In this document: positions 1 to 64,000 of the stretch, piece by piece
Position numbering within the stretch: the stretch's first letter is position 1
How the letters are laid out: every line of letters begins with the position of its first letter
DNA from: Octopus vulgaris
Taxonomy: Eukaryota
Assembly (NCBI GenBank): GCA_951406725.2
Contig: OX597816.1
Coordinates: forward strand, 149,110,001-149,174,000
Length of the DNA: 64,000 nucleotides
Direction of reading: 5' to 3'
Notes under the pieces: generated by a model
What the model saw: the letters and a program-made list of their open reading frames with translations, nothing else
Database searches by the model: none
Told to the model about the DNA's origin: nothing
Made by a program: the position numbers and the translations under genes

Positions 1-1299
1 GGGGCAACCGATAAGCACACGATTTTAAGTAATGGCAAAGCAATAATCAAAACGATAATGGCAGAAACGGTACCCAAATGGAAAACAAAGGGCTATTTAA
101 AAACAGTAAAAAAAATCGTAGACAGGTTTCAGGTTTTCAAGCACAAAAACTGTTTACTGTGCTTGTAGGTTGGTGAAAAAAACGTTGGCTGCTCAAGAGA
201 AGCAGTAATCAAAAAGTGATATCAAACACGAAAACGTCTATTTTTTACTCAAAAAATGATGCTGAACTACAAATTCTCTAATTAATACTTTGGTTAATCA
301 AATCTTGAACTGATATCGAGCACAAAAAGACCAAAAAAATTGGTGTCAAACTGCAGAAGATGCTTTAAGTAAGTGTTAATTTATGAGTTGATAGGCAAAA
401 ATATAGCCGGGCAACCCAAGTAAAAGTGATAGGTAAAATGGAATTTTATGAACAAAACTTGTGGTCAGTAACGGAAATCGAGTCACGAAGCGTAATTGTG
501 AAAAGCGTTTGAGTTTGGTCGCCAAAGCATGCATCCTCATGCTTAATTAACGCATCGAATCTTAATTTATAATTATCTAGTACGCGCAAATCCAAGGCCG
601 CGCATCCAACGTCAGATGTTTACGTATGTCCCTCAGCAGCATTGGCCAGTACACGCACGCATGCATATACGCACACGTTCAAGGTCAAACGCAGTGCCAT
701 GTTCACGCACAGGATGACTAAGTGCCTACACGGGAAAAGGCTTTTTGTGGTGTTTGATGCACGGGCTAATTAATTAGTGGAAAGTGGATTCAAGTTAGAA
801 AAACATAGGGCATTTGTGAAGTGAGAAAACCCAATCTATTTGCGGTAGCAAACAAAGAGCTTATTATGTGGAAGTTAAGGCTAAAAGAAAGCGGTTGTAA
901 TTCAATTTGAATGGGGAAGCCCGTAAGGTATTTTTATGGGCAAACTCTAATCAAATTAAGATTTCACGCACCATAAGTAATAATCTGAGTACCCTTGTCA
1001 CCTGCTATGTAGATAGCGAACGATTCGACCTCAGGCTGAATGCGAACTCAACAAACAATGGTTATGTGTATTTTCAAAATCATGCTGTGGTACGGTCAAA
1101 ATTCGAGTTTTTTCGCATTCTTCTTCCTCCTTTTTTTGTCCGACTATGACATGTGCACAGTTCCGCTAACTGAAAGCTTCATATTATGTGCTTGTTGTTC
1201 GTTTCCGGTGTTTCAATAAAAAGTTCTTACTTAATCAAGGTAGTGCAGAAACACTGTATGACTCGTGAGTTCTAGCCTTGAATTGTCTTAGGTACCGGT

Positions 1300-1470
1300 G
1301 TGCTTACCTATAAAATGGGGTAAGAACAAGACTCAAGCTTTTTACAGATAAAGATTTCTTCGTTTTGTGCTAAATCCCTTTCTTTGTTTTCGGAAATTAT
1401 GTTCGCCTTTCCTGTTTGCAAACGCGCACGCGCATGCAACTGATAAGGGTAAAATTATCTCCGTCCAATC
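1300..1470 (-). promoter_or_regulatory. Possible promoter and non-coding first exon of a leftward gene
   Basis: NRF1-like CGCGCACGCGCATGC (1423-1437), CCAAT (1465-1469), ETS-like CGGAAAT (1391-1397), minus-strand donor TAG|GTAAGC at 1308/1307. Confidence 0.35.
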
Positions 1471-1512
1471 AAAAAACAGCTAGCAGTCTATTCGGCGTAT
1501 CTAGCTGTACGC

Positions 1513-1687
1513 CACTGACCATTCAGAGACGAAGAGGCCGACCAAGAATCCGCTGGCTTGACACCATCAAGAGTGATACCGGAATAGACATAGCCAATCT
1601 GAAAGAAGCGGCCCAGGAAAGAACTGACTGGAGGACACTGATCCAACGAGTAACCGAGAGTCGACTTCGACTGAGCGGATAGATAGA
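1513..1687 (+). mobile_element. 5'-truncated RTE-clade LINE 3' end
   Basis: RRRGRPRIRWLD...DWR C-terminal motif, (GATA)n tail, 11-bp TSD TAGCTGTACGC (1502-1512, 1688-1698). Confidence 0.85.
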
Positions 1688-1825
1688 TAGCTGTACGCAC
1701 GCACCGCGTACAAATTTCTGTTTTAGCGATTTTGAACGGATATGCCCATAACTTATGGGCATAAGGAATCGGTTTATCGATTTTTTTTAATGGCTTTCTG
1801 GGGTGACGGGGGAAATGAAAAGATC

Positions 1826-2230
1826 GGATCTTTTCGGTTTGACCAGCAGTTTTTAAAAATACTTTCCACGTAAACTTTTAAACTTCGTATACTGGTAGAA
1901 TGTGTTTATAAAACATCTTTTTCTCTTGGCCTTATTGAGAAAATTCTATAGCTTGTAAGATATTTGTTGTTTTTTTTCTTCAATTTCTGCTATTTCAACC
2001 AATCAATGACGTCTATTGAGGTGAAAATATTCTGTGCCGTATGAATATGCCCTTCGTTTAAGAAACAGATTGGGTTTATTTACATTTGTGAAGAAAAACA
2101 AGATACCCTCCCCCCCACTCTAACCCTAAAACAGATTGAAATGCAATAGATCAATACTAGGGTCATAATTATGGGTGACAATTTCATATGACACCGCTAG
2201 AAAAAACTGCCCTTCAAACTGAAAAGATCC
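1826..2230. mobile_element. MITE with about 17-bp TIRs
   Basis: GGATCTTTTCGGTTTGA ... TCAAACTGAAAAGATCC; no ORF; no TSD found. Confidence 0.7.
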
Positions 2231-3591
2231 TATTTTATACTAAAAAATAAAACACGGCACTTCTGAATATCAACAAACATGTCAGCCGATACGAGGGGCG
2301 GTAACTTGTATTAGATATTATTAATGATAGGAGAGGCCCGACAATAACGTTTGCAACTTCTTGATTATTTTTAATCAGATTTTTTACTGCGCACACTGAT
2401 AAGGGTTAGTATTGCACGTGCTGTTACCATGTAACAGCTATTTGCAAATATCTGTTCAGTGGTAACAGGACGTGCTAGAAATACCAGCCAAATTAGTTAA
2501 TGTTTAGAAGTACACCTGCACGTCAAACCACACCTCTGTTCTATCTTGTATATATACATTATAGTCTCTGGCCCACCAAAGCCTTGTGAGTGGATTTCGT
2601 ACACGGAAACTGATAGAACACTGTCGTATATATGTTTATATGCCCCCACCTTTGCTTTACAACCGATGTTGGTGTGTCTACATACCTATAACTTAGCAGT
2701 TCGGCAAAAGGCACTGATAGAATAATTAGTAGGCAGTGCTCCAGCATGGCTGCAGTCACCTGACTGAAACGAGTAAAACAATAAAGAACTATACCATTTT
2801 AATCCCGAGCAAGGCCAGGTATCTTTGCTAGTATATATAAAACAAAGAATGTCTGTGTAATACATATGCATTTCTACAGTTTTCAACTGATTATCGCCAA
2901 ACGTTACACACACATCACTTGTGTGCCAAGGATGGTCATGCACTATAATTTTTTGCCCAGCGCTCCTGCGTAAAGGGAGAAACAGGGAATAAAGGTGTTT
3001 TACATGGGTTTTATTTTTCTAACAACTGCAGTTTTCAACCGATTCTCTCCCTTTTCTCGTTCTGTTTCTCTTGCATATAATTTCTCTCACCTTTGGTAAT
3101 AGTTTCTCTTTTAGTCTGTCTTCTTTCTTTTCTCCATCCCTCCCTTTCTTTATTTCTCCTTCCCTCTTTCTTCCCTTTCTTTCATTCTTTTTCCCTCCCA
3201 CCCGCTTTCTTTCTGTTTGAGTAAAGGCAGTGGTCCAGTATGGCCACAGTCAAATAACTGAAACAAGTAAAAAAAATTTTTTAAACTGTCATTTTAATCC
3301 CAAGCAATGCCAGATTATCTCTGCTATTTCTAAATAGATTTGTAAAATTATGTTATGCAATATTTAAATAAATTTTAATAACTTTTACTGTAAGAAAAAT
3401 GGGCATAATGACAGATGCCAATATGCGCCTTATGAATACATTTCAACACCATACAGACCAGGCCGAAAGGAGCGTAGGCTCGAAACGTAAAAGACTTGTT
3501 TTATTTATATTCCTGAGCACCATACTAATACAATTGTTTGTTTGTCTTCCACCTGCCTTCGTCTTTTGTCTATTTTCATAAAGCTTCTCGT

Positions 3592-3622
<31 letters not shown>

Positions 3623-4085
3623 CTGAAGTGGTCTGTGTGTGTGTGTGGCAGGTTTGGTAGCCTTCAACTAACACTATCTCCTCCGAGACCCTGCGGCACA
3701 AGTTGACCAAAATTGAGAATATGATAGTAAAAGGCTTGCTCTTCATTCCGTAGAAGAAAAAATTCAAATCGGACCATGTTAACACCAAAAATTATTTACA
3801 TCAAAAAAGCAGTGCAGTTCGAAATTTGAGCTTCAACTTGATGCAAGGGAGATAACTAATGTCAATAAAAAAGACATTATCCATGTCAGCGCTTCACTTG
3901 CAGGAGCCATGTTTCTTATATGGACAATTATACGTTGGATGTTCCTGAGTCGGTAGTCAGAACAACCTATTTGCTTTGGTTCCATCTGGAAGAACAAAGA
4001 ACGTCTATCGCGAAGTGCTGTAACCATATTTCATCAACGACTATACTATATCGGCTATCTTATATTAACTGTGTTTATAAATGAA

Positions 4086-4719
4086 TCTATATATATATAT
4101 ATATATAAAGCTGAAGTTGTCTGTGTGTGTGTGGCAGGTTTATTGGCCTTCAACTAACACTATCTCCTCCGAGACCCTGCAGTGCAAGTTGACTAAAATT
4201 GAACTAACACTATCTCCTCCGACACCCTGCAGTGCAAGTTGACCAAAATTGAGAGTATAAGAGGTTTGCTAGTATATATTCCATAGAAGAAAAAATTCAA
4301 ATTGGACCATGTTAAGACCAAAAATTATTTACATCAAAAAGGTGCTTTTTTTCAATGAAAATTCCTATTTTTTAACGATTTTTTGACTGCTGTGTACTCT
4401 TTCTTAATGAATACTGTTGCAGCGTTAACTTCTTAATAGATTTTCAGTGCAGTTTGAAACTTGAGCTTCATTTTGCCTTAAATCTATGGGTAATTTTTTT
4501 CTCCATAATGCTAATAGAAGGAATATTAACCAACAATACCAACAATTGAAGTCGGCATTACACATTTGCAGCACATTCAAAGCAAACTCGAGCATCGCCA
4601 CACTATACTTTTATTCATAGATTGAAACCATGTCAAAACTTTGTTAATGCGACATCTAAGTCTGCCATTTTAAGCACAACTAAAAAACAAACCTGAGCAA
4701 TGCCGGGTTATACTGCTAG
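4086..4719 (+). mobile_element. Non-autonomous Helitron-like element; partial copy at about 3591-3840
   Basis: 5' TC start, subterminal GC-rich hairpin then CTAG|T. Similar 3' ends near 2800-2832 and 3297-3326. Confidence 0.6.
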
Positions 4720-4732
4720 TATATATATATAA

Positions 4733-4781
<49 letters not shown>

Positions 4782-4899
4782 AGGTTGGCCAAAAGTTTAA
4801 TTCCAAGATTAAAACAAAAAATTATTTTATATGAGAATTTGCTAATAAATAGACAAATGTTGAAAAAAAAAATATATATAGGGTACATATGAAATCAGA

Positions 4900-7130
4900 G
4901 TAAAAGTAAGGGTTCACCAAGGATCGGTCATCATAGTCCTTAAGAGGAATTTAAGTCAGGCTGCCCCTGGGATCTCCTCTACACTGATGACCTTGTTCTT
5001 CTTGCTGTATGGACTGTATGATGCCTGTGTGCAAACAGCTGTGCTACATGGGCTGTGATAGGCTTGAAAGAAACAAAGCTAGCATGCTTCACTGGATGTG
5101 CACGTACAACAGAGTGTAAGCACCTTGAGAGAAATGTTGAGCACAAGAGGCATCAGATGTGTGCAAGAGAGAAGACTGCAATGGTATAGTCATGTGATGC
5201 ATAAGGACAAGGACAGCTGTATAAAGAAGTGCTGATCTCTAACCATGGAGGGCATCTGTGGAAAAGGTAGACCCAGGAAGACATGGGACAAGGTGGTGAA
5301 GCATGATCTTCGAACAATGGGCCTCATGGAGGCAATGACTAGTGACCAAAACCTTTGGTGATATGCCGTGCTCAAGAAGACCCGTCAAGTTAAGTGAAAT
5401 CGTAGTTATGGCCGATGCCAGTGTCACATAATAAGCACCTGTTAAGCATTGGGCCTCACAGAGGCAATATGCCCGGTGCCAGTGTTGCGTAACTGGTACA
5501 TCAAAGCACTTTTCGAGCATTAGGCCTAACAATGACACATGACCAATACCTTTAGCAATATGCCATGCTTGAGATGCAGACGCACTGGTATCTTAACTAC
5601 AATTTCCATTTGATGGTGTTGACGTACTTGACTCAATAGGTCTCCTCAAGTAGAGCGGATCACTCTACGATCCAAGGTCAGCACAGCAGGCCATCCTGCG
5701 AGCATGAGCTCACATCATTTGTCAGGTCTTCGCAGTCACAGCATATCTCATAGGTCTCAGTCTTTCGTTATTTCCTCTGTGAGGCCCAATGTGCCACCAG
5801 CACAGGTATTACAACTAAAATAATCTATTTGATTTTTATTTTGATGTACTTGACTCAACAGGTCTCCTCAAGCACAGCAGGCTGTCCTGCAAGACATGAA
5901 CTCACTTCATTTGTCGGTTTTTGAAGTCACAGCATATCTCCAGAGGTCTTGGTCTTTCGTCATAGCCTGTGTGAGGCCCAGCGTACGGAGGTCATGCTTG
6001 ACCACCTCATCCCGTCTTCTTGAGTCTACCTCTACCCCGGAATCCTTCAACAGTTTGGGAGTGGCACCTCTTCACACATCTCTCCTCATTCATCCATAGT
6101 ACATGACCATACCAACGCAAACGTCTCTCCTGCATGCCACATCTGATGCTTCTTATGTCCAACATTTCTCCCAGGGCACTTACGCTCTGTCGTACATGAA
6201 CACTGACATTACACATCCAGCGGATCGTGCTAGCTTCATTTCTTTTGAGCATACGCATGTCCTCCACAGTCACAGCCCATGTTTCACTGCCGTTAAGCAT
6301 AGCAGTTCACACACATGCGTCATACAATCTACCTTTCACTCTGAGCGAGAGACCCTTTGTCGCCAGTAGGGGAAGAAGCTTTCTAAACTTTGCCGAGGCT
6401 ATTCTAGTGGTAACACTCTCTGAGCATCCATCCCCACTACTAACTTGGTCACCTAGGTAGCAGAAACTATCAACTACTTCTAGTTTCTACCCCCGGGAGT
6501 GTAATGGAATCTGTTTTCTGAATATCTGTGATGTCTCTTGCCCCTGTGCATCTGCCGCACACGAAAGCTATCTTCTCGGTTAATTTTCCTTTGATGTTGA
6601 TGCACCTTTTATGCATCCATAGCTTACACTGGGTACATCTTATGGAGTTTCTACCTAAACTTTTTCTACAGATCAAGCAGGGCCACTTACCTAAGGGGGT
6701 TGTTGTGAGTTTGCTTTCTACTTACTAGAACTTTGGTCTTTGCTACACTGACTCTAAGGCCTTTTGATTCTAAACCTAGCCTCCACACCCAAAATTTCTT
6801 TTCTAGTTCCAGTAGTGATTCTGCTAAGAGGGCTAGGTCATCAGCATAGAGGAGTTCCCAGGGGCAATCCGTCTTGAATTCCAGTTATTGCCTGGAGGTC
6901 TATGATGAATAAAAGAGGACTGAGGGCTGAACCATGATGGACGCCAACTTCTACCCAGAATTCTTCACTGTATTCATTGCTAATCCTAACCTAAAAGCCT
7001 CTCTGTAAATCATCAATAGCCAGTTTCTGCATCGCCCACCAGACAAGGGATCGGGGGACCCTGTCAAAGGCTTTCTTCAAGTCCACAAAAGCTAAGTGTA
7101 GGGGTTTATTCTTTGGTCCTCACATTGCTG
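4900..7130. mobile_element. Degenerate RTE LINE fragments in both orientations (+ about 4900-5400; - about 5900-7130)
   Basis: GSETW, RRLRWYGHV, RGRGR motifs; LLYADDL and FVDLKKAFDRV on minus strand; stops and frameshifts. Confidence 0.85.
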
Positions 7131-7647
7131 GACATTGGCAAACTTCTTTTCCACTTCAATCTTGGCTATGTATACCTGCCACCCAGCCTCCTTTTTGGCT
7201 GGGTAGCAGGTATACATGCATATATATACACACACTTTTTTTTATGAGTTAACAAGGCTACTAATGATTTCATGGAAAGAGGGATCGCTTAATTTTTAAG
7301 CTTGCTCCAAGGGAACATTAGCTTTTGCCTCTATTTTGGATGAGAATACATGAATTTACACAACACTGTACAGAATTTGGGGATAAATTTACAGATCATG
7401 GTAGATAACTTATAAAGAAATCTTGTTTCCTCATAAACAGTTTGTGCAAAGGCTTTATAGATTTAGGTATTCTATAGAAAAATCCAACAACAAAGGAATC
7501 TGGTTGTTACCTATAATTAAAATTTGTAAAGAGATTCTTACAAAACAGAAAAAGGGTTTTTTTTCAGAGAAATCAAACAAAACAATTATTTTGGAAATTT
7601 TTAATATACAAATATAATTATTTATCAAAATATAAATACTCAGTCAG

Positions 7648-7678
<31 letters not shown>

Positions 7679-7702
7679 ATCAAAAGATTAATTTTTATGG
7701 TG

Positions 7703-8593
7703 TCAAGTAAGGTCATTTGCTTTATATAAACTTATACTTTTGACATTGGTAACTTGTGTTGATGATAATGGTAAACTGTCCCCTCCTGCTGTAAAAAGTC
7801 CTACAGGATAGACACCTTCATTGCTACCAGAAGTCACATTGCTGTCAATTGACTGAGTTGTTATAGTTTGATTGAGTGGTTTTGAAGGGTCTTCTCTTAT
7901 GGGACTGGACTGAGAACACATTTTCTCTACAATACATGATGCAGGGGATAAGTCAGAAACTAGAGAACTTTCAAATACATTAGATTTTAATTTAGCTGTT
8001 ATTCCATGTATTATATCTGTTGCTGCTTCATTTGAAACTGTAGATGTATCAAAATATTTATTCAGGTGACCATATTCGTCATCTTCAGGCCCAACAGGTT
8101 CAATTTTCACACCAGGGGCCATGCAAAAATTTTCAGAAAAGTTATTGTTTGTACTCAGTGATCCAATCTCAGAAGGCTCTTGTTTAATATCAAATGCTTG
8201 TGTAGTGATGGATGGAGTAGACTGAGATGTAACTGAAATGATAGATGATGATGGTAGAGGTGGTGGAACTGATAGTTTGGTCTGTGTGTTGTAATGGTCA
8301 CCTAAGACAGTAGATGTTGAAATATGTGGTTGAGATTCTTCATATGGAAGGCGACTATCACACAGTTGTTCAAATTCTTTCATGTCCAAACGTTTTGCAA
8401 TGATTTTCAACTGATGTAAAATATCTGGATCAAGATCTAATAATCCATTGTACATGTATTCAGCAAAGGCATTTAAAGCTTGTGTACTTACTTCCTCTGG
8501 AAAGTTAATTTCAAGAAAATTGCGAGAGGGGATATTTGTACTAAATACTGACAATAATTTTGGACACACAGCAGACAGGACAACTTTATGTAC
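7703..8593 (-). CDS. BTB module 1, exon C (terminal coding exon): C-terminal BTB half plus Ser/Thr/Pro-rich tail
   Basis: Acceptor TTTCAG|GTA at 8594/8593. VHKVVLSAVCPKL...FAEYMYNG...LC matches BTB/POZ motifs. Stop at 7703-7705; 891 nt. Paralogous to 31126-32103 and 61536-62600. Confidence 0.9.
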   Translation of the reverse strand, partial: VHKVVLSAVCPKLLSVFSTNIPSRNFLEINFPEEVSTQALNAFAEYMYNGLLDLDPDILHQLKIIAKRLDMKEFEQLCDSRLPYEESQPHISTSTVLGDHYNTQTKLSVPPPLPSSSIISVTSQSTPSITTQAFDIKQEPSEIGSLSTNNNFSENFCMAPGVKIEPVGPEDDEYGHLNKYFDTSTVSNEAATDIIHGITAKLKSNVFESSLVSDLSPASCIVEKMCSQSSPIREDPSKPLNQTITTQSIDSNVTSGSNEGVYPVGLFTAGGDSLPLSSTQVTNVKSISLYKANDLT

Positions 8594-8791
8594 CTGAAAC
8601 AAAGTAAATGATAAAACATGCTAATAACTTAACTTAAATCAAGGAGTAAGTCTTTATTCCTTGTTTTTCTCCCCAAAATATTCAATTCCAAACAGGAAAA
8701 CAATTGTCTCTAATGAAAAATTAGTAAAATTCAAAAGTTATTTTGATTTGTGTATCTTTATTAGCAATTTGAAAAAAATTATATCAATATA

Positions 8792-9190
8792 GGCGCAGGA
8801 GTGGCTGTGGTAAGTAGCTTGCTAACCAACCACATGGTTCCGGGTTCAGTCCCACTGCGTGGCATCTTGGGCAGGCGTCTTCTGCTATAGCCCTGGGCAG
8901 ACCAATGCCTTGTGAGTGGATTTGGTAGACAGAAACTGAAAGAAGCCTGTCGTATATATGTATATATATATATGTATGCGTGTGAGTTTGTGTGTCTGTG
9001 TTTGTCCCCCTAGCATTGCTTGACAACCGATGCTGGTGTGTTTACATCCCCGTCACTTAGCGGTTTGGCAAAAGAGACTGATAGAATAAGTACTGGGCTT
9101 CCAAAGAATAAGTCCCGGGGTTGATTTGCTCGACTAAAGGCGGTGCTCCAGCATGGCCACAGTCAAATGACTGAAACAAGTAAGAAGAGT
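8792..9190 (+). mobile_element. tRNA-derived SINE, family A (in BTB1 intron)
   Basis: A/B-box head (TGGTAAG, GGTTCAGTCCC). Close copy at 49205-49597 (-); decayed copies near 2560-2780, 29940-30295, 35843-36200, 52880-53205. Confidence 0.88.
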
Positions 9191-9680
9191 ATATGATGTG
9201 CAGGTAACTTTAAAAATCTTAAGAAACTGTTTGATAACTATTATAAAACACACTGAGAAAGAGAAACTTGTTTACTGGACACTTGGAGCTAACATATTTT
9301 CATGGCATATATAAACTGTCCTTTTTTACCAAAAAAAAAATGTTTCAAAAAGTTGGGCCTCCCATAAGCTTGTATTTTCTCCTATATTTTATTATTGTAA
9401 TCATGTAGAATATTTTCACTAGCATGATTCCTGAATTTAGGTTGAGTTGCACTGCTAACTTACTTTTTATATGCAGCGATTGTTTTCTGCTATAGCTAAA
9501 ATATACTGTAATATATACTAGATTACTTTAAATATTACATGCTTTTATCCACTAAAACTCTTTTTCTTGAATATGCACTATGGAAATTGTGGGGGGGGGG
9601 GCATCTATTGCGCCATCAAGTGCAGCAACTATGTTGGAGGCATTTCTAAATACTAAAGTTTTAAAAAGCAATATACTTAC

Positions 9681-9942
9681 CATCACAGCAGATGAACCAT
9701 TACTAATACTAGCATCACACAGTTTTCTATTCCTCCACAGCGAAGCAATGTTAGACATCACACGGCGCTGATAATTAGCAATTACAAATATCTGTTTCCG
9801 TGGAGTTTTTTCCACAGGTTTTCTTTTAGACACTTTTATTTGAGATGTTTTGGCAACACTTGAATGTTGCTGGACTGTCATGTGAGAAGTATCCTGGATA
9901 GATTTTGCAGATACCTGAGATGCTGGAATGATATTTATTTGC
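9681..9942 (-). CDS. BTB module 1, exon B: linker and N-terminal BTB half (LWRNRKLCDASI)
   Basis: Acceptor TTTTAG|G (phase 2), donor ATG|GTAAGT (phase 0), 262 nt; joins exon C in frame (AVM|VHK). Confidence 0.88.
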
Positions 9943-10056
9943 CTAAAATGTAAAATTTGTAAATAATATAAATGAAATAATATAAATAATATTTGTAAAT
10001 AATACAAATATGATGCAAATTTAATTACCAAAATTCCAATTTTAATTACCACATAC

Positions 10057-10235
10057 CTATCATCTAATTGCTGATCATTGATCTGCCTTTTCTGGACTTT
10101 TGGTGCTGATGGTTGAAGAGGTGATTCATCTGCAATGTGCACAGTTGCAGAAGAGTTATTCACAATATACATCATTTTATTTTGCAATTTTTCAGTTTTT
10201 CCATAATGATCTTCCATTAAATTAGCTGTCTGCAA
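10057..10235 (-). CDS. BTB module 1, exon A (linker)
   Basis: Phase-0 acceptor TTTATAG|TTG (in-frame alternative CAG| giving start 10229); phase-2 donor AG|GTATGT. ATVHIADESPLQPSAPKVQKRQ aligns with exon A of the other modules. Confidence 0.8.
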
Positions 10236-11013
10236 CTATAAATAAAATTTTTTTTTTTTACTAAAATGAAAATTATTTGTATAACAGCAATACCCAAAAC
10301 TTGATTTCAGACACATGAAAAAGTAAAAGACATGAGATTCATAAACCAGGTTAAAACAGCTTATCTATGTAACGATGTGTTTATTGTAACACACACAAAA
10401 TTAACATAACTTGATATCCATTTTCCATTATGGCAGGTTTGAATAGTTCATTTGTCCCACTGTGTCATCTTGCAAAGAGCCTACAAAATGAGAAGAACAG
10501 AGAAAAATGACAAATTTTGCTGGTGTGTATATCTTACAGTGTGGAATAGCTGATTTTATTGTGCCACCGGCGCTACTGGGGTTTCCACATGTAGGGAGAA
10601 CAAAAGTCTCTACCTCCTATATTCAGTTCAAATTAACAGTTATCAACTGTCTAAACAGGTAGCTCTGATGCAGGTTGCAGAGTCAACAATCTCAATCATA
10701 TGCTTCAATTATTTGACATGGTTTCTACAGTCCAATGCCTGTCTTATCACCAACTCTCTTTCTCTTTATATATACATAAGCACCCATGCCAATGACATGT
10801 AAAAGGCACTCATGACAAGTGACATGTAAAAGGCACCCATGATGGTGACACAAAGGAACCTGTTCCAAAGACACTCTTGAAGTGGTTGGTGTTAGAAAAG
10901 GCAAAGCCAAAATCAGACTGGAGCCTGATATAGTTCTCCGGCTTACCAGTTCTAGTCAAACCATCTAACTCATGCCAGCATGGATAACAGATGCTAAATG
11001 ATGATGATGATGA

Positions 11014-11048
<35 letters not shown>

Positions 11049-11828
11049 TAGTTGAGAAAGGGGTTAAGTATCCATACAAATCAAAAGTTATAGTTAAAAA
11101 AATAAAGGTGGAAACAGCACAAAAGTATGTTTAAAGATTGTTTTATATTTGTTACGTTGAGGGACTTTTTATAAATGCACGTACGTGTGTAGCCCAAAAA
11201 ATGATTACCTGCTTTGTTTCTCACAAATTTGCCATAATAAAAACTGAACAAAATGCTGAGGTTAATAAGCATGTCTCAACATGGTCAGCTCTGGTAGAAA
11301 TTGTGGAGTTCCATCACACTGCTAATATGACATTTGTGAAACATCTGCTCCAGGGAGAACTAACTAATAGCACAAAAGGGTAAGGAAACATACAAGAGCA
11401 GGTTCTGCTCTTGTATGATTGCAGCCATAGTTAGAAGAGTGATGGAAGGCTGGGTGTTAGGAAGATGAGAGGTGAGAAAGATTTGATAGATTAGGTACAA
11501 GGGAAATATAGAAATACATTATTAGTCAAATGAATATTTAAAATAAAATATCTGTAACCATATACTAAAAACAATATTGTTGAATACACCAACATTTATT
11601 GATACATAAAGATGCATGTATTTCAATACAGAAGTGAGCACACCAACACAAAAGTAATGCAACAGAAAGGCAAGTCTTACAATTCAAACAATAAGGAGAC
11701 AACATTTTTCTTCATTATTATTCTAACAATCAACATGAGAGGAAGATTTGAACCATTACTTGAGGAACTGGAAATGATGAAAGTACAAGTTGTAATGTAA
11801 CTGAGGGATACTTCATCTATTTAATTAA

Positions 11829-12057
11829 GGCGGCGAGCTGGCAGAAACGTTAGCACACCGGGCGAAATGCCTAGCCGTATTTCGTCTGCCGTTACGTTCT
11901 GAGTTCAAATTCCGCCGAGGTCGACTTTGCCTTTCATCCTTTCGGGGTCGATAAATTAAGTACCAGTTACGCACTGGGTCAATGTAATCGACTTAATCCC
12001 TTTGTCTGTCCTTGTTTGTCCTCTCTGTGTTTAGCCCCTTGTGGGTAGTAAAGAATA
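11829..12057 (+). mobile_element. tRNA-derived SINE, family B (Meta-domain-like core)
   Basis: GAGTTCAAATTCC B box, GCCTTTCATCCTTTCGGGGTCGATAAA core, TSD TATTTAATTAA on both sides. Decayed minus copies near 17530-17720 and 53895-54098. Confidence 0.85.
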
Positions 12058-12177
12058 TATTTAATTAAGATATCAGACTCTACACTTTTGTATTGAGTTC
12101 TTTTTTATCTTCTTCAATTTGACATTCGAATTTTTACCCGAATAAGGTTACCAAACCAAAAGAAGAAGGAAACAAAC

Positions 12178-12456
12178 CAAATTTATTTCTGCTGCCTGTG
12201 TCAGTTGGATACATTTTGATGTCGGTTGTGAAGCTTCAGCTGCCCGTTTTTGTCGCTTTTTAATTCTGTCTAGGGTTTTTCGCCTAGAAGTCTTTTCAGG
12301 AGTTTCTGTTGCTCGTATCAGTTGCATTCTGATTCTGTTTTTGGTCCTTCGTTCTGCAGTCTTCTCTGCCGTTTCTACTGCCCGCAAGCTTCGCATTCTT
12401 CTTGCACTGTCTTTCCGTCGTTGCTCAACACTCGTAGATCGTGATCGAGGCATCAT
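12178..12456 (-). CDS. Candidate alternative first exon: STPR-like 23-aa repeat basic DNA-binding domain (93 codons)
   Basis: ATG start. Two 23-residue units ETAEKTAERRTKNRIRMQLIRAT and ETPEKTSRRKTLDRIKKRQKRAA. Phase-0 donor TTG|GTTTGT at 12178/12177. Confidence 0.7.
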
Positions 12457-13543
12457 GAATGTTGAACGAAGGATTGTTAAGGGGTTTGGAATTAAAATTA
12501 AGAAAAAATAACATAAAATGAAGATTCTTCACCAATTTTTCACTGAAGAATCATGCGTGTTGAAAAAAAACTTTGTATTTCAACAGTTTTACAGTGAAAT
12601 GCTAAAATACGAGTTGACAAAGAAATTCAAAGGTTGTTGGAAAGTTCAACATAAAATTTGCATATGACTAAATAGATGATTTTTTAAATAATAATCATGG
12701 TTATGAAAAAGAAAGTGAACAAAATGAAATACTTATAGAAAATAGTGCATAGAATTTGAATGATGGCAGGCGAATCAATCGTACTGTAGATCGTTGTAGG
12801 ATATAAATAATATAAGCACTTGCTTATCGAGAAATTTGTAAGTTCGATTAAAAAAAAAAAATTTAAGTATCACTGTTACGAATTATAATATCCTATCATT
12901 AATTCCTTTCTACAATAGTAAATAATAGATAAAAATATAGATATCTTATTTTGTACTGAGTACGAAAATGCGGCATAATGTCAAATGACGTTGATAGATG
13001 GATACTGTCTATATAATATAATATATCATATAATATAAAACAACGCGTCTAAGGCGTTGGACGGTAGGGCTTAACGAATTAGACGGCGAGCAGAAATAAA
13101 GTTTGAATACAATTTGTCATAAACCAGATACCCATTTTCCTGAAAGTTATGAGGGAAAAATGTAGTTATGCCACATAATACATGTTTTTATGTACTAGTA
13201 ATAGAGTTTTGTGCTGAGAACATACCAAAACAATGCATACCCTATGTGTACATAAATTCTTTTGCAAAATATCTGCAGAGTCAAAACATTTTGATTCACT
13301 GGTTTGCCAGTTTTGAAGATAATCAACCCAAAATTAAATGAGCTCAAGCCATTCACCCAATGAATATTCCTGTCAAATTTGATGAAAATCTGTTCGGCCG
13401 TTTCTCAGTAATTTTGCAAACACACAAACAAAGATGAGCAACTACTACAATACCCTGCTTTCACCAACGCGTGCAAGGTATAATTGTTTTGGGATGTGGA
13501 CTAAGATGTCTAATGTATGTAGCAACAGTATAATTTTCTTGCA

Positions 13544-14506
13544 GGCGGAGGGAAAGGACATGGACCGCACTCCATTTCAATTTTTTTTTTTTTTTTTTTG
13601 CTTTTTTCTTCAGAAAGCCATTTTTCGACTGCGGGGAATCCGAATCTGCAAAAAATATCAACATTTCAAAATTTTAATTCACCCCCACCCCTACTCTCCA
13701 ATTTTTCACCTTTTTTTAGAAATATTTTTATTTTTGCCGAAATACATAGAAAATACGGAGATGATGATTCTGAAAAAAAAATTTGTAAAATTTCAATTTT
13801 TCAAAAATCAATGATCACCCCCTCCACTCTGCCAGCGCATCTGTGACAGAAAGTAAACATGTGGTTGAGGGTCTTTTGGGATTAAGAAAGGTATGTAAAA
13901 ATTATTTTGTTTTGCACACACACGACAACAAAATGATATTAAAATTTTTTTTCTTTTTTGGTAATTCGTATTTAGTATGTGGATCTTCGGTTTGGCTTTT
14001 GTTTCTAGCTTGTCGGACTTTCCGGTTGGAGCGTATATAGAAATTGAAGATATTGAAAACCCCCAAAACATGTTTTCAAAATTTTAATTTTTCCCCTCTC
14101 CACCCCTCTGGCAAAGAAAAAAGGAGGTGGGGGAAATTAAAATTTTGAAAACGTGATTTATCGTTTAGCTGCTGTTTCTAGCAGTCGAGTTTAGATACTT
14201 TTTACGTCTGCTATTTTAGTACGAGGGGAGGGATGTTTATTATTATTATTTTTTATTTCTTGGAAAATTGAAATTTTACAAAATTTTTTTCAGAATCATA
14301 ATCTCCTAATTTTTCTACGTATTTCGCAAAAAAAAAAAAAAAAAAAAAAATCTGAAAAAAGTGAAAAACTGGGATTTGGGGTTAAAATTTTGAAATGCCG
14401 ATTTTGGCTGGCAGATTCGGAATCTCTGCAGTCGAAAAGGTGGGTTTCTATAGAAAAAAAAACAAAAAACCGAAAGGGGGTGCGGTCCATGTCCTTTACC
14501 TCTGCC
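13544..14506. mobile_element. Long-TIR (foldback-like) non-autonomous DNA transposon
   Basis: GGCGGAGGGAAAGGACATGGACCGCAC ... GTGCGGTCCATGTCCTTTACCTCTGCC; imperfect inverted arms of about 260 bp. Confidence 0.75.
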
Positions 14507-14739
14507 TTCAGAAAAACCCAAGTCTTTGTGATGTAATTTTGCAAATGTTAGTTTATACATGTTTAGTTAACGCAAAAACTGTGAAATTTAAACTTTGAGT
14601 GTCTTTAAATGTTTAGTTACATGCTGTTGATGTTTTGGAGATGTAGTGCGAGACTGTTTACTCAATATTTGTAACAATTGCATTTTGGTGTGCTGAAGGA
14701 AAGTAGATCACCATGTCCCTATGTGTATGTGATATGAAT

Positions 14740-15660
14740 GCAGAAGATTGAAGAGAAGAAAGATACACTCATCATAAATGATTTATGTGTGTGCGAGAGA
14801 GTGGTTAGACATTGCTATAAGTAGGTCATTAAAGTACAAAAAGAAGAATATAGGAGAAATAACCGAACCTTGAGGTACATCAGAGGTGGTAATGAGTCAA
14901 TAACTTTGGCAACACTTCTGGTAATGTGGCAGTCCAAAAAGAAATTTTCAGTCTTAGAGATGAGACAAATGCAGTCCATAGGAGTAAACTTAAGTAGTTT
15001 TCACTTGAAGTATTTGCTGATGTCAATGGCAACAACATTGCTTACACCAAAGTTCTCAAGAGTGAGAGATGAGTAGTGTATTAAGTGGGAGCAGATGTCC
15101 AACAGATCTGGTTGTATGGAAACTGTGCCGGTAATCACTGAGAAAGGAAAGAAATTCAATATGATAAAAGAAAGTTTTCTCACCTTTCAGATATTGAAAG
15201 TGAGGGCGATTGGTTGAGTGCTTTTTATCAAGAAGACTTCTTTTATGATATTAATCCATAATCTAATCAGAAGAGTAAGCAATGCATCTAAAGGAGATTA
15301 TACATGATTAAACTGACTTTTGTGAGCTTCAGCAGGCTCAGAATCTGTTAAATTCCTTAAAGTCCTGTGACAATTTTGAAATTACTAAACCACTTTTCTC
15401 CTAAGTTCACTTTGGCTTACTTCAGTTATTTCATTCAAATTGTGCCACCCCCAGAACTAATATCATTAACATCACTGAATTTGCCAGCAGGACAACTGAA
15501 CAATCTATAATGTTCAACAGTTAGATAGTCTTATGCATCTGATAGATCTAATACTTCGATTTTCAGAAAGCCTGCAAGAGCCCTCACTGAACCCTTTTAT
15601 CTACCTTCTTTTTCACTGGTTACATAGAATCAGGGCCCAGCTGATTTCCACCTGGCATAT
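14740..15660 (-). mobile_element. Highly decayed non-LTR RT remnant
   Basis: PIALTSI and PMDC-like motif traces on minus strand; no open ORF. Confidence 0.4.
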
Positions 15661-15682
15661 TAAAGTTTTACATGACACCTGT

Positions 15683-15778
15683 CAAAATATTTTCGTCGCT
15701 TTGAGACTGCGACCTGTTCACTGACAAAATATTGTGTCAGTGAACAGGTCGCAGTCTCAAAGCGACGAAAATATTTTG
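15683..15778. repeat. Perfect 44-bp-arm palindrome with 8-nt spacer
   Basis: 15683-15726 is the exact reverse complement of 15735-15778. Confidence 0.95.
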
Positions 15779-15921
15779 GCAAATTAAATTTTAATGTTGG
15801 AGTGAATCTAACGGTTTTTGTGTGTTTTTTAAACGGCTTATAAACACCTTCCACGCTGCAATTGTTTTCATTCCAGCACACGATCTCAGATCAGGTCACT
15901 TGCTATGCAAGAACATCTCCG

Positions 15922-16673
15922 GGTTAATATCTAGATCCGCACCCGGTGGGAAAAATGGAAACGAAAATGTGTAACAGTTGTAAGGCATCGTATATTGACG
16001 GAATAAGACGGGAAAAAAGCGCGCTGACAAACGGGGGGTGGGGGGTGGGGGCTCGGGAAATTCCCAGGATCAATCGTAGAGGATCCACGCCCAGGTGGCA
16101 AAAATGGAAAAAAATATGTGTAACAGGTGTAAGGCATCGTATATTGAAGGAATATGACGAAAAAAGCGCGCTGACAAACGGGGGGGGGGGGGGCTCGGAA
16201 AATTGCCTACGATTTAAAGAAAAATTTACCATCAATTTTCACCATTTTAAACGCATTTCACACACATAGCCCAATGTCATAATTCAAAACTAACGCAGCG
16301 AAAATTTTGAAAAGTTCCCCCAGTTCTGAAAAAAATCGATAAATTCGACATGGGGTCGCGAATCAGAAACACAATGGTGAAAATTGATGGTAAATTTTTC
16401 TTTAAATCGTAGGCAATTTTCCGAGCCCCCTCCCCCCCCGTTTGTCAGCGCGCTTTTTTTTCGTCATATTCCTTCAATATACGATGCCTTACACCTGTTA
16501 CACATATTTTTTTCTATTTTTGCCTCTACGGTTGATCCTGGGAATTTCCCGAGCCCCCCCCTGTTTGTCAGCGCGCTTTTTTCCCGTCTTATTCCGTCAA
16601 TATACGATGCCTTACAACTGTTACACATTTTCGTTTCCATTTTTCCCACCGGGTGCGGATCTAGATATTAACC
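15922..16673. mobile_element. Young long-TIR MITE with 8-bp TSD
   Basis: Termini GGTTAATATCTAGATCCGCACCCGG / reverse complement; TSD CATCTCCG (15914-15921, 16674-16681); near-identical arms of about 300 bp with internal subrepeats. Confidence 0.9.
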
Positions 16674-18714
16674 CATCTCCGTAATACACACACACACACA
16701 CACACGTATATATATATCAAGAGCAACCGTGTGACCATTCAATCCTTGTTAACTTTTTGTGATTTCAAAACAATTGTTGCTGTTCTGTGAGAATTAGACC
16801 ATTAGCTAACTCCAAGGTGATTATCAAGGATTATGATGAAGACTGAGAATAAACAAAATGGGTATTACTGACTCTCATTTTGCTTTTAGCAAGTTCATTG
16901 TTGATCTAAACAGCTCCAACATATTATTATTTAGTACCCACAAGACTACATATTATTTTTCAGTACCCACAAGACTACAAAATGTTGCACACTGTAAAAA
17001 CCTTCCTTCAATAAACAAAGACAAAAAAGGGTCATCATAATCCTCATCATTTCAACGTCTACTTTTCCATGCTTGCATGAATCAGACAGAATATACATCG
17101 AGGCAGATTTTCTAAAACTAGATGCCCTTCTTGTCACCAACCCTCACATGTTTCCAAACACAGCAATATTTCCTTATGTCCGGATATATTTTTCATGGAA
17201 GATTGTAAACAAATGACACCACTTGTACGACGACGACGACGACATTTGTTTACAACTATCGCGCTGTATCAAGATAGAGATACATGCACGCGCGAGGGTT
17301 GTACTGAAAGTGAGAATAAGCTTTTTATTAACTGATGTAGGGCGTTCAACTTGCACAGGCTGATAAAATAACACTTCCTCAGAGTAATTCTTCCTAAATA
17401 CCCTGCTTCGTTATTTTTAATCATGCTATGTTATTAATCATATAGTACCTATTTTATATATCAGAGTTGAAGTTTGTTTAGCACACTCTGTTCAGTATCT
17501 ATGGGTATGGCACGAATAAAAATAATAATGGTTTCTGATTTGGACACAAGGCTAAAAATTTCGAGGAGAGGGGTTTAGTAGATACCATCTACCTCAATAT
17601 TTGACTGGTACATTATTTTATCGGCCCTGAAAGGACGAGAGGCATAGTTGATCCTAGTGGAATTGAACTCAAAATATAAAGAACCGGAAAAATACTGCTA
17701 AGCATTTTTTTCTTGACGCTGTTATGATTTTGGGGACAAACAAACATTAGAAACAATACTAAACACAAACAAGTAAACATGGGCACAAATTTTACATTAA
17801 AAAATTGCAAGATTAAACAGGTGGATCGATGATTCTTTTCCATCTCAAACTGATGCTTATATTGTCTAATAACACTTTACATATAAAATCTTAACAGCTG
17901 ATTCATTCATAACAAAAACAGTATTCCCCAAAAGGGCTCGTATTTACATAAGAGTGGGAGACGTGTGACTTTCACCTATTTTGTTACTAAAACTATTTAC
18001 ACTTTTTCATAAGGTAGTAAGTAATGATTTATAATTTTTTTTAAAAGAGCAACTGTCACCGATTACTCAATGCTAATGAAACGAAAGCATCCGAATTTTA
18101 GAATAACATTATGCAATCAAACATGAAAGCTTCTATTGAGAAGTTATGTTTTAAAATTTTACCCTACCTTCGATTATGCAAGGTGATATGGTGTTATCAT
18201 TGTAAAGTCTTGTTGAGTAAACATTACAATTATTAATATTTAGAGTTAAGCTTTAACTGTAGATCGGCTAGTTAAATTCTTAGAAAACTAACGAATAAGG
18301 AAAATGTCTCCACGAAAACAAATTTAATCGCATGAAAATATTCAGAGTACTTTTGGTTTCTTTTGATCACCCTCGTGTATGTACAAGCAAAAATCTTCAC
18401 CGTCTCAATAAATTGAAATCATTGACGTACATCTAAGCATAACGGAAATTACAAACCAATTTTTGAATGTAGGACTGCTTCCCCAAACATTGAAACATAA
18501 CTATATAATGTGAGAAATCCTGCAAAAGCATTTCGCTGACTTATCACAATTGAATGTAGATGTGGGCCAAATTATTTTAATGATTGTGGGTGGGATATTT
18601 GGAAATTAGAACGAAAAACCAAAACTAAAACAAAAAGTGAAAGTGAGGAAGAGAGCATGAAACGTTAACCTCATATCTCTCTCTCTCTTGCCAGGACGTT
18701 AAGGTATACGTTAC

Positions 18715-18885
18715 CTTAATCTCGCCAGAACGTTTCTGTCGTCTTCTCTTTACAGCTGTTTTTCTCATTTGTTCTAGGCGCTTCTCTCTTTCTTCTACAG
18801 TTTCTCTCTCCCTTCTGTCCCTTGCTCTCAAGGCATCTGCCGCACGACGCTCTTCGTCTGTAGCATATTTCCTTGGCCTTCCCAT
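18715..18885 (-). CDS. Candidate alternative first exon: AT-hook (MGRPRK) plus STPR-like repeat (57 codons)
   Basis: ATG start; GRPRK hook; ETVEEREKRLEQMR resembles the STPR unit start; phase-0 donor AAG|GTAACG at 18715/18714. Confidence 0.72.
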
Positions 18886-19227
18886 TAAAGGATCAGAAAT
18901 GTTCAGTTTGACAGAATTTTGATACGGCGAGGATACTAAGCAAGTTATAGATTCAATATTAACTCGATATTGACTGTTTATTGTAAAGAATGACTACAAA
19001 AAGAATAAATCGCTGATTCCTTGCTAGCATCTAAGTTAGCTTGTTTTGGGCACATACGCGCCGAATCAATGACAGGATGATAACAATGATGATGATTTTA
19101 ATATGTGAGTAGAAATTGACGAAACCAGCTAGCTGGTCCGACATTAAACATTGGAAATGGAGAAGATGGTAGCATTAGATGTGAATACTCTGGAGATGGT
19201 AGCATTAGATGTGAATACTCTGGAGAT

Positions 19228-21308
19228 GTGAATACTATACTCCAGAGTATCCTGGACTCAATATGGGCAGCATGTGCAGCATCAGTGCCACGTAAACAAA
19301 AAAAGAAGAACCGCCCCAAAAGGGCAATTTGGGAAACTTCAGCGGTCCGACTTGCCAGGAGGGAACGTCGGACTGCTGAACGGGAATACAGGTTGCATAA
19401 ATCAGACACCAACAGGAAGAAGCGGAATAAATCCTCCAACCATCTCAAGCAAGTGACAAAAAAAGCAGTGCTTGAATTTGAACAGTGCATAGCAGCCAAT
19501 CCTGACAGCAAGGTTTTCTGGAAATATGTGCACTCAAAGCAGAGACCTCACTCTCCAGTGGGCCCTCTTCACAACCCTCACACAAACCAGATCACTGACG
19601 ACCCCAAGGAATGCGCAGAACTCATTGCCGAGTGCTATGCAAACATATTCACTGTTGAAAGTCAAAATGTACCATCTTCACCATCACTAACAGCAAACTC
19701 CATAACAACTATGGAATTTACACCTGCAATGCTGCGACGTCACCTTCAAAATAAGCGCAACTATGCCTCCCCTGGTCTCGATGGAGTTACATACCTGCTT
19801 CTCAAACGTGGCAGGCACTTCCTTTTACACCAGCTTTCTATTTTCTTCCAGTACTGTCTCAACAATGGTGCTACTCCGGAGCAGTGGAAAACTGCCAGTG
19901 TCATTCCTCTGTTCAAAAAGGGCGACCGCACATCACCTGTCAACTATCGCCCAGTCAGTCTCACTAGCTGTATTGCAAAACTGATGGAATCGTGTGTCAG
20001 AGAAACACTCTGGAACTTCTGGAGCTCTCACAGTCTCATCCGACCCTCACAATATGGATTTGTCCCTAACTCCAGCTGCAGTGACCAGCTTGTCGAGTTC
20101 CTTGAGGACATTACTCAGATTACTGACAGTGGCTCATGGGTGGATGTTGTCTACCTTGACTTTGCTAAGGCTTTCAACTCTGTGCCACACAAAAGGCTTA
20201 TGGTGAAACTCTCTGCAATGGGTGTGGGGGATGACCTTTTTAACTGGTTGAAATCCTTCATCCTCAGCCGAAAGGAGGTAGTCACAGTTCTAGGACAGCA
20301 CTCTACACCATATGAGATGTCATCGGGTGTACCACAGGGATCTGTCCTTGGCCCCCTCTTGTTTGTGGCATACATTAACGACATAGATGCCAATTTAAGG
20401 AATGCCACAGTATTGAAATATGCAGACGACATCAAGCTGTACCTTGAAATCAAGAGGACAGATCCTGATGTCTACAACTCTTTCCTGCAATCAGACCTAG
20501 ACACAATGCAGCAATGGATCACAGACTGGCAACTGAAACTGGCTGTGGACAAGTGTACCACCATGCATTTTGGGAGAAAAAACCCTGCGTTCACATACTC
20601 CCTCCACAACACTGATATCAAGAAATCCTCTTGCGAGCGTGACCTAGGCATCACTGTCAGCAGTGATTTGCGTTGGTCAAAGCATATCTCTAAGATTGTC
20701 AGGAAGGCCGAGGGTGTCTTGGCATCACTCAGCAGGTCTTTTGTTAGCCGCTCTCCAGCCATCTATTTAAAACTGTATACAGCTATGGTACGACCACACT
20801 TGGAATTCGCATCATCAGTTTGGAACCCCTATCTTGCACAGAACATTGACCTCCTGGAATCTGTCCAGAGACGTGCAACCAAACGCATATCCTCCATCAG
20901 ACACCTACCATATTCTGAGCGCCTTGTTTCCCTGGGCATGGATTCACTGAAGCTCCGGCGTTTGGCGACGGACTTGGTAAACACCCACAAAGTTATCAAC
21001 CACCTCACCAACAACAACACTGAACACCTTTTTGATCTCCATGTGTCTAACACACGTGGACATGCCTACAAAGTCAGAAAACAATACAGCTCCCATGACT
21101 TTCGGAAACATTTTTTCACGCTCAGAGTTGCTGAAGCATGGAATAAACTGCCTGCGTCAGTTGTTGACTGCCATGACACTGCATCTTTTAAGGCCCTCAT
21201 GCTTTCCGAAATCCGCCGAAACTTCACCTGATTATATATACACTTTAGATGAGTTGTAGTGCACCTGAGCACTGTACACAATTATTATTATTATTATTAT
21301 TTTTATTA
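19228..21308 (+). mobile_element. 5'-truncated CR1/L2-group LINE with uninterrupted 667-codon RT ORF (19228-21231)
   Basis: NYRPVSLTS, QYGF, YLDFAKAF, GVPQGSVLGPLLF, YADD, TRGH...F..RV..WN.LP motifs; short 3' UTR and (ATT)n tail; no endonuclease domain. Confidence 0.95.
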
Positions 21309-23022
21309 GTGACAGTATTATTAGAGTAGTAGCGAAAAGAAGGGTTATGTTTGGAAAGGAGAAGGTAGTAAACAGCCACGTGATATTTATCTTGGGTTTT
21401 GTGTTTGTTCAAAATGAGGCGACAGGTTGGTCATATGACGTATTTGCTATAGCAACAAAGTTAGGTATCTATAAACATGACTTAAATAAGTGCGAGTTAT
21501 ATCACCGTGATCTTCCCTTAGCGTAGCGACCGGTGTACAGCTATGATGTTGCTTAGCGCCAGATCAACTCCGATCGAGCAGACCCCACAAAAGGCTTTCC
21601 AGCCGTGACCACCTTGTTTTTCATTAAGATATTAATGTATCTAGAACTGCGTTGTCTTCTCGCTCTTAGAGTGTAAAGCGCATTTCGAGGGGGACTTGGC
21701 TTTTTATACCCGCTAGATCCAACGAAAACATAGAAGCCCAAAGTTGGCTCAAGTAAAATTCGATATTAGTATCACATATAGAATAACTAATGACATTGAA
21801 ATGCAGCATTATTTCTCAATTCTGTCGACCTTTGAAACAATATAATTTTCGATATTCGCCTATTTGGAACTAAACTTCTGTTTACCTTCCCTCGTTTTAG
21901 TTTCCACATCCCCAGCAGAGAGAAAATACATAACAATCAACAGCAGAAGGTGTATGTGTGTAGAACACAAGTTGATATTTCCACTTCTTGCGAGAGAAAG
22001 AAAGAGAGGGAGAGCAAACGGCTTGTGGGATATTTTCCGTTTTTACATCTTTGAAAAAAATCAGATCTGATGTGCAAAACCGAAAAAATCCCATCTAGGT
22101 GCATCCTAAGTTGCATGACTTTTTTTTTTTTTTTACTGTAGAAAATTTTAAATCATCTGATAAAATGACAGTGTACTATTTAAAACAACACAAATCAAAT
22201 GAAATCTCAAAGTAAAAACCTTTTTTACTTATTCTAAAGCAAAACAAAAACGGATCTTTTCAAAAACTTCTTTCGAAATTTTTAGAAAACCAACCTTAAA
22301 AAAATTTTGTCATTTACAAATTTGTTCTACAAAAAATGCCCCTATTTACTAGTGTCTTTAAATCAGTGGCTCTGTACCAGGGTCTGTATGGCCTTTGGGG
22401 TCCATACAAGATTTTGTTGCTGAAATTTATCTGCAACAAATTGCTTATATTTCTACGTGACAAAATATATTAACAAACTTTTAATACAATTCCTAATATT
22501 TAATTATAAAAGTATAATGTGATTTTTTAAACATTGGATGGCTATGAGGGTTCGGGTGAGTAAAATAGGAATCAAAGGGATCCATAGATAAAAAAAAAAA
22601 AATGGTTGGGAAACATTGCTTTAAATCGAGGCAAACTATTTCATTCACAAATTCGATATTTGTATGATTAAAGTATGTTTTGCTTTTCAATATTGGTATA
22701 TAGATTAGGAATGTGCAGTACCTGTTACTTTTGCAGAGTCCTGGATTGTTAATATCAGCTGATGTTCAGTTCAAATGTTTGTACGAAAGAACAGGAAGTT
22801 TGTAATCATTTAACCTACTAGAAACAACAGCCAGACTCCCTCAAATTATTCCCAACCTCACTAGCTTATAATGAGAAAAGACACATTGCAGTTGTCTGCA
22901 AAAGACAAGATGAATCTAAGGCTAAGCAATATGACCCCGTGGGTTTGCTGACAAAAACAAGAAAGCCTCTATGTGATCTCTAAACCAGCAACAAATTGCA
23001 TCTAAATTGCTATCAAACTATA

Positions 23023-24306
23023 TAAGGTGGTATCAAAAAATTCCCAGACTAGTTCTGTAGTGCATCCACAAGTCCCTGCTCACAGTTGTGTAGTGAGAGC
23101 TAGCAGTGTGCTAAGTAACATTGCTGTATTTACTTAACAAGTTGTGAAATTTATATTTTTGTGATCATGTGTTTGCTGTAGTCTGCAATTTTGTCATGGA
23201 GAGGAAGTTGCAGCAAAGAGCCAAAATGAAATTTTACATTAAACTTGGGAAGTCTGCTACAGAGACATTGAGCATGCTTCAGCAAGCTTGTGGCAATGAA
23301 GTAATGGGTTGTATGCAATGTTTCCAGGGGCCCAGATGCTTCAATAGTGGAAAAACTTTCCTGGAAGACGATGAGCAATCTGAAAGACCTGCCAGAAACA
23401 TCATCCCAGAAATATGCAGAAAATTCATCAGCTTGTGCATTAGGATCGTCAGAGGACTATCAACAACATTGCTGATGTTGTTGGTCTGTTGTATGGGTCC
23501 ATGCAGGCAATCCTAAAGCCTGAATTGAACATGCAGTGTGTCTCTGTCAAGTTTGTCCTCCACCTGCTGACCACTGAGCAGAAAGAACATGGCGTCAAAG
23601 TCTGTTAGGATTTCCGTCAGCATACCACTAATGATCCATCTTTTATATTGAGGGACATCACCAGTGACAAGAGTTGGGTCTGGGTATGACCCTCAGACAA
23701 AGCGGCAGTCATTGCAATGGAAGAGCTCTTCATCTCCATGACCAAAGAAGGTGTGACAGAGCTGCAGCTCAGTCAAGATCATGCTCATCGTTTTTTTCAA
23801 CATCTGCAGTACATCAAAAATTTGTCCCCCAGAGCCTGACCATCAATCAAGAATTCTGCTGTGACGTTTTGAAGCATTTGAGTGGCGACATTCAAGAAAG
23901 ACAACTGCATCTGTGGAAGGCAAAGAATTGGAATTTTCATAATGACAATGCACTCTGTCACTGAGCTCTCCTCACTCATGAGTTTCTCATCGAAAACATG
24001 GTATCACTTCTGTACCTGCTCTATTCACCAGACTTAGCACCTGTGGGCTCCTATTTCTTCCCCAAGATCAAAAGCAGCGCAAAGGTTGTCATTTTAACAT
24101 CACTGTCAAGGTCCACAGTGAATTGCAGAAGGTCCTCCACTCACAGAAAACGACTTCCAGGCTGGATTTCAAAAGTGGCAGGAATGCTTGGACCAGTGCA
24201 TTGCTGTACAAGGTGACTATTTCAAAGGAGATTATGTTAAAACTTAGGTAAATAAGTTATTTTTTATTAAGTATAATTAGTCCTGGAACTTTTTGATACC
24301 ACCTCA
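23023..24306 (+). mobile_element. Full-length degenerate mariner
   Basis: TA TSD, TIRs TAAGGTGGTATCAAAAA / TTTTTGATACCACCTCA; FYIKLGKSATET, HNDNA, YSPDLAP in broken frames. Confidence 0.9.
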
Positions 24307-24659
24307 TACTCTTAAGAAAAAATATATAATCCAAGATAGTGGGAAAGGTGTAGCAAAAGATGAAATAGGCATGTGGACAACATCAAAGTAAATCAATGGG
24401 AAAACATCAGATTGTTGTTTAAATAATTTATTTAAACAACACTTGCATTTACTTGTTGTATACAGCAAAAATCTCACATGACATTACCAACTTTACTTTG
24501 AGCTGACCAAGAAGAAATTAACAGGGTAAATACTATGTCATATGATAGGGTAGAACTGGACATGTTTTGTATGTGTGTGTGCATTGGTCATTCAGTGGTC
24601 TCTGTTTATGTTCTGTGACTGCTACTGTGTTGGGTCGTTCATGTTGAATATTTAGATCT

Positions 24660-24910
24660 TTGCGTTGCATTTTGATCTTGGGGAAGAAATGAGAGTCCAC
24701 AGGTGCTAAATCTAGTGAATAGAGCAGGTACAGAAGTGATACCATGTTTTTGATGAGAAACTCATGAGTGAGGAGAGCTCAGTGACAGAGTGCATTGTTA
24801 TTATGAAAATTCCAATTCTTTGCCTTCCACAGATGCAGTTGCCTTTCTTAAATGTTACCCCTCAAATGCTTCAAAACGTTACAGTAGAATTCTTGATTGA
24901 TGGTCAGGGT
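24660..24910 (-). mobile_element. Inverted partial copy of the adjacent mariner (about 23835-24078)
   Basis: MVSLLYLLYS(P/L)DLAPV appears on both strands; close reverse-complement match. Confidence 0.85.
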
Positions 24911-26950
24911 CTGTTTAAAGGTTGAAGTTACTTGCTGGCCATCTTTCCTCTCACTATCTCTGTCTCCGTGTGTGGCTATCACTCTCTCTGCTGTCCTTTG
25001 ACAGATTGCTGTATATATAATGGCCGTGACAGCTAGAAGGACAGACATACCGCAGGAGAAATTCCTACCTATGTAGGTCACCTCCTGTCCATTTGAACCT
25101 TAAATGACATAACTGAGATTGAAGGTCGAAGGGAAACAATCCATCATTTTTTGACAGGACAAAGAAATTTCTTTCATACCTGTTTGGTAAATGGTGGTGG
25201 ATCATGTGAGCAAGAATCCTTAGATTCAGTTTCGAATCTCAGCTTGGAAAAAGGAAGTGTTAATTTTTACACACTGTGTCTGGTAAACAAAATGAAATAG
25301 AAACAATTGTTTAATCAAGGCTGCCCTGAGGTTAAACAACATCAACAGAGAAGGAATACTAGAATGCTACAGTAGTATGGAGTAGTGTTTGGATTATAAT
25401 GTGATTACCATGAAATCTGGATAGGAGAAGACATAACATGTAGACTGCAAGAACAGATTGAGCTGGGATTGTCAGGTGTGAATGTTCTTCAACTGTAATC
25501 AAACAATTTCACTACCAAGTGCCTCTCTTTCAAATGCAGAAAATGAACATCAATGTGATACTTATTTTCTGCACCTGAACCCAATCAGTACTACCTGCAA
25601 CATTTTTCCAATCAGACACAGAACTGCTACCTTTAATGTTGATACAGGACTGCTACCTTTAATGTTGATACAGTGAAGGGTACATCTGAATAGATTGTAG
25701 AGATGTTAAAGAGGAGATACAGATATCAAACAAACTTATGGTTAAATGTGTTCTGGTGTTACCATTCTATCCTTTTTGTTTTAAACAGAGTATTTAGGAC
25801 TAAGTTACTTCATAAACTCTACTATTCAAACAATTTATGTATGTAAGAACTGTGTTCCTCCTTGGTTCATGAAAGCTCAGCTGAGTTCAGAGAGATATGA
25901 TTTTTGCATGACCTGTTGATTTCTTTGCTTGAAAATAGAACATCTGAAATTACAGACCCACACAAATATATATGTGAAAATATGTATATAACATCTCTTT
26001 TACAAGACATATCTTGCATGATCCATTGTATGTGGTGGGTATTGGGGTGTAAATCACTTTGTTTTTAAGAACAAAAATCAAACTAGTGTTCATACACAGT
26101 TGCAATATTTTGCTCCACTTTGATGCTGTTTGAGAATGTATAGACATTGAATTTGTCCTCTGATTATAATAAAACATCTTAGTTGCCACCTCACCTGAAA
26201 ACTGCAGCCAACTGCATCAGGAGTTTTTGAGGCAAAACAGAAAATGAAGATAGTTTACAAAAATATTTTAAATGGCTGACATTTCTACAGCTAGATGCCT
26301 TTCCTGATGCCAGCAACTTTACAACATGTACTGGGTGCTTTTCTTGTTGCACCAGCACTAGTTAAGTTGCTTTGCAGCTTACAAGACCTCAAACCTCAAG
26401 AGAAGCTGCTTTATGCAAGGAGATAAGGGGTTAAAGTATAAGAGAAAGGGACACAGCAGGACAAGTTTCTTGTTACAGAGGGGCTACATGACTACATTTT
26501 AGAAGGGTAGGGGTATTTGGAGTAAAGTTGGTGAGATGAAAATAGTGGTGATAAGGTGTCTGGTAAGTAGGTGTCAAGGTAAGTAGAAGTGAGTGGAAAC
26601 AGAAAAATCAGGAGTGTGCAGGTAGAGGTCGTAAGAGCATATTGAGGGATAGGAAATGCATAAGATGAATATAATGAACAAACAAATGCTGAGGGATGGT
26701 AAGAGAGGTAGGAAAGAGGTTACAACTATAGATTGGGTAGGGGTGGATGTAATGAATCATGGATAAGCAGTGAGGATGACCAATGATGTTTAGAATAAGA
26801 ATCAGCAGAATAGTAATAAAAACACAGTAGACAGGGGAATAAGAGACAGAGAGATATGTGGTTGGGTAGGTTGCAACAGTGTGGAGAGAGATATAGGCAG
26901 GCACAGTGCATGGGGAGAGTGGTGAAAGAGAGCTCATTTGGTGATCAATG

Positions 26951-27748
26951 TATGAGGGGATACCCAAAAGAAACCAGAATTTTGCAATATTTTATTCACT
27001 TAGCTTTACATGTTTACACTTTTATCGCCTTCAAAGTATTCTCCATTTGAAGCAATGCATGTCCTGGAACTCGTGCAAAGTGATGCCTTTTGACGCCTCT
27101 AACGTTTATTCTTCACCCCTTCCACATTCAAATTCTGTAGCACCAGCTTTTGTTACCAGTCATGACTTCCAACTGCTCTTTCAGTTCACAACACATATTC
27201 AGTTGTGACTGCTTTTGATCCTCTGTGAGTAACCAAAGCACAAACTTCGCTGTAACTCTTTTCATTTGCAATTCCTCACTCAAAATTCGTTGGAAGGAGT
27301 TCCAGGACACACCAATCATATCAACAAATTCATTAATTGTTTGGTAATGGTCCTCCAAGATCAGTTCATGAATTTTCATTTGTTCAGGAGGTCGACAGTC
27401 ATCTTGAATGAGGTTGGTCTTCAAGTGACAAGTGACTATTCCTGAAGCAAGGAAACCATTCATAAACTAGTATTTTGCTCTTGGCAGAGTCTTTGTCAGC
27501 TCTTTGAAGCACGACAACTGTTTTCCCCAGCAGAAAACAGAATTTCCCGGAAGCATGTTCTTTCATTTCAGCCATCGCAAAAATCAACAAACTGGGAAGA
27601 AGCACTGCAAAACAAAGATGCACTATGTGACAGTATGACCTCACTTGACACTACCAGTGAGCAGATTGATGCCTGAAGGTTGCATCAAGTTGTGGAACCC
27701 TCAACTACAAGTTTGTCCCACAGAGAAAGTTTCCTGTTACCACCTCAT
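26951..27748 (-). mobile_element. Internally deleted mariner remnant
   Basis: FCFLLGKT, FQRILSEELQMKRVTAKFV, TGNKSW transposase motifs. Confidence 0.75.
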
Positions 27749-29129
27749 CAAATGCAAATAAACAGGACGGTATTATGGATGAATATCAAGTAAGAAAATA
27801 ATTTGTGTCAAAGAAAAGCTAAGGTTAGAGAAATATGGGTGATCAGGGTGTCTTGAGGAAATTGAGTGAACGACCCAGTTGGGCACACATGCATGTGTGT
27901 GTGTGCACGCACAGTACTTCTAGAACTTAGTTTTGATGAGTTGGGCGGGTCTTCTTGAGAACTGCATATCACCAGTCATCCCCATCTTGAGATCAACCTT
28001 CTTCACTTCATCCCATGTATTTCTGGGTCTCCCTTTTCTGCAAGCTCCACCTACGTTAAGCAATCAGCACTTTTTATGCAGTTGTTCCCAATCATACACA
28101 TTACATCGGATTCTTCTTATGCCTAGTTTTACTCTCAGCACATTTGTACTATACCGTTCAGGTATACTTACTTTGCACATCCAACAGAGCATGTTCTTTT
28201 CATTTCTTTTGTTTTTTCTAGTCCTCTGCATTCAAAAACCATATCTCACAAACATACGGTATTACAGATCCAACACAGGCATCATACAATCTACCCTTCA
28301 GTTTTAGGGAAAAGACCTTTGTTGCCAGCAGCAGTAATAGCTCCCTGAAAATAATACTTCAATCTGTTCTTACTGTCTACCATACCTGCAGAGGAATTCT
28401 CTCCCCTGCTAATCACATCTCCTAGGTAACAAAGGCTACTATTTCTGGTGTGCTCCAAGTACATAATGCTCCACTGCATGTCACATGCAAACCTTACATT
28501 CTGTTAGTCTGCTTGTAATTCCACTACAGCTTTCCTTCTCTTCATGTCCTTGATCACTTTAACATACTGTAATCATCTTGAATTGCTGATTCCCCCATAG
28601 AGTCAGCACGAGATAGCTTTTTATCCCATACTCAACATTCAGCAACCTCTTGTAACTACACTTTTTTGTTTTCCATATCAATGGTGAATATGCTTCAATC
28701 ATTCTATGCACACCTCTCACCAATCGTTCTGTTCTTTGGACAATTCTGACTGTGGGGTGTATGCAGAAGTAACTGTTGCTGTTGAGTGGCCTATAACTAG
28801 TCTTACCTGGTTAACATATATAAGTCACAGACAGAAGTGGAAGTTCTATAACTATTGTTACATAAGGCAATTGAATGATAGATAATTACACTCTCTTTAT
28901 ATATATATATACAAAAAACAATTAAACAAAACAAACTTTTTGTGAAAATGTTTAATACAAAAATATAACTATTTATCAATGTTATAAAATTAAATTTGTT
29001 TGTTAATTCCAGATTTTATATATACTATATGTATGTTTATGTATATAAACATATATACATGTATATATTGTTTATTTAAGCTGATCTAGTGGCCTGTTAT
29101 GCTGGAGTTTCACAAATGTGTAGAATTCC

Positions 29130-29601
29130 TTAGACATGAGATCGCAGCCATAGCCAATACTAGTGTTGTATAACCAGCCCATTTAAAAGTACCCTTGAAT
29201 ATACTGAGTTTGAGAAGACCTGTTGAGTCAAGTGAAGTCATAGTCGTGGCTCGTGCCAGTGCTGCCTGACTGGCACCCATGCTGGTGGCATGTAATAAGC
29301 ACCACTCAAGAGTGGGTCGATGCCAGAGCCACCTGACTGGCTCCCTGTGCTGGTGGCATGTAAAAAGCACCATCCAAACCTGGTTGATGTCAGTGTGACC
29401 TGACTGGCTACCATGCCAGTGACATGTAAAAAGCACCCATTACACTCTCAGAGTGGTTGGCGTTAGGAAGGGCATCCAGCTGTAAAAACTTTGCCAGATC
29501 AGACTGGAGCCTGGTGCAGCCTACTGGCTAGCCAGTCCTCAGTCAAACTGTCCATCCCATGCCAGCATGGAAAATGGACATTAAACGATGACAATGATGA
29601 T
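29130..29601 (+). mobile_element. SINE-like family C with (GAT)n tail
   Basis: Recurring GAGTGGTTGGCGTTAGGAAGGGCATCCAGCTG...CCATGCCAGCATGG...GTTAAACGATGATG; copies at about 42000-42395, 48298-48800 (-), 52505-52780, plus many fragments. Confidence 0.85.
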
Positions 29602-31125
29602 ATACTCTTTACTCTCTCTTTTACTTGTTTCAGTAATTAACCCACAAGTACATTTCAGAGTTATACTTTTCTTGCATGTGATTTGAACTGAGACCATGTT
29701 GAAACTATACCCATCATATTGTGAAAGAGCCATTATGGCTATCTAAAAAGATACAAAATCTGTTAAATTCACCTTTCATTTATTTCAAAATTCTACACAC
29801 TGATAGGCACAGCCTCACAGTTACAGTTGAAGCAGGTCAATGACCAGGTCACAGTGATGCACGGTAAATTCTGACATCCTCATAAATTAAATGAAAAATG
29901 AATTTTTAGATACTTTTTGATGGGTATAAAGGCTTTTATCTTTTACTTCTTTCAGTCATTTTGACTGTGGCCATGCTGGGGCACCACCTTGAAGAACCTT
30001 AATTGAAATAATCAAACCCAGTACTTTTTTTTTAAGCCTGGTATTTATTCTATTGGTCTCTTTACCAAACTGTTAAGTTATAGGGATGTAAACACACCAA
30101 CACTGGTTGTCAAGAAGTGGTGAAGGACTAAGGGACAACCACAAAGGCACACACACATATATATATGACAAGCTTTTTTCCGTTTCCATCTTCCAAACCC
30201 ATCCACAAGGCTTTGGTTGGTGATAGTAAAAGACACTTGTTCAAGGTGTCATGCAGTGGGACTGAACCCAGAACTTTGCGGTTGTGAAGCAAACTTATCA
30301 CATAAATCTAATTTAATTTTATACACCCCTACACAAGAAAAACTTCCTTTTAATATCCATCCCTCATTTACCATTGACCACCTTCACTACCTATAAAGCT
30401 CTGATTACCTCCATATCTATTTCTGTTCGTTACTCACTACCCAACACATACACTTGCAGCCTTTGTCCATCCTTTCTGATATTTCTGTCATTGCATTCTC
30501 TTCTTTTCATCTCCCTCAGACATTTTAACTTAAGTGTAAGCCGATTCCTTGTCATCATTATCTTCATGTCACTTTCTGGCACAACTCCTTCCATCTCCAC
30601 TCATATATAACACGGAGTAGCCTTAAATCTCTTCCTACTCAGCCTATCCCACATCCTCCTAATGACTATAATTCTCACTAATCCCTGACACCACCCTTAT
30701 TTCCCTTTTATAACTCCTTCCTTGAACAGTCTCTGTTATTGTCTCCACTACCATCCTCTGACATCAAATCTGTTCCAATCCTCACACTGTAACTCGCTCA
30801 AAACTTTACCTAAAGTCTTCAGTCACCGCCCTCTCTCCTACTCTCCCTCTTAGTCATGGAAGACTAGGGTCTTTAGTTTCACTAGTGCTGGTGCCATGTG
30901 GTTGATGATTGGAAGGGCAGCCAGCATAGAAACCATGTCAAAAATTGAGCCACAATAACAAGATGTGGTTTTCCAACCTGTTAGATCCCACTGAACCGTC
31001 CAGCTCATGGACATAAAATCATGATACACATACAAAATAGCACATATACTTAAAAAAACTTGACATAATCCATTCTTTTTTCATGATATCAAGTAAGGTC
31101 ATCTGTTCTATAGAAACCAGCATCT

Positions 31126-32103
31126 TCATACTGGCAGTTGCACTGATGATAATTGTTTTCTGTTCCTTCCAGCTGTAAAATGTCCTGCAGGATACACACT
31201 TTTATTGCCACCAGATGTCGCCATGTTATCAAATGACTGAATTGTTATAGTTCGATTTTGTGGTTTAGAAGGGTTTTCTCTTACAGGGTTAGATGGGAAA
31301 CACATTTTCTTTTCAGTATGCAATGCAAATTCTAAGTTAGAATGTAAAGAGCTTTCAAATGTATTAGATTTTAACTTAGATGATGTTCCACGTGTCACAT
31401 TTGTTATTGCTTTGCTGTGTGTGGTATCTAACAATGGTAAAACAAATTCTGAAGTGGATGCATCCTTACAGTTCAGCATGGTGCTTCGTGTCTGAGAACT
31501 GTTCGAAACTGGAATGGATGAATAGAACTTACTATGCTCATATCTGCTTTCCTCAGGTTCCATAGGTTCATTCTTCACTGTGGGAGCCATGACAAAATTA
31601 CCAGAGGAATTGATATCTATGTTATCTAATAAGGCAACCTCAGAGTTGTTTCCAAACAATGTAACTCTATTTTCTTTGGGTAATAATTCAGCTCTTGAAA
31701 TCTTGTCATTAATACCACTGGATGATATTGAAAAGAAACGTGGAGAAAGCTGAACTGGTGTTGTAACATTTTGTGACACAGATACATTATCTGTCATTGG
31801 GTTGGATGCAACAAATGCATTAGTAGCTGTAATAGGTTGCTGATGTGTTGTATTAGGCAGTTGACTATCACACAGTTGTTCAAATTCTTTCATTTCCAAA
31901 CGTTTTGCAATGATTTTTAATTGATGTAAAATATTTAGATCAAGATCTAGAATCCCATTATACATATAATCAGCAAAAGCATCTAAGGCTTTTGTGCTAA
32001 CTTCCTGTGGTAAGTTAATGTGGAGAAAGTTCTGAGAGAGCATCTCTGCACCAAATACTGACAACAGTTTAGGACATACAGCAAATAAGACAACTTTATG
32101 TAC
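31126..32103 (-). CDS. BTB module 2, exon C (terminal coding exon)
   Basis: Acceptor TTTCAG|GTA; VHKVVLFAVCPKL...FADYMYNG; 978 nt to stop. Confidence 0.9.
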   Translation of the reverse strand, partial: VHKVVLFAVCPKLLSVFGAEMLSQNFLHINLPQEVSTKALDAFADYMYNGILDLDLNILHQLKIIAKRLEMKEFEQLCDSQLPNTTHQQPITATNAFVASNPMTDNVSVSQNVTTPVQLSPRFFSISSSGINDKISRAELLPKENRVTLFGNNSEVALLDNIDINSSGNFVMAPTVKNEPMEPEESRYEHSKFYSSIPVSNSSQTRSTMLNCKDASTSEFVLPLLDTTHSKAITNVTRGTSSKLKSNTFESSLHSNLEFALHTEKKMCFPSNPVRENPSKPQNRTITIQSFDNMATSGGNKSVYPAGHFTAGRNRKQLSSVQLPV

Positions 32104-33676
32104 CTGAAATATATAAAAAAAAAAGATCTTGAGATTTATAAAATAATTAATACCAGGGAAAATCTCTTAAAACATTTTTCACTTTTAACTATAAATCTTT
32201 TCTTTAGTCAGAGTATAGTTATAAGTAAATACTTTCATGCATAGATACCTTTAGTTTTGGTGTTGTAATTAAATTCTATAGAGCATATCTAAAAGGATAA
32301 GAATTGGCCTAGTTTCAAAAATGAAACGATAATTCTCTCTATGAATTCTGTAGTTCATATTTTGCCAGAGCTGTGTTACAAATAGTCTGAAAAAATTTAA
32401 AGGATCAAAATTTTTAATACAGCATTAGCACAAATTAGGTGACATAGCAACTGAAATGTCAGAATGTCTTCATGAAGTATGAAACACAATACATGATATA
32501 AGGATATTTTTATCTCAACTGAAATACTTTCTTAAACTTTTTCACTTTTTCCCCACCATCCCAATATTAAAATGTTTTTCATTATATCATTACCAGGCCA
32601 ATAGTTGAGTGCATTTGCCTCAAGGCTATAGGCATATAACAGACTTTTAAAGTAGTACAGATCAGGTTATATCAGTGTTTTTTTAAGTCAAAGAAAATAA
32701 GGAATGATTTTAAAAACAACAGCATGGAAAACGGACGTTAAACGATGATGATGATGAAATGGAACAGTCAATTTGAACACATGCACAACTTGTCCATATC
32801 CTTTTGTAGGTTTATTGAGCTGTTTGGGAAAATAATTGTTTTTTGAAAACTACTTACCAACTAAGGATTAGATATGAGAACTACCTGTAATAACCATACA
32901 GAAAATACGTGTTACTTCCCTTTAAATTCAGACTTAGATAGAAATTAGGTAAATATCGCCATTTCCACCAACTACAACTGAATATTTTATGAAAACTTCG
33001 CCCCAGAGAATTCAGAAATGTTCATCATCAACATTTTACATCCGAATTTCCATGCTGACATGGGCTAAATATAACCCACATAGGCTGGGTAGATTTAATC
33101 AATACTACTAGCCCTGGAGAGGATATCTGCAACATACACTGTATCAGTTTTTATTGAGAGTTAACACTCCCCTGGAAGCTTTGTTTGTGGAGTTCATGCA
33201 TCTTTCATTTTTCTTCTCACTTTTTTTTCTAGCATGAATTTTGCAGTTGGATGCTGTTCCTTTAAAGAAACTTCATTTTGGGTTTATGGTTTATAGATAC
33301 TTATCAATAAAATGTTGGAAAATTGTTTTACAATATTTTTTGGACTATTTACATATTTTTTAAAGATTTTTGTCTTGACAGCTCCATTGAAGACTTACAC
33401 TTTAAACCTTTTCTGACTCTTCAATTTGTAGAATTGTAGAAAATATATTTTAAAAAATAAATATTTTTGAACGCAAGTACTAGCTTCAAAGCATCACAAA
33501 CTCTTTAGGAAAATGGCTCTCTTTCATTATGATTGTTTTCAGTGAGCTTTCTGGTTTTTGTTCTAGCATTCTCAATTGAATTTTTTCAGGGTTATAAAGC
33601 TCAAAGAAAAACAGATATAGGAAAACATTAAAAAAGATTAAAAAATTAACATAATAAAGTCTTTAATTAAACTTAC

Positions 33677-33971
33677 CATCACTGTAGATAAACCATTGTC
33701 AATACTAGCATCACATAATTTTCCACTCTTCCATAGCAATGCCAGGCTGGACATTACATTTTTCTGATGATCAGCAAGAATAAATATTTTCTTCCCTTGA
33801 GGCTGTGGTATTTCAAAGGTCTTTGGTTGTGTAGTAGGTACTGGAACTGGAAAGGTAGAGAAATGAACTGGATCTGGCATATTTTCTGACTCCTCAACCA
33901 CACAGATAAGGTTTTTGATTGAAGGTTTCTGAGAATTTTCAGCCATCTTAGAGATATGACCAATATTTTGC
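33677..33971 (-). CDS. BTB module 2, exon B (LWKSGKLCDASI)
   Basis: Acceptor TTTCAG|G (phase 2), donor ATG|GTAAGT (phase 0), 295 nt. Confidence 0.88.
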
Positions 33972-34065
33972 CTGAAATTCATTGAGATAAAAATTATGAT
34001 AAATGCATGAACTCAACAGAAAATACTTGCATAGTAAGAAGCTATGACAAAATTTATTTAGTTAC

Positions 34066-34265
34066 CTGTCAGTAAAATCATTTTCTTGACAATTTTTCTT
34101 TAATTTCAAATTTTCTTCCTGAAATTCCTTGGGAAAAGTCTGCTTCTTAGGAATTTTGGCAGGTGGAGATGGAGGATGGTCACTGTCTGAGATAAGAACT
34201 GTAGCAGGAGAGCTAGGAGGTTGCTTTTTTTTGTTTAAATATAAGTTTTTATTTGATGATCCGGC
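34066..34265 (-). CDS. BTB module 2, exon A (AGSSNKN...PATVLISDSDHPPSPPAKIPKKQ...DFTDR)
   Basis: Absent from the ORF track because it has no start. Phase-0 acceptor ATTGTAG|GCC, phase-2 donor AG|GTAACT, 200 nt open, homologous to 63350-63585; contains no Met. Confidence 0.85.
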
Positions 34266-37212
34266 CTACAATAATAAAATAGATTCTTTAAGAACAGAAA
34301 ACAGGTTTGAACTTTTATGCAGAAAAATATCTCTACATTATGCAGAAAATGTCAAGTTTTATTAATTTCTAATGAAGTGAGAGAATATGACCTTAGATAA
34401 GCTTCATGAATCTGGTACAAACTAGCATCTTACTCAGAGTACAGCAATGTACCACTGATCAGTTGTGAATCAAAACCTTAGCCACAGGCTTGCACTTTGT
34501 TATAAAAGACAACAATTGTTTTTAGAGAAGAGTTCAAGTCTTAAATTATATTTTGATTACTAATTGTCAGACTCAAGTGAAACAGCTTGAGTCTGACTCT
34601 CAACTGTAAATATTTCACATCAATTACATTACTAATTCTCTTGCAAAAGGCATTGGTATCACACAATTCCTTTCCTACTACTCAACAAATTCTAGTATTT
34701 TATCCCTTTGCTGGATACTGTAGAATAACAGTTAGTAGCTAAGAAAGCTTGTCTATGACTTTGCTTAATTTTGTTGTAGCTATTTCACTTCATCAACATT
34801 TTAAAGTTTCTGAAAAAAGGCGTGAACATCATAAAATTTCTTTCTCATAGTCATACAAATCTGAAGCCACACACCCGAGTAAGAAATCCTTATTTATAGC
34901 TAAAGAGTAGTACAGCTTATAAAATAACCGAGCATAATCTGACTCTACAGACCTACCAGTGATCAGTTTACTTGAATTCATGAACAATCAGTTACAGAAA
35001 CATAATATATTTCATCATCAACAATAAGGCATGGTTTCAATTGCCACATGACTTTTTCAATCGGTAATTTTCATCAAGTTAAAATTTGTCATAACTACAC
35101 CTGCAACTGTACAATATGGTTTGTTTATTTGTAGCAGCTTAACACCTCTTTCAACCAGTCCTGCCTCAAAATTTATTATCCAATGGTTTGCCAAAAATAG
35201 TTAGGATTATACTTGCAAGATTTATTTTTTTACAAAAGGGCTAAATGGTTTTAAGCATATTGATGTTATGAACATGAAACACATGGTTCTACATCAATAA
35301 TCTAGCATACAAATACAAAAAGTATATAAGTACATAGACAGAGAGAGAAAAGTGCAAACATAGCTGTGTGGTTAAGAAGTTCACTTCCATGGTTTGGAAT
35401 TCAATCCAACTGCATGGACTGGGCAAGTATCTCTCTATAGCCAACCAAAGCCTTGTGAGTGGATTTGGTAGATGGGAACTGAAAGAAGCCCATTATATGT
35501 GTATGAGTTTGAGTCATGTCTTGGAATTGTAGGCTTACCAATACCTTGTGAGTGAATTTGGTTGATGGAAACTGCATGGAAGCTTTTACATCTGTATACA
35601 TGCACATATAAGTATGTGTGTGCACACAGTTATGTTTACGTCTTGTCATTTGACAATTGTGTTTATTGGTGTCCTGATAATTTAGTAGTGAGACAAAAAG
35701 AGATGAATGATTGCAAAAGTTTGATGGTGACATCAGTTTACAATTAGAGCACAATAGCAGGACAAGAAGACACAAACACACACACATATTATGCTTGCTC
35801 TCTATGCACACATGAGCTGGATGGTTCAACAGGATCTGACAGCTTGCTTCCTAACCACATGGTTCTGGCTTCGGTCCCATGGCGTGGCACCTTGGGCAAG
35901 TGTCTTCTACTGTAGCTTCAGGCCAACCAAAGCTTTGTGAGTGGATTTGGTAGACAGAAACTGAAAGAAGCCCATTGTGAGTGTGTGTGAGAGGGTGTGT
36001 TTGTGTTCGTCCCCTACTACTGCTTGACGACCAGTGTTGATGTGTTTATGTCCCTGTAACATAGCAGTTTGGCAAAAGAGACTGATAGAATATGTACCAG
36101 ATTTAATAAAAAAATTACTGGGGTTGATTCATTCAACTAAAAATTTTTAGGGCAGTGCCCCAGTATGGCTGCAGTCTAATAACTGAAACAAGTAATAGAA
36201 TACACACACACAAACAAACATAATAGGCTACATTCAATTTCCTTCTATCAAATCGACCTACAAACTTTTGTTTAGTCTGAGGCTATTCCAGAAGATACTT
36301 GCACAAGGTGTCACACAGTGGGACTGAACCCAAATTCACATTGTTGTGAAGCAAGCCACTTAACAAGAGTCATACCTGCACGCACACACATTTCTTCCAG
36401 AGAGTGACAAGTTCGAAAGAAGTTGTGTGTGGCCACTTAGAATAAAGAAATCAAAGATAAGTCTGAGAGTGAATAAATCCATAATTGTTTGTCTGACAAA
36501 ATATATTTTTCGAACTAACGATAGAGCACCTAATACACTTTGTAAAGTGGTTGGCGTTAGGAAGAGCATCCGACCAAAGCAGACAACAGAGCTTGGCACA
36601 GTCCTCTTGCTTGCTAGCTTCTGTCAAACGGCACAGATCACGGCAGTATGGGAAACGGACGTTAAACGATGATGATAATGTACGTGTGTGTACATGCACA
36701 CACATACACATCCATTTATTATTATTACTATTATTGTTATTATTATTAATCGGCAGAAGTTACAATGTGAGTCAAGGGCCGGGCGTTTCATGATGTCATT
36801 TACCAAACTGACAGTTTGCTAAGTAGCATGCACGAATCTCTCGAGCCTAGAGTCATTTCGTAACTCCTACTGATTAATATTAATAAATAATAATACTATA
36901 TATATAATACACGCATGCATATATATATATATATATATAAAATCATCATAACACCACATCCACGCATACAAAGAGTGTGTCTATATAAACTATTCTTGTG
37001 TGTTTGTATAAACAGACACTAGTTAACTAGTATATTTGGGTTTTAGAACAGATTCGTAAAATGAAAACTAACCTAAAATGAATGTCTGAATTAGATTATT
37101 TATTGGTTAATAACACGCGTGTTGATCGATTACCAACAGACCTGTTAGATATTGACGTGTCTCAAATCGATGCAACGTAGCATTTATTGACAAATATGGT
37201 GATAGTACTTAC

Positions 37213-37650
37213 CAAGTTCGCAATTTCTGCTCTCTTTTTAAATTTATGAAACCAACCTTGACTAGCCTTAAATGGACGAATTTCGTAATCTGAACTACGG
37301 GGGAAGCTTTTCTTCACATGTTCATAAATCTCTAGGGCTTTTTCACGAATAACTTCCATATTTACTTGGTCCCCCTTCTTTTGCTTTTCCTTTATCCACA
37401 TTAACAAACGCTTCTCAACTTCGACTATGAAAGACCTGTTTTTAAAGACTCTGGTTGATTTATCAATTACCTTCACAGATTTTAGTCTTTCTTTTTGGGC
37501 ACATATGGTTGCAACAGTCGAAGGGGGAAGCCCGTATTCAGCACAAAGAACTCTTCTTTTAAAGCCTTGTTCGAATTTGTTGATAATTTCCTGTTTTTGT
37601 TGGATCGTTATGACTTTGCGCTTCGTCTTTGTTTTGGGTTTAGATGACAT
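37213..37650 (-). CDS. Candidate alternative first exon: CENP-B/pogo-Tigger bipartite HTH DNA-binding domain (146 codons)
   Basis: KRKVITIQQKQEII...YGLPPSTVATI (CENP-B N-terminal/psq-type HTH) and EKRLLMWI...IREKA...FKASQGWFHKFKKR (Tc5-type HTH). Consensus phase-0 donor TTG|GTAAGT. No DDE domain follows. Confidence 0.85.
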
Positions 37651-38182
37651 GACTATTCGAAAATTTATTTTGCAAAACAGAACAGAGACAAATTTTCAAT
37701 GAGAGTTAAGTGGGGGGAAAAAAGCCTTAATTTTAACTCCAGTTACGTGAAGTTAACATTCAAGTAAAAACGTGATCTCGTACGGCTCTCGTTAATGTAC
37801 AATAAAGTGATGAACGTTAAACGAATTGTCGCGTCATGAAGAACTTGTTAACCGAAGTAGGAAAGAAACACACACTCACATATACATCAACATTCTGAGA
37901 AAACCGTTAAAAGAGATGGATAGTAAATGTCACTATTCCTATTCACATAAATAAACCTTATGAAAGAGGAGGAGTTTCGTCTCTAACTTTTGTCGTGAAA
38001 ATATGGGTGTAGGTTATATTTGACACTTCGTAAACAAGCCAACAGACGTAATATTTTTTGTCAAGACTGTATCACCATTACGAGTTACACACGATCATGT
38101 ATTGATTCACAACTCAAAACAATTTATAAAAACAAAATACTATTTCCATGCCCTAAAATACAAGCATTGTATAAACAATAAT

Positions 38183-39652
38183 AGGTATTGATTCTTTCAC
38201 CCGCACGATTTTTACTAAGAAAAAAAAAACTCGGATTTTTTGCGTGGACTCAAGTACCCTGACCTCCTAATATACTGCAAACTCCTTTTTTTTTTGTTCG
38301 GAAAAAAAAGGATGGGGGGAAAACCGGACCTCCCACCTACCCACCCACATCCCGAAATCACTGGAAATTTTTTTTCATTGAGTAAATTCCGTTGACCTAA
38401 TATGCTACAAAACCTTTTTTGGGGTCAGGAAAACGGGGTGGGGTGGAACCCTCGGAAATGTCACCCTCCTCCCCATTTTCAAATATGTTTTGCTATTTCT
38501 TTCTTTATCCATAATTTTAGATAACATTTTGCAGAAATACGATTTCGAGAGAGTGTGGATTACATTAGATTGAAAATTCAAAAAAGTTTGAAATGAATAA
38601 GTGAAAATGCAGAGGTTATAGAAGTTAGTGGTAACGAAGTGCGGAGAGATAAACGATGAATTCATCTTTAGAAAAACACGTTAGAGTTTTTGCATGTATG
38701 AGTGAAACGGAACAAAGTATAATATTAACAAAATATCTTAAAAATCACTGGATATAATACATATAATAATCCCGAATAGATTTTCCTGGCTTGCCAGTCT
38801 TGTCAAACCGTCCAACCCATGCCAGAATGGAAAGCGGACATTAAACGATGATGGTGATGATGATGTATAATGATATATATATATATAATTATGACAGATT
38901 GTTATCCATTCAATGTTTAAGTAAACTTCGTCACCCTCTCTCTCTCTCTCTCTCCACATAAAAATGAAACAAATTTCGGCGCCAAAAATTGCAAAGGGAA
39001 AATCTATTTTTGGTGCCAAAATGTGTTTCATTTTTTTGTGTGGAGAAAACGTATTTCTGCAAAATATTATCTAAAATTAAGAGTAAAGAAAGAAATAGCA
39101 AAAATTATTTGAAAATGAGGATGAGGTGAAATTTCCGAGGATCCCACCCAACTCCGTTTTCCAGACCCAAAAAAGGGTTTTGTAGCATATTAGGTCACCG
39201 GAATTTAGTCAATTAAAAAAAAAAAAAAATTCCCAATGATTCTGAGATGGAGGATCCGGTTTTCCACACACCCTTTTTTCCAAACAAAAATAAGGGGTTT
39301 GCAGCATATTAGGAGGTCAGGTTACTTGATTCCATGCAAAAAACCAGAGTTTTAGTTTTTCTTAGTGAAAATCATACAAGTGAAAAGATCAATGGAGGTG
39401 GGAGGTGAAATTTCTGGACCCAAAAACGGTTTTGTAGCATATTAGAAAGTCACCAGAATTCATTCAATGGAAGAAAAAATTTCCAATGATTCCGGGATAT
39501 GGAGGGAGGGGTGACCGGACCTCCTTCCTTTTTCCGAATAAAAATAAGGAGTTTGCAGCATATTAGGTGGTCAGGGTACTTAATTCCATGCAAAAATTGT
39601 GAGGGTTTTTTTTCTGAGTGAAAATCGTGCGGGTGAAAGGATCAAAATCTAC
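38183..39652. mobile_element. Long-TIR foldback-like DNA element with nested SINE fragment
   Basis: Imperfect inverted arms (TTTCACCCGCACGATTTT ... AAAATCGTGCGGGTGAAA); duplicated subterminal block on the right; SINE tail near 38785-38865. Confidence 0.75.
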
Positions 39653-39759
39653 TCAATAATATCAAGATGTTTAAAAGAATCATCTACATGAATACATGTG
39701 GAGTGGTACATGTGAACATATTATCCTTATTTAGCTGTATATTGTGTTTTTTCACCTAC

Positions 39760-40110
39760 TGAATAACAGAGAGCATATCCAATTGGAGATTTGTCAGGTC
39801 TCTTACATTTAGAAGCCTTCAGACATCTGCATAAATTCTTATGTTGTCTTTGATGAAGTCAGTGATGTCATTAAAGTAAATTATGAATAGAAGGGAACCC
39901 GATATTGTGCCTTGTGGGACTCCACAAATGACTCTTACTGAACTTGATCAAACATCATTGATCACCACATGCCGAGTATCGTTCACCAGGAAGCACTCAA
40001 TCCACTTAATAATTTCTCTCAGACTACAATTTTGAATTGTTTCTCTAACAGGATGCTGAGATCAACCTTGTCAGAGGCCTAGCTGAGGCCAAAGTACATG
40101 ACCTCTGCTT
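39760..40110 (-). mobile_element. Decayed LINE RT fragment
   Basis: GVPQGT...LLFIIYFNDI and YAD traces on minus strand. Confidence 0.65.
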
Positions 40111-40479
40111 TGGAGCAGATATATTGTTGTAGTGAAAATGGTACTCCCCTTCCCATGTGACAAAGTGGTATGATAGACCACTATAAAGTCAGTCGTTGTA
40201 GGAGGTCAGTAATAGAAGAGTCATTGTATGAGTTCTCAGTTGGAGTTGGTATCAGTCACGTGTTACATAGACATTGAAAAAAGTTTTTTTCATGCAAACA
40301 ACATTGAAAAATTTTTCATGTGGAAAAATTAAAAACTTGACACAGGAATAACAAACATTTTTGTTGTACATATTTTACAAAAAATCCATAAAATTATGGG
40401 AAACTTTTGCTCGACTAAAGGCGGTGCTCCAGCATGGCCGCAGTCAAATGACTGAAACAAGTAAAAGAGTAAAAGAGTA

Positions 40480-41645
40480 AAGGGTCTAGTTGAGTTGCAA
40501 AAACAAGAACAACAAGTGTTACATCAACAACTGCTACAACTAATTAAGTTAGTAACAAAACTGGAAAATACATTTTCGCCAGACCAAGCAGCAAATTCAA
40601 TAAATGAATTTAAATATGACCCAAAAGAAGGAGTCACCTTCGATGCATATTACCAAAGATTTGAACAAATTTTTGAAAAATAATGCCAAGACTGGATGGA
40701 CAAAATGAAAATGTATCTAATTCTGAGGAAACTGGCAATGACAGAGCATACTAAATACTGTAACTTTATACTGTCTAAAAAAAAGTTTCTGACATAAATT
40801 TCCCGGACACAATTGACATTTTATGTAGGATGTTTAGTGAAAAAACATCATTGTTCAACACACATTGGAAGTGTTTGAACACCGAGAAAAGAGATGCCGA
40901 AGACTTTACCACACATGTGGGTAGAAAACTGGATAAACCAACTCCAGACTTGTTCAAGTGTCTGATTTTTGCTCAGGGACTTACTGCTAAAAAGGACGCA
41001 GAAGTCAAAATGAAAATTCTCACAAAGCTGGAAATGAACCAGGATATAACTCACCAGAAACTGCCAGAAGAGTGTGATATAATATTAAAAATAAGGCATG
41101 ACACAGAAGAAATCCAACGCAGAGATTGTTTACAAATAAAACCAGTGTGGAAGAGTCAGATGGCTAAAGAATTTCACAAAAAACATGATATATAACAGGA
41201 GATAAGCCTATGTATGGCATGCTTTTTTGAAAAGAGTGTTTGTTCAAAAAAGTAAAGTGTTTTCATTGAGGGAATACAGGACATATTAAATCGCACTGCA
41301 GAACTAAGATGATGAAAAACTGGACCAATCAAAAAAAATAAATAGTTTGCCATCAGAGAAAAAAATTTGTACAACATTGAAAATTCATCAAGGTGAGAAT
41401 CGAAACCACTAGTGTCAAAATGCAATTAGACATGAGTAGTGACATCACCATCATAAATGAAGAAACATGGCAACAAATCAGTAAGCTGAAATTATTTAAA
41501 TCAAATAAAGTAACATATGGTGTTACAGGAAAGAAATTATATTTCATCGGTGAATGTATTTGCAATGTTACTTTTCGAGGTGAAACAGAAAGGACAATCA
41601 GTTATGTGTTGAAAAAAATCACTAAACCTATTTGGCACAGAATGC
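40480..41645 (+). mobile_element. Gypsy LTR retrotransposon gag-protease remnant
   Basis: FKYDPKEGVTFDAYYQRFEQIF, FKCLIFAQGL, and protease-like LDMSSDITII; several stops and frameshifts. Confidence 0.8.
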
Positions 41646-42479
41646 ATGGAGCAAAGCAACTGGGGGAAGGAGCAAAGCAACTTACAGGCTCTCTGAGACC
41701 AATGAGATTCATGCCATTAGTTTTCCTCTGGAATACTATATGTGATGCATATGGACAAGACCAGCTGTGTAAAGAAGTGCTAATCTCTAACTGTGAAGGG
41801 AACCTATGAAAGAGGTAGACCCAGAAAGAAATGGGACAAGGTAATGGAGCACGATCTTCGAATGCTGGGATTCATGGAGGTAATAACAAGTGACAGAGAC
41901 CTTTTGTGACATGCTGTGCTTGAAAAGACTCATCAAGCCAAGTGAAATTATAGTCGTGGCTGTTGCTGGTGTCATGTAAATGGCACCCATGAAATTGTAA
42001 TTGCGACTGTTGCTAGTAACATGATATTCAAATGTTGGGCCTCACAGAGGTGATGAAAAGTGACTGAGACCTTGATGATATGCTGTGCTTGAGAAGACTC
42101 ATCAAACCAAGTGAAACTGTAGCTGTGACCATTACCAGTGTCATGTAGATGGCACCCATGAAATCGTAGTCACAGCCATTACCGGTATCATGTAAATGGC
42201 ACTCATGCCAGTGGCACGTAAAAAGCACCCGTTACACTTTTGGAGTGGTTGGCATTAGGAAAGGTGCCCAGCTGTAGAAACCATGCCAAATCAGACTGGA
42301 ACCTGATGCAACTCTCCAGCTTACACAGTTCCAGTCAAACAATCTAACCCATGCCAGCATGGAAAGCAGACATTAAATGATGATGGTGATGATGAAGTTA
42401 GTCAAATAGTCAGAGATTAAGAGAAATTTATGGATGTATAACATAGTGGTCAATTGGACATTCTTATGAGCTATAGATC

Positions 42480-44060
42480 AAATCTATGGCTGGCATAACA
42501 TTCCAACCAGACAAAGGGTAATATAGTGGTGAAACAGTGAAGTAGAGAGAGCCATAAAAACAGACAGACAGGCTTGGAAAGGTTGGAAATATGGGGATAA
42601 CAGATAATCACACCAGGTATAGAATAGAAGCTAGGTGACAGGTATATTTAGCAAGGGAGGAAGCAGAAGAGAAGATGTTTGCCAATATTCTAGTTTCAGA
42701 GGCATGAGGTGTTTTAGCTTGCAAGAAAGTGTATCAGACATAATCAAGATGTGTGAAAGAAGTGTATATGAATGGATAATGGTTCACTTACATCTCGTGA
42801 TTCTGGAAAGAAAGTATCACAGCAGTGTTACTATGAAAGGCTATTAAACATGGAGAATGCATAGAAGAAACAGAGCCTTCCAAATGTGAACCTGATAACT
42901 GACAGCAGTATGATAGACAAAGCAATCAAGGGTTTGAAGACAGGGAAAGCCACTGGTCTATCAGGAATTACCTTCAATATGCTTAAACTATAAAGTGAAG
43001 TAGGATATTGTCAAGTCACTGTATAGTTAATCCGGTTGTACAGGAAAGTATTATACCCAACAACTGGTGTAGTAGCATTATAGTCAACTTGTACAGGGGT
43101 AAAGGTGATGACTTAGGGAGGACTAATTACAGTTGTATCAAATTGTTGAACCAAGTCTTAAAAGTTACAGAAAGAGTTCTAGCCCAACTACGTAAGAAGC
43201 AGGTGTGATGAGATGAGATGCAATTTGATTTTGCGCTGGGGAGAAGTATCACTGATGTTCTTTTCATACTAAAGCAACTGCAGAAGTATTTAGCCCAAAA
43301 TAAACCACTGTCCTTGGCTTTCTTCAGCCTGGGAAAAGCCTTCAGCAGGCGCCCTTGTCCCTTGGTCTGGTGATTGCTGTGGAAGCTAAGAGTAGATGAA
43401 TGGCAAGTAAGAGCTGTGAAAAACATGTACAGAGGCACTGTCAGTAATGTAAGAGTTAGCAATGAGTACAGTAATAAATTTAGTGTACAGGTTAAGACTT
43501 CATTAGGGCTCAGTTCTCAGTCCCACCTATTTACCATAGAGGAGTTTGAAATCAGTTGCTTGTGTAAATTCTATGTGCCAGTGACCCTGTACTAGAATCT
43601 ATAGTAGAATTAGAAAAGAAATTCTAAGTATGGAAGAAAATCATGGAATCAAAGGGCTTTAAAGTTAACTTAAAAAAGTTCAAAGTCCAAGTAAGCAGGA
43701 AAACAGACAGCATGCTTATCTCTATGGTAAAATGGTCTTGTTTGACATATAGAAAAGGTATACATAGTAATTCTGTATGATGTATCCAGTGCAAACTATG
43801 AACACACAAGAAGTGTAATAGAATCACTGGAAGATTAACAGAAAAAAATAGACTGATTGTGGCAGATACACAAGAGCAGCGTAAAAGGCAGTACATAGTT
43901 TGTTACCTAGATGACTTAATTAACTGTAAAAAGTATAGTTGCTAGAATAAAAACTGGCTGCAGAAAGATCTCTGTTGGTAATTATTTATGTATGTGTGGA
44001 AACCTCAATAGTGCCGTTGTCCTCAGAGTGAAAGGCAGACTGTGTAATATTTGTGTAATA
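42480..44060 (+). mobile_element. Degenerate RTE LINE
   Basis: LYRGKGD...NYSCIKLL, LQKYLAQNKPL...LGKAF motifs; broken frames. Related fragments near 27930-28500 and 57150-57650 (-). Confidence 0.8.
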
Positions 44061-44319
44061 ACTATAATCTTTTATCTTTCACTGGTTTCAGCCAGAGCTG
44101 AGGTCATGCTGATGCACTACCTGTAGTTACTAAGTGTTGTTTCCAATATTGTTTTTGGTCAAGTAGCGAGTTGGACAGAGCTGCTTTTCTTTGCATCTCT
44201 TGCCGCAATGTGGGTTCATCTGGTATCTCAGATAGAAACTTGTCCAGACGTTCCTTGAAAACTTCCACATCAACACCATGTAGATATCTAAGGTTGCCTA
44301 GAAGGATGTTGAACAATTG

Positions 44320-47300
44320 CTACAGAATGACAGCAAATGCAATGTTGAGCTCCTGAAGAATCTGCATGTAATCAAGCTATATGCATTGCACTTACAGAAA
44401 CACATCTATCTTCAGGCATAAATGATGTGGAGATACACATACCAATGTATGCTATCTTCTGTAAGACAGAAGAAAAAGAAGTCACAGTGGAGTTGCAATG
44501 TACATCCGCAAAGTTGTCATACTATTAACCCTATTATTGAACTGAAACTCAGTGTGTGACACACTCATAGTACATCTAAAACAACTTGATATAGTGATAT
44601 GCACACTATATTGCCCACCTGTTGCCTCAAATCATGATGGAAAATTTGAGGAAAGCCTCAGTGCAATAAAAGAAGTACTAACACAATTGGATTAATGCAC
44701 TACTATATTCCTGATGGGTGATTTCAACTTCCCCAACATCAGGTGGCCTGAGGGCAATATAACCCCAGGAATGATGCACAAAGAGTGAAATCAACAAGAA
44801 TCTCAACCTGACCTTATGAGAAAGCTATTCATGGAGCAGATCATACTCTCTTCAACCAGGCACAAAAATATCCTGGACCTCTGTTTAACAAACAATGTGG
44901 AAATTATCCACAATGTAAATATATCAGTCGATATTCTCAGACCATAATATGATAGAACTGACAATGTATGGCCTGGAATTAACTAAAGATAAACTCTGCA
45001 CAGATGACGCTCACACATTATCCAGCCTAAATTTCTATGAGTTTGACTGGAAGTCACTTGAAAAACACACACTCCAGCAAGACTGGCCTAAAAGCCTCTC
45101 TATGCAAGACATAGATATGAAACTCAATAAATTCATGTCAATAATGTGAGCCATATGCATTAAATATCAGGTCATCCCATAAGCTCTGTCCGAATTTTGA
45201 ATAAAGAAAACAAGTGATCAAATGTTATATTTAATTGAAATTTAATCAACGTAATTTCCTTGATTATCTATGACTTCATGACTTCTTTCCATCTATTTAC
45301 AAGCTTTTAAATCCCATCAATGTAAAACTCTTTTGGTTTCAAAGCGAAGAACTCTGAAATGTCAGTTTCGACCTCCTCCTGGCTTGCAAAAGTTATGTCC
45401 CCCAAATGATTCTGTAAACTACGAAACAAATGGTAGTCTGAAGGAGCAAGGTCGGGAGAGTAAGGTGGATGAGGAATTTTTCCCAACCAAGCTTTTCAAT
45501 CTTCTGTGATGTGATCTTTGCAGTGTGGGGTCGCGCATTGTCCTGATGAAACATCACTCCTTTTCGATTAACTAAAGCTGGTCTTTTTTTTCTTCAAAGC
45601 TTGGTTCAAACACTAATTGCTGACAGTAGACTTGAGCATTGATTGTTGCATTAGATGAAAACAATTCAAAGTGAATTACTTCTTTGCAATCCCACCAGAT
45701 ATTGAGAAGAACCTTTTTCCCATGAAGGTCCCTTCTCGGTTGTGGTTGAGCTTTTTCCCTTTTACCAAGCCACTGTTTACGACATTTAATATTTTGATAG
45801 AAGATCCATTTTTCGTCACCAGTCACAAGTCTATCCAAAAAGGGTGAAAAGTGTTCATGAGAATGGAAAGAAGAGCAGATGGCAACTCGGGTTTGCAGTT
45901 GCTTTCAGACAATTCATGAGGCACCCAGTTTCCAAGTTTAGGAACCTTTCCAAGTTGCTGAAGATGATGATGAACAGTTGTATTGTTTGAACTAAGCTTT
46001 ATTGCCAATTCTTCAACTGATAATGCAGGATTTTCTTCAAGCAATGCCTCAAGGAGCTTATCATCAAACTCAACTAGACGTCCTGTTTGATCTTCAACTT
46101 CAAGGCTGAAATCTCCACCACTGAATTTTGCAAACCCTCTGCTGCAAGTTCTTTCATTCAAGCATTCTTTCCCATAAACTGAGCGTATGTTTCGAGTTGC
46201 TTTGGCTGCAGAGTTTCCTTTTTTTGTACTCATAAAGCATTATGTGCCTCAAGTGCTCTTTGGATACTTCCATGTTAGAAAGGGTTTTAATCAAAGAAAT
46301 TTTAATTCTATTATTCTGTAAAATAATATTTAATAAGTTTAAATGTACACAAATGCATAAAAATAATTTTTAATTCCATTAGACATTCTAAAATACTATT
46401 AAATTTCATTCAAATTTAAAAAAGGTAAAATCAGACAGAACTTATGGGATGACCTGATATATTCCAGAGAAGAGAGCCAATACACAAAAAAACATTCCCC
46501 AAGACAGGAGAATACTCATGTTGCAGAGAATAAAGATCTTGAATAGTTTAAACAAACACCTTAATGACAGCGTGAAATCCCACTTGACAGAGGAGCTCTT
46601 CGAGAGACAAAATAAATTCAAACTCTCCCATGAAAAAGAGAAACCTGGGCAGTCGAAAATATAAAAAAGAAATCCTAAAGCCTTCTACACTTTGGTAAAG
46701 GAGTCTGCCTCAGTACGCTATGAGATAAAAAATGGCTCACTAATTGCAGACCTGGGGAAGATAAGTAAAGCACTAAATAAACAATTCTGAAGTGTTTTCA
46801 CTTCTCCACTGGAAAATATGCAAACAAACAAGCTGAAGGAGTTTTCGAATGTAATCAATCTATTCGGAAAAGAGGCAACCATCGATTACATCAACATAAC
46901 AGAAGAGGATGTAATATCGACCATTGATGAGATGAGATAAACTCAGCAACAGGCCCAGATGGACTCGCAGCTGTTCTCTTAAAGACATGTGAAAAGGCTC
47001 TTGCAAAGTCACTGTAGATACTCTTTAGAGTTTCTTTGCATGTGACCAACTTCCCAACATGATAAAAGAGGGTATATGCCCTGTCCATAAAGGAGGGAAC
47101 AGAGCAGATGCTAAGAACTACAAGCCCATCTCTCTGACCTCACATGTTAGCAAGGCAATGGAATGCATTGTCAGAAAAAGGCTGATAACGCTCCTAGAAG
47201 AAAACAACCTTCTCACAAACATGCAACATGGCTTCCGTCCAGGGAGGAGCTGCCTCACACAGTTGCTGCAGTACTTTGACCGGGTACTGAAGTAACAACT

Positions 47301-47700
47301 AAACTAGTCAGCTACAGACATAATATACCTCGACTTTGCCAAGGCCTTCGACAAGGTTGATCATGGCATGACATGTCACAAGCTGCGAAACCTTGGTATT
47401 ACTGGGAAACTAAGAGTGGCTGCATGATTTTCTGAAGGGCAGGAGTCAGATAATTGTAGCCAATAGTGCTCAGTCTGAAGAGACACCAATTCTCAGCGGA
47501 ATTCCATAGGGAACTATACCAGGGCCACGATTATTCGTGATAGCCCTCTCAGACATGCTTTCCGCTGTCTGACCAGTTATGCTGACGACACAAAAGTATC
47601 ACAGGCAGTTAGGAATCCGGAAGACATCATAAAACTGCAGAAAGACCTGAACAAAATCTACAAACAGGTTAATAAAAATAACATGCGGTTCAATTTTAGG
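44320..47700 (+). mobile_element. Degenerate CR1/L2-group LINE (endonuclease+RT) interrupted by a mariner
   Basis: MGDFNFPNI, ILDLCLTN, SDHN, NYKPISLTS, QHGFRPGRSCLTQL, YLDFAKAFDKV, YADD; in-frame stops. An oppositely oriented LINE 3' fragment lies at 44104-44316. Confidence 0.88.
45167..46457 (-). mobile_element. Full-length mariner with frameshifted transposase
   Basis: TA TSD, TIRs TCAGGTCATCCCATAAG / CTTATGGGATGACCTGA; WVPHEL, TGDEKW, DNARPH, YSPDLAPSDYHLF. Confidence 0.95.
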
Positions 47701-49151
47701 CATTCAAAGTATGAGTTTATTGTATTGGGACACACTTATTAAATACGTTCTGGAATAAAAAATTTATGTATTGTTATCGAAAAACTGTAACTGGTAAAAT
47801 GCAGAATTATCAGAGTTATGGACAATGAAAGTGTACATGCATCAACAAAGTGCAACAATAAGGTTTAGCAGTTCAAAACTGTGAGTAGTGAAATGCAGAA
47901 TTAGGTTCGCTGAATCTGGAATCAAAAATTATGTTCTGTCATCAGATATGTTTAACTGGAAAAATGCAGAATTATCGGAGTTATGGGCACTGAAAGTGTA
48001 CATGCTACAGCAGAAGACACATGCCAAGTTACCACACAGTGGGACTGAACTGAGGACCATGTGTCTTGGAACCAAGTTTGTTACCACACAGCCACACCTG
48101 CACCTATGTATGTGTGTATATATGTGTGCATGTGTATATATGTGTACATATTACATGTACATCTATATATATATAAATCTATGCATACATGTATACATAT
48201 ACATACATGTATACATATATATATATACATGTATATATATATCTCCATATATACATCTATATGTATACATCTATCTATATATATATATATATATATATCA
48301 TCATCATCGTTTAACGTCCGTTTTCCATGCTAGCATGGGTTGGACGGTTCAACTGGGGTCTGGGAAGCCAGAAGACTGCGCCAGGCCCAGTCTGATCTGG
48401 CAATGTTTCTACAGCTGGATGCCCTTCCTAACGCCAACCACTCCGTGAGTGTAGTGGGTGCTTTTTACGTGCCACCTGCACAGGTGCCAGTTGAGGCTGG
48501 CAAACGGCCACGATTGGATGGCGCTTTTTACGTGCCACCGGCACAGGGGCCAGACGTGGCTGGCAACGGCCACAATCAGATGGTGCTTTTTACATGCCAC
48601 CGGCACTGGCAACATCCACGTTCGGACAGTTCTCTTATGTGCCACCGGCACTGGTATCACAGCTACAATTTCCATTGATGTTGATCAATTTCGATTTTCA
48701 CTTGCCTCAACAGGTCTTCAAAAGTTGAGTTTGTGTCACAAGAAGGAAAGGTATGCATAAGTGGACTGGCTACATCCCAGGTAGAGGCCACGGGTTATGG
48801 TAGAAGCCACTACCATAGATACATGGAAATTTAAATTAAAATTAATAAGGGTGAAAAATTGAATATTAATTTGATTAATATGAATTGAAACCCAGTGGTG
48901 TAGCACATAAGACCATAGCAGATCTTCTAGCAAAATGAATGTCCACTGTTAATGGTTCATCCCTCATATAGGCAAGAAGTTAAAAATTTTTTTTGCCAAT
49001 GACATTATATGGACCCTAAGTAAGGCATGTGTAAAATTTGAAAGAAATTGGTTGTGTAGTTCTAAAGTTTAGGGATTCACACAGATAGACACACATTCTC
49101 AGTTTTATATATATAGATATATGTGTAATATATATATATAATCTATATATG

Positions 49152-49194
<43 letters not shown>

Positions 49195-49809
49195 TACTTA
49201 TATATACTCTTTTACTTGTTTCAGTCATTTGACTGCGGCCATGCTGGAGCACCGCCTTTAGTCGAACAAATCGACCCCGGGACTTATTCTTTGTAAGCCC
49301 AGTACTTATTCTATCGGTCTCTTTTTTGCCGAACCGTTAAGTAACGGGGACGTAAACACACCAGCATCGGTTGTCAAGCAATGCTAGGGGGACAAACACA
49401 CACATGTATATATATATATATATATACATATATACGACAGGCTTCCCTCAGTTTCTGTCTACCAAATCCACTCACAAGGCATTGGTCGGCCCGGGGCTAT
49501 AGCAGAAGACACTTGCCCAAGATGCCACGCAGTGGGACTGAACCCGGAACCATGTGGTTGGTTAGCAAGCTACTTACCACACAGCCACTCCTGCGCCTAT
49601 ATATGTATATATAATATATATTATACATATTATATATATATATATATAAATAATTTTTTCTATGTTGTTTCAGCTCAAAGCTGTGGTCATGCTGGAGCAT
49701 ATATATATACATACCTGTACGTGCGTATATATACATTTAACCACACACATATATATATCTGACAGACGCATCACTAACACCAGAAATTAGCAGGGACACT
49801 AAAGTGTAA

Positions 49810-50103
<294 letters not shown>

Positions 50104-50338
50104 TACAGACATACATAGAGGAGTGTGTGGTGAGGTCTCAATCTGTATAAGTATAAACACCGAATAATGAAAGTGTATATAATGTGAAGCAAGTTCTAAG
50201 AATTTTAAGCAAATATACAGCATTTTCATTCAGCGTTTCAAACTGAAAGCTAAAGAAAATCGCTAACTTTCGTATTACATTTGAGAGTGTGATAAAATAC
50301 ACAAATGATAATATAAAAACAAAAGTAGGTCTGTTTAC

Positions 50339-50713
50339 TTTGTTCGTTTGAAATATTTCCATTTGTCTCCATATCCTGTTTGGATTTTCGTTTTGGGGTA
50401 GGGAACTTGCTGTTTCTTGGGGGAAAGCTGGTGTACAATTCTCAGTTATTGTTCTCGCAACTTCTGTGTTGTTAGCTCCTGCTGTAATTTGTTGTATTGT
50501 TTTGAGAACAACGTTTCTACAGGCATCTTGTGGATGAGAATGTGGTGGTGGATCATACTGCAGAACATCATCAATTGTTTTGAGTCTTGCAGCGCATGTT
50601 TTTCTTTCTTCACATTTCCAGTATGTAATATTATTTTTCTTCTTATCAACAGTATAAGCGTACCCATTATATAGTAATTTCCTGCCGCCACGTTTAGTAA
50701 GAGTGAATTCCAT
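50339..50713 (-). CDS. Candidate alternative first exon: FLYWCH zinc finger (125 codons)
   Basis: MEFTLTKRGGRKLLYNGYAY...YWKC-x5-C...HSH is the FLYWCH pattern. Phase-0 donor AAA|GTAAAC at 50339/50338 (weaker consensus); the ORF beyond it reads as AT-rich intron. Confidence 0.8.
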
Positions 50714-51423
50714 AGTCACAAAAAATGATTGATGAATACGCTATATAAAATAATTCGGATGAACGTATGGTGTTGACCAACGTTGCATGTGTAAATTATA
50801 CTGAATTAAATTCACGAGACAGTTGCAAACAACTGTCTTTTTAATTACTGTGAATATCATGCAATGTCCAAGAGTCTTCGAAACTAAAGGCTATAAAATA
50901 TAAGTACAATGAAAACGTGAAACCGAAACGAAGAAATGAACTGTGTACGAAGTTTCTCAATATATGTAGAACACACCCACATACATATTAGTGTGTGCAC
51001 AACAAAGTAAAAGGGTGGCTTATTAGCAATTAGAACCTAAAGGCAAAATTAATAGAGGTCGCAAAAATGACGGAATATAGTGATTAGCACCGCTTATGCT
51101 AAAATAAGAGTTAAATTAACTCCAAACCCACTAAAGCACTATACTTAATGGCTGATGAAGAGAGGTAAGCCCCTAGAATATTTAGCCATATCGCGATTTC
51201 GAATTTTGGTGTAGACTACCTTAATTCTCATCAGCAGCCTAAGGTTAAATTCAACTTCCACTGGCAATCTTATTAGAAAAACAGTTGAAGATGGATAAAC
51301 ATAACTCCTAAACTAATCCCCTGGCCCTTTTTCATTTCACCACCTTTTTCACAACAGCCGTTGAAAGTTTATACTAATTCACCTCCAACAATAGAGAGCA
51401 GTCAGCATATTCCCTTCCTTATT

Positions 51424-51515
51424 GGCTAACTCTGATGAGCATAAAGTTATATAATCAGTTTGTTACTTAACACCCCATTGCATTCTTTACGCGAAACCGA
51501 TTGGTAAGATCAGCC
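51424..51515 (+). ncRNA. Type I hammerhead ribozyme-like motif
   Basis: CTGATGA (51432-51438), stem II GCATAAAG/CTTTACGC, GAAAC-C-GATT-G-GTA, stem I GGCT/AGCC; imperfect stems. Confidence 0.5.
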
Positions 51516-54229
51516 GTGACGGATATCTAATACATTCCGAATAATATACCCACTTTACTGACGGATATATGAATGCATCTTTTCCCTAACCTATGGTCTC
51601 TTAGAGGACTTACACGTGTGTATGTGTGTAAATATATATATAAATACAACAGGGTTTTTTCCAATTTCCATCTACCAAATATGCTCTCGTGGATTTGGTT
51701 GACCTGAGACTATCATAGATGACATTTGCCTGTGGAACAAGCTGCAAGACTGAACCTGAAACCATGTGGTTTGAAAGTGATATATACATCATCATCATTT
51801 AACATCCACCTTCCATGCTGACACATACATATGGCATCTATTGCTTTCTTTTACCAATTCTTTTCCATGCTTCCTCAACATTTTGCCAGTGTTTGTGATT
51901 TTCAACTCTCAAAAACTCATCTTTTTTTACCAGTCTTGTATTAGAAAAAATTTTTCTCCAATTTTCCTCTTATTTTTTACTCACCTTTCTCTCCCTAAAC
52001 TTGCACTCTCCACAGATGCTTTCTCTTTTTGTCTCACACTCATGACCATCGCTTAACTTCCATGATTTCCTCACAATGTAATTACACATGCTAACACTTC
52101 AACATACCTACATATGAACACACTCAAAAAAAGACTTACACTATTCCTACCCCACTTATTCATTTGATGCACTCCTATACGCGTACATACATATCCAGCC
52201 CTCCTCCCTTCATAACTCTGCCATAGAACAGCATTCCCACCTGATTCCTAAACCAACATTAATTTTGTTTTAACTTCTTCAATGCATTTCTCTTTTATTT
52301 ATTTATTTACAAAAGACTGATGTTTGAAACATTAATACACTTTCCCTTACTTTTAAGCATAAGCTAATACAGTATTTATTAAAACTTGTCCTTCTTAAGT
52401 TGTAATTTTCTTTCTTTTATTTTTCATTGCATTTACAAAATACAAACATATATATATTTATTGTTTAAAGAGCCAATAGAGGTAGAATCAACAAAAAGTA
52501 CTCCATGCCAGCCTCGTCCGGCCCCCGTGCCGGTGGCACGTAAAAAGCACCATCCGATCGTGGCTGTTTGCCAGCCTCGTCTAGCACCTGTGCACGTGGC
52601 ATGTAAAAAGCACCTACTACACTCACAGAGTGGTTGGCGTTAGGAAGGGCATCCAGCTGTAGAAACACTGCCTTATCAGACTGGGCCTGGCGCAGCCTTC
52701 TGGCTTCCCAGACCCAGTTGAACCATCCAACCCATGCTAGCATGGAAAATGGACGTTAAACGATGATGATGATGATGATGACATAACAGAAAGAGATGCT
52801 AACAGTTTCAAGCTCTTATGGTACTTGAACAGGCATATTTATAAAATAAGCCACATATCTTGAAGCAATTTTTACATTTTTTAGCTGTAACTGGTTTCAG
52901 TTATTTCAGTGGCCATGGAGCACTGCTTTGAAGGGATTTTTAGTCAAACAAATCAACCCCAAGACTTATTTTTTAAAGCCTAGTACTTTTTCTGTTGAAC
53001 ACTTTTGCTGAACTGCTAAGTTACAGGGGCATAAACATACCAACATCTGTTGTCAAGCAGTGGTGGGGGACAAACACAGACATACATATATGACAGGCTT
53101 CTATCAGTTTCTGTCTACCAGATCCACTCACAAGGCTTTGGTCGACCTGAGGCTATGGTAGAAGGCACTTGCCTAAAGTGCCATGCAATGAGACTGAACC
53201 CAGAGTTTTTTAGGTCTACTAACTATTCATAAATTTATGAGTATATATAACTTATCAATTTTTAGACAACTACACACACACATATATTGCATATACTTAC
53301 AGAAATACGCAGCCACTTTGTGTGAATTTACTGTACAATTGTTTATTGCCTCCATCTGAGTCATGGCAAAATTATAAAATAAAAATGGACACTGCAATCT
53401 AGGTATGATGCCATTTGGAAAGCACTGTACTTTACTGGCTTTTATCAGCTGCTCTCAGCTTGTTGTTCATTTGGGTCTTGATATCTTTGGCATTGCTGTT
53501 GTCCTTCAAGGTACAGGTGTAATTCTTCGCAAGGCATTGAATTTAATTCTCTTGGATTGTTGGCATCTCTGATGCCTGAATGCTGAAGATGAAATTTGAA
53601 CATAGTCAAGTTCTAAAATTCTGAAAGATTGACCATGTGACCATCTTTTCTAGTGAGCCGAAGGTTTGCCATAACCCTTGGAAATGAGACTGAAAGTCTG
53701 GAAATGTTGAATCTGGATTTAGGAACTTTATTGTTCCAAAATTATCAAAGAAACTGATAGAAGAATCATGCAAAAATCTGTAGATCTGTAACAAAAAAGC
53801 AACAATTGGAACGTGTGTTCTGTGTTGTGTATACATATATTTTCATGATGGTTTTTGTTAAGCAGCATCGATTTTTACAATTCTGTAAATAATAATTCTT
53901 TCTACTATAGGCACAAAGCCTAAAATTTGTGGGAAAGGGTAGGGTCCCCAGTGTGTAACTGGTATTTATTTCATCAACCCCAAAAGGACGAAAGGCAAAG
54001 CAACCTCAGCAGAATTTCAACACAGAACGCGAAGATAGATAAAATGCTGCTAAGCATTTTGCCTGGTGTGCTAACAATTCTGCCAACTTGCTGCCTTAAA
54101 TAATAATTATTCAGTAAATAATAATAATGGTATATTATAAACTTAAAGCTTATAAGTGATCACCATGCAATGACTAAAGAAAATAGTCCAATAATGGAGC
54201 ATACAAGCCTTTGATGTAAGTAGGTTTTC

Positions 54230-54302
54230 CCATACATGTGGGACTTGAACCCACATCTTTTTGATTTCGTGACAAGTGTGCTAACCATTTACAACAATGT
54301 AC
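54230..54302 (-). pseudogene. tRNA-like pseudogene or SINE head
   Basis: About 73 nt with TGGTTAG A box and GTGGGTTCAAGTCCCAC T arm; anticodon and acceptor stems mismatched. Confidence 0.5.
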
Positions 54303-55740
54303 AACCACACTTCTTTATCAGATTTAAGAACTAGAATTAGTTCGTAGTGTTGTTTTTTCAAACAAACTTTCATGTGTTTTTTCTGCAATGGTTTTTGTGA
54401 AGCAGCATCAATTTTATAAGTTTAAAGCTTATAAGTAGTCACCATGCAATGACTAATAAAAAAAAAGTCTAATAATGAGGTATATAAGCCCTCAACATTG
54501 AATTTTTGTTGTTAGAATCAAAACAGGAGTTGTTTAATTCTTACAATTATTCACCTGATGAAAACAATATTTTTGCATGATGTAACACTTCTATTCATCA
54601 ATAAAAAATACGTCTGCTGTAGTGACCCACAATCCATTATTTGTATATGTGTGGTTTCAATCCCAGGACTGGGTGATGCATTGTGCTCTTGGGATAAACA
54701 TTTCATTTCAGATTGCTCTAGTCCAATCAGCTGGTAAAAATGAGTAATCTAGTGATGGACTGGCATCCCATCCAGTGACAAATATATATGCCAGGGAAAC
54801 CAGCCCTATACACCTTACTGAGTAATGAAAACTAACCAACCAACCATATACATAAACATACACACACACATTTCATATTTAATAAATACAGGATTTAAAT
54901 GTGTGAGCTACTATAAGTTTCATGCTCTGATAGTACAGTTATTGGACAAAGTTATATAACATGCTGTGTACTAACCTGCAATCATTCAGGAAGACAATAA
55001 ATGTACATTTTGAACTTGAATGATTACAATGGCTTATGATATTTATCTCTCATTTTTTTTTTGTTAATCCTAACAGAACAGAACAGTACGCACATCATCA
55101 TTGTTTAACATTCATGAAGCCATTCTGTCATGGGTTGGGCAGTGTGAAGAATCTGAGAGGTCCAAGGAATGCATTGTGCAATGCAATCTCTGCTTTCTAT
55201 TATGGTATTTGCCGTTTATAATGGCTTAAGAGCTAGAAACATTGATGTCTGGGAATCCAACAAAAGGCAGCACTGGACAGATATTTTTTCTCCATGGTAA
55301 CTAAAGTGAATTTGCTGTTAGCAGTTGAAATATGTCACAAACATATTTTAACCTAAAGTTTGCTAGAATGCTCACAAAGAGATTAATTTATAACAACTAG
55401 CTCAGTCCTCATATGAAGGCCCTTGCCTACTATGTGGCTCACAGTTATTACATTATCCATGTCCAACCAACACATTTATGCACTAGAGACCATTAATATC
55501 CTATGTCACCAGATCGTTTTAGTCACCCAGTAAGAAAGGATCATGCAATTGGAAATACTGTCAAACCAGCACCACTAACATTGAATCCATTCTATATAGG
55601 CATTAACTGAACTGACATAACTCAGATATGTATAGCACATATCTAATTTGTATCCTCCTGTAGGGACATCTATATCATGGTAATGCTAAGAACCAAAGAA
55701 GTAGCTAAAAACAAACAAACAAAAAAAAACTAGTATTTAA

Positions 55741-55951
55741 CCCTTAGCATTAAGATATCAACTAATGTAATGCTTTTTGTTCATATTTGAATTAATCATG
55801 CATTATCTTGTAGCTTTGAGATGTTGATGATGTAATTGTTTATTTTTAGAATGACATTGTAGGTTAGGTGTGAGAGGCCAGATATGGCCAGTTTGAGTAT
55901 AAAATAGGTAGAACATTTGGGCTGAATATGACCAGTTTAAATGCTAAAGGG
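55741..55951. mobile_element. piggyBac-type MITE followed by an inverted partial copy to about 56113
   Basis: TTAA|CCCTTAGCATT ... AATGCTAAAGGG|TTAA. Confidence 0.75.
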
Positions 55952-56598
55952 TTAAACTAGCCAGGATCTAGCACTGTACACCTACCCTACAATGCCATTC
56001 TAAAATTAAATAATCACATAATCAAAATCTTGTAGTTTTGAGACAATGCATGATTAATTCAAAACTGAATGAACAAATATTAGATTTGATAGAGTTAACT
56101 GAATGCTAAAGGGTTGTTAGAGGAATTTCAAAGTGGAAGAAACTGATGCTCTCCACTTACTTTGGTGATTTCAAGCTATGGAAGATAAACGTATTAAACA
56201 CTATCAGGTAATACAATAAAAGTAGCATACATGTAGACTTACACTTGTCTCCTCTCCAATGAAAAGAGTCACAGACGAAGGAGACGACAGCTGTCATTGG
56301 ATTCAATGGACAACCATAAGAAACTGGATAAAATGCACTCAGTTCATGCTGAAATAGAAAGCGCATCCAGTCATGGAAAAGATATTAAAAAATGTAACAT
56401 TTTGTTACATGGCAATCTCACTAGTGCTGGTGTATTGAAAAGAGCACTCAGTTATATGGTTAAAAAAGGGTGTCCAGCTGGAGAAATTATGCCAAAGCTG
56501 ACGTTGAAACTGACAGAGCCTGCAGTTCACCTGATCCTGTCAAACCATCCAATCCATGCCAGCATGGAAAATGATGATGATTATATATATATATATAT

Positions 56599-56925
56599 AC
56601 TAGCACTATGACCCGGCAACGCTGGGTCATAGTGCTAGTGCATGCATATACAGCTGCGTGCATGCGAGTACTGTCCAAATCTCCGACCAATCACATACAG
56701 CTAGCTGGCATTCAATTGGTGTGTCAAGTTTCGGGCATTTTGATTGGGTTTTGGATAGAAAATTCACAAAAAAGTCACTTCTATTGATTTTTTAATGGCT
56801 TTGTGGGGTGACTGGGGAAATGTAAAGATGTGCACGACCACCCTTGGACAGTTTTGAATGACCATGGAAAGTGCGAGCTCTCTAACTGAAAAATTGTGGA
56901 TTTGTATAAAGGTCACACACACAAG
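56599..56925 (-). mobile_element. Helitron-like element end with 41-bp palindrome
   Basis: ACTAGCACTATGACCCGGCAACGCTGGGTCATAGTGCTAGT; internal similarity to about 1700-1825. Confidence 0.55.
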
Positions 56926-59900
56926 GGAAAGTGGGCCTCCTCCTACATAGGATGTTGTCTATCAAAGTAGTCCTTCATGAGAAGCAGCAACAATTTCAGA
57001 TGTTTTTACATTATGTTGTATATTTTTACACAACTCCTCCATATTTATCACATGCTCATACTGACAGGTCCTCTTTCTTGTGTACCACACCTGTCTCTTA
57101 TTTTCAGTTTTATTCTCAGTTCATATGAGCCTTATTATTCCTAACACAAGTATTACACATTTAGTCGAACATGCTTCATTTCATCCTAGTCTTAGTAAAT
57201 TCTTTGCTCTGAAAGGCCTATGTCTTACTACTATGCTGCACAGCACTGTGTAATCATCATATTCTAAGAGTAAGTCCTTTGTTTCCAGACAGGCTAAATA
57301 GCTCCTTGAACTATTCCTGACCACTACTTATTCAGAATACCCATTCCTACTGCTAATTTGGTTTTCTAGGTAACAAAAGGTATCAGTTGTTTCTAAAGAC
57401 GGTACTGGAGAAAGTCTGTCTTGCATATGCTCTTAGTATTCATTGCTTCTGCACACCTCTATTACATGGTATATACCTTCTCTGGTTAGCTTGCTTATGT
57501 TCCTACTACATACTTTGTGTCAATAGCTTATGCTGGGTTACCATATGGACATTCTTTTTAAACACCAAGCATGGCTATCTTAAGAGTCTGTCTTTTCTTC
57601 TATTGACTCATGCTTTTAGCCTTTGCTAAGATTACTTTGAAATCTCTCAATTTTAGGTTTTGTTTCCTGCCATATCTGGAAATATACATACATATGTAAT
57701 ATCATTTAATGTCTACTTTTCCATGCTTGCATAGGTCAGAGAGAATTTGCCCAGGTAGATTTTCCATAGCTGCATGCCCTTCCTATAACCAGCCTTCACA
57801 TTTCCAAACAAGGTAATATTTTCCCACAACTAATCGTGTTTTCGAAACTGGAAATGAACAACCCAGCTTGTATGACATCGATGCTCATTTACAATTATGT
57901 AGTGTCTAGACAAGGGTACACACAAATACATACAGGGAGAGTCAAAAGTAGCGCCCAGTTTCTGGGAAGTCATGCCTTTGTTATTTTGCAGGTTATTACT
58001 GACAGTTTTAAGAGTAACTAAATCTGGATCATGTATCATGTTAATACTCTGATATTCCAACCTGTAAAACTATAGATGTAAGAAGTATCTCACAGTTGGG
58101 AAGTCATATATATCAACCCTAAAACAAGAGTTGGGCACTACTTTTGACTCCCCCTGTATTTGATTTCTCTCTGCTAAATCCACTCACAAAGCCTTGGTTG
58201 ACATAGGCCCATAGGAAATACTAAAGATGTCATGCAGTGACTGAATCCTAGCCTACATGGTTAGTCAGCAAGATTCTTAATCAGTCATAAGGTTACCATG
58301 TATTCCAACATCCTGGCTAGTTTGAAATTGTTCGTTTATTTTTTAAATCTGGAAAATTTTTATTTCACTATCATTTTTATTATGTTAGTTTCACAGAAAA
58401 GGTGAAAGGCATTGATACTTTAAGCTTTCTAGTACTTTATGAAACAATAGTAGCAGGAAACCAGACATATGATCTTCAGGTTTCTCTCAGCCAAGACTTG
58501 ATTATATTTAAAAAAATTTTAAACATTAGCATAAGTAGTGAAAGTAAATGCTCTTATAATTGCAATTATGCTTTTTTTTTTTTCTTCTCCCCTAAAATGA
58601 ATATTGCTGGCTGCAATAATGACTCCCTTCAATATCTGCTTTAATATCCAGTTGGAGTGCTGAAGAAACTGTGAGGGAACTTCTACTTCAATCAAATCAT
58701 TGGAGATTATTATTTAGCAAGTCATTTTCATCATCATCCTTTAGAATCTGTTTTCCATGCCAGCATGGATAAGACAGTTTGACTGGAGCTGTTAAGCCAG
58801 AGAGTTGCACTAGGATCCAGTCTCTTTTAGCTTTGTTTCTATGGTTGGATGCCTTCCATAATGCATACAGGGTGTCTTTTACATGCCACTAGCACAAGAA
58901 CCTATGTGTCACTGGTATGAGTGCATTTTGGATCCAAATATCAGTTCTGTGAAAAATATACCCTTACAATATAGGATAAATATATTTTTAGGGTACAATT
59001 TTGAGACATTTCAACTACCTCTATTTTACATTTTAAACATGTAGCTTCATCATCATTTAACATCCGCTTTCCATGCTAGCATGGGTTGGAGAAAACATTA
59101 ATAATCATATTATGAAGGTGGTGCTTAGATAGAAATGCTTGAATAATGGAAAAAATTTCATGCAGTAGGAAGTTACAGCCATGTAACACATTGGCGCCAA
59201 CAATAAATTCTGGGATTGATAAAGTACCAAGCTATTGACAGAGAGATGAAACTACTGTGTATGCTCCCACTCCAATTTGAGGCCTTGTGCCCATGTAAGA
59301 AAGAAATATAGTCAGCATACTGAATACTTCAAGTACACAATTGGCATTATATGGTGAAATGAAACTAATTATATGTAATAATGGTAATTTAAATAGTGTT
59401 GAAATTAATTTAGTCCTTATGTCCTAAGAAAGTGAGAGACAGTATTGTTACTACAATTATTAGACTTATTAGGATCAAATGAGAAACATGAGATGAAAAA
59501 GAGCACAAGAATAAATATTCTATTAGCTGAGATGAGGAATCTACAGTAGGACAATCCTTTTGCAGCAACTCTACCTGAAAACAGAATGATGATAGTGACA
59601 GAGCAGATTCTCAAAATACAAGTGTAAGAGAGAATATGGATAAAGAACTGGGTCTAGTGAAGGAAGTGAAAAAAATAAGTGATACTGTAAGTGAAGAGAG
59701 TAACAGTAAAATATACTGAAGATAAGATGATGTTGATGCGCAGGGTGGGAAGAGCTAGAGAGACATCGAAAGATGCACAGCTTATACAGTTAGATGCCAG
59801 AGGGATGTGGGGTTGGATAAAACGAGTGGAGGGGAGGAAAAAAAAGGTGAAGAGTCAAACATTTTGGAGATACTCACGCAGTGAACTAGTGATTGGTTTG

Positions 59901-59983
59901 TTGGAAACTAACTCATTGTTCACCAAATGCAATTTAAAAAATATCAATATTGAAGCACCCTAAAATATTAAGTGCAAGATTAA

Positions 59984-61370
59984 CCCTTTCGTTACTAACC
60001 CGACCGAAAAAATTTTTGGTTCATAATACTAACCCGGCCGTGAGAACCTATTTTTATTTAAATGTAAATTGGAACCCAAATCTCGTTGGTACATTCGTTA
60101 AAACATGTGATTTCACATTGTAAATAGTTAAGTTATAGTATTCGACATTGCTTGAAGTGATATCTCAACTCAGTGAATTTTGGGAGATTTTTTTCCACAT
60201 CGATTTTTCTTCAACTTTGAAAATGGATAGGAGTTTCATGTTATCAAGCATTAATTCTGAATTTAAAGCTTTTTCAACAGAAAATGGGGAGAAATCGAGA
60301 AAAAGAATGAAATAGGTACTAAAGCACGTTGTGTACAAAATAATGAATATTTTTTTATCTGAAAATGAAAGCAGCGCCTTCCGAAGAAACAAAGTGGCGA
60401 TGGCGACAGCAACATCGGAACGAAGTAAAAAAAAACTTTAAAAATGTTTTTATTAGCAATTTTTCTGGGGAGATAGTTTATCTATAGTTTTTCTTAGGAA
60501 GCGAAACCGTTAGACTTTTATTTTTTTTAGTATGCTAGTTTGAAGCGATCACGTTGGAAACAAATTTACGCAGATTGTAAACAAACACAAAAGTTTGGAA
60601 AATTTGTGAAGTAAATACTGGGTACTGTTGTGGATTTAGTTTTTATACAGGGAAACTAATGTTAGTCAGCATGGCTTAGGGTACGATGTGGTCTGGAAGT
60701 TATTGTTTGAAGCGATCAATGCGGAAACAAATTTACGCAGAATGTAAACAAAACACAAAATGGGGGATCAAATTTCGGAAAATTTGTGAAGCAAAATACT
60801 GAGTACTGCTGTGGATTTAGTTTTTATACAGAGAAAATAATGTTAGTCAGCATGGCCTAGGGAACGATGTGGTCTGGAATTTATCACTTCCATACCATAA
60901 CCATGGCCGTATATTATTTTTTGACCGATTTCTTTAGTTTGGTCAAACTTGTGGTGGATTCCAGTATTTCAGTTTATTCCACCTTTATGGTACACCTGTT
61001 GTGCATTAAATTCAACTGATGATCTAGTGATGTGCACAATTCTTCTTTATCAAAATTTTGTTGCATACCCATTTGAATATTAGCTGATGATTCATCTTCT
61101 ATGGTGATGTTTAAACAAAATTTTTATATTTTTACCTTTTGCTCAATTTACCTAGATTTACCTGTAATTAAAGTCACTTTGAGACAAAAGTTATGCAATA
61201 GAATTGATTAAGAACCCTTTCTTTAATTATGTTCCAAATATCACATTAATATGTTGATAAGTAAAAAGTTACAGTTATTTAATGAAACAAGCCTAAATTC
61301 ATGATTATTTTAGAATTTAATTGAAACTCATGAGGGGTGTATTTTGGTCAGAAATATAGTAACGAAAGGG
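59984..61370. mobile_element. Non-autonomous piggyBac-type element (1387 bp)
   Basis: TTAA TSD both sides, perfect 14-bp TIR CCCTTTCGTTACTA, internal tandem duplication of about 170 bp (60536-60880); no transposase. Confidence 0.9.
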
Positions 61371-61535
61371 TTAAAACAAAATTACCTAGTCATTGCACAC
61401 TACTTTTCTTCAAAAACGAAATCAAGACAGATATTTGTGAAAATGTTTTTAATACAAAAATACAACTTGATCCATCAAATATATATATATACACACACAC
61501 GCATACACACAGAAGAAAATGTACTCTTTTTCATA

Positions 61536-62600
61536 TCAAGTAAGACCATCTGTTTTATATAAACCTATATTTTTGACACTGGTAACTTGTGATGATGATA
61601 ATGGTAAACTGTCCCCTCCTGCTGTAAAAAGTCCTACAGGATAGACACCTTCATTGCTACCAGAAGTCACAATGTTGTCAATTGACTGAGTTGTTATAGT
61701 TCGATTTAGTGGTTTAGAAGGGTCTTCTCTTATGGGACTGGACTGAGAACACATTTTTTCTACAATACATGATACAGGGGATAAATCAGAAACTAGAGAG
61801 CTTTCAAATACATTAGATTTTAATTTAGACGTTCCTTGCAATACATTTGTAGTGTTGCTATCTGTGGTGTCTGAAAATGGTAAAACAAATTCTGAAGAGG
61901 ACACAACCGTAGAATTCAAACCGGTACCTGGTATCCGAGAACTGATTGATACTGGAGTAGATGTGTAAGACTGATTATTCAGTTGACCATACCTGTCATC
62001 TTCAGGCCCTACAGGTTCAGTTTTCACACTGGGAACAATAACAAAACCACCAGAAGAATTGCCACTTTTACTAGCATCTAGTGAAGCAACCTCAGATTCC
62101 TGTCCAAAGACAGCTGCTGTATCTTTCTTAACTTGTGCTAATTCAGCCTCAGATATCTCTTGTTTAACATCAATGACTTGTGTAGTGACAGATGGAGTAG
62201 AGTGAGATGAAACTGATGTGATGGATGATGAAGGCAGAGATGGTTGAACTGTTGGAACTGTAATACTGGGTGGGTTTGATAGAATGGTCTGCATCTGGCT
62301 GAGATCACCAAATACAGTAACCGTTGAAGCTGGTTGATGAGGTATTGTGCTTGGAAGACGACTATCACACAGTTGTTCAAATTCTTTCATGTCCAAACGT
62401 TTTGCAATGATTTTTAACTGATGTAAAATATCAGGATCAATATCTAATAGCCCATTGTACATATATTCAGCAAAGGCATTTAAAGCTTCTGTGCTAACTT
62501 CTTCAGGAAAGTTCACTTGGAGAAACTTGTGAGAGAGGATATCTGTACTAAATACTGACAACAGTTTTGGACACACAGCAGACAGGACAACTTTATGCAC
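61536..62600 (-). CDS. BTB module 3, exon C (terminal coding exon)
   Basis: Acceptor TTTCAG|GTG; VHKVVLSAVCPKL...FAEYMYNG; 1065 nt to TGA. Confidence 0.92.
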   Translation of the reverse strand: MHKVVLSAVCPKLLSVFSTDILSHKFLQVNFPEEVSTEALNAFAEYMYNGLLDIDPDILHQLKIIAKRLDMKEFEQLCDSRLPSTIPHQPASTVTVFGDLSQMQTILSNPPSITVPTVQPSLPSSSITSVSSHSTPSVTTQVIDVKQEISEAELAQVKKDTAAVFGQESEVASLDASKSGNSSGGFVIVPSVKTEPVGPEDDRYGQLNNQSYTSTPVSISSRIPGTGLNSTVVSSSEFVLPFSDTTDSNTTNVLQGTSKLKSNVFESSLVSDLSPVSCIVEKMCSQSSPIREDPSKPLNRTITTQSIDNIVTSGSNEGVYPVGLFTAGGDSLPLSSSQVTSVKNIGLYKTDGLT

Positions 62601-62958
62601 CTGAAACACAAACACAAGGAATTGATTAGATAGGAGGGAAATATATGAACGGGAAACAGAAAACATAAAAAAGTAAAACCATTTGCATCTCTTAGAAATA
62701 AAAATACATTCCTTGGATCCTATATGGTTTTATAAAGTATCAGTATTGCAAATAAGTTAATTCAATAAATCATATTGATTTCCTTCAAGAAAAAGGTCAA
62801 GTCCCAAAGGAAGAACTTGATATTCTAATATTATTATCTTTGGAAGATTAGTCTGATGGAAAACATGCATTCTTCATTTGTTTCATGAAATGTTCTTTAA
62901 ATAGTCAGTAAATTAATTTGTAGCCAGAGAATATTAATGTTAAAAGCAATATACCTAC

Positions 62959-63262
62959 CATCACAGTAGATGAGCCATTACCAATACCAGCATCACACAA
63001 CTTTCCACTTTTCCACAGAGATGCTAGATTGGACATGACACAACGCTGATGATCAGCAACAACAAATATTCGTTTTTCTCGTGGTCGAGGTTTTTCCACA
63101 GGCTTCGGTTTGGGTTCACTTATTTGAATTGGTGGAGCTAACACTTGAACAGGCCTTGTAATATTTTGAGAAACCTGGGCCACACTCATATGCTGCTGGA
63201 CTGGCATTTGAGCTTGTAGTGTTTTTGCAGCCATCTGAGATACCTGAGTGTTAACCATTTGT
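62959..63262 (-). CDS. BTB module 3, exon B (LWKSGKLCDAGI)
   Basis: Acceptor TTTCAG|A (phase 2), donor ATG|GTAGGT (phase 0), 304 nt. Confidence 0.9.
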
Positions 63263-63349
63263 CTGAAATTAAAATTTACATTTTAGAAGATAATCACAAG
63301 TGATGTTCAAAATTAAGAGGCGAAAAGACCAATTAATCATCATACATAC

Positions 63350-63585
63350 CGCCGGTCATCAAATCGACGATTTTCGAACCTCCGTTCCTGGAAACGCTGC
63401 TCTTGGAAGCGTTGCTCATCAAAGCGTCGATCATCAATTTGTTTTTTCTGAATTTTTGCAGGTGAAGGTTGAGGAGGTGAATCATCTGGAATGAGCACTG
63501 GTGCAGACGAGACAGTGGCAGCAGCAATCTTTTTACGCCTAGGGTTCTCAGGCTTTCCGGAATATACTTGATTTGAAGGTCCTGC
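63350..63585 (-). CDS. BTB module 3, exon A; its upstream exon(s) probably lie beyond the window
   Basis: Phase-0 acceptor TTTACAG|GCA, phase-2 donor CG|GTATGT, 236 nt, no Met. Confidence 0.87.
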
Positions 63586-64000
63586 CTGTAAACACAAAGA
63601 GACTATTTGAAGAAAAATAACAATTGCAATTTCAGGGTGTACTAAAATGCCAAAAAGTTAAGCTTTGCCTTGCTTCTCTGAATGAATATGTCTATTTTGC
63701 AAAACAAACTTATAATATTCTTGTAGCCACTCATTCAGTAAGAAATAATTAGTTTAAACTATTATAACCCCTACTCCTATCCATAGCTAGTTTCCTTACC
63801 CAAGACCTCAAAGTTTTTTGAGAGATACTGACCCAATAATCTGACTGGTACTTATTATTAAACTAGCACTGAACAAACTACTTCACTATTCTTCACAGAA
63901 GATACACCTTTCCGTGAACAATTGAACATAAAACAAATGAAAAGTATAAAAATAAAATGTTGGAATAAAAAAAAAAAAAAAGTTTATATCATAATCAAAA

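Follow-up and report, generated by a model that had tools for sequence, protein, structure and literature searches.

Architecture of the BTB locus

The analysed stretch of Octopus vulgaris DNA (contig OX597816.1, positions 149,110,001 to 149,174,000; 64,000 nucleotides, hereafter the window) contains three BTB modules on the minus strand, BTB3, BTB2 and BTB1, each consisting of three exons with AG/GT ends that form a single open frame of 534, 490 and 443 aa, respectively. BTB3 comprises constant exons A (63350..63585), B (62959..63262), which encodes the N-terminal extension of the BTB domain, and C (61536..62600), with the BTB core, an S/T-rich tail and the stop codon. The corresponding exons are located at 34066..34265, 33677..33971 and 31126..32103 in BTB2 and at 10057..10235, 9681..9942 and 7703..8593 in BTB1. 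The BTB domains all pass the Pfam cut-off. As originally predicted, the modules begin at phase-0 acceptors (63585, 34265 and 10235). The first Met in the BTB3 and BTB2 frames is residue 81 and 76, respectively, so that exon A of both lacks a Met, again as predicted; BTB1 exon A contains an in-frame Met at residue 7.

Upstream of BTB2 and BTB1 lie four domain exons, which were correctly described as open, encoded on the same (minus) strand, starting with ATG and ending in a phase-0 GT donor. A FLYWCH exon (50339..50713; 125 aa; donor AAA/GTAAAC) is a first exon of BTB2, and an exon with CENP-B_N and Tc5 HTH domains (37213..37650; 146 aa; donor TTG/GTAAGT) is its alternative first coding exon; these domains pass the Pfam cut-offs (1.8e-13 for FLYWCH, 4e-9 and 8e-15 for CENP-B_N and HTH_Tnp_Tc5). 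An STPR-like first exon of BTB1 (12178..12456; 93 aa; donor TTG/GTTTGT) is represented in proteins P0057 and P0062, and the join to BTB1 of a basic STPR-like first exon (18715..18885; 57 aa; donor AAG/GTAACG) is predicted only. The STPR assignment of these two exons stands in part: neither matches Pfam STPR, and both match a local profile (E 7e-10 and 2e-7) built from 7 paralogous N-termini with the orthologues of the tested exons excluded. The AT-hook proposed for the 18885 exon was not borne out, as it has no Pfam AT_hook match at E<=1, just a GRPRK core. Once the exons are joined, the anticipated product sizes of 615, 636, 500 and 536 aa are reproduced exactly, and the 615-aa FLYWCH-BTB2 and 636-aa CENPB-BTB2 products are identical to P0027 (CAI9720174.1/XP_029634354.1) and P0055 (CAI9720175.1/XP_029634353.1), respectively.

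Public gene models contain three of the four predicted junctions: XP_036357301.1 and XP_052822537.1 have 12178>10235, and both BTB2 junctions (50339>34265 and 37213>34265) occur in records of O. vulgaris, O. sinensis and O. bimaculoides. The fourth, 18715>10235, is present in no fetched protein; the O. vulgaris model CAI9720173.1 uses the 18885 exon late, behind a truncated BTB2. BTB1 also has a short non-domain first coding exon (14869..14979, minus strand; RefSeq models XP_014782232.1 and XP_036357303.1), CpG-poor upstream and probably preceded by a non-coding exon, as well as an internal Met at which one RefSeq isoform begins. Thus, exon anatomy, phase and gene models support the reading of variable DNA-binding first exons on constant BTB modules.

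The BTB3 gene beyond the window

BTB3 is the constant end of one ~183-kb gene that extends past the window. A search of the flanking DNA for further cassettes identified 29 DNA-binding cassettes for BTB3, all on the same strand, at 64208-244295 in the window's frame; because these lie upstream of the window, the original prediction covered just the tail of the locus. The cassette types are THAP, CENP-B, Brinker, psq, FLYWCH, DUF3504, Tc1-like HTH, STPR-like and two zinc fingers; the DUF3504, Tc1-like HTH, C2H2-like and TTF-like cassettes fall below the Pfam cut-offs, and the main-array STPR-like cassette has no Pfam match. Acceptor 63585 is the common entry for the 29 cassettes and three linker exons, the cassettes reaching BTB3 directly or through the nested linkers with matching phases: six tier-3 cassettes have phase-1 donors, as linker L2 requires, and the remaining 23 are phase 0. 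Four exons encode half a THAP domain, the last zinc ligand of which is supplied by one shared exon; taken alone, two of the four have no THAP match. For most cassettes, the best within-locus match is 50% identical or less, or there is none, and only local groups exceed 50%. Profile-matched ORFs are on the minus strand in 31 of 31 cases between 64.8k and 244.4k, and none was detected from 244.4k to 414k, with profiles seeded mostly from the BTB3 locus itself.

Annotated isoforms represent 23 of the 29 BTB3 cassettes. Altogether, 34 proteins share the BTB3 start, with 24 distinct N-termini after merging of orthologues, and RefSeq isoform numbers for O. bimaculoides LOC106877732 reach at least X36. 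In contigs assembled from four runs of four studies, presumed to be RNA, acceptor 63585 is joined at GT-AG to five donors within the 10 kb examined and by loose ends to three more (eight donors in total), and the joint between exons A and B appears as a loose end in 4/4 runs. Contigs end at the donor of cassette 68040, with no joint listed. Cassettes 77277, 80032, 117135 and 189759 and the 18885 exon of the window lack isoform or read support among the matches listed (15 of 32 main-cluster members).

The BTB domain matches Pfam BTB (1.2e-10) across profile positions 3-107 and is modelled as a ZBTB-type domain with an N-terminal extension that would form a homodimer. The homodimer model scored 0.82 versus 0.02 for the best control, with contacts agreeing at >=85% and pLDDT >=84, and in it extension residues 276-281 contact residues 361-363 of the partner, as in strand-swapped ZBTB-type homodimers. 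This score level is reached by 21/30 solved homodimers and 0/23 monomers from microbes and by 17/29 eukaryotic homodimers (7/16 from animals), and the resemblance to solved BTB dimers may account for it here. The closest solved structures are BCL6, NS1-BP, KLHL3 and SLX4, with the TTK-type CG6765 at 2.7e-5. The Tramtrack motif FxLRWN, reported in arthropods only (PMC11426971), is not found in this BTB, where the equivalent strand reads IFVVADHQ; its absence, together with the reversed domain order, rules out membership in the Tramtrack group.

BTB1 and BTB2 are tandem copies, and the same design was found at further loci of octopus as well as in Argonauta and cuttlefish. Two constant regions illustrate this in records that match cuttlefish or cluster with it: one is combined with THAP or a FLYWCH-like domain (P0152/P0303, the second assigned by eye), the other with THAP or ZSWIM3_N (P0088/P0129).

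Copy number, conservation and transposon ancestry

On the concern raised at the outset that the domain exons might be recent multicopy transposon fragments, the copy search covered three of the four, and these (the FLYWCH, CENP-B and 18885 exons) are single-copy in the O. vulgaris genome. Among 27 other matches of the FLYWCH exon, none with >=60 residues covered exceeds 50% identity; 149 other matches scored for the CENP-B exon are all at most 49% identical; and the 18885 exon has one paralogue, the main-array cassette at 80032 (73% identity), within the same locus. The window exons searched have only distant, decayed relatives outside the locus. Between Octopus species, all 18 main-array cassettes compared are 94.4-100% identical to O. 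bimaculoides; 5/7 coding SNPs are silent, and 0/8 indels are coding.

Most cassette types are known from transposases. The THAP head of O. bimaculoides isoforms X4/X7, absent from the O. vulgaris BTB3 locus, has 23 dispersed relatives in that genome (57-83% identity, 11 with stops); a decayed sense-strand Tc1 at 214394 has CpG-rich DNA and phase-0 donors, and its N-terminus is still open over 168 aa; and the second-cluster model P0142 contains an entire DDE transposase. Transposases have been proposed as a source of such DNA-binding domains (Cosby et al., bioRxiv 10.1101/2020.05.07.082677; PMC10027918). All these observations would also fit a locus devoted chiefly to transposon control, in which captured heads allow BTB-based repressors to recognise invading elements, as KRAB-transposase fusions do; such a locus would have the same anatomy and is compatible with our explanation, differing in purpose. 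We regard this purpose as unlikely, given that the cassettes examined are single-copy, far from their relatives outside the locus and conserved between species, a pattern that points to host roles fixed long ago and not to an arms race.

Promoter choice or splicing choice

The DNA upstream of 32 of 33 cassettes is CpG-rich (o/e >=0.6), whereas this holds for just 1 of 13 internal exons (p 3e-6); the values are 1.19 for the FLYWCH and 1.32 for the CENP-B exon. The sole CpG-poor cassette has an acceptor at its ATG and annotated upstream exons. In a second cluster, the same test yielded 9/10 cassettes versus 3/13 internal exons, and of 11 ORF stretches within the locus that are transposon-like or unassigned, 10 have CpG o/e at or below 0.53. 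Octopus methylation is reported to lie in gene bodies, with little of it at promoters (PMC9476566). Where a UTR is visible, the annotated 5' UTR continues unspliced into the upstream DNA for 6 of 8 cassettes, subject to RefSeq 5' ends that may be incomplete; the O. bimaculoides model of the CENP-B exon has a ~500-nt unspliced 5' UTR. No motif shared before the cassettes was found except CpG-containing words. The CpG-rich upstream DNA and unspliced UTRs favour separate promoters and, on this indirect support, each cassette probably has its own.

Alternatively, the same proteins could arise by splicing choice, from a distal promoter or leader to mutually exclusive cassettes or through trans-splicing, as in mod(mdg4) and lola (PMC11426971, PMC4667647). 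Consistent with this, some cassettes are only ~260-350 bp apart, intron coverage is unbroken in one run, and two tier-4 cassettes take upstream exons in some models. However, acceptors are not enriched upstream of cassette ATGs (p 0.2), no contig joint in the four runs enters the 5' side of any cassette, and the CpG-rich DNA and unspliced UTRs also speak against it; moreover, with all cassettes upstream on one strand, cis-splicing would be enough and trans-splicing unneeded, although the latter could still occur between alleles. We consider splicing choice quite improbable. A third reading takes the cassettes for annotation noise or for transposon fragments exonised neutrally, with BTB alone or plain single genes as the working product. 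It could draw on the many decayed relatives of these domains in the genome, the internal Met and corresponding isoform of BTB1, the single first exon at several downstream daughter modules and some public models chimeric across them. This reading is largely refuted: the cassettes share one strand, have ATGs at domain edges and follow a phase specific to their tier; their proteins are 94-100% identical between species; SNPs are biased towards silent changes; spliced contigs come from four studies; and BTB3 and BTB2 lack a Met before residue 76-81.

Comparison with known systems

The predicted likeness to mod(mdg4) and lola is partly upheld. As in those genes, a single gene combines a constant BTB with 20-30 or more isoforms differing in the DNA-binding domain; however, the octopus locus is not a member of that family, and since its BTB is not of the Tramtrack type, the likeness is convergent. 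Furthermore, the octopus order is inverted, with a variable N-terminus and the BTB mid-protein in the fetched isoforms, and which isoform is made apparently depends on the first exon, not on a 3' exon or trans-splicing. The octopus heads belong to about ten unrelated domain types, whereas each Drosophila-type gene expanded one, FLYWCH in 26/31 mod(mdg4) isoforms and C2H2 in 17/20 lola isoforms (PMC11426971, PMC4667647). Variable exons of mod(mdg4)/lola occur on both strands in several species. The octopus cassettes are all upstream on one strand.

Clustered protocadherins are known for stochastic single-cell promoter choice via CTCF/cohesin. Pcdh alpha/gamma, UGT1 and GCNT2 share with the octopus locus tandem first exons spliced in one frame to shared exons; each of their first exons has a promoter (PMC1885805), as is probable for the octopus cassettes. 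The octopus locus resembles the protocadherins in its first exons and is not a member of their family. Their variable exons are paralogues that differ little in length, frequently share a promoter motif and code for surface proteins or enzymes, whereas the octopus first exons encode mostly unrelated DNA-binding domains in four nested tiers and two phases, with no shared motif. KRABINER and other host-transposase fusions likewise splice a transposase DNA-binding domain to a host regulatory domain, but these are separate tetrapod fusion genes favouring KRAB (Cosby et al., bioRxiv 10.1101/2020.05.07.082677), unlike dozens of alternative 5' heads on one BTB.

We found no literature account of this architecture. 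Mukherjee and Moroz (2023; PMC10027918) list the very same octopus THAP-BTB and CENPB-BTB proteins as separate genes: LOC106877732, the BTB3 locus, occupies 11 rows of their supplementary Table 1 and the BTB2 orthologue LOC106877745 at least one, under names including Thap1, 6, 7, 8, 11, 12 and 13, Psq1 and 2, and 77732. They treat BTB/POZ as a transposon component; the main text does not use the word 'isoform', and the accessible parts of the paper describe no shared constant region.

Model and implications

Our preferred explanation, with a probability of about 0.78, interprets the locus as a modular source of transcription factors in coleoid cephalopods, in which promoter-bearing cassettes are cis-spliced to shared BTB exons. 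Each cassette would have its own promoter and splice donor and no working acceptor; a transcript would start at one cassette and be spliced directly, or via L3>L2>L1, to exons A-B-C, yielding a putative regulator with one DNA-binding domain, a linker, the BTB and the S/T-rich tail. Because the BTB is predicted to dimerise, co-expressed isoforms could pair two different DNA-binding heads. The cassettes may be old single-copy domains of transposase types, which arrived upstream of the constant region by capture or duplication and were retained when the donor phase fitted the next shared exon; partial tandem duplication would have produced smaller daughter modules, BTB2 and BTB1 among them. A doubtful but possible extension is an open-ended transcription-factor generator of coleoids, whose BTB region keeps gaining transposon heads and whose cells, for example neurons, express different subsets as a protocadherin-like identity code on chromatin; if true, BTB dimerisation could combine the heads into as many as several hundred DNA-binding pairs, which would act as a combinatorial code.

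Gene counts change as well: ten names published for octopus genes of the THAP, psq and CENP-B types denote isoforms of one locus, and methods that capture only transcript 3' ends would be expected to merge all isoforms as one gene. The locus also offers a THAP zinc site to which a variable and a shared exon both contribute, and a testable case of stepwise transposase-domain recruitment, constrained by strand, phase and promoter and including captures that may be recent. One locus and its nearby copies can yield a large family of putative gene regulators. The mod(mdg4)/lola solution appears to have been invented here independently a second time, with the order reversed and apparently through promoter choice, in the lineage whose brains are the largest among invertebrates.

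Architecture and extent of the BTB3 locus

The exons, donors, acceptors and phases named by the original prediction are all present in the window, and the predicted product sizes of 615, 636, 500 and 536 aa were reproduced exactly. Three minus-strand constant modules, each with exons A, B and C, begin at acceptors 10235 (BTB1), 34265 (BTB2) and 63585 (BTB3). Joined to BTB2, the FLYWCH (50713-50339) and CENP-B (37650-37213) first exons give proteins that match, letter for letter, records P0027 (CAI9720174.1/XP_029634354.1) and P0055 (CAI9720175.1/XP_029634353.1), and the respective O. bimaculoides orthologues have 625 and 646 aa. Both exons at 18885-18715 and 12456-12178 had been proposed as heads of BTB1: the junction of the latter with BTB1 exon A was found in one O. 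sinensis and one O. bimaculoides model, but none of the proteins fetched starts with the former, which one public model places late rather than first. Pfam recovered the FLYWCH, CENP-B and BTB domains of the window exons but neither the AT-hook nor the STPR; the AT-hook label, lacking Pfam support, was dropped, and we use STPR-like for the 18885 and 12456 exons, both of which match a local profile. Decayed relatives form a background for FLYWCH and CENP-B, but these two exons and the 18885 exon are each single-copy, and an origin as recent multicopy transposon fragments was ruled out for the four exons searched.

The locus is real, conserved and larger than originally reported, and we put the probability of the proposed architecture, in which alternative first exons carrying DNA-binding domains (cassettes) join a shared BTB module, at about 95%. 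A genome search yielded 24 matches to the BTB exon in the 2.8-Gb genome: 12 form a minus-strand tandem array here (three of them in the window), five a second cluster at a distance of 2.1 Mb, and seven lie elsewhere. BTB3 forms the end of RefSeq LOC106877732, the isoform numbers of which reach at least X36 in the protein search; its start is common to 34 fetched proteins that present 24 distinct N-termini once orthologues are merged. By isoform mapping and a scan of 594 kb, we identified 29 domain cassettes, all on the minus strand, at 64208-244295 (coordinates beyond 64000 continue the window frame, the contig position being 149110000 + x), and none in the 170 kb past 244295 in the same scan. 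The array comprises 14 THAP (four of them halves), three CENP-B, three DUF3504/QRICH1-like, two Brinker and two psq cassettes, and one each of FLYWCH, Tc1-like HTH, STPR-like, C2H2-like and TTF-like zinc finger, where Tc1-like, STPR-like, C2H2-like and TTF-like are our own labels, with Pfam scores below the cut-off or absent. Annotated isoforms among the fetched proteins account for 22 of the 29 cassettes and a paper's supplement for one more; one is represented by contig joints only, another by contigs that run up to its donor, and the remaining four are predicted. For the five without isoform or joint, the best-scoring GT was taken as the donor.

Exon A of BTB3 ends (63350-63440, minus strand) in imperfect five-residue charged repeats terminating in RF, which are kept in Argonauta and missing from BTB1 and BTB2. 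The last ~100 residues of BTB3 and BTB1 (61536-61860 and 7703-8030, minus strand) are nearly identical and their middles differ, which suggests, from the sequences compared, recent duplication or gene conversion.

Nested tiers and a split THAP domain

The cassettes, named here by ATG position, fall into four nested tiers. Tier 1 splices directly to 63585 in phase 0 and includes the TTF-like (64567), C2H2-like (65291), DUF3504 (67249), THAP (68040, 72555, 73219 and 77277), CENP-B (73934), Tc1-like HTH (79016) and STPR-like (80032) cassettes. Tier 2, also in phase 0, feeds the shared 96-nt linker exon L1 (87473-87378, phase 0/0) and consists of psq (91124), four half-THAP exons (101094, 103329, 104847 and 117135), two DUF3504 (108056 and 121205) and two THAP cassettes (113294 and 126163). 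Tier 3 feeds linker L2 (158118-158069, donor phase 0) from CENP-B (163133), a two-exon THAP (187985+183311), Brinker (189759 and 198755) and THAP (192648 and 201382); the L2 acceptor is in phase 1, and phase 1 is likewise the donor phase of all six cassettes feeding it, against phase 0 for the other 23. Tier 4 feeds linker L3 (212249-212210, acceptor phase 0, donor phase 1) from the phase-0 THAP (229401), FLYWCH (239062), CENP-B (240349) and psq (244295) cassettes and from a short non-domain exon (230198).

The four half-THAP exons end at C-S/T-K, and L1 opens with the His needed to complete their C2CH site. Alone, the three with annotated isoforms score 22.0 bits, 19.5 bits and no match against a THAP cut-off of 23.9; once joined, the same three reach 25.8-27.6 bits and pass. 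The intact THAP cassette 68040, the sole other relative of the half-THAP exons in the genome search, contains L1-like sequence within its own exon. Because L1 completes the half-THAPs and resembles part of 68040, it was probably once the second half of a THAP.

Spliced contigs and variants

Contigs from four runs, each of a different study, taken as RNA on the guess of the tool and carrying no information on starts, strand or levels, were placed on 63301-73300. GT-AG joints to the BTB3 acceptor come from donors 64208 (three runs), 66248 (two) and 64839, 72181 and 72908 (one each), so that five of the six cassettes in this interval are joined to BTB3; for the sixth, contigs break off at the donor. 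At the BTB3 acceptor, loose ends lead to L1 in four runs (96-97 letters, the exon length) and, further, to the 79016 and 73934 cassettes, and no joint among these contigs enters any cassette from upstream. Other loose ends correspond to the exon A-B junction, to an 8-letter adapter-like tail and, in three cases, to simple repeats, two of which were sought in the region and not found. In three runs intron depth climbs as the constant exon is approached; this was given no weight as evidence. Among the 40 SNPs listed of 43, seven are coding and five of those silent; none of eight indels is coding.

Putative separate promoters

Octopus methylation, as described in passages of PMC9476566, lies in gene bodies and is scant at promoters and transposons. 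The CpG observed/expected ratio at random positions in this gene is 0.30. In the 400 nt above the ATG the ratio has a median of 1.03 across 33 cassettes, 32 of which reach 0.6 or more; upstream of 13 internal exons the median is 0.15, and one exon reaches this level. For 16 isolated cassettes the signal is highest beside the ATG and drops with distance. The sole low-CpG cassette is psq 244295; an acceptor coincides with its ATG, and RefSeq places exons upstream of it. Transposon-like or unassigned open stretches in the locus mostly show ratios of at most 0.53 (10 of 11). The same test in the second cluster gave 9/10 first exons vs 3/13 internal exons, the latter three each having a first exon <2 kb upstream of them. 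By eye, annotated 5' UTRs of O. bimaculoides run unspliced into upstream DNA at 37650, 72555, 91124, 192648 and 201382, and at 113294 for 15 nt only; 229401 and 244295 have private upstream exons.

A common leader, or an acceptor preceding each ATG, was rejected, as a simple home-made score revealed no enrichment over random positions (p 0.2). Given the CpG-rich upstream DNA, replicated in the second cluster, and the unspliced 5' UTRs, it is likely that each cassette has a separate promoter. A search for a shared promoter motif returned chiefly CpG-containing words. CpG-rich islands lacking a cassette lie at 60000-61000, 150500-153500, 167500-169500, 219500-222000 and 249000-306000, and could be non-coding first exons or neighbouring promoters.

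Conservation and relatives

Identity to O. bimaculoides is 94.4-100% for 18 main-array cassettes and 81.7-96.6% for the three window cassettes compared. One Argonauta protein combines a tier-3 THAP, L1 and BTB3, and in an Acanthosepion record a related constant region bears a head judged by eye to be Brinker-like. First exons of the THAP, Brinker/CENP-B, CENP-B or STPR type precede the five BTB modules of the second cluster. On another chromosome, LOC106879774 places FLYWCH and DUF3504 heads (Pfam) and, by eye, two FLYWCH-like and one HTH-like head on one constant region, and records clustering with or matching cuttlefish have two heads per constant region at two loci.

We found no clear non-cephalopod case among 150 matches listed (37 Pfam-scanned, 10 identified by name) from a library of one protein per 50% cluster, and all named matches with an N-terminal DNA-binding domain and this BTB are cephalopod. 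In a Lymnaea protein (CAL1533708.1, P0175; E 6e-12) the BTB lies late and is preceded by no Pfam domain; this protein shares with record P0184 a conserved N-terminal block, BEN-like by eye and without a Pfam match, and the two are possibly a single-head relative outside cephalopods.

In an unrooted tree of 36 of 42 rows (six without the anchor motif were left out), with unsure deep branches and no event order, BTB1 and the next downstream module (together spanning -6374 to 10235) are sisters separated by very short branches, with a single O. bimaculoides counterpart in the tree set. Several public models splice between modules, XP_036357301.1 for example joining BTB1 exon B to one lying 37 kb further downstream; these may reflect real cross-module splicing or an artefact. 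Unlinked BTB relatives occur on other contigs (L013 on C23, L014 on C14, L015 on C24, L021/L022 on C15 and L023 on C2), and their exon-C acceptor, where checked, is the same as here.

Array growth and possible transposon captures

Within the locus, duplicated THAP pairs are 63-90% identical and the STPR duplicates 73%. The array grew by local duplication and probably also through new captures. One THAP, at the N-terminus of O. bimaculoides isoforms X4 and X7, is absent here in the O. vulgaris assembly, where it has instead a dispersed, partly decayed family at matches L078-L080 and 20 other places (57-83% identical to that head, 11 of 23 with stops). A decayed tier-4 Tc1 (L057/L058, 213400-214394, minus strand), not counted as a cassette, lies in sense and has phase-0 donors, a CpG ratio of 0.79 and a DNA-binding part that is open over 168 aa; it is possibly a capture in progress.

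Also left uncounted were 92560 (minus strand; DUF4817 HTH, Pfam 7e-14, CpG-rich upstream, without a strong donor), the tier-3 199940 (minus strand; FLYWCH-like by eye, no Pfam match, phase-1 donor, CpG-rich upstream), 174668 (CpG 0, no relevant Pfam match) and the candidates 150107 and 102274. Amid the second-cluster first exons, a Tc1-like HTH is encoded in an open frame of 392 aa (contig positions 151263479-151264654, plus strand), and the second-cluster model P0142 has a DDE_3 transposase domain ahead of BTB.

In the window, an open 703-aa LINE-type reverse-transcriptase ORF (by eye) runs antisense at 19120-21228 (plus strand) between BTB2 and the 18885 exon. Nested MITE-like inverted repeats lie between the BTB1 first exons (15921-16674 and 13534-14516), with arms of 81-121 nt, up to 99% complementary; in a further, weaker pair the arms measure 62-63 nt. 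Decayed remnants, labelled by eye as mariner-like, Gypsy-like and LINE (23148-24251, 27128-27650, 45575-46369, 40465-41806 and 47029-47739), are all CpG-poor and served as CpG controls.

Comparison with known systems and predicted function

Mukherjee and Moroz (2023; PMC10027918) noticed octopus THAP-BTB and CENPB-BTB proteins, assign their 11 rows for LOC106877732 to ten gene names and call the BTB transposon-derived; the passages of that paper seen here do not describe a shared constant region. PMC9699675 uses neither BTB nor THAP, and no prior description of the architecture was found in the searchable literature, a scope outside which most subscription papers fall. The octopus locus works like mod(mdg4) and lola, but its BTB is of another type and its domains stand in another order. 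In layout it matches the Pcdh and UGT1 clusters, but its variable exons are unrelated and its tiers nested. It is a variant of known designs, reached independently.

We propose that the head is chosen by promoter choice, that intervening cassettes would be skipped for want of an acceptor and that the linkers would split the long intron into steps. The BTB carries the N-terminal extension of those transcription-factor BTBs that dimerise, and modelling supports a homodimer (score 0.82 vs 0.02 for the best control), a difference possibly due to likeness to solved dimers. Because one BTB is common to all isoforms of a module, co-expressed isoforms should pair different heads, and a regulatory role with such BTB pairing appears reasonably probable.

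What the first reader, a model, noticed from the sequence alone, without database searches (positions are those of the whole stretch)
12178..12456. STPR-like 23-residue repeat exon upstream of BTB1
Seen: exact 23-aa spacing of ET.E motifs in an Arg/Lys-rich ORF, no AG acceptor in the roughly 70 nt before the ATG, phase-0 donor. Known: STPR is the DNA-binding domain of Bombyx FMBP-1 and occurs in ZNF821; similar repeats occur in some Helitron Rep-helicase N-termini. Inference: an STPR-BTB fusion, an architecture I do not recognise.
Basis: partly seen in the sequence, partly recalled or inferred. Interest (0 to 1): 0.7.

Follow-up and report, generated by a model that had tools for sequence, protein, structure and literature searches.

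The report
Helitron-type repeat heads on octopus BTB
In an octopus, an exon encoding 23-residue basic repeats, likely taken from a Helitron jumping gene, is spliced onto a BTB pairing domain, and the neighbouring gene copy carries a younger Helitron front end fused to the same kind of domain, so these transposons have likely supplied, more than once, predicted DNA-binding heads to a mollusc gene family with swappable heads.

Summary
Exon 12456-12178 (minus strand) has a real 23-residue period (0 of 5000 shuffles). Contigs of one run join it to 10235 by a GT-AG intron, giving a 536-aa protein of repeat head, linker and BTB. O. bimaculoides and O. sinensis models make the same join. The exon itself fails Pfam STPR and lacks most FMBP-1 DNA-contact residues. 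It keeps Glu1/Thr2/Arg9 in two repeats and is reached through relatives. Its nearest relatives are STPR-like open frames of dispersed Helitron families.

The next BTB copy, just left of the window, has 1.8 kb of Helitron front end (87% identical to dispersed copies) fused in frame into the BTB exon. This is a young, separate fusion, also present in O. sinensis.

Ten of 23 BTB copies have models with STPR-like heads. Sister genes use THAP, CENP-B, FLYWCH and DUF3504 heads instead: 22 alternative heads map upstream of one BTB, and abalone has a homologous multi-head gene. The design mirrors fly lola/mod(mdg4).

The scan noted the multi-head design before (e1-8663838; e1-8671272 on another genome), and THAP/CENP-B-BTB proteins are in print. 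The STPR/Helitron supply was not found in print. DNA binding is untested.

The parts
12178..12456 (-). STPR-like first coding exon of BTB gene 1 (93 codons, phase-0 donor)
   Evidence: orthologous models
10057..10235 (-). Exon 2 (linker). Main acceptor 10235 is in frame; a second acceptor at 10129, read from the STPR exon, shifts frame and stops after 21 codons
   Evidence: joints; frame
9681..9942 (-). Exon 3: linker and N-terminal part of BTB
   Evidence: intron 10056-9943 joined in X1 and X2 and X11
7703..8593 (-). Exon 4: rest of BTB (PF00651, E 2e-8) and Ser/Thr-rich tail to the stop
14869..14979 (-). Alternative first coding exon of gene 1 (37 codons, no domain found), joined to exon 2 in O. 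bimaculoides and O. sinensis models
18715..18885 (-). Second STPR-like ATG exon with a phase-0 donor; its join to gene 1 is inferred, not seen
   Evidence: no joint among those listed
12477..12859 (-). Truncated copy of an unclassified dispersed repeat in the 5' flank, ending 21 nt before the ATG
   Evidence: (39 other places at 71-89%)
1..1412 (-). Helitron front-end fragment forming the 5' region of the neighbouring gene 0. It runs on left of the window (ATG at G000:C3:149109932) and fuses in frame into that gene's BTB exon
   Evidence: covered by contigs in 4 of 4 runs
37165..37650 (-). CENP-B_N + Tc5 head exon of BTB gene 2
   Evidence: P0097
50339..50713 (-). FLYWCH head exon of BTB gene 2
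   Evidence: P0033, P0034
31129..34265 (-). Constant exons of BTB gene 2
61539..63591 (-). Constant exons of BTB gene 3, whose 22 mapped alternative heads lie right of the window (G000:C3:149.174-149.354 Mb)

Best explanation
The exon is the spliced first coding exon of an octopus BTB gene and encodes a degenerate STPR-like repeat, likely taken from the front end of a Helitron transposase gene, which is predicted to bind DNA while the BTB domain likely pairs the protein with itself or with sister BTB proteins. Shown: the splice, the 536-aa frame, and the multi-head layout of the gene family. Also shown: a second, younger Helitron-to-BTB fusion in the neighbouring copy. Inferred route: a Helitron front end lands upstream of the constant BTB exons, bringing an ATG and STPR codons. 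It then becomes a head either by gaining a phase-0 donor (gene 1) or by a deletion that joins it in frame (gene 0, two bases of microhomology). Inferred action: two to three basic helices follow the DNA major groove as in FMBP-1, likely with a different sequence preference, and BTB pairing combines heads into transcription-regulator dimers.
For: Splice. Orthologous joins. Period. Model: the AlphaFold model (pLDDT 84.9, pTM 0.52) has helices 10-26, 30-50, 53-76 and 79-92, broken at the two ET motifs, as in the 2-residue linker plus 21-residue helix of BmSTPR (PMC4856987). Profile links: a profile of 9 other octopus STPR-like frames finds the exon at E 1.3e-5 among 16,376 frames, and 0 of 2000 shuffles reach its score. 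A 13-row profile that includes the exon finds FMBP-1 5D23 at E 3.6e-12. Source: best pairwise matches are a dispersed family (z 7.7-13, 5 of 5 copies) whose 5' end reads A|TC-TATAATAAATG in 4 of 5 copies shown (the Helitron signature is recalled), and the gene-0 Helitron family (z 9.1, 6.3, 4.0). The 9 other BTB-linked heads score z 1.5-3.6. STPR and Helitron_like_N lie in one frame in L014. Gene 0; O. sinensis model 102/105 identical; BTB tree puts the duplication after the O. bimaculoides split (100/87). BTB1 with BTB3 model: score 0.84, best control 0.00, contacts agree at least 93%, pLDDT at least 85; the mark was reached by 51 of 78 solved and 2 of 108 mismatched pairs; BTB dimers are solved, so this may be likeness only.
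Against: No PF21107 hit, no PDB sequence hit and no Foldseek hit for this exon. A profile of only the 4 Pfam-passing host heads gives E 1.8, and 4 of 2000 shuffles reach its score. Arg6, Leu10, Tyr16 and Arg20 of BmSTPR are not kept (Lys20 in one repeat). The exon is the least conserved of the four against O. bimaculoides (82% against 89-95%). The joint was listed in 1 of 2 runs with a 29-nt short side, and an out-of-frame joint is almost as deep. No RepHel remnant or Helitron terminus lies beside this exon, and none of the 11 nearest-family copies has RepHel within about 5 kb. Gene 0's head shows no third-position excess against sister copies. No binding data exist.
Confidence: 0.7

Rival explanations
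1. The splice is real, but the head is a decaying transposon relic. It works at most as a start site and nuclear-targeting basic patch, and the product acts as a headless BTB partner.
For: Fails Pfam and lacks most FMBP-1 contact residues. Lowest conservation of the four exons. Out-of-frame joint at depth 7.4 against 10.3. Headless or short-head isoforms are modelled for the same gene (X2-X4). Third repeat lost Arg9 in this lineage.
Against: Frame open with no indel over 93 codons against O. bimaculoides. Glu1/Thr2/Arg9 kept in both full repeats in both species. Paralogous STPR heads pass Pfam and are kept across species.
Confidence: 0.2
2. STPR heads come from an old host exon copied among BTB paralogues, and Helitrons captured STPR from hosts. 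Gene 1's head is then not transposon-derived and gene 0 is a one-off.
For: HELIANO treats STPRs as captured by Helitrons (PMC11417382). Some heads are plain paralogues (18885 exon and G000:C3:149189874). No Helitron remnant beside gene 1's exon.
Against: Gene 1's head is far closer to dispersed, often stop-ridden repeat families than to other host heads. STPR-headed BTBs fall in separate starred clades nested among THAP and CENP-B-headed ones. RepHel remnants lie on the same strand upstream of three distal copies. No STPR head among the 15 of 20 abalone cluster members listed.
Confidence: 0.15
3. The protein is a Cullin-3 adaptor or RNA-binding factor in which the basic repeat is not a DNA-binding domain.
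For: Best PDB sequence hit of the BTB is a Kelch-type protein (6N34, E 1e-6), ahead of SLX4 and BCL6.
Against: No BACK or Kelch domain. Sister heads in the same slot are mostly known DNA-binding families. The predicted dimer interface includes residues 128-133 before the first helix, as in the ZBTB-type extension (PMC11426971).
Confidence: 0.07

Closest known systems
Bombyx FMBP-1 STPR domain (PDB 5D23; also ZNF821), Pfam PF21107
   Same: 23-residue basic repeats starting Glu-Thr with Arg9; predicted helices broken at the ET motifs.
   Different: Two full repeats plus partial ones instead of four. Arg6, Leu10, Tyr16 and Arg20 are not kept, and there is no direct Pfam hit. It lies N-terminal to a BTB; Yu et al. 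2016 say only that STPR proteins are fused to various domains.
Drosophila mod(mdg4) and lola
   Same: One constant BTB with many alternative DNA-binding exons (at least 30 and 20 isoforms; PMC11426971).
   Different: Order is reversed (heads first, BTB later). The heads are of many unrelated transposon-type families including STPR, and the gene is itself tandemly multiplied. The TTK motif FxLRWN is not seen in the sequences. Trans-splicing was not tested.
Octopus THAP-BTB and CENPB-BTB factors of Mukherjee and Moroz 2023 (PMC10027918)
   Same: Same gene family: the supplement lists LOC106877732 11 times and LOC106877745.
   Different: The paper treats BTB as the transposon part, and its main text has 0 mentions of isoform or Helitron. 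The orthologue of this gene, LOC106877741, has 0 occurrences in the 5 supplementary files searched.
Host-transposase fusions such as KRAB-transposase genes (Cosby et al. 2021; recalled, not read)
   Same: A transposon DNA-binding part is joined by splicing to a host protein-interaction domain.
   Different: Here the transposon part is the upstream head, the donor is a rolling-circle Helitron, and the host part is BTB.
STPR-bearing HLE1 Helitrons (HELIANO, PMC11417382)
   Same: STPR is carried by Helitrons.
   Different: The paper describes capture by the element, not transfer into host genes. In L014 STPR shares the frame with Helitron_like_N, whereas the paper puts STPRs among domains in separate frames.

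Membership tests
STPR domain (PF21107) | Strict 23-residue repeat, rich in basic residues | tested here: met
   lag-23 peak, 0 of 5000 shuffles; 27 of 93 residues R or K
STPR domain (PF21107) | Glu1, Thr/Ser2, Arg9 in each repeat | tested here: inconclusive
   all three in the repeats at 28 and 51; only Glu1 at 74; only Arg9 in the unit at 5 (feature)
STPR domain (PF21107) | Match to the Pfam profile above cut-off | tested here: not met
   0 families for the exon; 4 paralogous heads pass
STPR domain (PF21107) | Three or more full repeats | tested here: inconclusive
   two full, two partial; four predicted helices
STPR domain (PF21107) | FMBP-1 DNA contacts Arg6, Arg9, Leu10, Tyr16, Arg20 | tested here: not met
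   only Arg9 kept, Lys20 in one repeat
STPR domain (PF21107) | Binds AT-rich DNA along the major groove | not testable with these tools
   needs EMSA, SELEX or a structure
Helitron-derived head, gene 1 | Nearest relatives are Helitron frames | tested here: met
Helitron-derived head, gene 1 | Helitron terminus or RepHel remnant beside the exon | tested here: not met
   the one shared 60-nt stretch holds a common motif (409 exact copies)
Helitron-derived head, gene 0 | Colinear DNA identity to dispersed copies that run on into RepHel | tested here: met
   87% over 1826 columns; PF21107 and PF14214 in sister copies L058, L060
lola/mod(mdg4)-type variable-domain BTB loci | One BTB joined to many alternative DNA-binding exons | tested here: met
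   22 heads mapped for gene 3, 2 for gene 2, 2 modelled for gene 1 of which 1 is domain-like
lola/mod(mdg4)-type variable-domain BTB loci | N-terminal TTK-type BTB with variable C-terminal exons | tested here: not met
   BTB lies after the variable exons; no FxLRWN
lola/mod(mdg4)-type variable-domain BTB loci | Trans-splicing | not tested
   all mapped heads lie upstream on the BTB strand, so cis-splicing would suffice
Dimer-forming BTB (PF00651) | Pfam match above cut-off | tested here: met
   34.8 bits on exon 4, 38.9 on the orthologue, cut-off 20.5
Dimer-forming BTB (PF00651) | Dimer formation | tested here: inconclusive
   model passes (0.84 against 0.00) but may reflect solved BTB dimers

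The most novel reading that the evidence does not exclude
The constant BTB exons are a standing socket, shared by cephalopods and gastropods, into which active DNA transposons keep plugging their own DNA-binding ends. In octopods Helitrons are the newest donor, captured several times, with gene 0 a fusion only as old as the O. vulgaris/O. sinensis lineage. The STPR-BTB products would recognise Helitron DNA or the AT-rich microsatellites that FMBP-1-type repeats prefer, and pair through BTB with THAP, CENP-B and FLYWCH isoforms. This would be a mollusc counterpart of KRAB zinc-finger transposon control, built from the transposons' own parts.
Probability: 0.25. Interest if true: 0.88.

Novelty: new variant of a known kind. 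Interest (0 to 1): 0.67.

Why it matters
It shows Helitron protein sequence being turned into host regulator heads, with an old degenerate case and a young traceable case side by side, down to the junction. It places STPR-BTB in a mollusc family that makes dozens of predicted transcription factors from one BTB. That offers a testable source of regulatory diversity in cephalopods beyond the C2H2 and protocadherin expansions (these two recalled). The heads are short and single-exon, so binding can be tested directly.

Tried and rejected
1. Direct Pfam, PDB-sequence and Foldseek searches with the exon: nothing.
2. Acceptor 10229 and donor 12152: not among the joints of X1 and X2.
3. Reading the exon as a 3' exon of gene 2 (lola order): rejected; no acceptor within 70 nt, and the joint runs to gene 1.
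4. The database model of this gene that starts at window 11816 (P0003): no joint to it listed.
5. First read-laying over 19.1 kb: swamped by repeats, 255 joints not shown.
6. No listed run is on record as RNA; spliced joints show that X1, X2 and X11 hold RNA.
7. A 60-nt match about 700 nt upstream of the exon to the nearest repeat family (5 of 12 loci): rejected as proof of origin, since its 18-nt core has 409 exact copies.
8. The repeat at 12859-12477 as a TTAA-ended transposon end: rejected, sister copies run on.
9. Selection on gene 0's head from codon-position differences: no clear signal in 6 sister copies.
10. Literature. STPR+BTB gave 1 unrelated paper; STPR+Helitron gave only HELIANO. 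Searches gave no description of STPR-BTB fusions in the listings. The supplement of PMC12062965 could not be read and may list such domain pairs. The library lacks most subscription papers.

Full report
Observation. The window lies in a 2.8-Gb genome, G000:C3:149110001-149174000. Its proteins match named Octopus records. On the minus strand 12456-12178 encodes 93 residues with ETAE at 28, ETPE at 51 and EASQ at 74. The period is real: the lag-23 self-score is 1.14 against 0.22 for the next lag, and 0 of 5000 shuffles reach it at any lag. The nearest upstream AG ends 70 nt before the ATG and the donor is phase 0.

Splicing. Twenty runs were listed, none on record as RNA; 4 were laid on 1-19100 and 2 of them again on 9900-12950. 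X1 joins 12178 to 10235 (GT-AG, depth 10.3, short side 29 nt) and to 10129 (depth 7.4). X1 and X2 both remove the 114-nt intron 10056-9943. X2 has a contig ending at 12178 but lists no joint, and X9 and X11 show contigs reading through the donor. Exons of 279, 179, 262 and 891 nt give 536 residues. One search used 8592 as the start of the last exon; its printout shows the acceptor one base earlier, at 8593. The 10129 joint shifts frame and stops after 21 codons, a likely decay target or a head-only peptide. O. bimaculoides (A0A0L8GCF1, XP_052822537.1) and O. sinensis (XP_036357301.1) models make the same 10235 join. The O. sinensis model continues into the BTB of a downstream paralogue and looks chimeric there.

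Is it STPR? Directly, no. Pfam gives nothing, nor do PDB sequences or Foldseek. By the definition of Yu et al. 2016 (PMC4856987; parts 1-4 of 5 read), Glu1, Thr2 and Arg9 are kept in two repeats, but Arg6, Leu10, Tyr16 and Arg20 are not. Through relatives, yes. A profile of 9 other octopus STPR-like frames finds it at E 1.3e-5 among 16,376 frames, with 0 of 2000 shuffles as high. A profile mostly of Helitron hits gives 1 of 2000, and one of the 4 Pfam-passing host heads gives 4 of 2000 and E 1.8. A 13-row alignment including the exon finds FMBP-1 5D23 at 3.6e-12, which mostly reflects the other rows. The model has four helices with breaks at the ET motifs. It is best called a degenerate STPR-like head.

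Source. PF21107 gives 50 listed matches in G000. Of 12 loci fetched, 1 is a BTB head. Of 8 others translated, 7 run on into RepHel-like frames and 1 is cut by a microsatellite (PF14214 confirmed in L014). The exon's only other match in the genome (C28, 42%) belongs to a dispersed group of 36 matches, many with stops. Pairwise z is 7.7-13 to 5 of 5 such copies and 9.1 to the gene 0 head, against 1.5-3.6 to the 9 other BTB-linked heads. That family begins A|TC followed by TATAATAAATG in 4 of 5 copies shown (Helitron signature recalled). None of 11 close copies has RepHel within about 5 kb, while a more distant one (L124, 42%) has it directly downstream. No Helitron remnant lies beside the exon itself, so the origin is inferred from protein likeness.

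A young fusion next door. The next BTB copy (gene 0; BTB exon 99% identical) has its ATG just left of the window, at G000:C3:149109932. One frame runs from an Ala-rich STPR-like repeat straight into the BTB-start exon. From window 1412 to about 380 bases left of the window the DNA is 87% identical to a copy on C11 and similar to many others. Sister copies carry PF21107 and PF14214 and run about 1.2 kb further upstream than this copy. The junction has two bases of microhomology between the Helitron and the gene-1-type exon. O. sinensis has the same head (102/105). The BTB tree places O. bimaculoides gene 1 outside genes 0 and 1 (100/87), so the duplication and fusion likely postdate that split. 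Contigs cover 1-1414 in 4 of 4 runs, and contigs at 9740 and 9763 carry gene 0's letters. Differences from 6 sister copies show no clear third-position excess, so selection is not shown.

The family. G000 has 23 matches to the BTB exon: 12 in this array, 5 in a second array on C3 and 6 elsewhere. Database models join an STPR-like head to 10 of them (gene 1, gene 0, the 149.08-Mb copy). Four such exons pass Pfam. In the tree these BTBs fall in separate groups among THAP-, CENP-B- and FLYWCH-headed ones, though several deep forks are open. RepHel remnants lie on the gene strand upstream of 3 distal copies, in 869 kb scanned; they may be duplicates of fewer insertions. Of 31 THAP matches, 16 lie upstream of a family BTB on its strand. 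RefSeq lists isoforms up to X36 for the orthologue of gene 3; only 15 of the 32 members of its main cluster were shown. The models in hand map 22 distinct heads over 180 kb: THAP, CENP-B/Tc5, FLYWCH, DUF3504, Brinker, Psq, mariner-type HTH and some with no Pfam match. Gene 2 has CENP-B and FLYWCH heads inside the window. LOC106872008 offers CENP-B, Tc5 or STPR heads on one BTB. Sepia and Argonauta have members. Haliotis LOC124116851 has isoforms up to X14 with THAP, C2H2, FLYWCH and MADF heads on a shared 703-744-residue end, and none with STPR among the 15 of 20 listed. It shares the stretch that completes the split THAP heads, which argues for common descent, although its BTB sits on long branches.

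Mechanism. Shown: splice, frame, layout and the gene 0 junction. Inferred: Helitron origin of gene 1's head (about 0.75), DNA binding (about 0.65), dimer formation and mixing of heads. The BTB1-BTB3 model passes (0.84 against 0.00; 51 of 78 solved and 2 of 108 mismatched pairs reach the mark; agreement at least 93%, pLDDT at least 85), but BTB dimers are solved, so this shows likeness. The best PDB sequence hits are NS1-BP, SLX4 and BCL6 BTBs. Against function: the exon is 82% identical to O. bimaculoides, where the other exons are 95, 91 and 89%.

Known work. Mukherjee and Moroz 2023 (passages, section 5 and a supplement search) list Octopus THAP-BTB and CENPB-BTB proteins, including LOC106877732 11 times. 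Their main text has no mention of isoforms or Helitrons, and they do not list this gene. HELIANO (passages and section 22) reports STPRs in HLE1 Helitrons. mod(mdg4) and lola figures are from passages of PMC11426971. PMC12062965 and the tinkering-loci preprint (passages) do not mention octopus or molluscs; the former's supplement was unreadable. Searches found no STPR-BTB description. The scan had noted the multi-head design on this window and on another octopus genome; a search of its notes for STPR, Helitron and BTB together gave none.

Verdict. A real spliced STPR-like head on a BTB gene, a new variant of variable-domain BTB regulators, with direct evidence that Helitrons are one donor of heads. 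Function is untested. Interest 0.67.

Noticed in passing
window 19120-21231 (+): Open 703-codon LINE reverse-transcriptase frame (PF00078, E 1e-37) just upstream of the second STPR-like exon, on the opposite strand.
   Followed up: partly
window 45826-46233 and 27131-27575 (-): Mariner-type fragments between head exons; the first has a Mos1 HTH match. No model in hand uses them as heads.
   Followed up: partly
G000:C3:149031181-149033402, 149049783-149050596, 149069624-149072472 (-): Helitron RepHel remnants on the gene strand upstream of three distal BTB copies; one has its own STPR-like start at 149051169.
   Followed up: partly
P0139 and P0142 (P0139 named Argopecten ZBTB49-like): Two proteins share their first 369 residues including BTB, then end in C2H2 or CENP-B/Tc5 domains: the lola order in a bivalve.
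   Followed up: no
L030:2239-3249, L066:2875-4056, L067:6045-7205 and loci on C23, C15, C2: Large DUF3504 (ZMYM/QRICH1-type; Crypton origin recalled) single-exon heads joined to BTB in models and in Logan proteins.
   Followed up: partly
L032:3378-3488 (G000:C3:149197378-149197488): A shared small exon supplies the last part of the THAP domain to several split THAP heads; the same stretch is in Sepia and Haliotis proteins.
   Followed up: partly
window 13134-13151 and G000:C3:151357329-151370910: An 18-nt motif with 409 exact genome copies, often in inverted pairs, lies 0.7-1.7 kb upstream of three STPR heads (5 of 11 hits at up to 2 mismatches in 869 kb). Meaning unexplained.
   Followed up: partly
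P0066 and P0094: Two O. bimaculoides models start with the same 16 residues before different sequences, hinting at a shared upstream leader for some heads.
   Followed up: no
L027:9086-9298 (+): Inverted partial copy (87%) of the STPR-like head of the BTB gene at G000:C3:149.08 Mb, 1 kb upstream of it.
   Followed up: no

Follow-up and report, generated by a model that had tools for sequence, protein, structure and literature searches.

An HTH exon at the head of a BTB gene

The window analysed here, 64,000 nucleotides of the Octopus vulgaris genome, holds members of a tandem BTB gene family, whose features given below lie on its minus strand. We focus on BTB2, and in particular on the coding part of an alternative first exon (37213..37650), which opens with an ATG at 37650 and stays in frame for 438 nt (146 codons) to 37213, ending in phase 0. 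The first-pass annotation had read this segment as an intact bipartite helix-turn-helix (HTH) of the pogo/Tigger type, cut a few residues after FKKR by a perfect donor, with no catalytic remnant or terminal inverted repeats (TIRs) noticed, and this reading of the segment was confirmed. Two Pfam domains exceed their curated cut-offs—CENP-B_N at residues 8-56 (E 4.3e-9) and HTH_Tnp_Tc5 at residues 77-144 (E 8.5e-15)—and residues 10-140 can be aligned to the CENP-B DNA-binding domain (chain 1hlv_A). FKKR occupies residues 137-140, and six residues later the frame meets the donor TTG|GTAAGT in phase 0; with 12 GTAAGT per 26,000 minus-strand bases, the chance of finding one within the 10 in-frame slots past the domain is about 0.5%. 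Immediately upstream, 37651..38050 comprises 5' UTR and CpG-rich DNA (CpG o/e 1.32) that probably functions as a promoter.

Traces of a transposon around the exon were sought in several ways. Three pogo ORFs served as queries, one of them full-length and taken from this genome (L020), the other two partial; between 26 and 52 kb of the window they matched the HTH, everything else having E >= 0.36, and no DDE remnant was found. Of the 103 inverted pairs at 34266-40500, the 25 longest include no TIR pair around the exon—those that extend across it are AT-rich or microsatellite matches, and long pairs lie either wholly upstream (38182-39651) or inside intron repeats. A DNA search of the genome (G000; very common words skipped) returned one match, the exon itself; the many near-identical, TIR-flanked copies named at the outset as refuting evidence did not appear. 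Other matches in the genome, seen at the protein level, are 25-49% identical and often carry stops, and many decayed Tigger-like HTHs are present (150 of 635 candidates scored in both cases). Compared with an active or non-autonomous pogo/Tigger transposon, then, the locus has the HTH; DDE_1, enclosing TIRs, and near-identical copies were not found.

Several other elements occur nearby. A foldback element with several long inverted arms (38182-39651) begins 0.5 kb upstream of the HTH ATG; it was considered as a source of TIRs for the exon and ruled out because both arms lie upstream. The neighbouring DNA transposons had been called decayed, which stands for the one copy that was read, a mariner at about 45300-46240 (-) with stops and frameshifts (three frames read). 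By eye, this segment and those at 19120-21228 (+), 23148-23513 (+), 27131-27466 (-), and 40779-41809 (+) are decayed transposon fragments, the kinds present in the window being mariner-like copies, a LINE reverse-transcriptase fragment, and gag/pol-like fragments. Elsewhere in the genome, L020 (C23:19.219 Mb) is a TIGD-like ORF of 622 aa, intact throughout, in which an acidic repeat insert separates the HTH from the DDE region; it is a candidate domesticated gene. Further long open HTH frames occur at C13, C17, C21, and C3.

Probable splicing of the HTH exon onto shared BTB exons

Downstream of the donor, an intron of 2947 nt (34266..37212, GTAAGT...TAG) rich in high-copy repeats and without a DDE remnant separates the HTH exon from three shared exons: exon 2 (34066..34265), a basic/Pro-rich linker with no Pfam match; exon 3 (33677..33971), encoding further linker and the N-terminal part of the BTB domain; and exon 4 (31126..32103), which carries the remaining BTB domain and a Ser/Thr-rich tail to the stop, as placed by Pfam, the splice model, and the database isoform. 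The HTH had been reported to lie 2.9 kb upstream of the first BTB exon (BTB2 exon A); the distance was right, and the next exon is in phase, but the exon at 34265-34066 is linker and the BTB domain begins in the one after it. Joining 37650-37213, 34265-34066, 33971-33677, and 32103-31126 at GT-AG sites yields a 636 aa HTH-linker-BTB protein, which agrees letter for letter with database isoform P0021 (LOC115209904 isoform X1 in records of Octopus vulgaris and O. sinensis).

Read evidence covers 33600-37950 and comes from runs classed as RNA-like or DNA-like by guess. In 3/3 RNA-like runs (studies P1, P2, and P4), the HTH contig stops at 37212, followed by 29 letters that do not match the intron, and the DNA-like run X17 is continuous over 36950-37950, through the donor. 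Contigs of the same three RNA-like runs contain the joint between exons 2 and 3. Depth arithmetic points, strongly but indirectly, to the joint with exon 2: in run X10, the bin 34184-34329 holds a depth of 122 above the exon-2 contig, equal to the HTH depth of 4.07 x 30, and a control bin was reproduced to within 1 in 3/3 runs. Overall, the HTH contig attains 18-52% of exon-2 depth (18% in X10). Contig ends, depth arithmetic, and database models together make it very likely that the HTH exon serves as an alternative first exon and is joined to the 34265 acceptor.

An AG lies 2 nt before the ATG, and its use as an acceptor would make the HTH an internal or C-terminal exon of BTB3, in a pipsqueak-like arrangement. 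This candidate was rejected, as HTH contigs begin at 37705-37736 and cross the AG unspliced; database isoforms starting at ATG 37650 also oppose an internal exon. A search with the HTH exon for longer homologous proteins gave 0/607 at E <= 1e-10, a count that is uninformative because the isoform falls within a cluster whose representative is a FLYWCH protein.

A second first exon at the same acceptor

This FLYWCH form corresponds to a second alternative first exon (50339..50713), 13 kb upstream of the HTH exon, which encodes a FLYWCH zinc finger (125 aa, Pfam E 1.8e-13) and ends in phase 0 at the donor AAA|GTAAAC. Database isoform X2 (P0001) starts with this exon (50713-50339), and in database models both first exons use the acceptor at 34265. 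Both isoforms also exist in O. bimaculoides (P0023 with the HTH, P0002 with FLYWCH). In runs X1 and X5, the exon-2 contig begins exactly at 34265; since the HTH exon and the intron both end in G, a break at this position implies a second partner that does not end in G, and the FLYWCH exon, which ends in A, fits. Depths of 21.6 and 13.6 are left in these two runs after the HTH share is removed, although in X10 the depth arithmetic leaves no residual for a second partner despite the low HTH share in that run. The FLYWCH junction to 34265 is thus strongly supported by database models and the contig break, as is the conclusion that HTH and FLYWCH exons are the two alternative first exons of one BTB gene. 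We regard the core of this result as very likely—an intact, DDE-less HTH with an in-phase donor, spliced to 34265 to give the 636-aa protein, with the FLYWCH exon joined to the same acceptor.

The DNA upstream of the two first exons is rich in CpG (o/e 1.32 for HTH, 1.19 for FLYWCH), and that before exon 2 has a value of 0.0. Judging from this composition, a separate CpG-rich promoter probably lies before each of the first exons, such that promoter choice would select the DNA-binding domain.

Conservation and origin of the HTH exon

In the O. bimaculoides orthologue P0023, which has the same junction, the HTH exon differs at 5/146 residues, the BTB domain at 3/120, and linker plus tail at 32/370; the contrast between HTH exon and linker/tail (Fisher p 0.038) is modest and drawn from close species. 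Identity is thus 96.6% for the HTH exon vs 97.5% for the BTB domain. In a further protein, P0054, frame and donor position are preserved, and 13/146 residues differ. Single-copy status, identity to P0021, three RNA-like runs ending at the donor, and the O. bimaculoides orthologue support the earlier proposal of a domesticated, spliced exon that lacks the DDE domain. The proposal needs extending: the fusion was already catalogued, and the exon is one member of an alternative-first-exon system found throughout this BTB family.

To place the exon, we built a tree of 27 rows—the HTH exon, 3 O. bimaculoides isoform starts, 19 Tigger-like loci of the genome, and 4 HTHs of the BTB cluster. In this phylogeny, one of the checks proposed at the outset, the HTH exon clusters with Tigger-like copies of the genome (97/92) and away from the HTHs of the BTB3 array upstream (described below), on a long branch (0.88); the tree program flagged long-branch joins elsewhere in the tree. 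The exon is 27-32% identical to two BTB3-array HTHs found by tblastn. No donor transposon family was found; the closest DDE-bearing relative among 1.84 billion representatives (P0072) is 45% identical. In a BTB tree, the nearest relative is a paralogue with a FAR1-like first exon (95/96), which means that two duplicates carry different first exons. We consider it fairly probable, from these relationships, that the HTH exon derives from a Tigger-like transposase inserted ahead of the constant exons, independently of the BTB3 HTH exons.

The strongest competitor to this origin is duplication from an older host exon, either an array exon or a TIGD-like host gene, rather than direct descent from a transposon. 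The long branch, the lack of a close transposon relative, and the presence of the intact L020 ORF would all fit, and array exons do duplicate, as shown by the basic-repeat exon at window position 18885, of which the BTB3 array holds a 67% copy. On the contrary, the grouping with Tigger-like copies, the low identity to the two array HTHs, and the FAR1-like first exon of the sister BTB gene all point away from a host source, and we regard duplication as unlikely. Direct derivation from a Tigger-like transposase remains our preferred reading.

A BTB family with an array of variable first exons

BTB exon 4 has 23 matches in the genome. Of these, 12 form a tandem row at C3:148.965-149.173 Mb, another 5 lie at C3:151.27-151.38 Mb, and the remaining 6 fall outside both clusters. 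In other paralogues, BTB is joined to THAP, STPR, CG-1, FAR1-like, FLYWCH, DUF3504, or HTH. The most elaborate case is BTB3, whose constant BTB exons (61539..63282, approximate bounds from ORFs) and first constant exon (63343..63585) lie within the window, the latter serving as acceptor for a variable-exon array just past its edge (G000:C3:149,174,000-149,355,000, ~180 kb; L021-L023, L039-L040, L061-L074). We scanned all ATG ORFs of at least 66 aa in the 190 kb upstream of BTB3 against Pfam at E <= 0.01. A DNA-binding or DUF3504 match was found in 27/88 sense ORFs and in 0/68 antisense ORFs; 19/27 exceed the curated cut-off. The sense matches comprise THAP (11), Tc5/CENP-B (4), Tc1/IS630-type HTH (3), DUF3504 (3), Brinker (2), Psq (2), FLYWCH (1), and zf-C17orf113 (1), and none of the 27 matched a DDE family in Pfam. 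THAP, FLYWCH, Psq, and Brinker domains occur in host factors too, and these family counts do not equal captures. Some array exons also resemble duplicates of one another.

Every variable exon found is on the sense strand and starts with an ATG. Upstream CpG o/e reaches at least 0.75 for 23/27 array exons vs 45/335 background tiles (p 5e-13), and shared exons have values of 0-0.44; the Psq exon at C3:149354295, which is internal (it follows another exon in XP_014782194), has 0.0. The array is tiered, with shared exons at C3:149173585, 149197473, 149268119, and ~149322250, and, by eye, the second of these completes the C-terminus of several THAP-like starts that stop short. Strict GTRAG donors are present in 15/27 ORFs; their phases include phase 0 in 13/13 for tiers 1, 2, and 4, and are phase 1 in 2/2 for tier 3, matching the acceptor.

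Database isoforms reflect the same layout. Isoform numbers of O. bimaculoides LOC106877732 run up to X36 (15/32 cluster members listed), and, among fetched isoforms read by eye, 19/20 distinct domain-bearing starts map to the array at >= 70%; the start P0036 had no match within the 314 kb of the genome examined. Counting annotated exons without a Pfam match, the array has about 30 variable exons. The same set of shared exons recurs in Argonauta P0012, and in Acanthosepion P0014 a similar start of the constant exons follows a different N-terminal part that has no Pfam match, so that the array layout is likely older than the octopus-cuttlefish split.

Variable upstream exons are found beyond BTB3. 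The first exon of BTB1 (12175..12456; isoform P0043) is a basic repeat, and another basic-repeat ORF (18628-18885) with a candidate phase-0 donor, 67% like the BTB3-array ORF at C3:149190032, is possibly a second first exon of that gene. Neither the exon at 12456 nor that at 18885 matches Pfam, and the label STPR-like was given by eye, from the relatives P0070/P0071, which match STPRs. Nine further tandem BTB copies at C3:148.96-149.11 Mb (L024-L038) have mostly basic-repeat upstream ORFs (STPR-like by eye), and one copy there has a FAR1/ZSWIM3-like first exon. The second cluster (C3:151.26-151.38 Mb; L041-L053) contains 5 BTB genes and upstream ORFs of HTH, STPR-like, THAP-like, Brinker-like, and transposase-like kinds, some of which are paired with BTB in isoforms P0060, P0064, and P0070; P0068 retains DDE_3. 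A different Octopus BTB locus (LOC106879774 / LOC115220336) has FLYWCH and DUF3504 isoforms (P0119, P0124). Outside cephalopods, a fish database record (Scleropages formosus P0083) holds an independent Tigger HTH-BTB isoform, and in the scallop Argopecten irradians, isoforms X4 and X5 (P0131 and P0180, with adjoining accessions) join an N-terminal BTB to a C-terminus of either C2H2 fingers or a Tc5 HTH; to judge by these proteins, the locus may be organised like mod(mdg4).

Predicted BTB dimers and a proposed mechanism

The BTB homodimer model scored 0.81, against 0.00 for the best of 3 controls, with contact agreement between runs of at least 89% and pLDDT of at least 84; the mark is reached by 17/29 eukaryotic homodimers and 0/30 single chains, and a pass may reflect memory of solved BTB dimers. 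The following sequence of events would account for the observations. A Tigger-like transposase would have inserted ahead of the constant exons and shed all that lay behind an in-frame donor; splicing of the HTH exon to 34265 would then produce HTH-linker-BTB, with the FLYWCH exon using the same acceptor, and promoter choice would pick the first exon and hence the DNA-binding domain. Given a predicted BTB dimer, isoforms sharing this domain could pair unlike DNA-binding domains, and the proteins would regulate chromatin in a sequence-specific manner, their most plausible roles being those of repressors or architectural factors acting at sites derived from transposons. The model-based part of this proposal—pairing of unlike domains and a putative regulatory role on chromatin—is somewhat favoured. 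The best explanation overall, which we hold to be probable, is that a single-copy Tigger-type HTH exon, part of a swappable first-exon system, would aim a predicted BTB dimer at its own sites; the array, in turn, likely lets one predicted dimeric scaffold reach many DNA targets by promoter choice.

These proteins might instead serve in transposon defence, with the captured domain bound to transposon ends or to the cognate transposase and the BTB domain bringing a Cullin-3 ligase or blocking transposition. BTB domains are established Cullin-3 adaptors, the best PDB match of this one is the Kelch-family structure 6n34 (E 2.6e-7), and the menu of domains parallels DNA-transposon superfamilies. 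Yet BCL6/ZBTB BTBs match too, Pfam finds no BACK or Kelch domain in the exons, and the HTH exon has been kept although the cognate Tigger copies are old, many of them broken; we therefore think defence rather unlikely and retain chromatin regulation as the favoured role. Less probable still is a mod(mdg4)-style arrangement in which variable exons are picked by splicing or trans-splicing from a few promoters: introns are long and some array exons, such as the Psq exon, are internal, but the uniform sense orientation and ATG starts, the CpG-rich DNA before most array exons and its absence before the known internal one, and the extension of HTH contigs unspliced into upstream DNA all favour promoter choice. 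That the HTH exon is a recently exonised transposon fragment, spliced but functionless, is very improbable, for although its isoform is a minority of exon-2 depth and decayed Tigger-like HTHs abound in the genome, it is single-copy in DNA with at most 49% protein identity to any scored copy, and thus not recent, is intact in O. bimaculoides and P0054, and is conserved nearly as well as the BTB domain.

Implications

One locus bearing ~30 alternative first exons of unrelated transposon-type DNA-binding families on a single constant BTB module would offer a natural series for studying how transposase domains are domesticated, including donor recruitment, the origin of promoters, and turnover among octopus, argonaut, and cuttlefish. 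The array is also a testable candidate for cephalopod transposon control and regulatory diversity. More tentatively, and with the balance somewhat against it, coleoids may possess a 'transposase-capture platform', that is, BTB genes repeatedly trapping DNA-binding exons, each with its own promoter. If so, its sources would include pogo, Tc1/IS630, P/THAP, Mutator, hAT, Crypton, and Helitron-type elements, and the outcome would be a library of transcription factors, protocadherin-like and combinatorial through dimers, that may act as KRAB zinc fingers do in tetrapods—transposon control turned to gene regulation.

Comparison with known systems

CENP-B, TIGD1-7, and JRK combine a bipartite HTH and a DDE-derived region in one long exon; the octopus exon has an HTH of the same type without the DDE-derived region. 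In clustered protocadherins and UGT1A, variable first exons stand in tandem, have a promoter each, and are spliced to constant exons; these variable exons are paralogous duplicates, whereas many exons of the octopus array encode unrelated domains. In fusions of host and transposase sequences, the host domain is usually upstream and each gene has one transposase. Features of such fusions seen here are an in-frame splice between transposase and host parts (contig ends and database models) and orthologous conservation. KRAB-transposase, SETMAR, POGK, and F-box-Tc1 HTH (PMC12062965) likewise splice a transposase DNA-binding domain to a host effector domain. In the account of KCTD1 isoform b in PMC3212892, an upstream exon derived from a Crypton transposon (DUF3504) creates an alternative isoform of a BTB gene, as here, where the BTB3 array includes three DUF3504-like exons; KCTD1b, however, involves one captured exon, a KCTD-type BTB, and jawed vertebrates, in contrast to an array in octopus.

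The HTH-BTB fusion itself is not new, as the supplement of PMC10027918 (2023) already catalogues the O. bimaculoides orthologue (XP_014782240 / LOC106877745) as 'HTH-CENPB-BTB', and taken alone the HTH exon is an ordinary, already listed transposase capture. That study reports BTB in Octopus CENPB and THAP factors, regards BTB as the portion of transposon origin, and spreads LOC106877732 over 11 rows in separate factor families, so that published counts change, isoforms of one locus having been entered as separate factors. Its main text has 0 occurrences of 'isoform' or 'transcript variant', and the passages at hand describe neither alternative first exons nor an array; the same holds for a first-exon array of this type in the passages of PMC12111275 on oyster BTB clusters. 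What stands out here is the array, in which first exons of transposon type share one constant BTB; it is implicit in database isoforms, and we found no description of it in openly licensed PMC and bioRxiv literature.

The closest parallels are mod(mdg4), lola, and broad, which, according to passages of PMC4528330, combine a constant BTB with 20-30 or more variable DNA-binding exons, like the octopus locus. In these genes, that source places the BTB N-terminally and describes variable exons that are 3', partly trans-spliced, and encode zinc fingers. The variable exons of octopus are instead 5', CpG-flanked, all in sense orientation, arranged in nested tiers, and drawn from at least 8 Pfam domain types; the count of antisense variable exons (0 among 68 ORFs) bears on trans-splicing indirectly at most. 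The mod(mdg4)/lola type has a BTB of the Tramtrack group; in the PDB, the octopus BTB sequence matches Kelch and ZBTB types. As read from its sequence, the octopus architecture is the mirror image of mod(mdg4) and lola, set out in a protocadherin-like layout.

What the first reader, a model, noticed from the sequence alone, without database searches (positions are those of the whole stretch)
50339..50740. Solo FLYWCH exon 16 kb upstream of BTB2
Seen: intact FLYWCH followed by a helical stretch and a phase-0 donor. An in-frame candidate acceptor (TTTTATATAG|CGT, 50740) also lies 9 codons before the ATG, so the exon could be internal. Known: FLYWCH occurs in Mutator-family transposases and in mod(mdg4) variable exons. 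Inference: an independent FLYWCH-BTB fusion with reversed domain order.
Basis: partly seen in the sequence, partly recalled or inferred. Interest (0 to 1): 0.72.

Follow-up and report, generated by a model that had tools for sequence, protein, structure and literature searches.

The report
Swappable transposon heads on octopus BTB
In an octopus genome, a zinc-finger exon likely taken from a DNA transposon is spliced across 16 kb onto a BTB gene as one of two alternative first exons, and the neighbouring gene has over twenty such annotated first exons, so the cluster likely builds many DNA-binding proteins on a shared scaffold, a mirror image of the fly genes mod(mdg4) and lola.

Summary
The exon is real and the fusion is shown. 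The minus-strand frame 50713-50339 is an intact FLYWCH, and one transcript contig joins 50339 to the BTB2 acceptor at 34265. It is a first exon, not an internal one: contigs of 4 of 4 runs pass unspliced through 50740. It is not solo: a CENP-B/Tc5 exon (37650-37213) uses the same acceptor (3 of 4 runs). The exon matches the first 126 residues of a Mutator-type transposase (59%), and no catalytic part was found. The larger result lies beside the window. The paralogue BTB3 has 22 mapped alternative first exons over about 175 kb (THAP, HTH, Psq, FLYWCH, Brinker, DUF3504), all on one strand, funnelled through three relay exons. One is 69/70 identical in cuttlefish. The proteins are in RefSeq models and in one paper's supplement, but ten literature searches found no description of the architecture. 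BTB3 junctions rest mostly on annotation; DNA binding and dimer mixing are inferred. Verdict: new variant of a known kind, interest 0.75.

The parts
50339..50713 (-). Coding part of the FLYWCH first exon (125 codons, phase-0 donor); N-terminal part of a Mutator/MULE-type transposase
   Evidence: Pfam; identical to residues 1-125 of P0001; 58-60% to ENA MULE proteins; donor
50714..51367 (-). 5' leader of the same exon; holds the unused AG at 50740, 8 upstream ATGs and a relic of a multi-copy repeat (50979-51292)
   Evidence: Contigs run unspliced from 50338 to 51367, 51352, 50894 and 50884; the O. bimaculoides cDNA in a paper's supplement starts at the position matching about 51294 (compared by eye); repeats; ATGs
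34266..50338 (-). Intron of the FLYWCH isoform (16,073 nt), which contains the second first exon
   Evidence: 757-nt contig of run X8 lies on 50338-50894 and on 34065-34265; its loose end equals window 50339-50368
37213..37650 (-). Second alternative first exon: CENP-B_N plus HTH_Tnp_Tc5 (pogo/Tc5-type DNA-binding domain), 146 codons, phase-0 donor; leader reaches at least 38194
   Evidence: Pfam; joint 34264/37212 in 3 of 4 runs; P0028, P0030
34066..34265 (-). BTB2 first constant exon, shared phase-0 acceptor
33677..33971 (-). BTB2 second constant exon (linker and start of the BTB domain)
   Evidence: joint to the upstream exon in 4 of 4 runs, to the last exon in 2 of 4
31126..32103 (-). BTB2 last exon (rest of BTB, long Ser/Thr-rich tail, stop)
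   Evidence: Pfam
63350..63585 (-). BTB3 first constant exon; acceptor for the large array of variable first exons that lies beyond the window
   Evidence: loose ends at 63585 in 3 of 4 runs among the rows shown
62959..63262 (-). BTB3 second constant exon
   Evidence: joints in 4 of 4 runs
61536..62600 (-). BTB3 last exon, ending in its own stop; no join onward to 50740 among the joints shown

Best explanation
The exon is an alternative first exon, likely captured from a Mutator-type DNA transposon, that is spliced in frame across 16 kb onto the constant exons of BTB2, giving a FLYWCH-linker-BTB protein that likely binds DNA and is predicted to dimerise through its BTB domain. A second first exon (CENP-B/Tc5 helix-turn-helix) plugs into the same acceptor, so promoter choice likely decides which DNA-binding head the protein carries. 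The neighbouring paralogue BTB3 uses the same design at large scale, with at least 22 annotated first exons reaching the constant body directly or through up to three short relay exons. Shown: the exon, both BTB2 junctions, first-exon status in these runs, loss of the catalytic part, one strand and matched donor phase across the array. Inferred: one promoter per exon, cis-splicing, DNA binding, and pairing of isoforms with different heads into two-site regulators.
For: Junction 50339|34265 with 557 and 201 letters on the two sides in run X8; 29-letter overhang at 50338 in the other 3 runs. HTH junction in 3 of 4 runs. Both isoforms are annotated in O. vulgaris, O. sinensis and O. bimaculoides. 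A complete FLYWCH+MULE transposase (P0005, Pfam) matches the locus over residues 1-126 only, at 59%, the highest identity of its 101 listed genome matches and without a stop. Finger region 71/75 identical versus tail 38/50 between two octopus species, p=0.005. In a 27-row tree the exon groups with MULE transposases and two genomic relics (99/96), apart from the FLYWCH exon of the BTB3 array. Array: 20 of 20 first exons tested have a GT exactly at the annotated junction, 16 in phase 0 and 4 in phase 1 into one relay exon. 25 of 122 minus-strand ORFs against 0 of 100 plus-strand ORFs hit DNA-binding or transposon-derived Pfam families (p=1e-7). 10 of 31 THAP matches in the genome fall in this 162 kb. 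CpG observed/expected upstream of 34 first-exon ATGs is 0.87 versus 0.51 in 400 background stretches. BTB2 homodimer model: score 0.82, best control 0.01, contacts agree at least 96%, pLDDT at least 85; the mark was reached by 21 of 30 microbial pairs and 0 of 23 single chains, in eukaryotes by 17 of 29 pairs (animals 7 of 16; 1 of 7 without an older solved relative) and 0 of 30 single chains. BTB dimers are solved, so the pass may be from memory.
Against: The FLYWCH junction letters were shown in only 1 of 4 runs, and all runs are assembled contigs whose RNA status is a guess by the tool (canonical spliced joints argue for RNA). Contigs cannot fix a start site. Only 15 of 73 joints and 24 of 784 loose ends were printed. 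One intronic contig (50130-50320, depth 5, X19) suggests some unspliced RNA. BTB3 first-exon junctions rest on database models plus donor checks; no reads were laid on those exons. The branch joining the exon to the ENA/pipefish transposases is not starred (92/86), and no clade test or outgroup was run. No terminal inverted repeat was found. DNA binding was not tested. The closest solved BTB is Kelch-type, so a Cul3-adaptor role is not excluded.
Confidence: 0.8

Rival explanations
1. mod(mdg4)-type order: the exon is a variable 3' exon that receives BTB3 exons at the AG at 50740.
For: An in-frame AG lies 9 codons before the ATG, and BTB3 lies upstream on the same strand. An O. vulgaris model (P0029) shows BTB2 spliced onward to a downstream exon at 18936.
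Against: Contigs pass unspliced through 50740 in 4 of 4 runs, and no joint into it is among the 15 of 73 shown. BTB3 ends in its own stop at 61536. The exon's donor is used. The P0029 joint was not seen: contigs cross 31534 unbroken in 4 of 4 runs.
Confidence: 0.03
2. The fusion transcript is made but is neutral: a transposon relic supplies a leaky promoter and donor, and the FLYWCH head does nothing.
For: The leader holds repeat relics and 8 upstream ATGs; the tail of the exon drifts quickly (38/50); no relative of this fusion outside Octopus appeared.
Against: The finger region is much better kept than the tail (71/75 versus 38/50, p=0.005). The frame is open in the window and in the O. bimaculoides protein, while most MULE relics in the genome carry stops. 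The array exons are strand-biased, and one is 69/70 identical in cuttlefish.
Confidence: 0.07
3. The protein is real but works as a protein adaptor, not a DNA-binding regulator: the FLYWCH binds partner proteins and the BTB recruits Cul3 or a corepressor.
For: The best solved matches of the BTB are two Kelch-family BTBs (E 2.3e-7 and 4.4e-4), ahead of BCL6 and ZBTB18. PMC11426971 notes that FLYWCH may bind DNA, RNA or proteins (passages).
Against: No BACK or Kelch domain was found in P0001. The interchangeable heads come from many unrelated DNA-binding families, which points to DNA as their common target.
Confidence: 0.1

Closest known systems
Drosophila mod(mdg4) and lola
   Same: One constant BTB joined to many variable DNA-binding exons; mod(mdg4) has at least 31 isoforms, 26 with FLYWCH (PMC4667647, passages).
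   Different: Order is reversed (variable 5' exons, BTB in the middle, constant tail). The BTB lacks the FxLRWN motif of the arthropod TTK type (PMC11426971, passages; P0001 reads KKIFILADH there). All mapped exons lie on one strand. The heads come from many transposon families and appear separately captured, whereas mod(mdg4) FLYWCH exons arose by tandem duplication.
Vertebrate host-transposase fusions (KRABINER, SETMAR, PGBD3-CSB; bioRxiv 10.1101/2020.05.07.082677)
   Same: A transposase DNA-binding domain spliced in frame to a host regulatory domain, born as an alternative isoform (passages).
   Different: There the transposon usually supplies an acceptor upstream of its ORF (8 of 9 cases), and the main text holds no 'BTB'. 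Here the transposase part is the first exon and leaves by a donor, and one gene holds many captures.
Octopus THAP-BTB, CENPB-BTB and FLYWCH-BTB entries in PMC10027918
   Same: The supplement lists the O. bimaculoides orthologue of this fusion (Flywch2, LOC106877745), its HTH partner, and 11 hits to LOC106877732.
   Different: The paper treats them as separate factors and calls BTB the transposon component. Main text: 0 uses of isoform, promoter or variant, and 'splic' only in a reference; the supplements have 0 uses of isoform, first exon or spliced.
Clustered protocadherin and UGT1 loci (recalled, no call)
   Same: An array of variable first exons, each with its own promoter, spliced to shared constant exons.
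   Different: Those variable exons are paralogous copies. Here they are unrelated domains of several families, and relay exons create four tiers.

Membership tests
mod(mdg4)/lola | BTB upstream of the FLYWCH or zinc finger | tested here: not met
   P0001: FLYWCH 3-60, BTB 271-374; junction
mod(mdg4)/lola | TTK-type BTB with FxLRWN motif | tested here: not met
   motif defined; absent from the BTB extension of P0001
mod(mdg4)/lola | many isoforms share one BTB and differ in a DNA-binding module | tested here: met
   2 for BTB2; 22 mapped first exons for BTB3 from database models
mod(mdg4)/lola | trans-splicing, with some variable exons on the opposite strand | tested here: inconclusive
   no opposite-strand exon found (0 of 100 ORFs); splicing between alleles cannot be seen in contigs
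host-transposase fusion gene | transposase-derived domain fused in frame to a host domain by splicing | tested here: met
host-transposase fusion gene | purifying selection on the captured domain | tested here: inconclusive
   protein-level contrast 71/75 versus 38/50; no dN/dS computed
host-transposase fusion gene | sequence-specific binding to the cognate terminal repeat | not testable with these tools
   needs a binding assay; donor element ends not identified
autonomous Mutator/MULE transposon | DDE catalytic domain | tested here: not met
   residues 127-444 of P0005 give no hit at E<=1 in 464 kb around the exon
autonomous Mutator/MULE transposon | terminal inverted repeats and dispersed copies | tested here: not met
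   no inverted repeat in 50110-52200; no second DNA copy of the coding part among 40 of 2308 candidates scored; one decayed relative, 83% over 109 nt
dimerising (ZBTB/Kelch-type) BTB | N-terminal extension that forms the homodimer | tested here: met
   aligns from residue 255 to KLHL26 and from about 259 to BCL6; model interface includes 252-271, score 0.82 versus control 0.01, may be from memory
protocadherin-type variable first exon array (features recalled) | own promoter for each variable exon | tested here: inconclusive
   separate unspliced 5' leaders for the two BTB2 exons; raised CpG upstream of 22 of 34 exons; no start-site data
protocadherin-type variable first exon array (features recalled) | stochastic, cell-by-cell promoter choice | not testable with these tools
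   needs single-cell 5' data

The most novel reading that the evidence does not exclude
The cluster is a transposase-capture cassette unique to coleoid cephalopods. Since before the octopus-cuttlefish split it has kept recruiting DNA-binding heads from unrelated DNA transposons as new first exons with their own promoters, funnelled through relay exons onto one dimerising BTB. Isoforms pair into a combinatorial DNA-recognition code, chosen cell by cell, that either specifies cell identity as lola does in flies or marks the source transposons for silencing. The FLYWCH exon is a recent capture on a duplicated BTB.
Probability: 0.3. Interest if true: 0.9.

Novelty: new variant of a known kind. Interest (0 to 1): 0.75.

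Why it matters
It would be an independent invention, in cephalopods, of the mod(mdg4)/lola strategy with the order reversed and promoter choice in place of 3' exon choice. It shows transposase capture happening many times in one gene rather than once per gene. It also changes how octopus transposon-derived transcription factors are counted: at least some listed as separate factors share one gene identifier. Exon-specific 5' counts in single-cell data make the question of a combinatorial code directly testable.

Tried and rejected
Internal-exon reading and BTB3-to-FLYWCH joining: rejected for these four runs. Remaining catalytic domain or inverted repeats: none found. Origin by duplication of the BTB3 array's FLYWCH exon: not supported, as that exon sits on a separate long branch (17 of 19 genomic relics used, L017 and L019 dropped for short matches; midpoint root, no clade test). 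A shared promoter motif among 34 upstream regions: only CpG-containing and A-rich words were enriched, no clear motif. The run search listed no holder on record as RNA, which is no evidence either way. The profile search of protein representatives never ran because the queue was full, so the reach of the FLYWCH exon beyond Octopus stays open. Contig depths were not used to rank isoforms. Earlier findings of the scan: nothing listed. Literature searches that found no description of the architecture; the library lacks most subscription journals. Papers seen: PMC10027918 (passages, section 5, supplement search hits only), 10.1101/2020.05.07.082677, PMC4667647 and PMC11426971 (passages only; their supplements were not seen); other listed papers as search listings only.

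Full report
Observation. On the minus strand an ATG at 50713 opens 125 codons to a phase-0 donor after 50339. Pfam finds a full FLYWCH, E 4.7e-13. The window holds three BTB genes on the same strand, and the genome has 12 such paralogues in tandem at G000:C3:148.96-149.17 Mb among 23 matches. Proteins identical to the window's are named from Octopus. Coordinates above 64000 below continue the window numbering into fetched neighbouring stretches.

The 3' partner. P0001 (615 aa) is this exon followed by the BTB2 exons from 34265; O. bimaculoides has the same join (P0003). I tested this on assembled contigs of four runs from four studies. The tool marks three as 'RNA, a guess' and one as unknown; their canonical spliced joints argue for RNA. 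In all four a contig stops matching at 50338 and carries extra letters: 29 in X2, X5 and X19, 200 in X8. A contig of the same length and depth in X8 (757 nt) lies on 34065-34265, and its loose end reads exactly window 50339-50368. So the junction is shown with letters in 1 of 4 runs and is consistent in the other 3.

The 5' side. Contigs run unspliced through 50740 in 4 of 4 runs, to 51367, 51352, 50894 and 50884, and none of the 15 of 73 joints shown enters 50740. The O. bimaculoides cDNA printed in a paper's supplement begins at the position matching about 51294 (compared by eye). BTB3 ends in its own stop. The exon is therefore a first exon with a leader of about 600 nt, and the mod(mdg4) order is not supported. 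One intronic contig of depth 5 hints at some unspliced RNA.

It is not solo. A CENP-B_N plus Tc5 exon at 37650-37213 joins the same acceptor in 3 of 4 runs, with its own unspliced leader up to 38194. Both isoforms are annotated in three species.

Origin. After the two octopus fusions, the other seven of the nine longer relatives are Mutator-type proteins from ENA and pipefish, 54-60% identical. A complete transposase (P0005; FLYWCH plus MULE) matches the locus over residues 1-126 only, at 59% and with no stop; most of its other listed matches in the genome carry stops (95 of 744 candidates scored). Its catalytic part finds nothing in 464 kb around the exon, and no inverted repeat was seen. A decayed relative elsewhere is 83% identical over 109 nt at the start codon. 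In a 27-row tree the exon falls in a supported group (99/96) with these transposases and two genomic relics, away from the FLYWCH exon of the BTB3 array. The closer grouping is weaker (92/86), and no clade test was run. Between two octopus species the finger region is 71/75 identical and the tail 38/50 (p=0.005), which suggests selection on the finger; dN/dS was not computed.

The larger system. The BTB3 orthologue in O. bimaculoides has isoform models numbered up to X36, of which I saw only part (15 of 32 members of the main cluster). Their N-termini carry THAP, CENP-B/Tc5, Psq, FLYWCH, Brinker and DUF3504 domains (the link of DUF3504 to Crypton transposons and of THAP to P elements is recalled). 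They map to 22 distinct first exons between 65291 and 240349, all on the minus strand. I tested 20 of the 22: every one has a GT exactly at the annotated junction. Five join 63585 directly, eight join a relay exon at 87473, four join a relay near 158118 in phase 1, and three join a relay near 212250. An unbiased check supports the array: of filtered ORFs in 64001-254000, 25 of 122 on the minus strand hit DNA-binding or transposon-derived families at E<=0.001 (19 above the curated cut-off; one may be a plain Tc1 relic), against 0 of 100 on the plus strand. Ten of 31 THAP matches genome-wide lie here. The kilobase upstream of 34 hand-picked first-exon ATGs has CpG observed/expected 0.87 against 0.51 in 400 background stretches, as separate promoters would give. 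An Argonauta model has a THAP head and the 87473 relay. A cuttlefish model has the relay, the same acceptor and a THAP 69/70 identical to the exon at 101094, so the array predates the octopus-cuttlefish split. No reads were laid on the array exons; only loose ends at 63585 were seen.

Mechanism. The BTB aligns, including its N-terminal extension, with Kelch-type and ZBTB-type domains. A homodimer model scored 0.82 against a best control of 0.01, with contacts agreeing at least 96% and pLDDT at least 85. The mark was reached by 17 of 29 eukaryotic pairs (animals 7 of 16; 1 of 7 with no older solved relative) and 0 of 30 single chains, and since BTB dimers are solved the pass may be from memory. 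Because isoforms share one BTB, a homodimer interface implies that different heads can pair. I infer a family of two-headed DNA-binding regulators whose make-up is set by promoter choice. Binding, targets and effectors are untested.

Comparison and novelty. It works like mod(mdg4)/lola but is not a member: the order is reversed and the TTK motif is absent. It meets the structural definition of a host-transposase fusion, though through a first exon and a donor. The proteins themselves are on record: RefSeq models, and the supplement of PMC10027918 lists this fusion's orthologue and 11 hits to the BTB3 gene identifier. That paper treats them as separate factors, calls BTB the transposon part, and does not mention isoforms or promoters. 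Ten searches found no account of the architecture, within a library that lacks most subscription journals.

Verdict. Observation confirmed, main interpretation supported, internal-exon idea not supported. The single fusion is catalogued and moderately interesting; the array it belongs to is the notable part. New variant of a known kind, interest 0.75.

Noticed in passing
window 18885-18715 (-) and 12456-12178 (-): Two further candidate first exons upstream of BTB1, encoding basic charged repeats and ending in phase-0 GT donors. The 12456 exon starts a database isoform (P0059); the other appears only as a downstream exon in one model (P0029), a join not seen.
   Followed up: partly
extended coordinates 189759, 117135, 92536, 77277, 72555, 68040, 64567 (L043, L026, L023, L022, L021): Minus-strand ORFs with Brinker, HTH, THAP or weak zinc-finger hits (117135 by likeness to THAP exons only) that match no isoform I fetched; likely more variable exons, which would bring the array near 30.
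   Followed up: partly
L046:2-394 (-), extended coordinate 214394: Tc1-type transposase start just upstream of the top relay exon, with phase-0 GTAAGT donors at codons 94 and 140; a possible capture in progress or a plain relic.
   Followed up: partly
   Followed up: no
G000:C14:52.07 Mb, C24:25.66 Mb, C2:173.1 Mb, C3:151.25-151.38 Mb: Other BTB paralogues also have a THAP exon upstream on the same strand, so THAP-BTB may be the ancestral form of the family.
   Followed up: no
P0002, P0007, P0008 (pipefish models): The same MULE family appears fused to the 3' side of three different host genes in pipefish models, a separate set of captures in the usual orientation.
   Followed up: no
P0050, P0051, P0056: Unnamed assembly proteins that read two DUF3504 exons through their donor to an intronic stop, which suggests stand-alone short forms or unspliced RNA.
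   Followed up: no
G000:C15:71.430-71.438 Mb (+): Three intact FLYWCH matches within 8 kb, about 65 kb upstream of a BTB match on the same strand; could be another variable-exon BTB locus.
   Followed up: no
window 19120-21231 (+): An open 703-codon frame that reads like a LINE reverse transcriptase (family recognised from memory, not scanned).
   Followed up: no
window -68 to -517 (L031) and P0022, P0059: O. sinensis models skip the BTB1 last exon and join BTB1 upstream exons to paralogues further down the cluster; read-through between paralogues or a model artefact.
   Followed up: no
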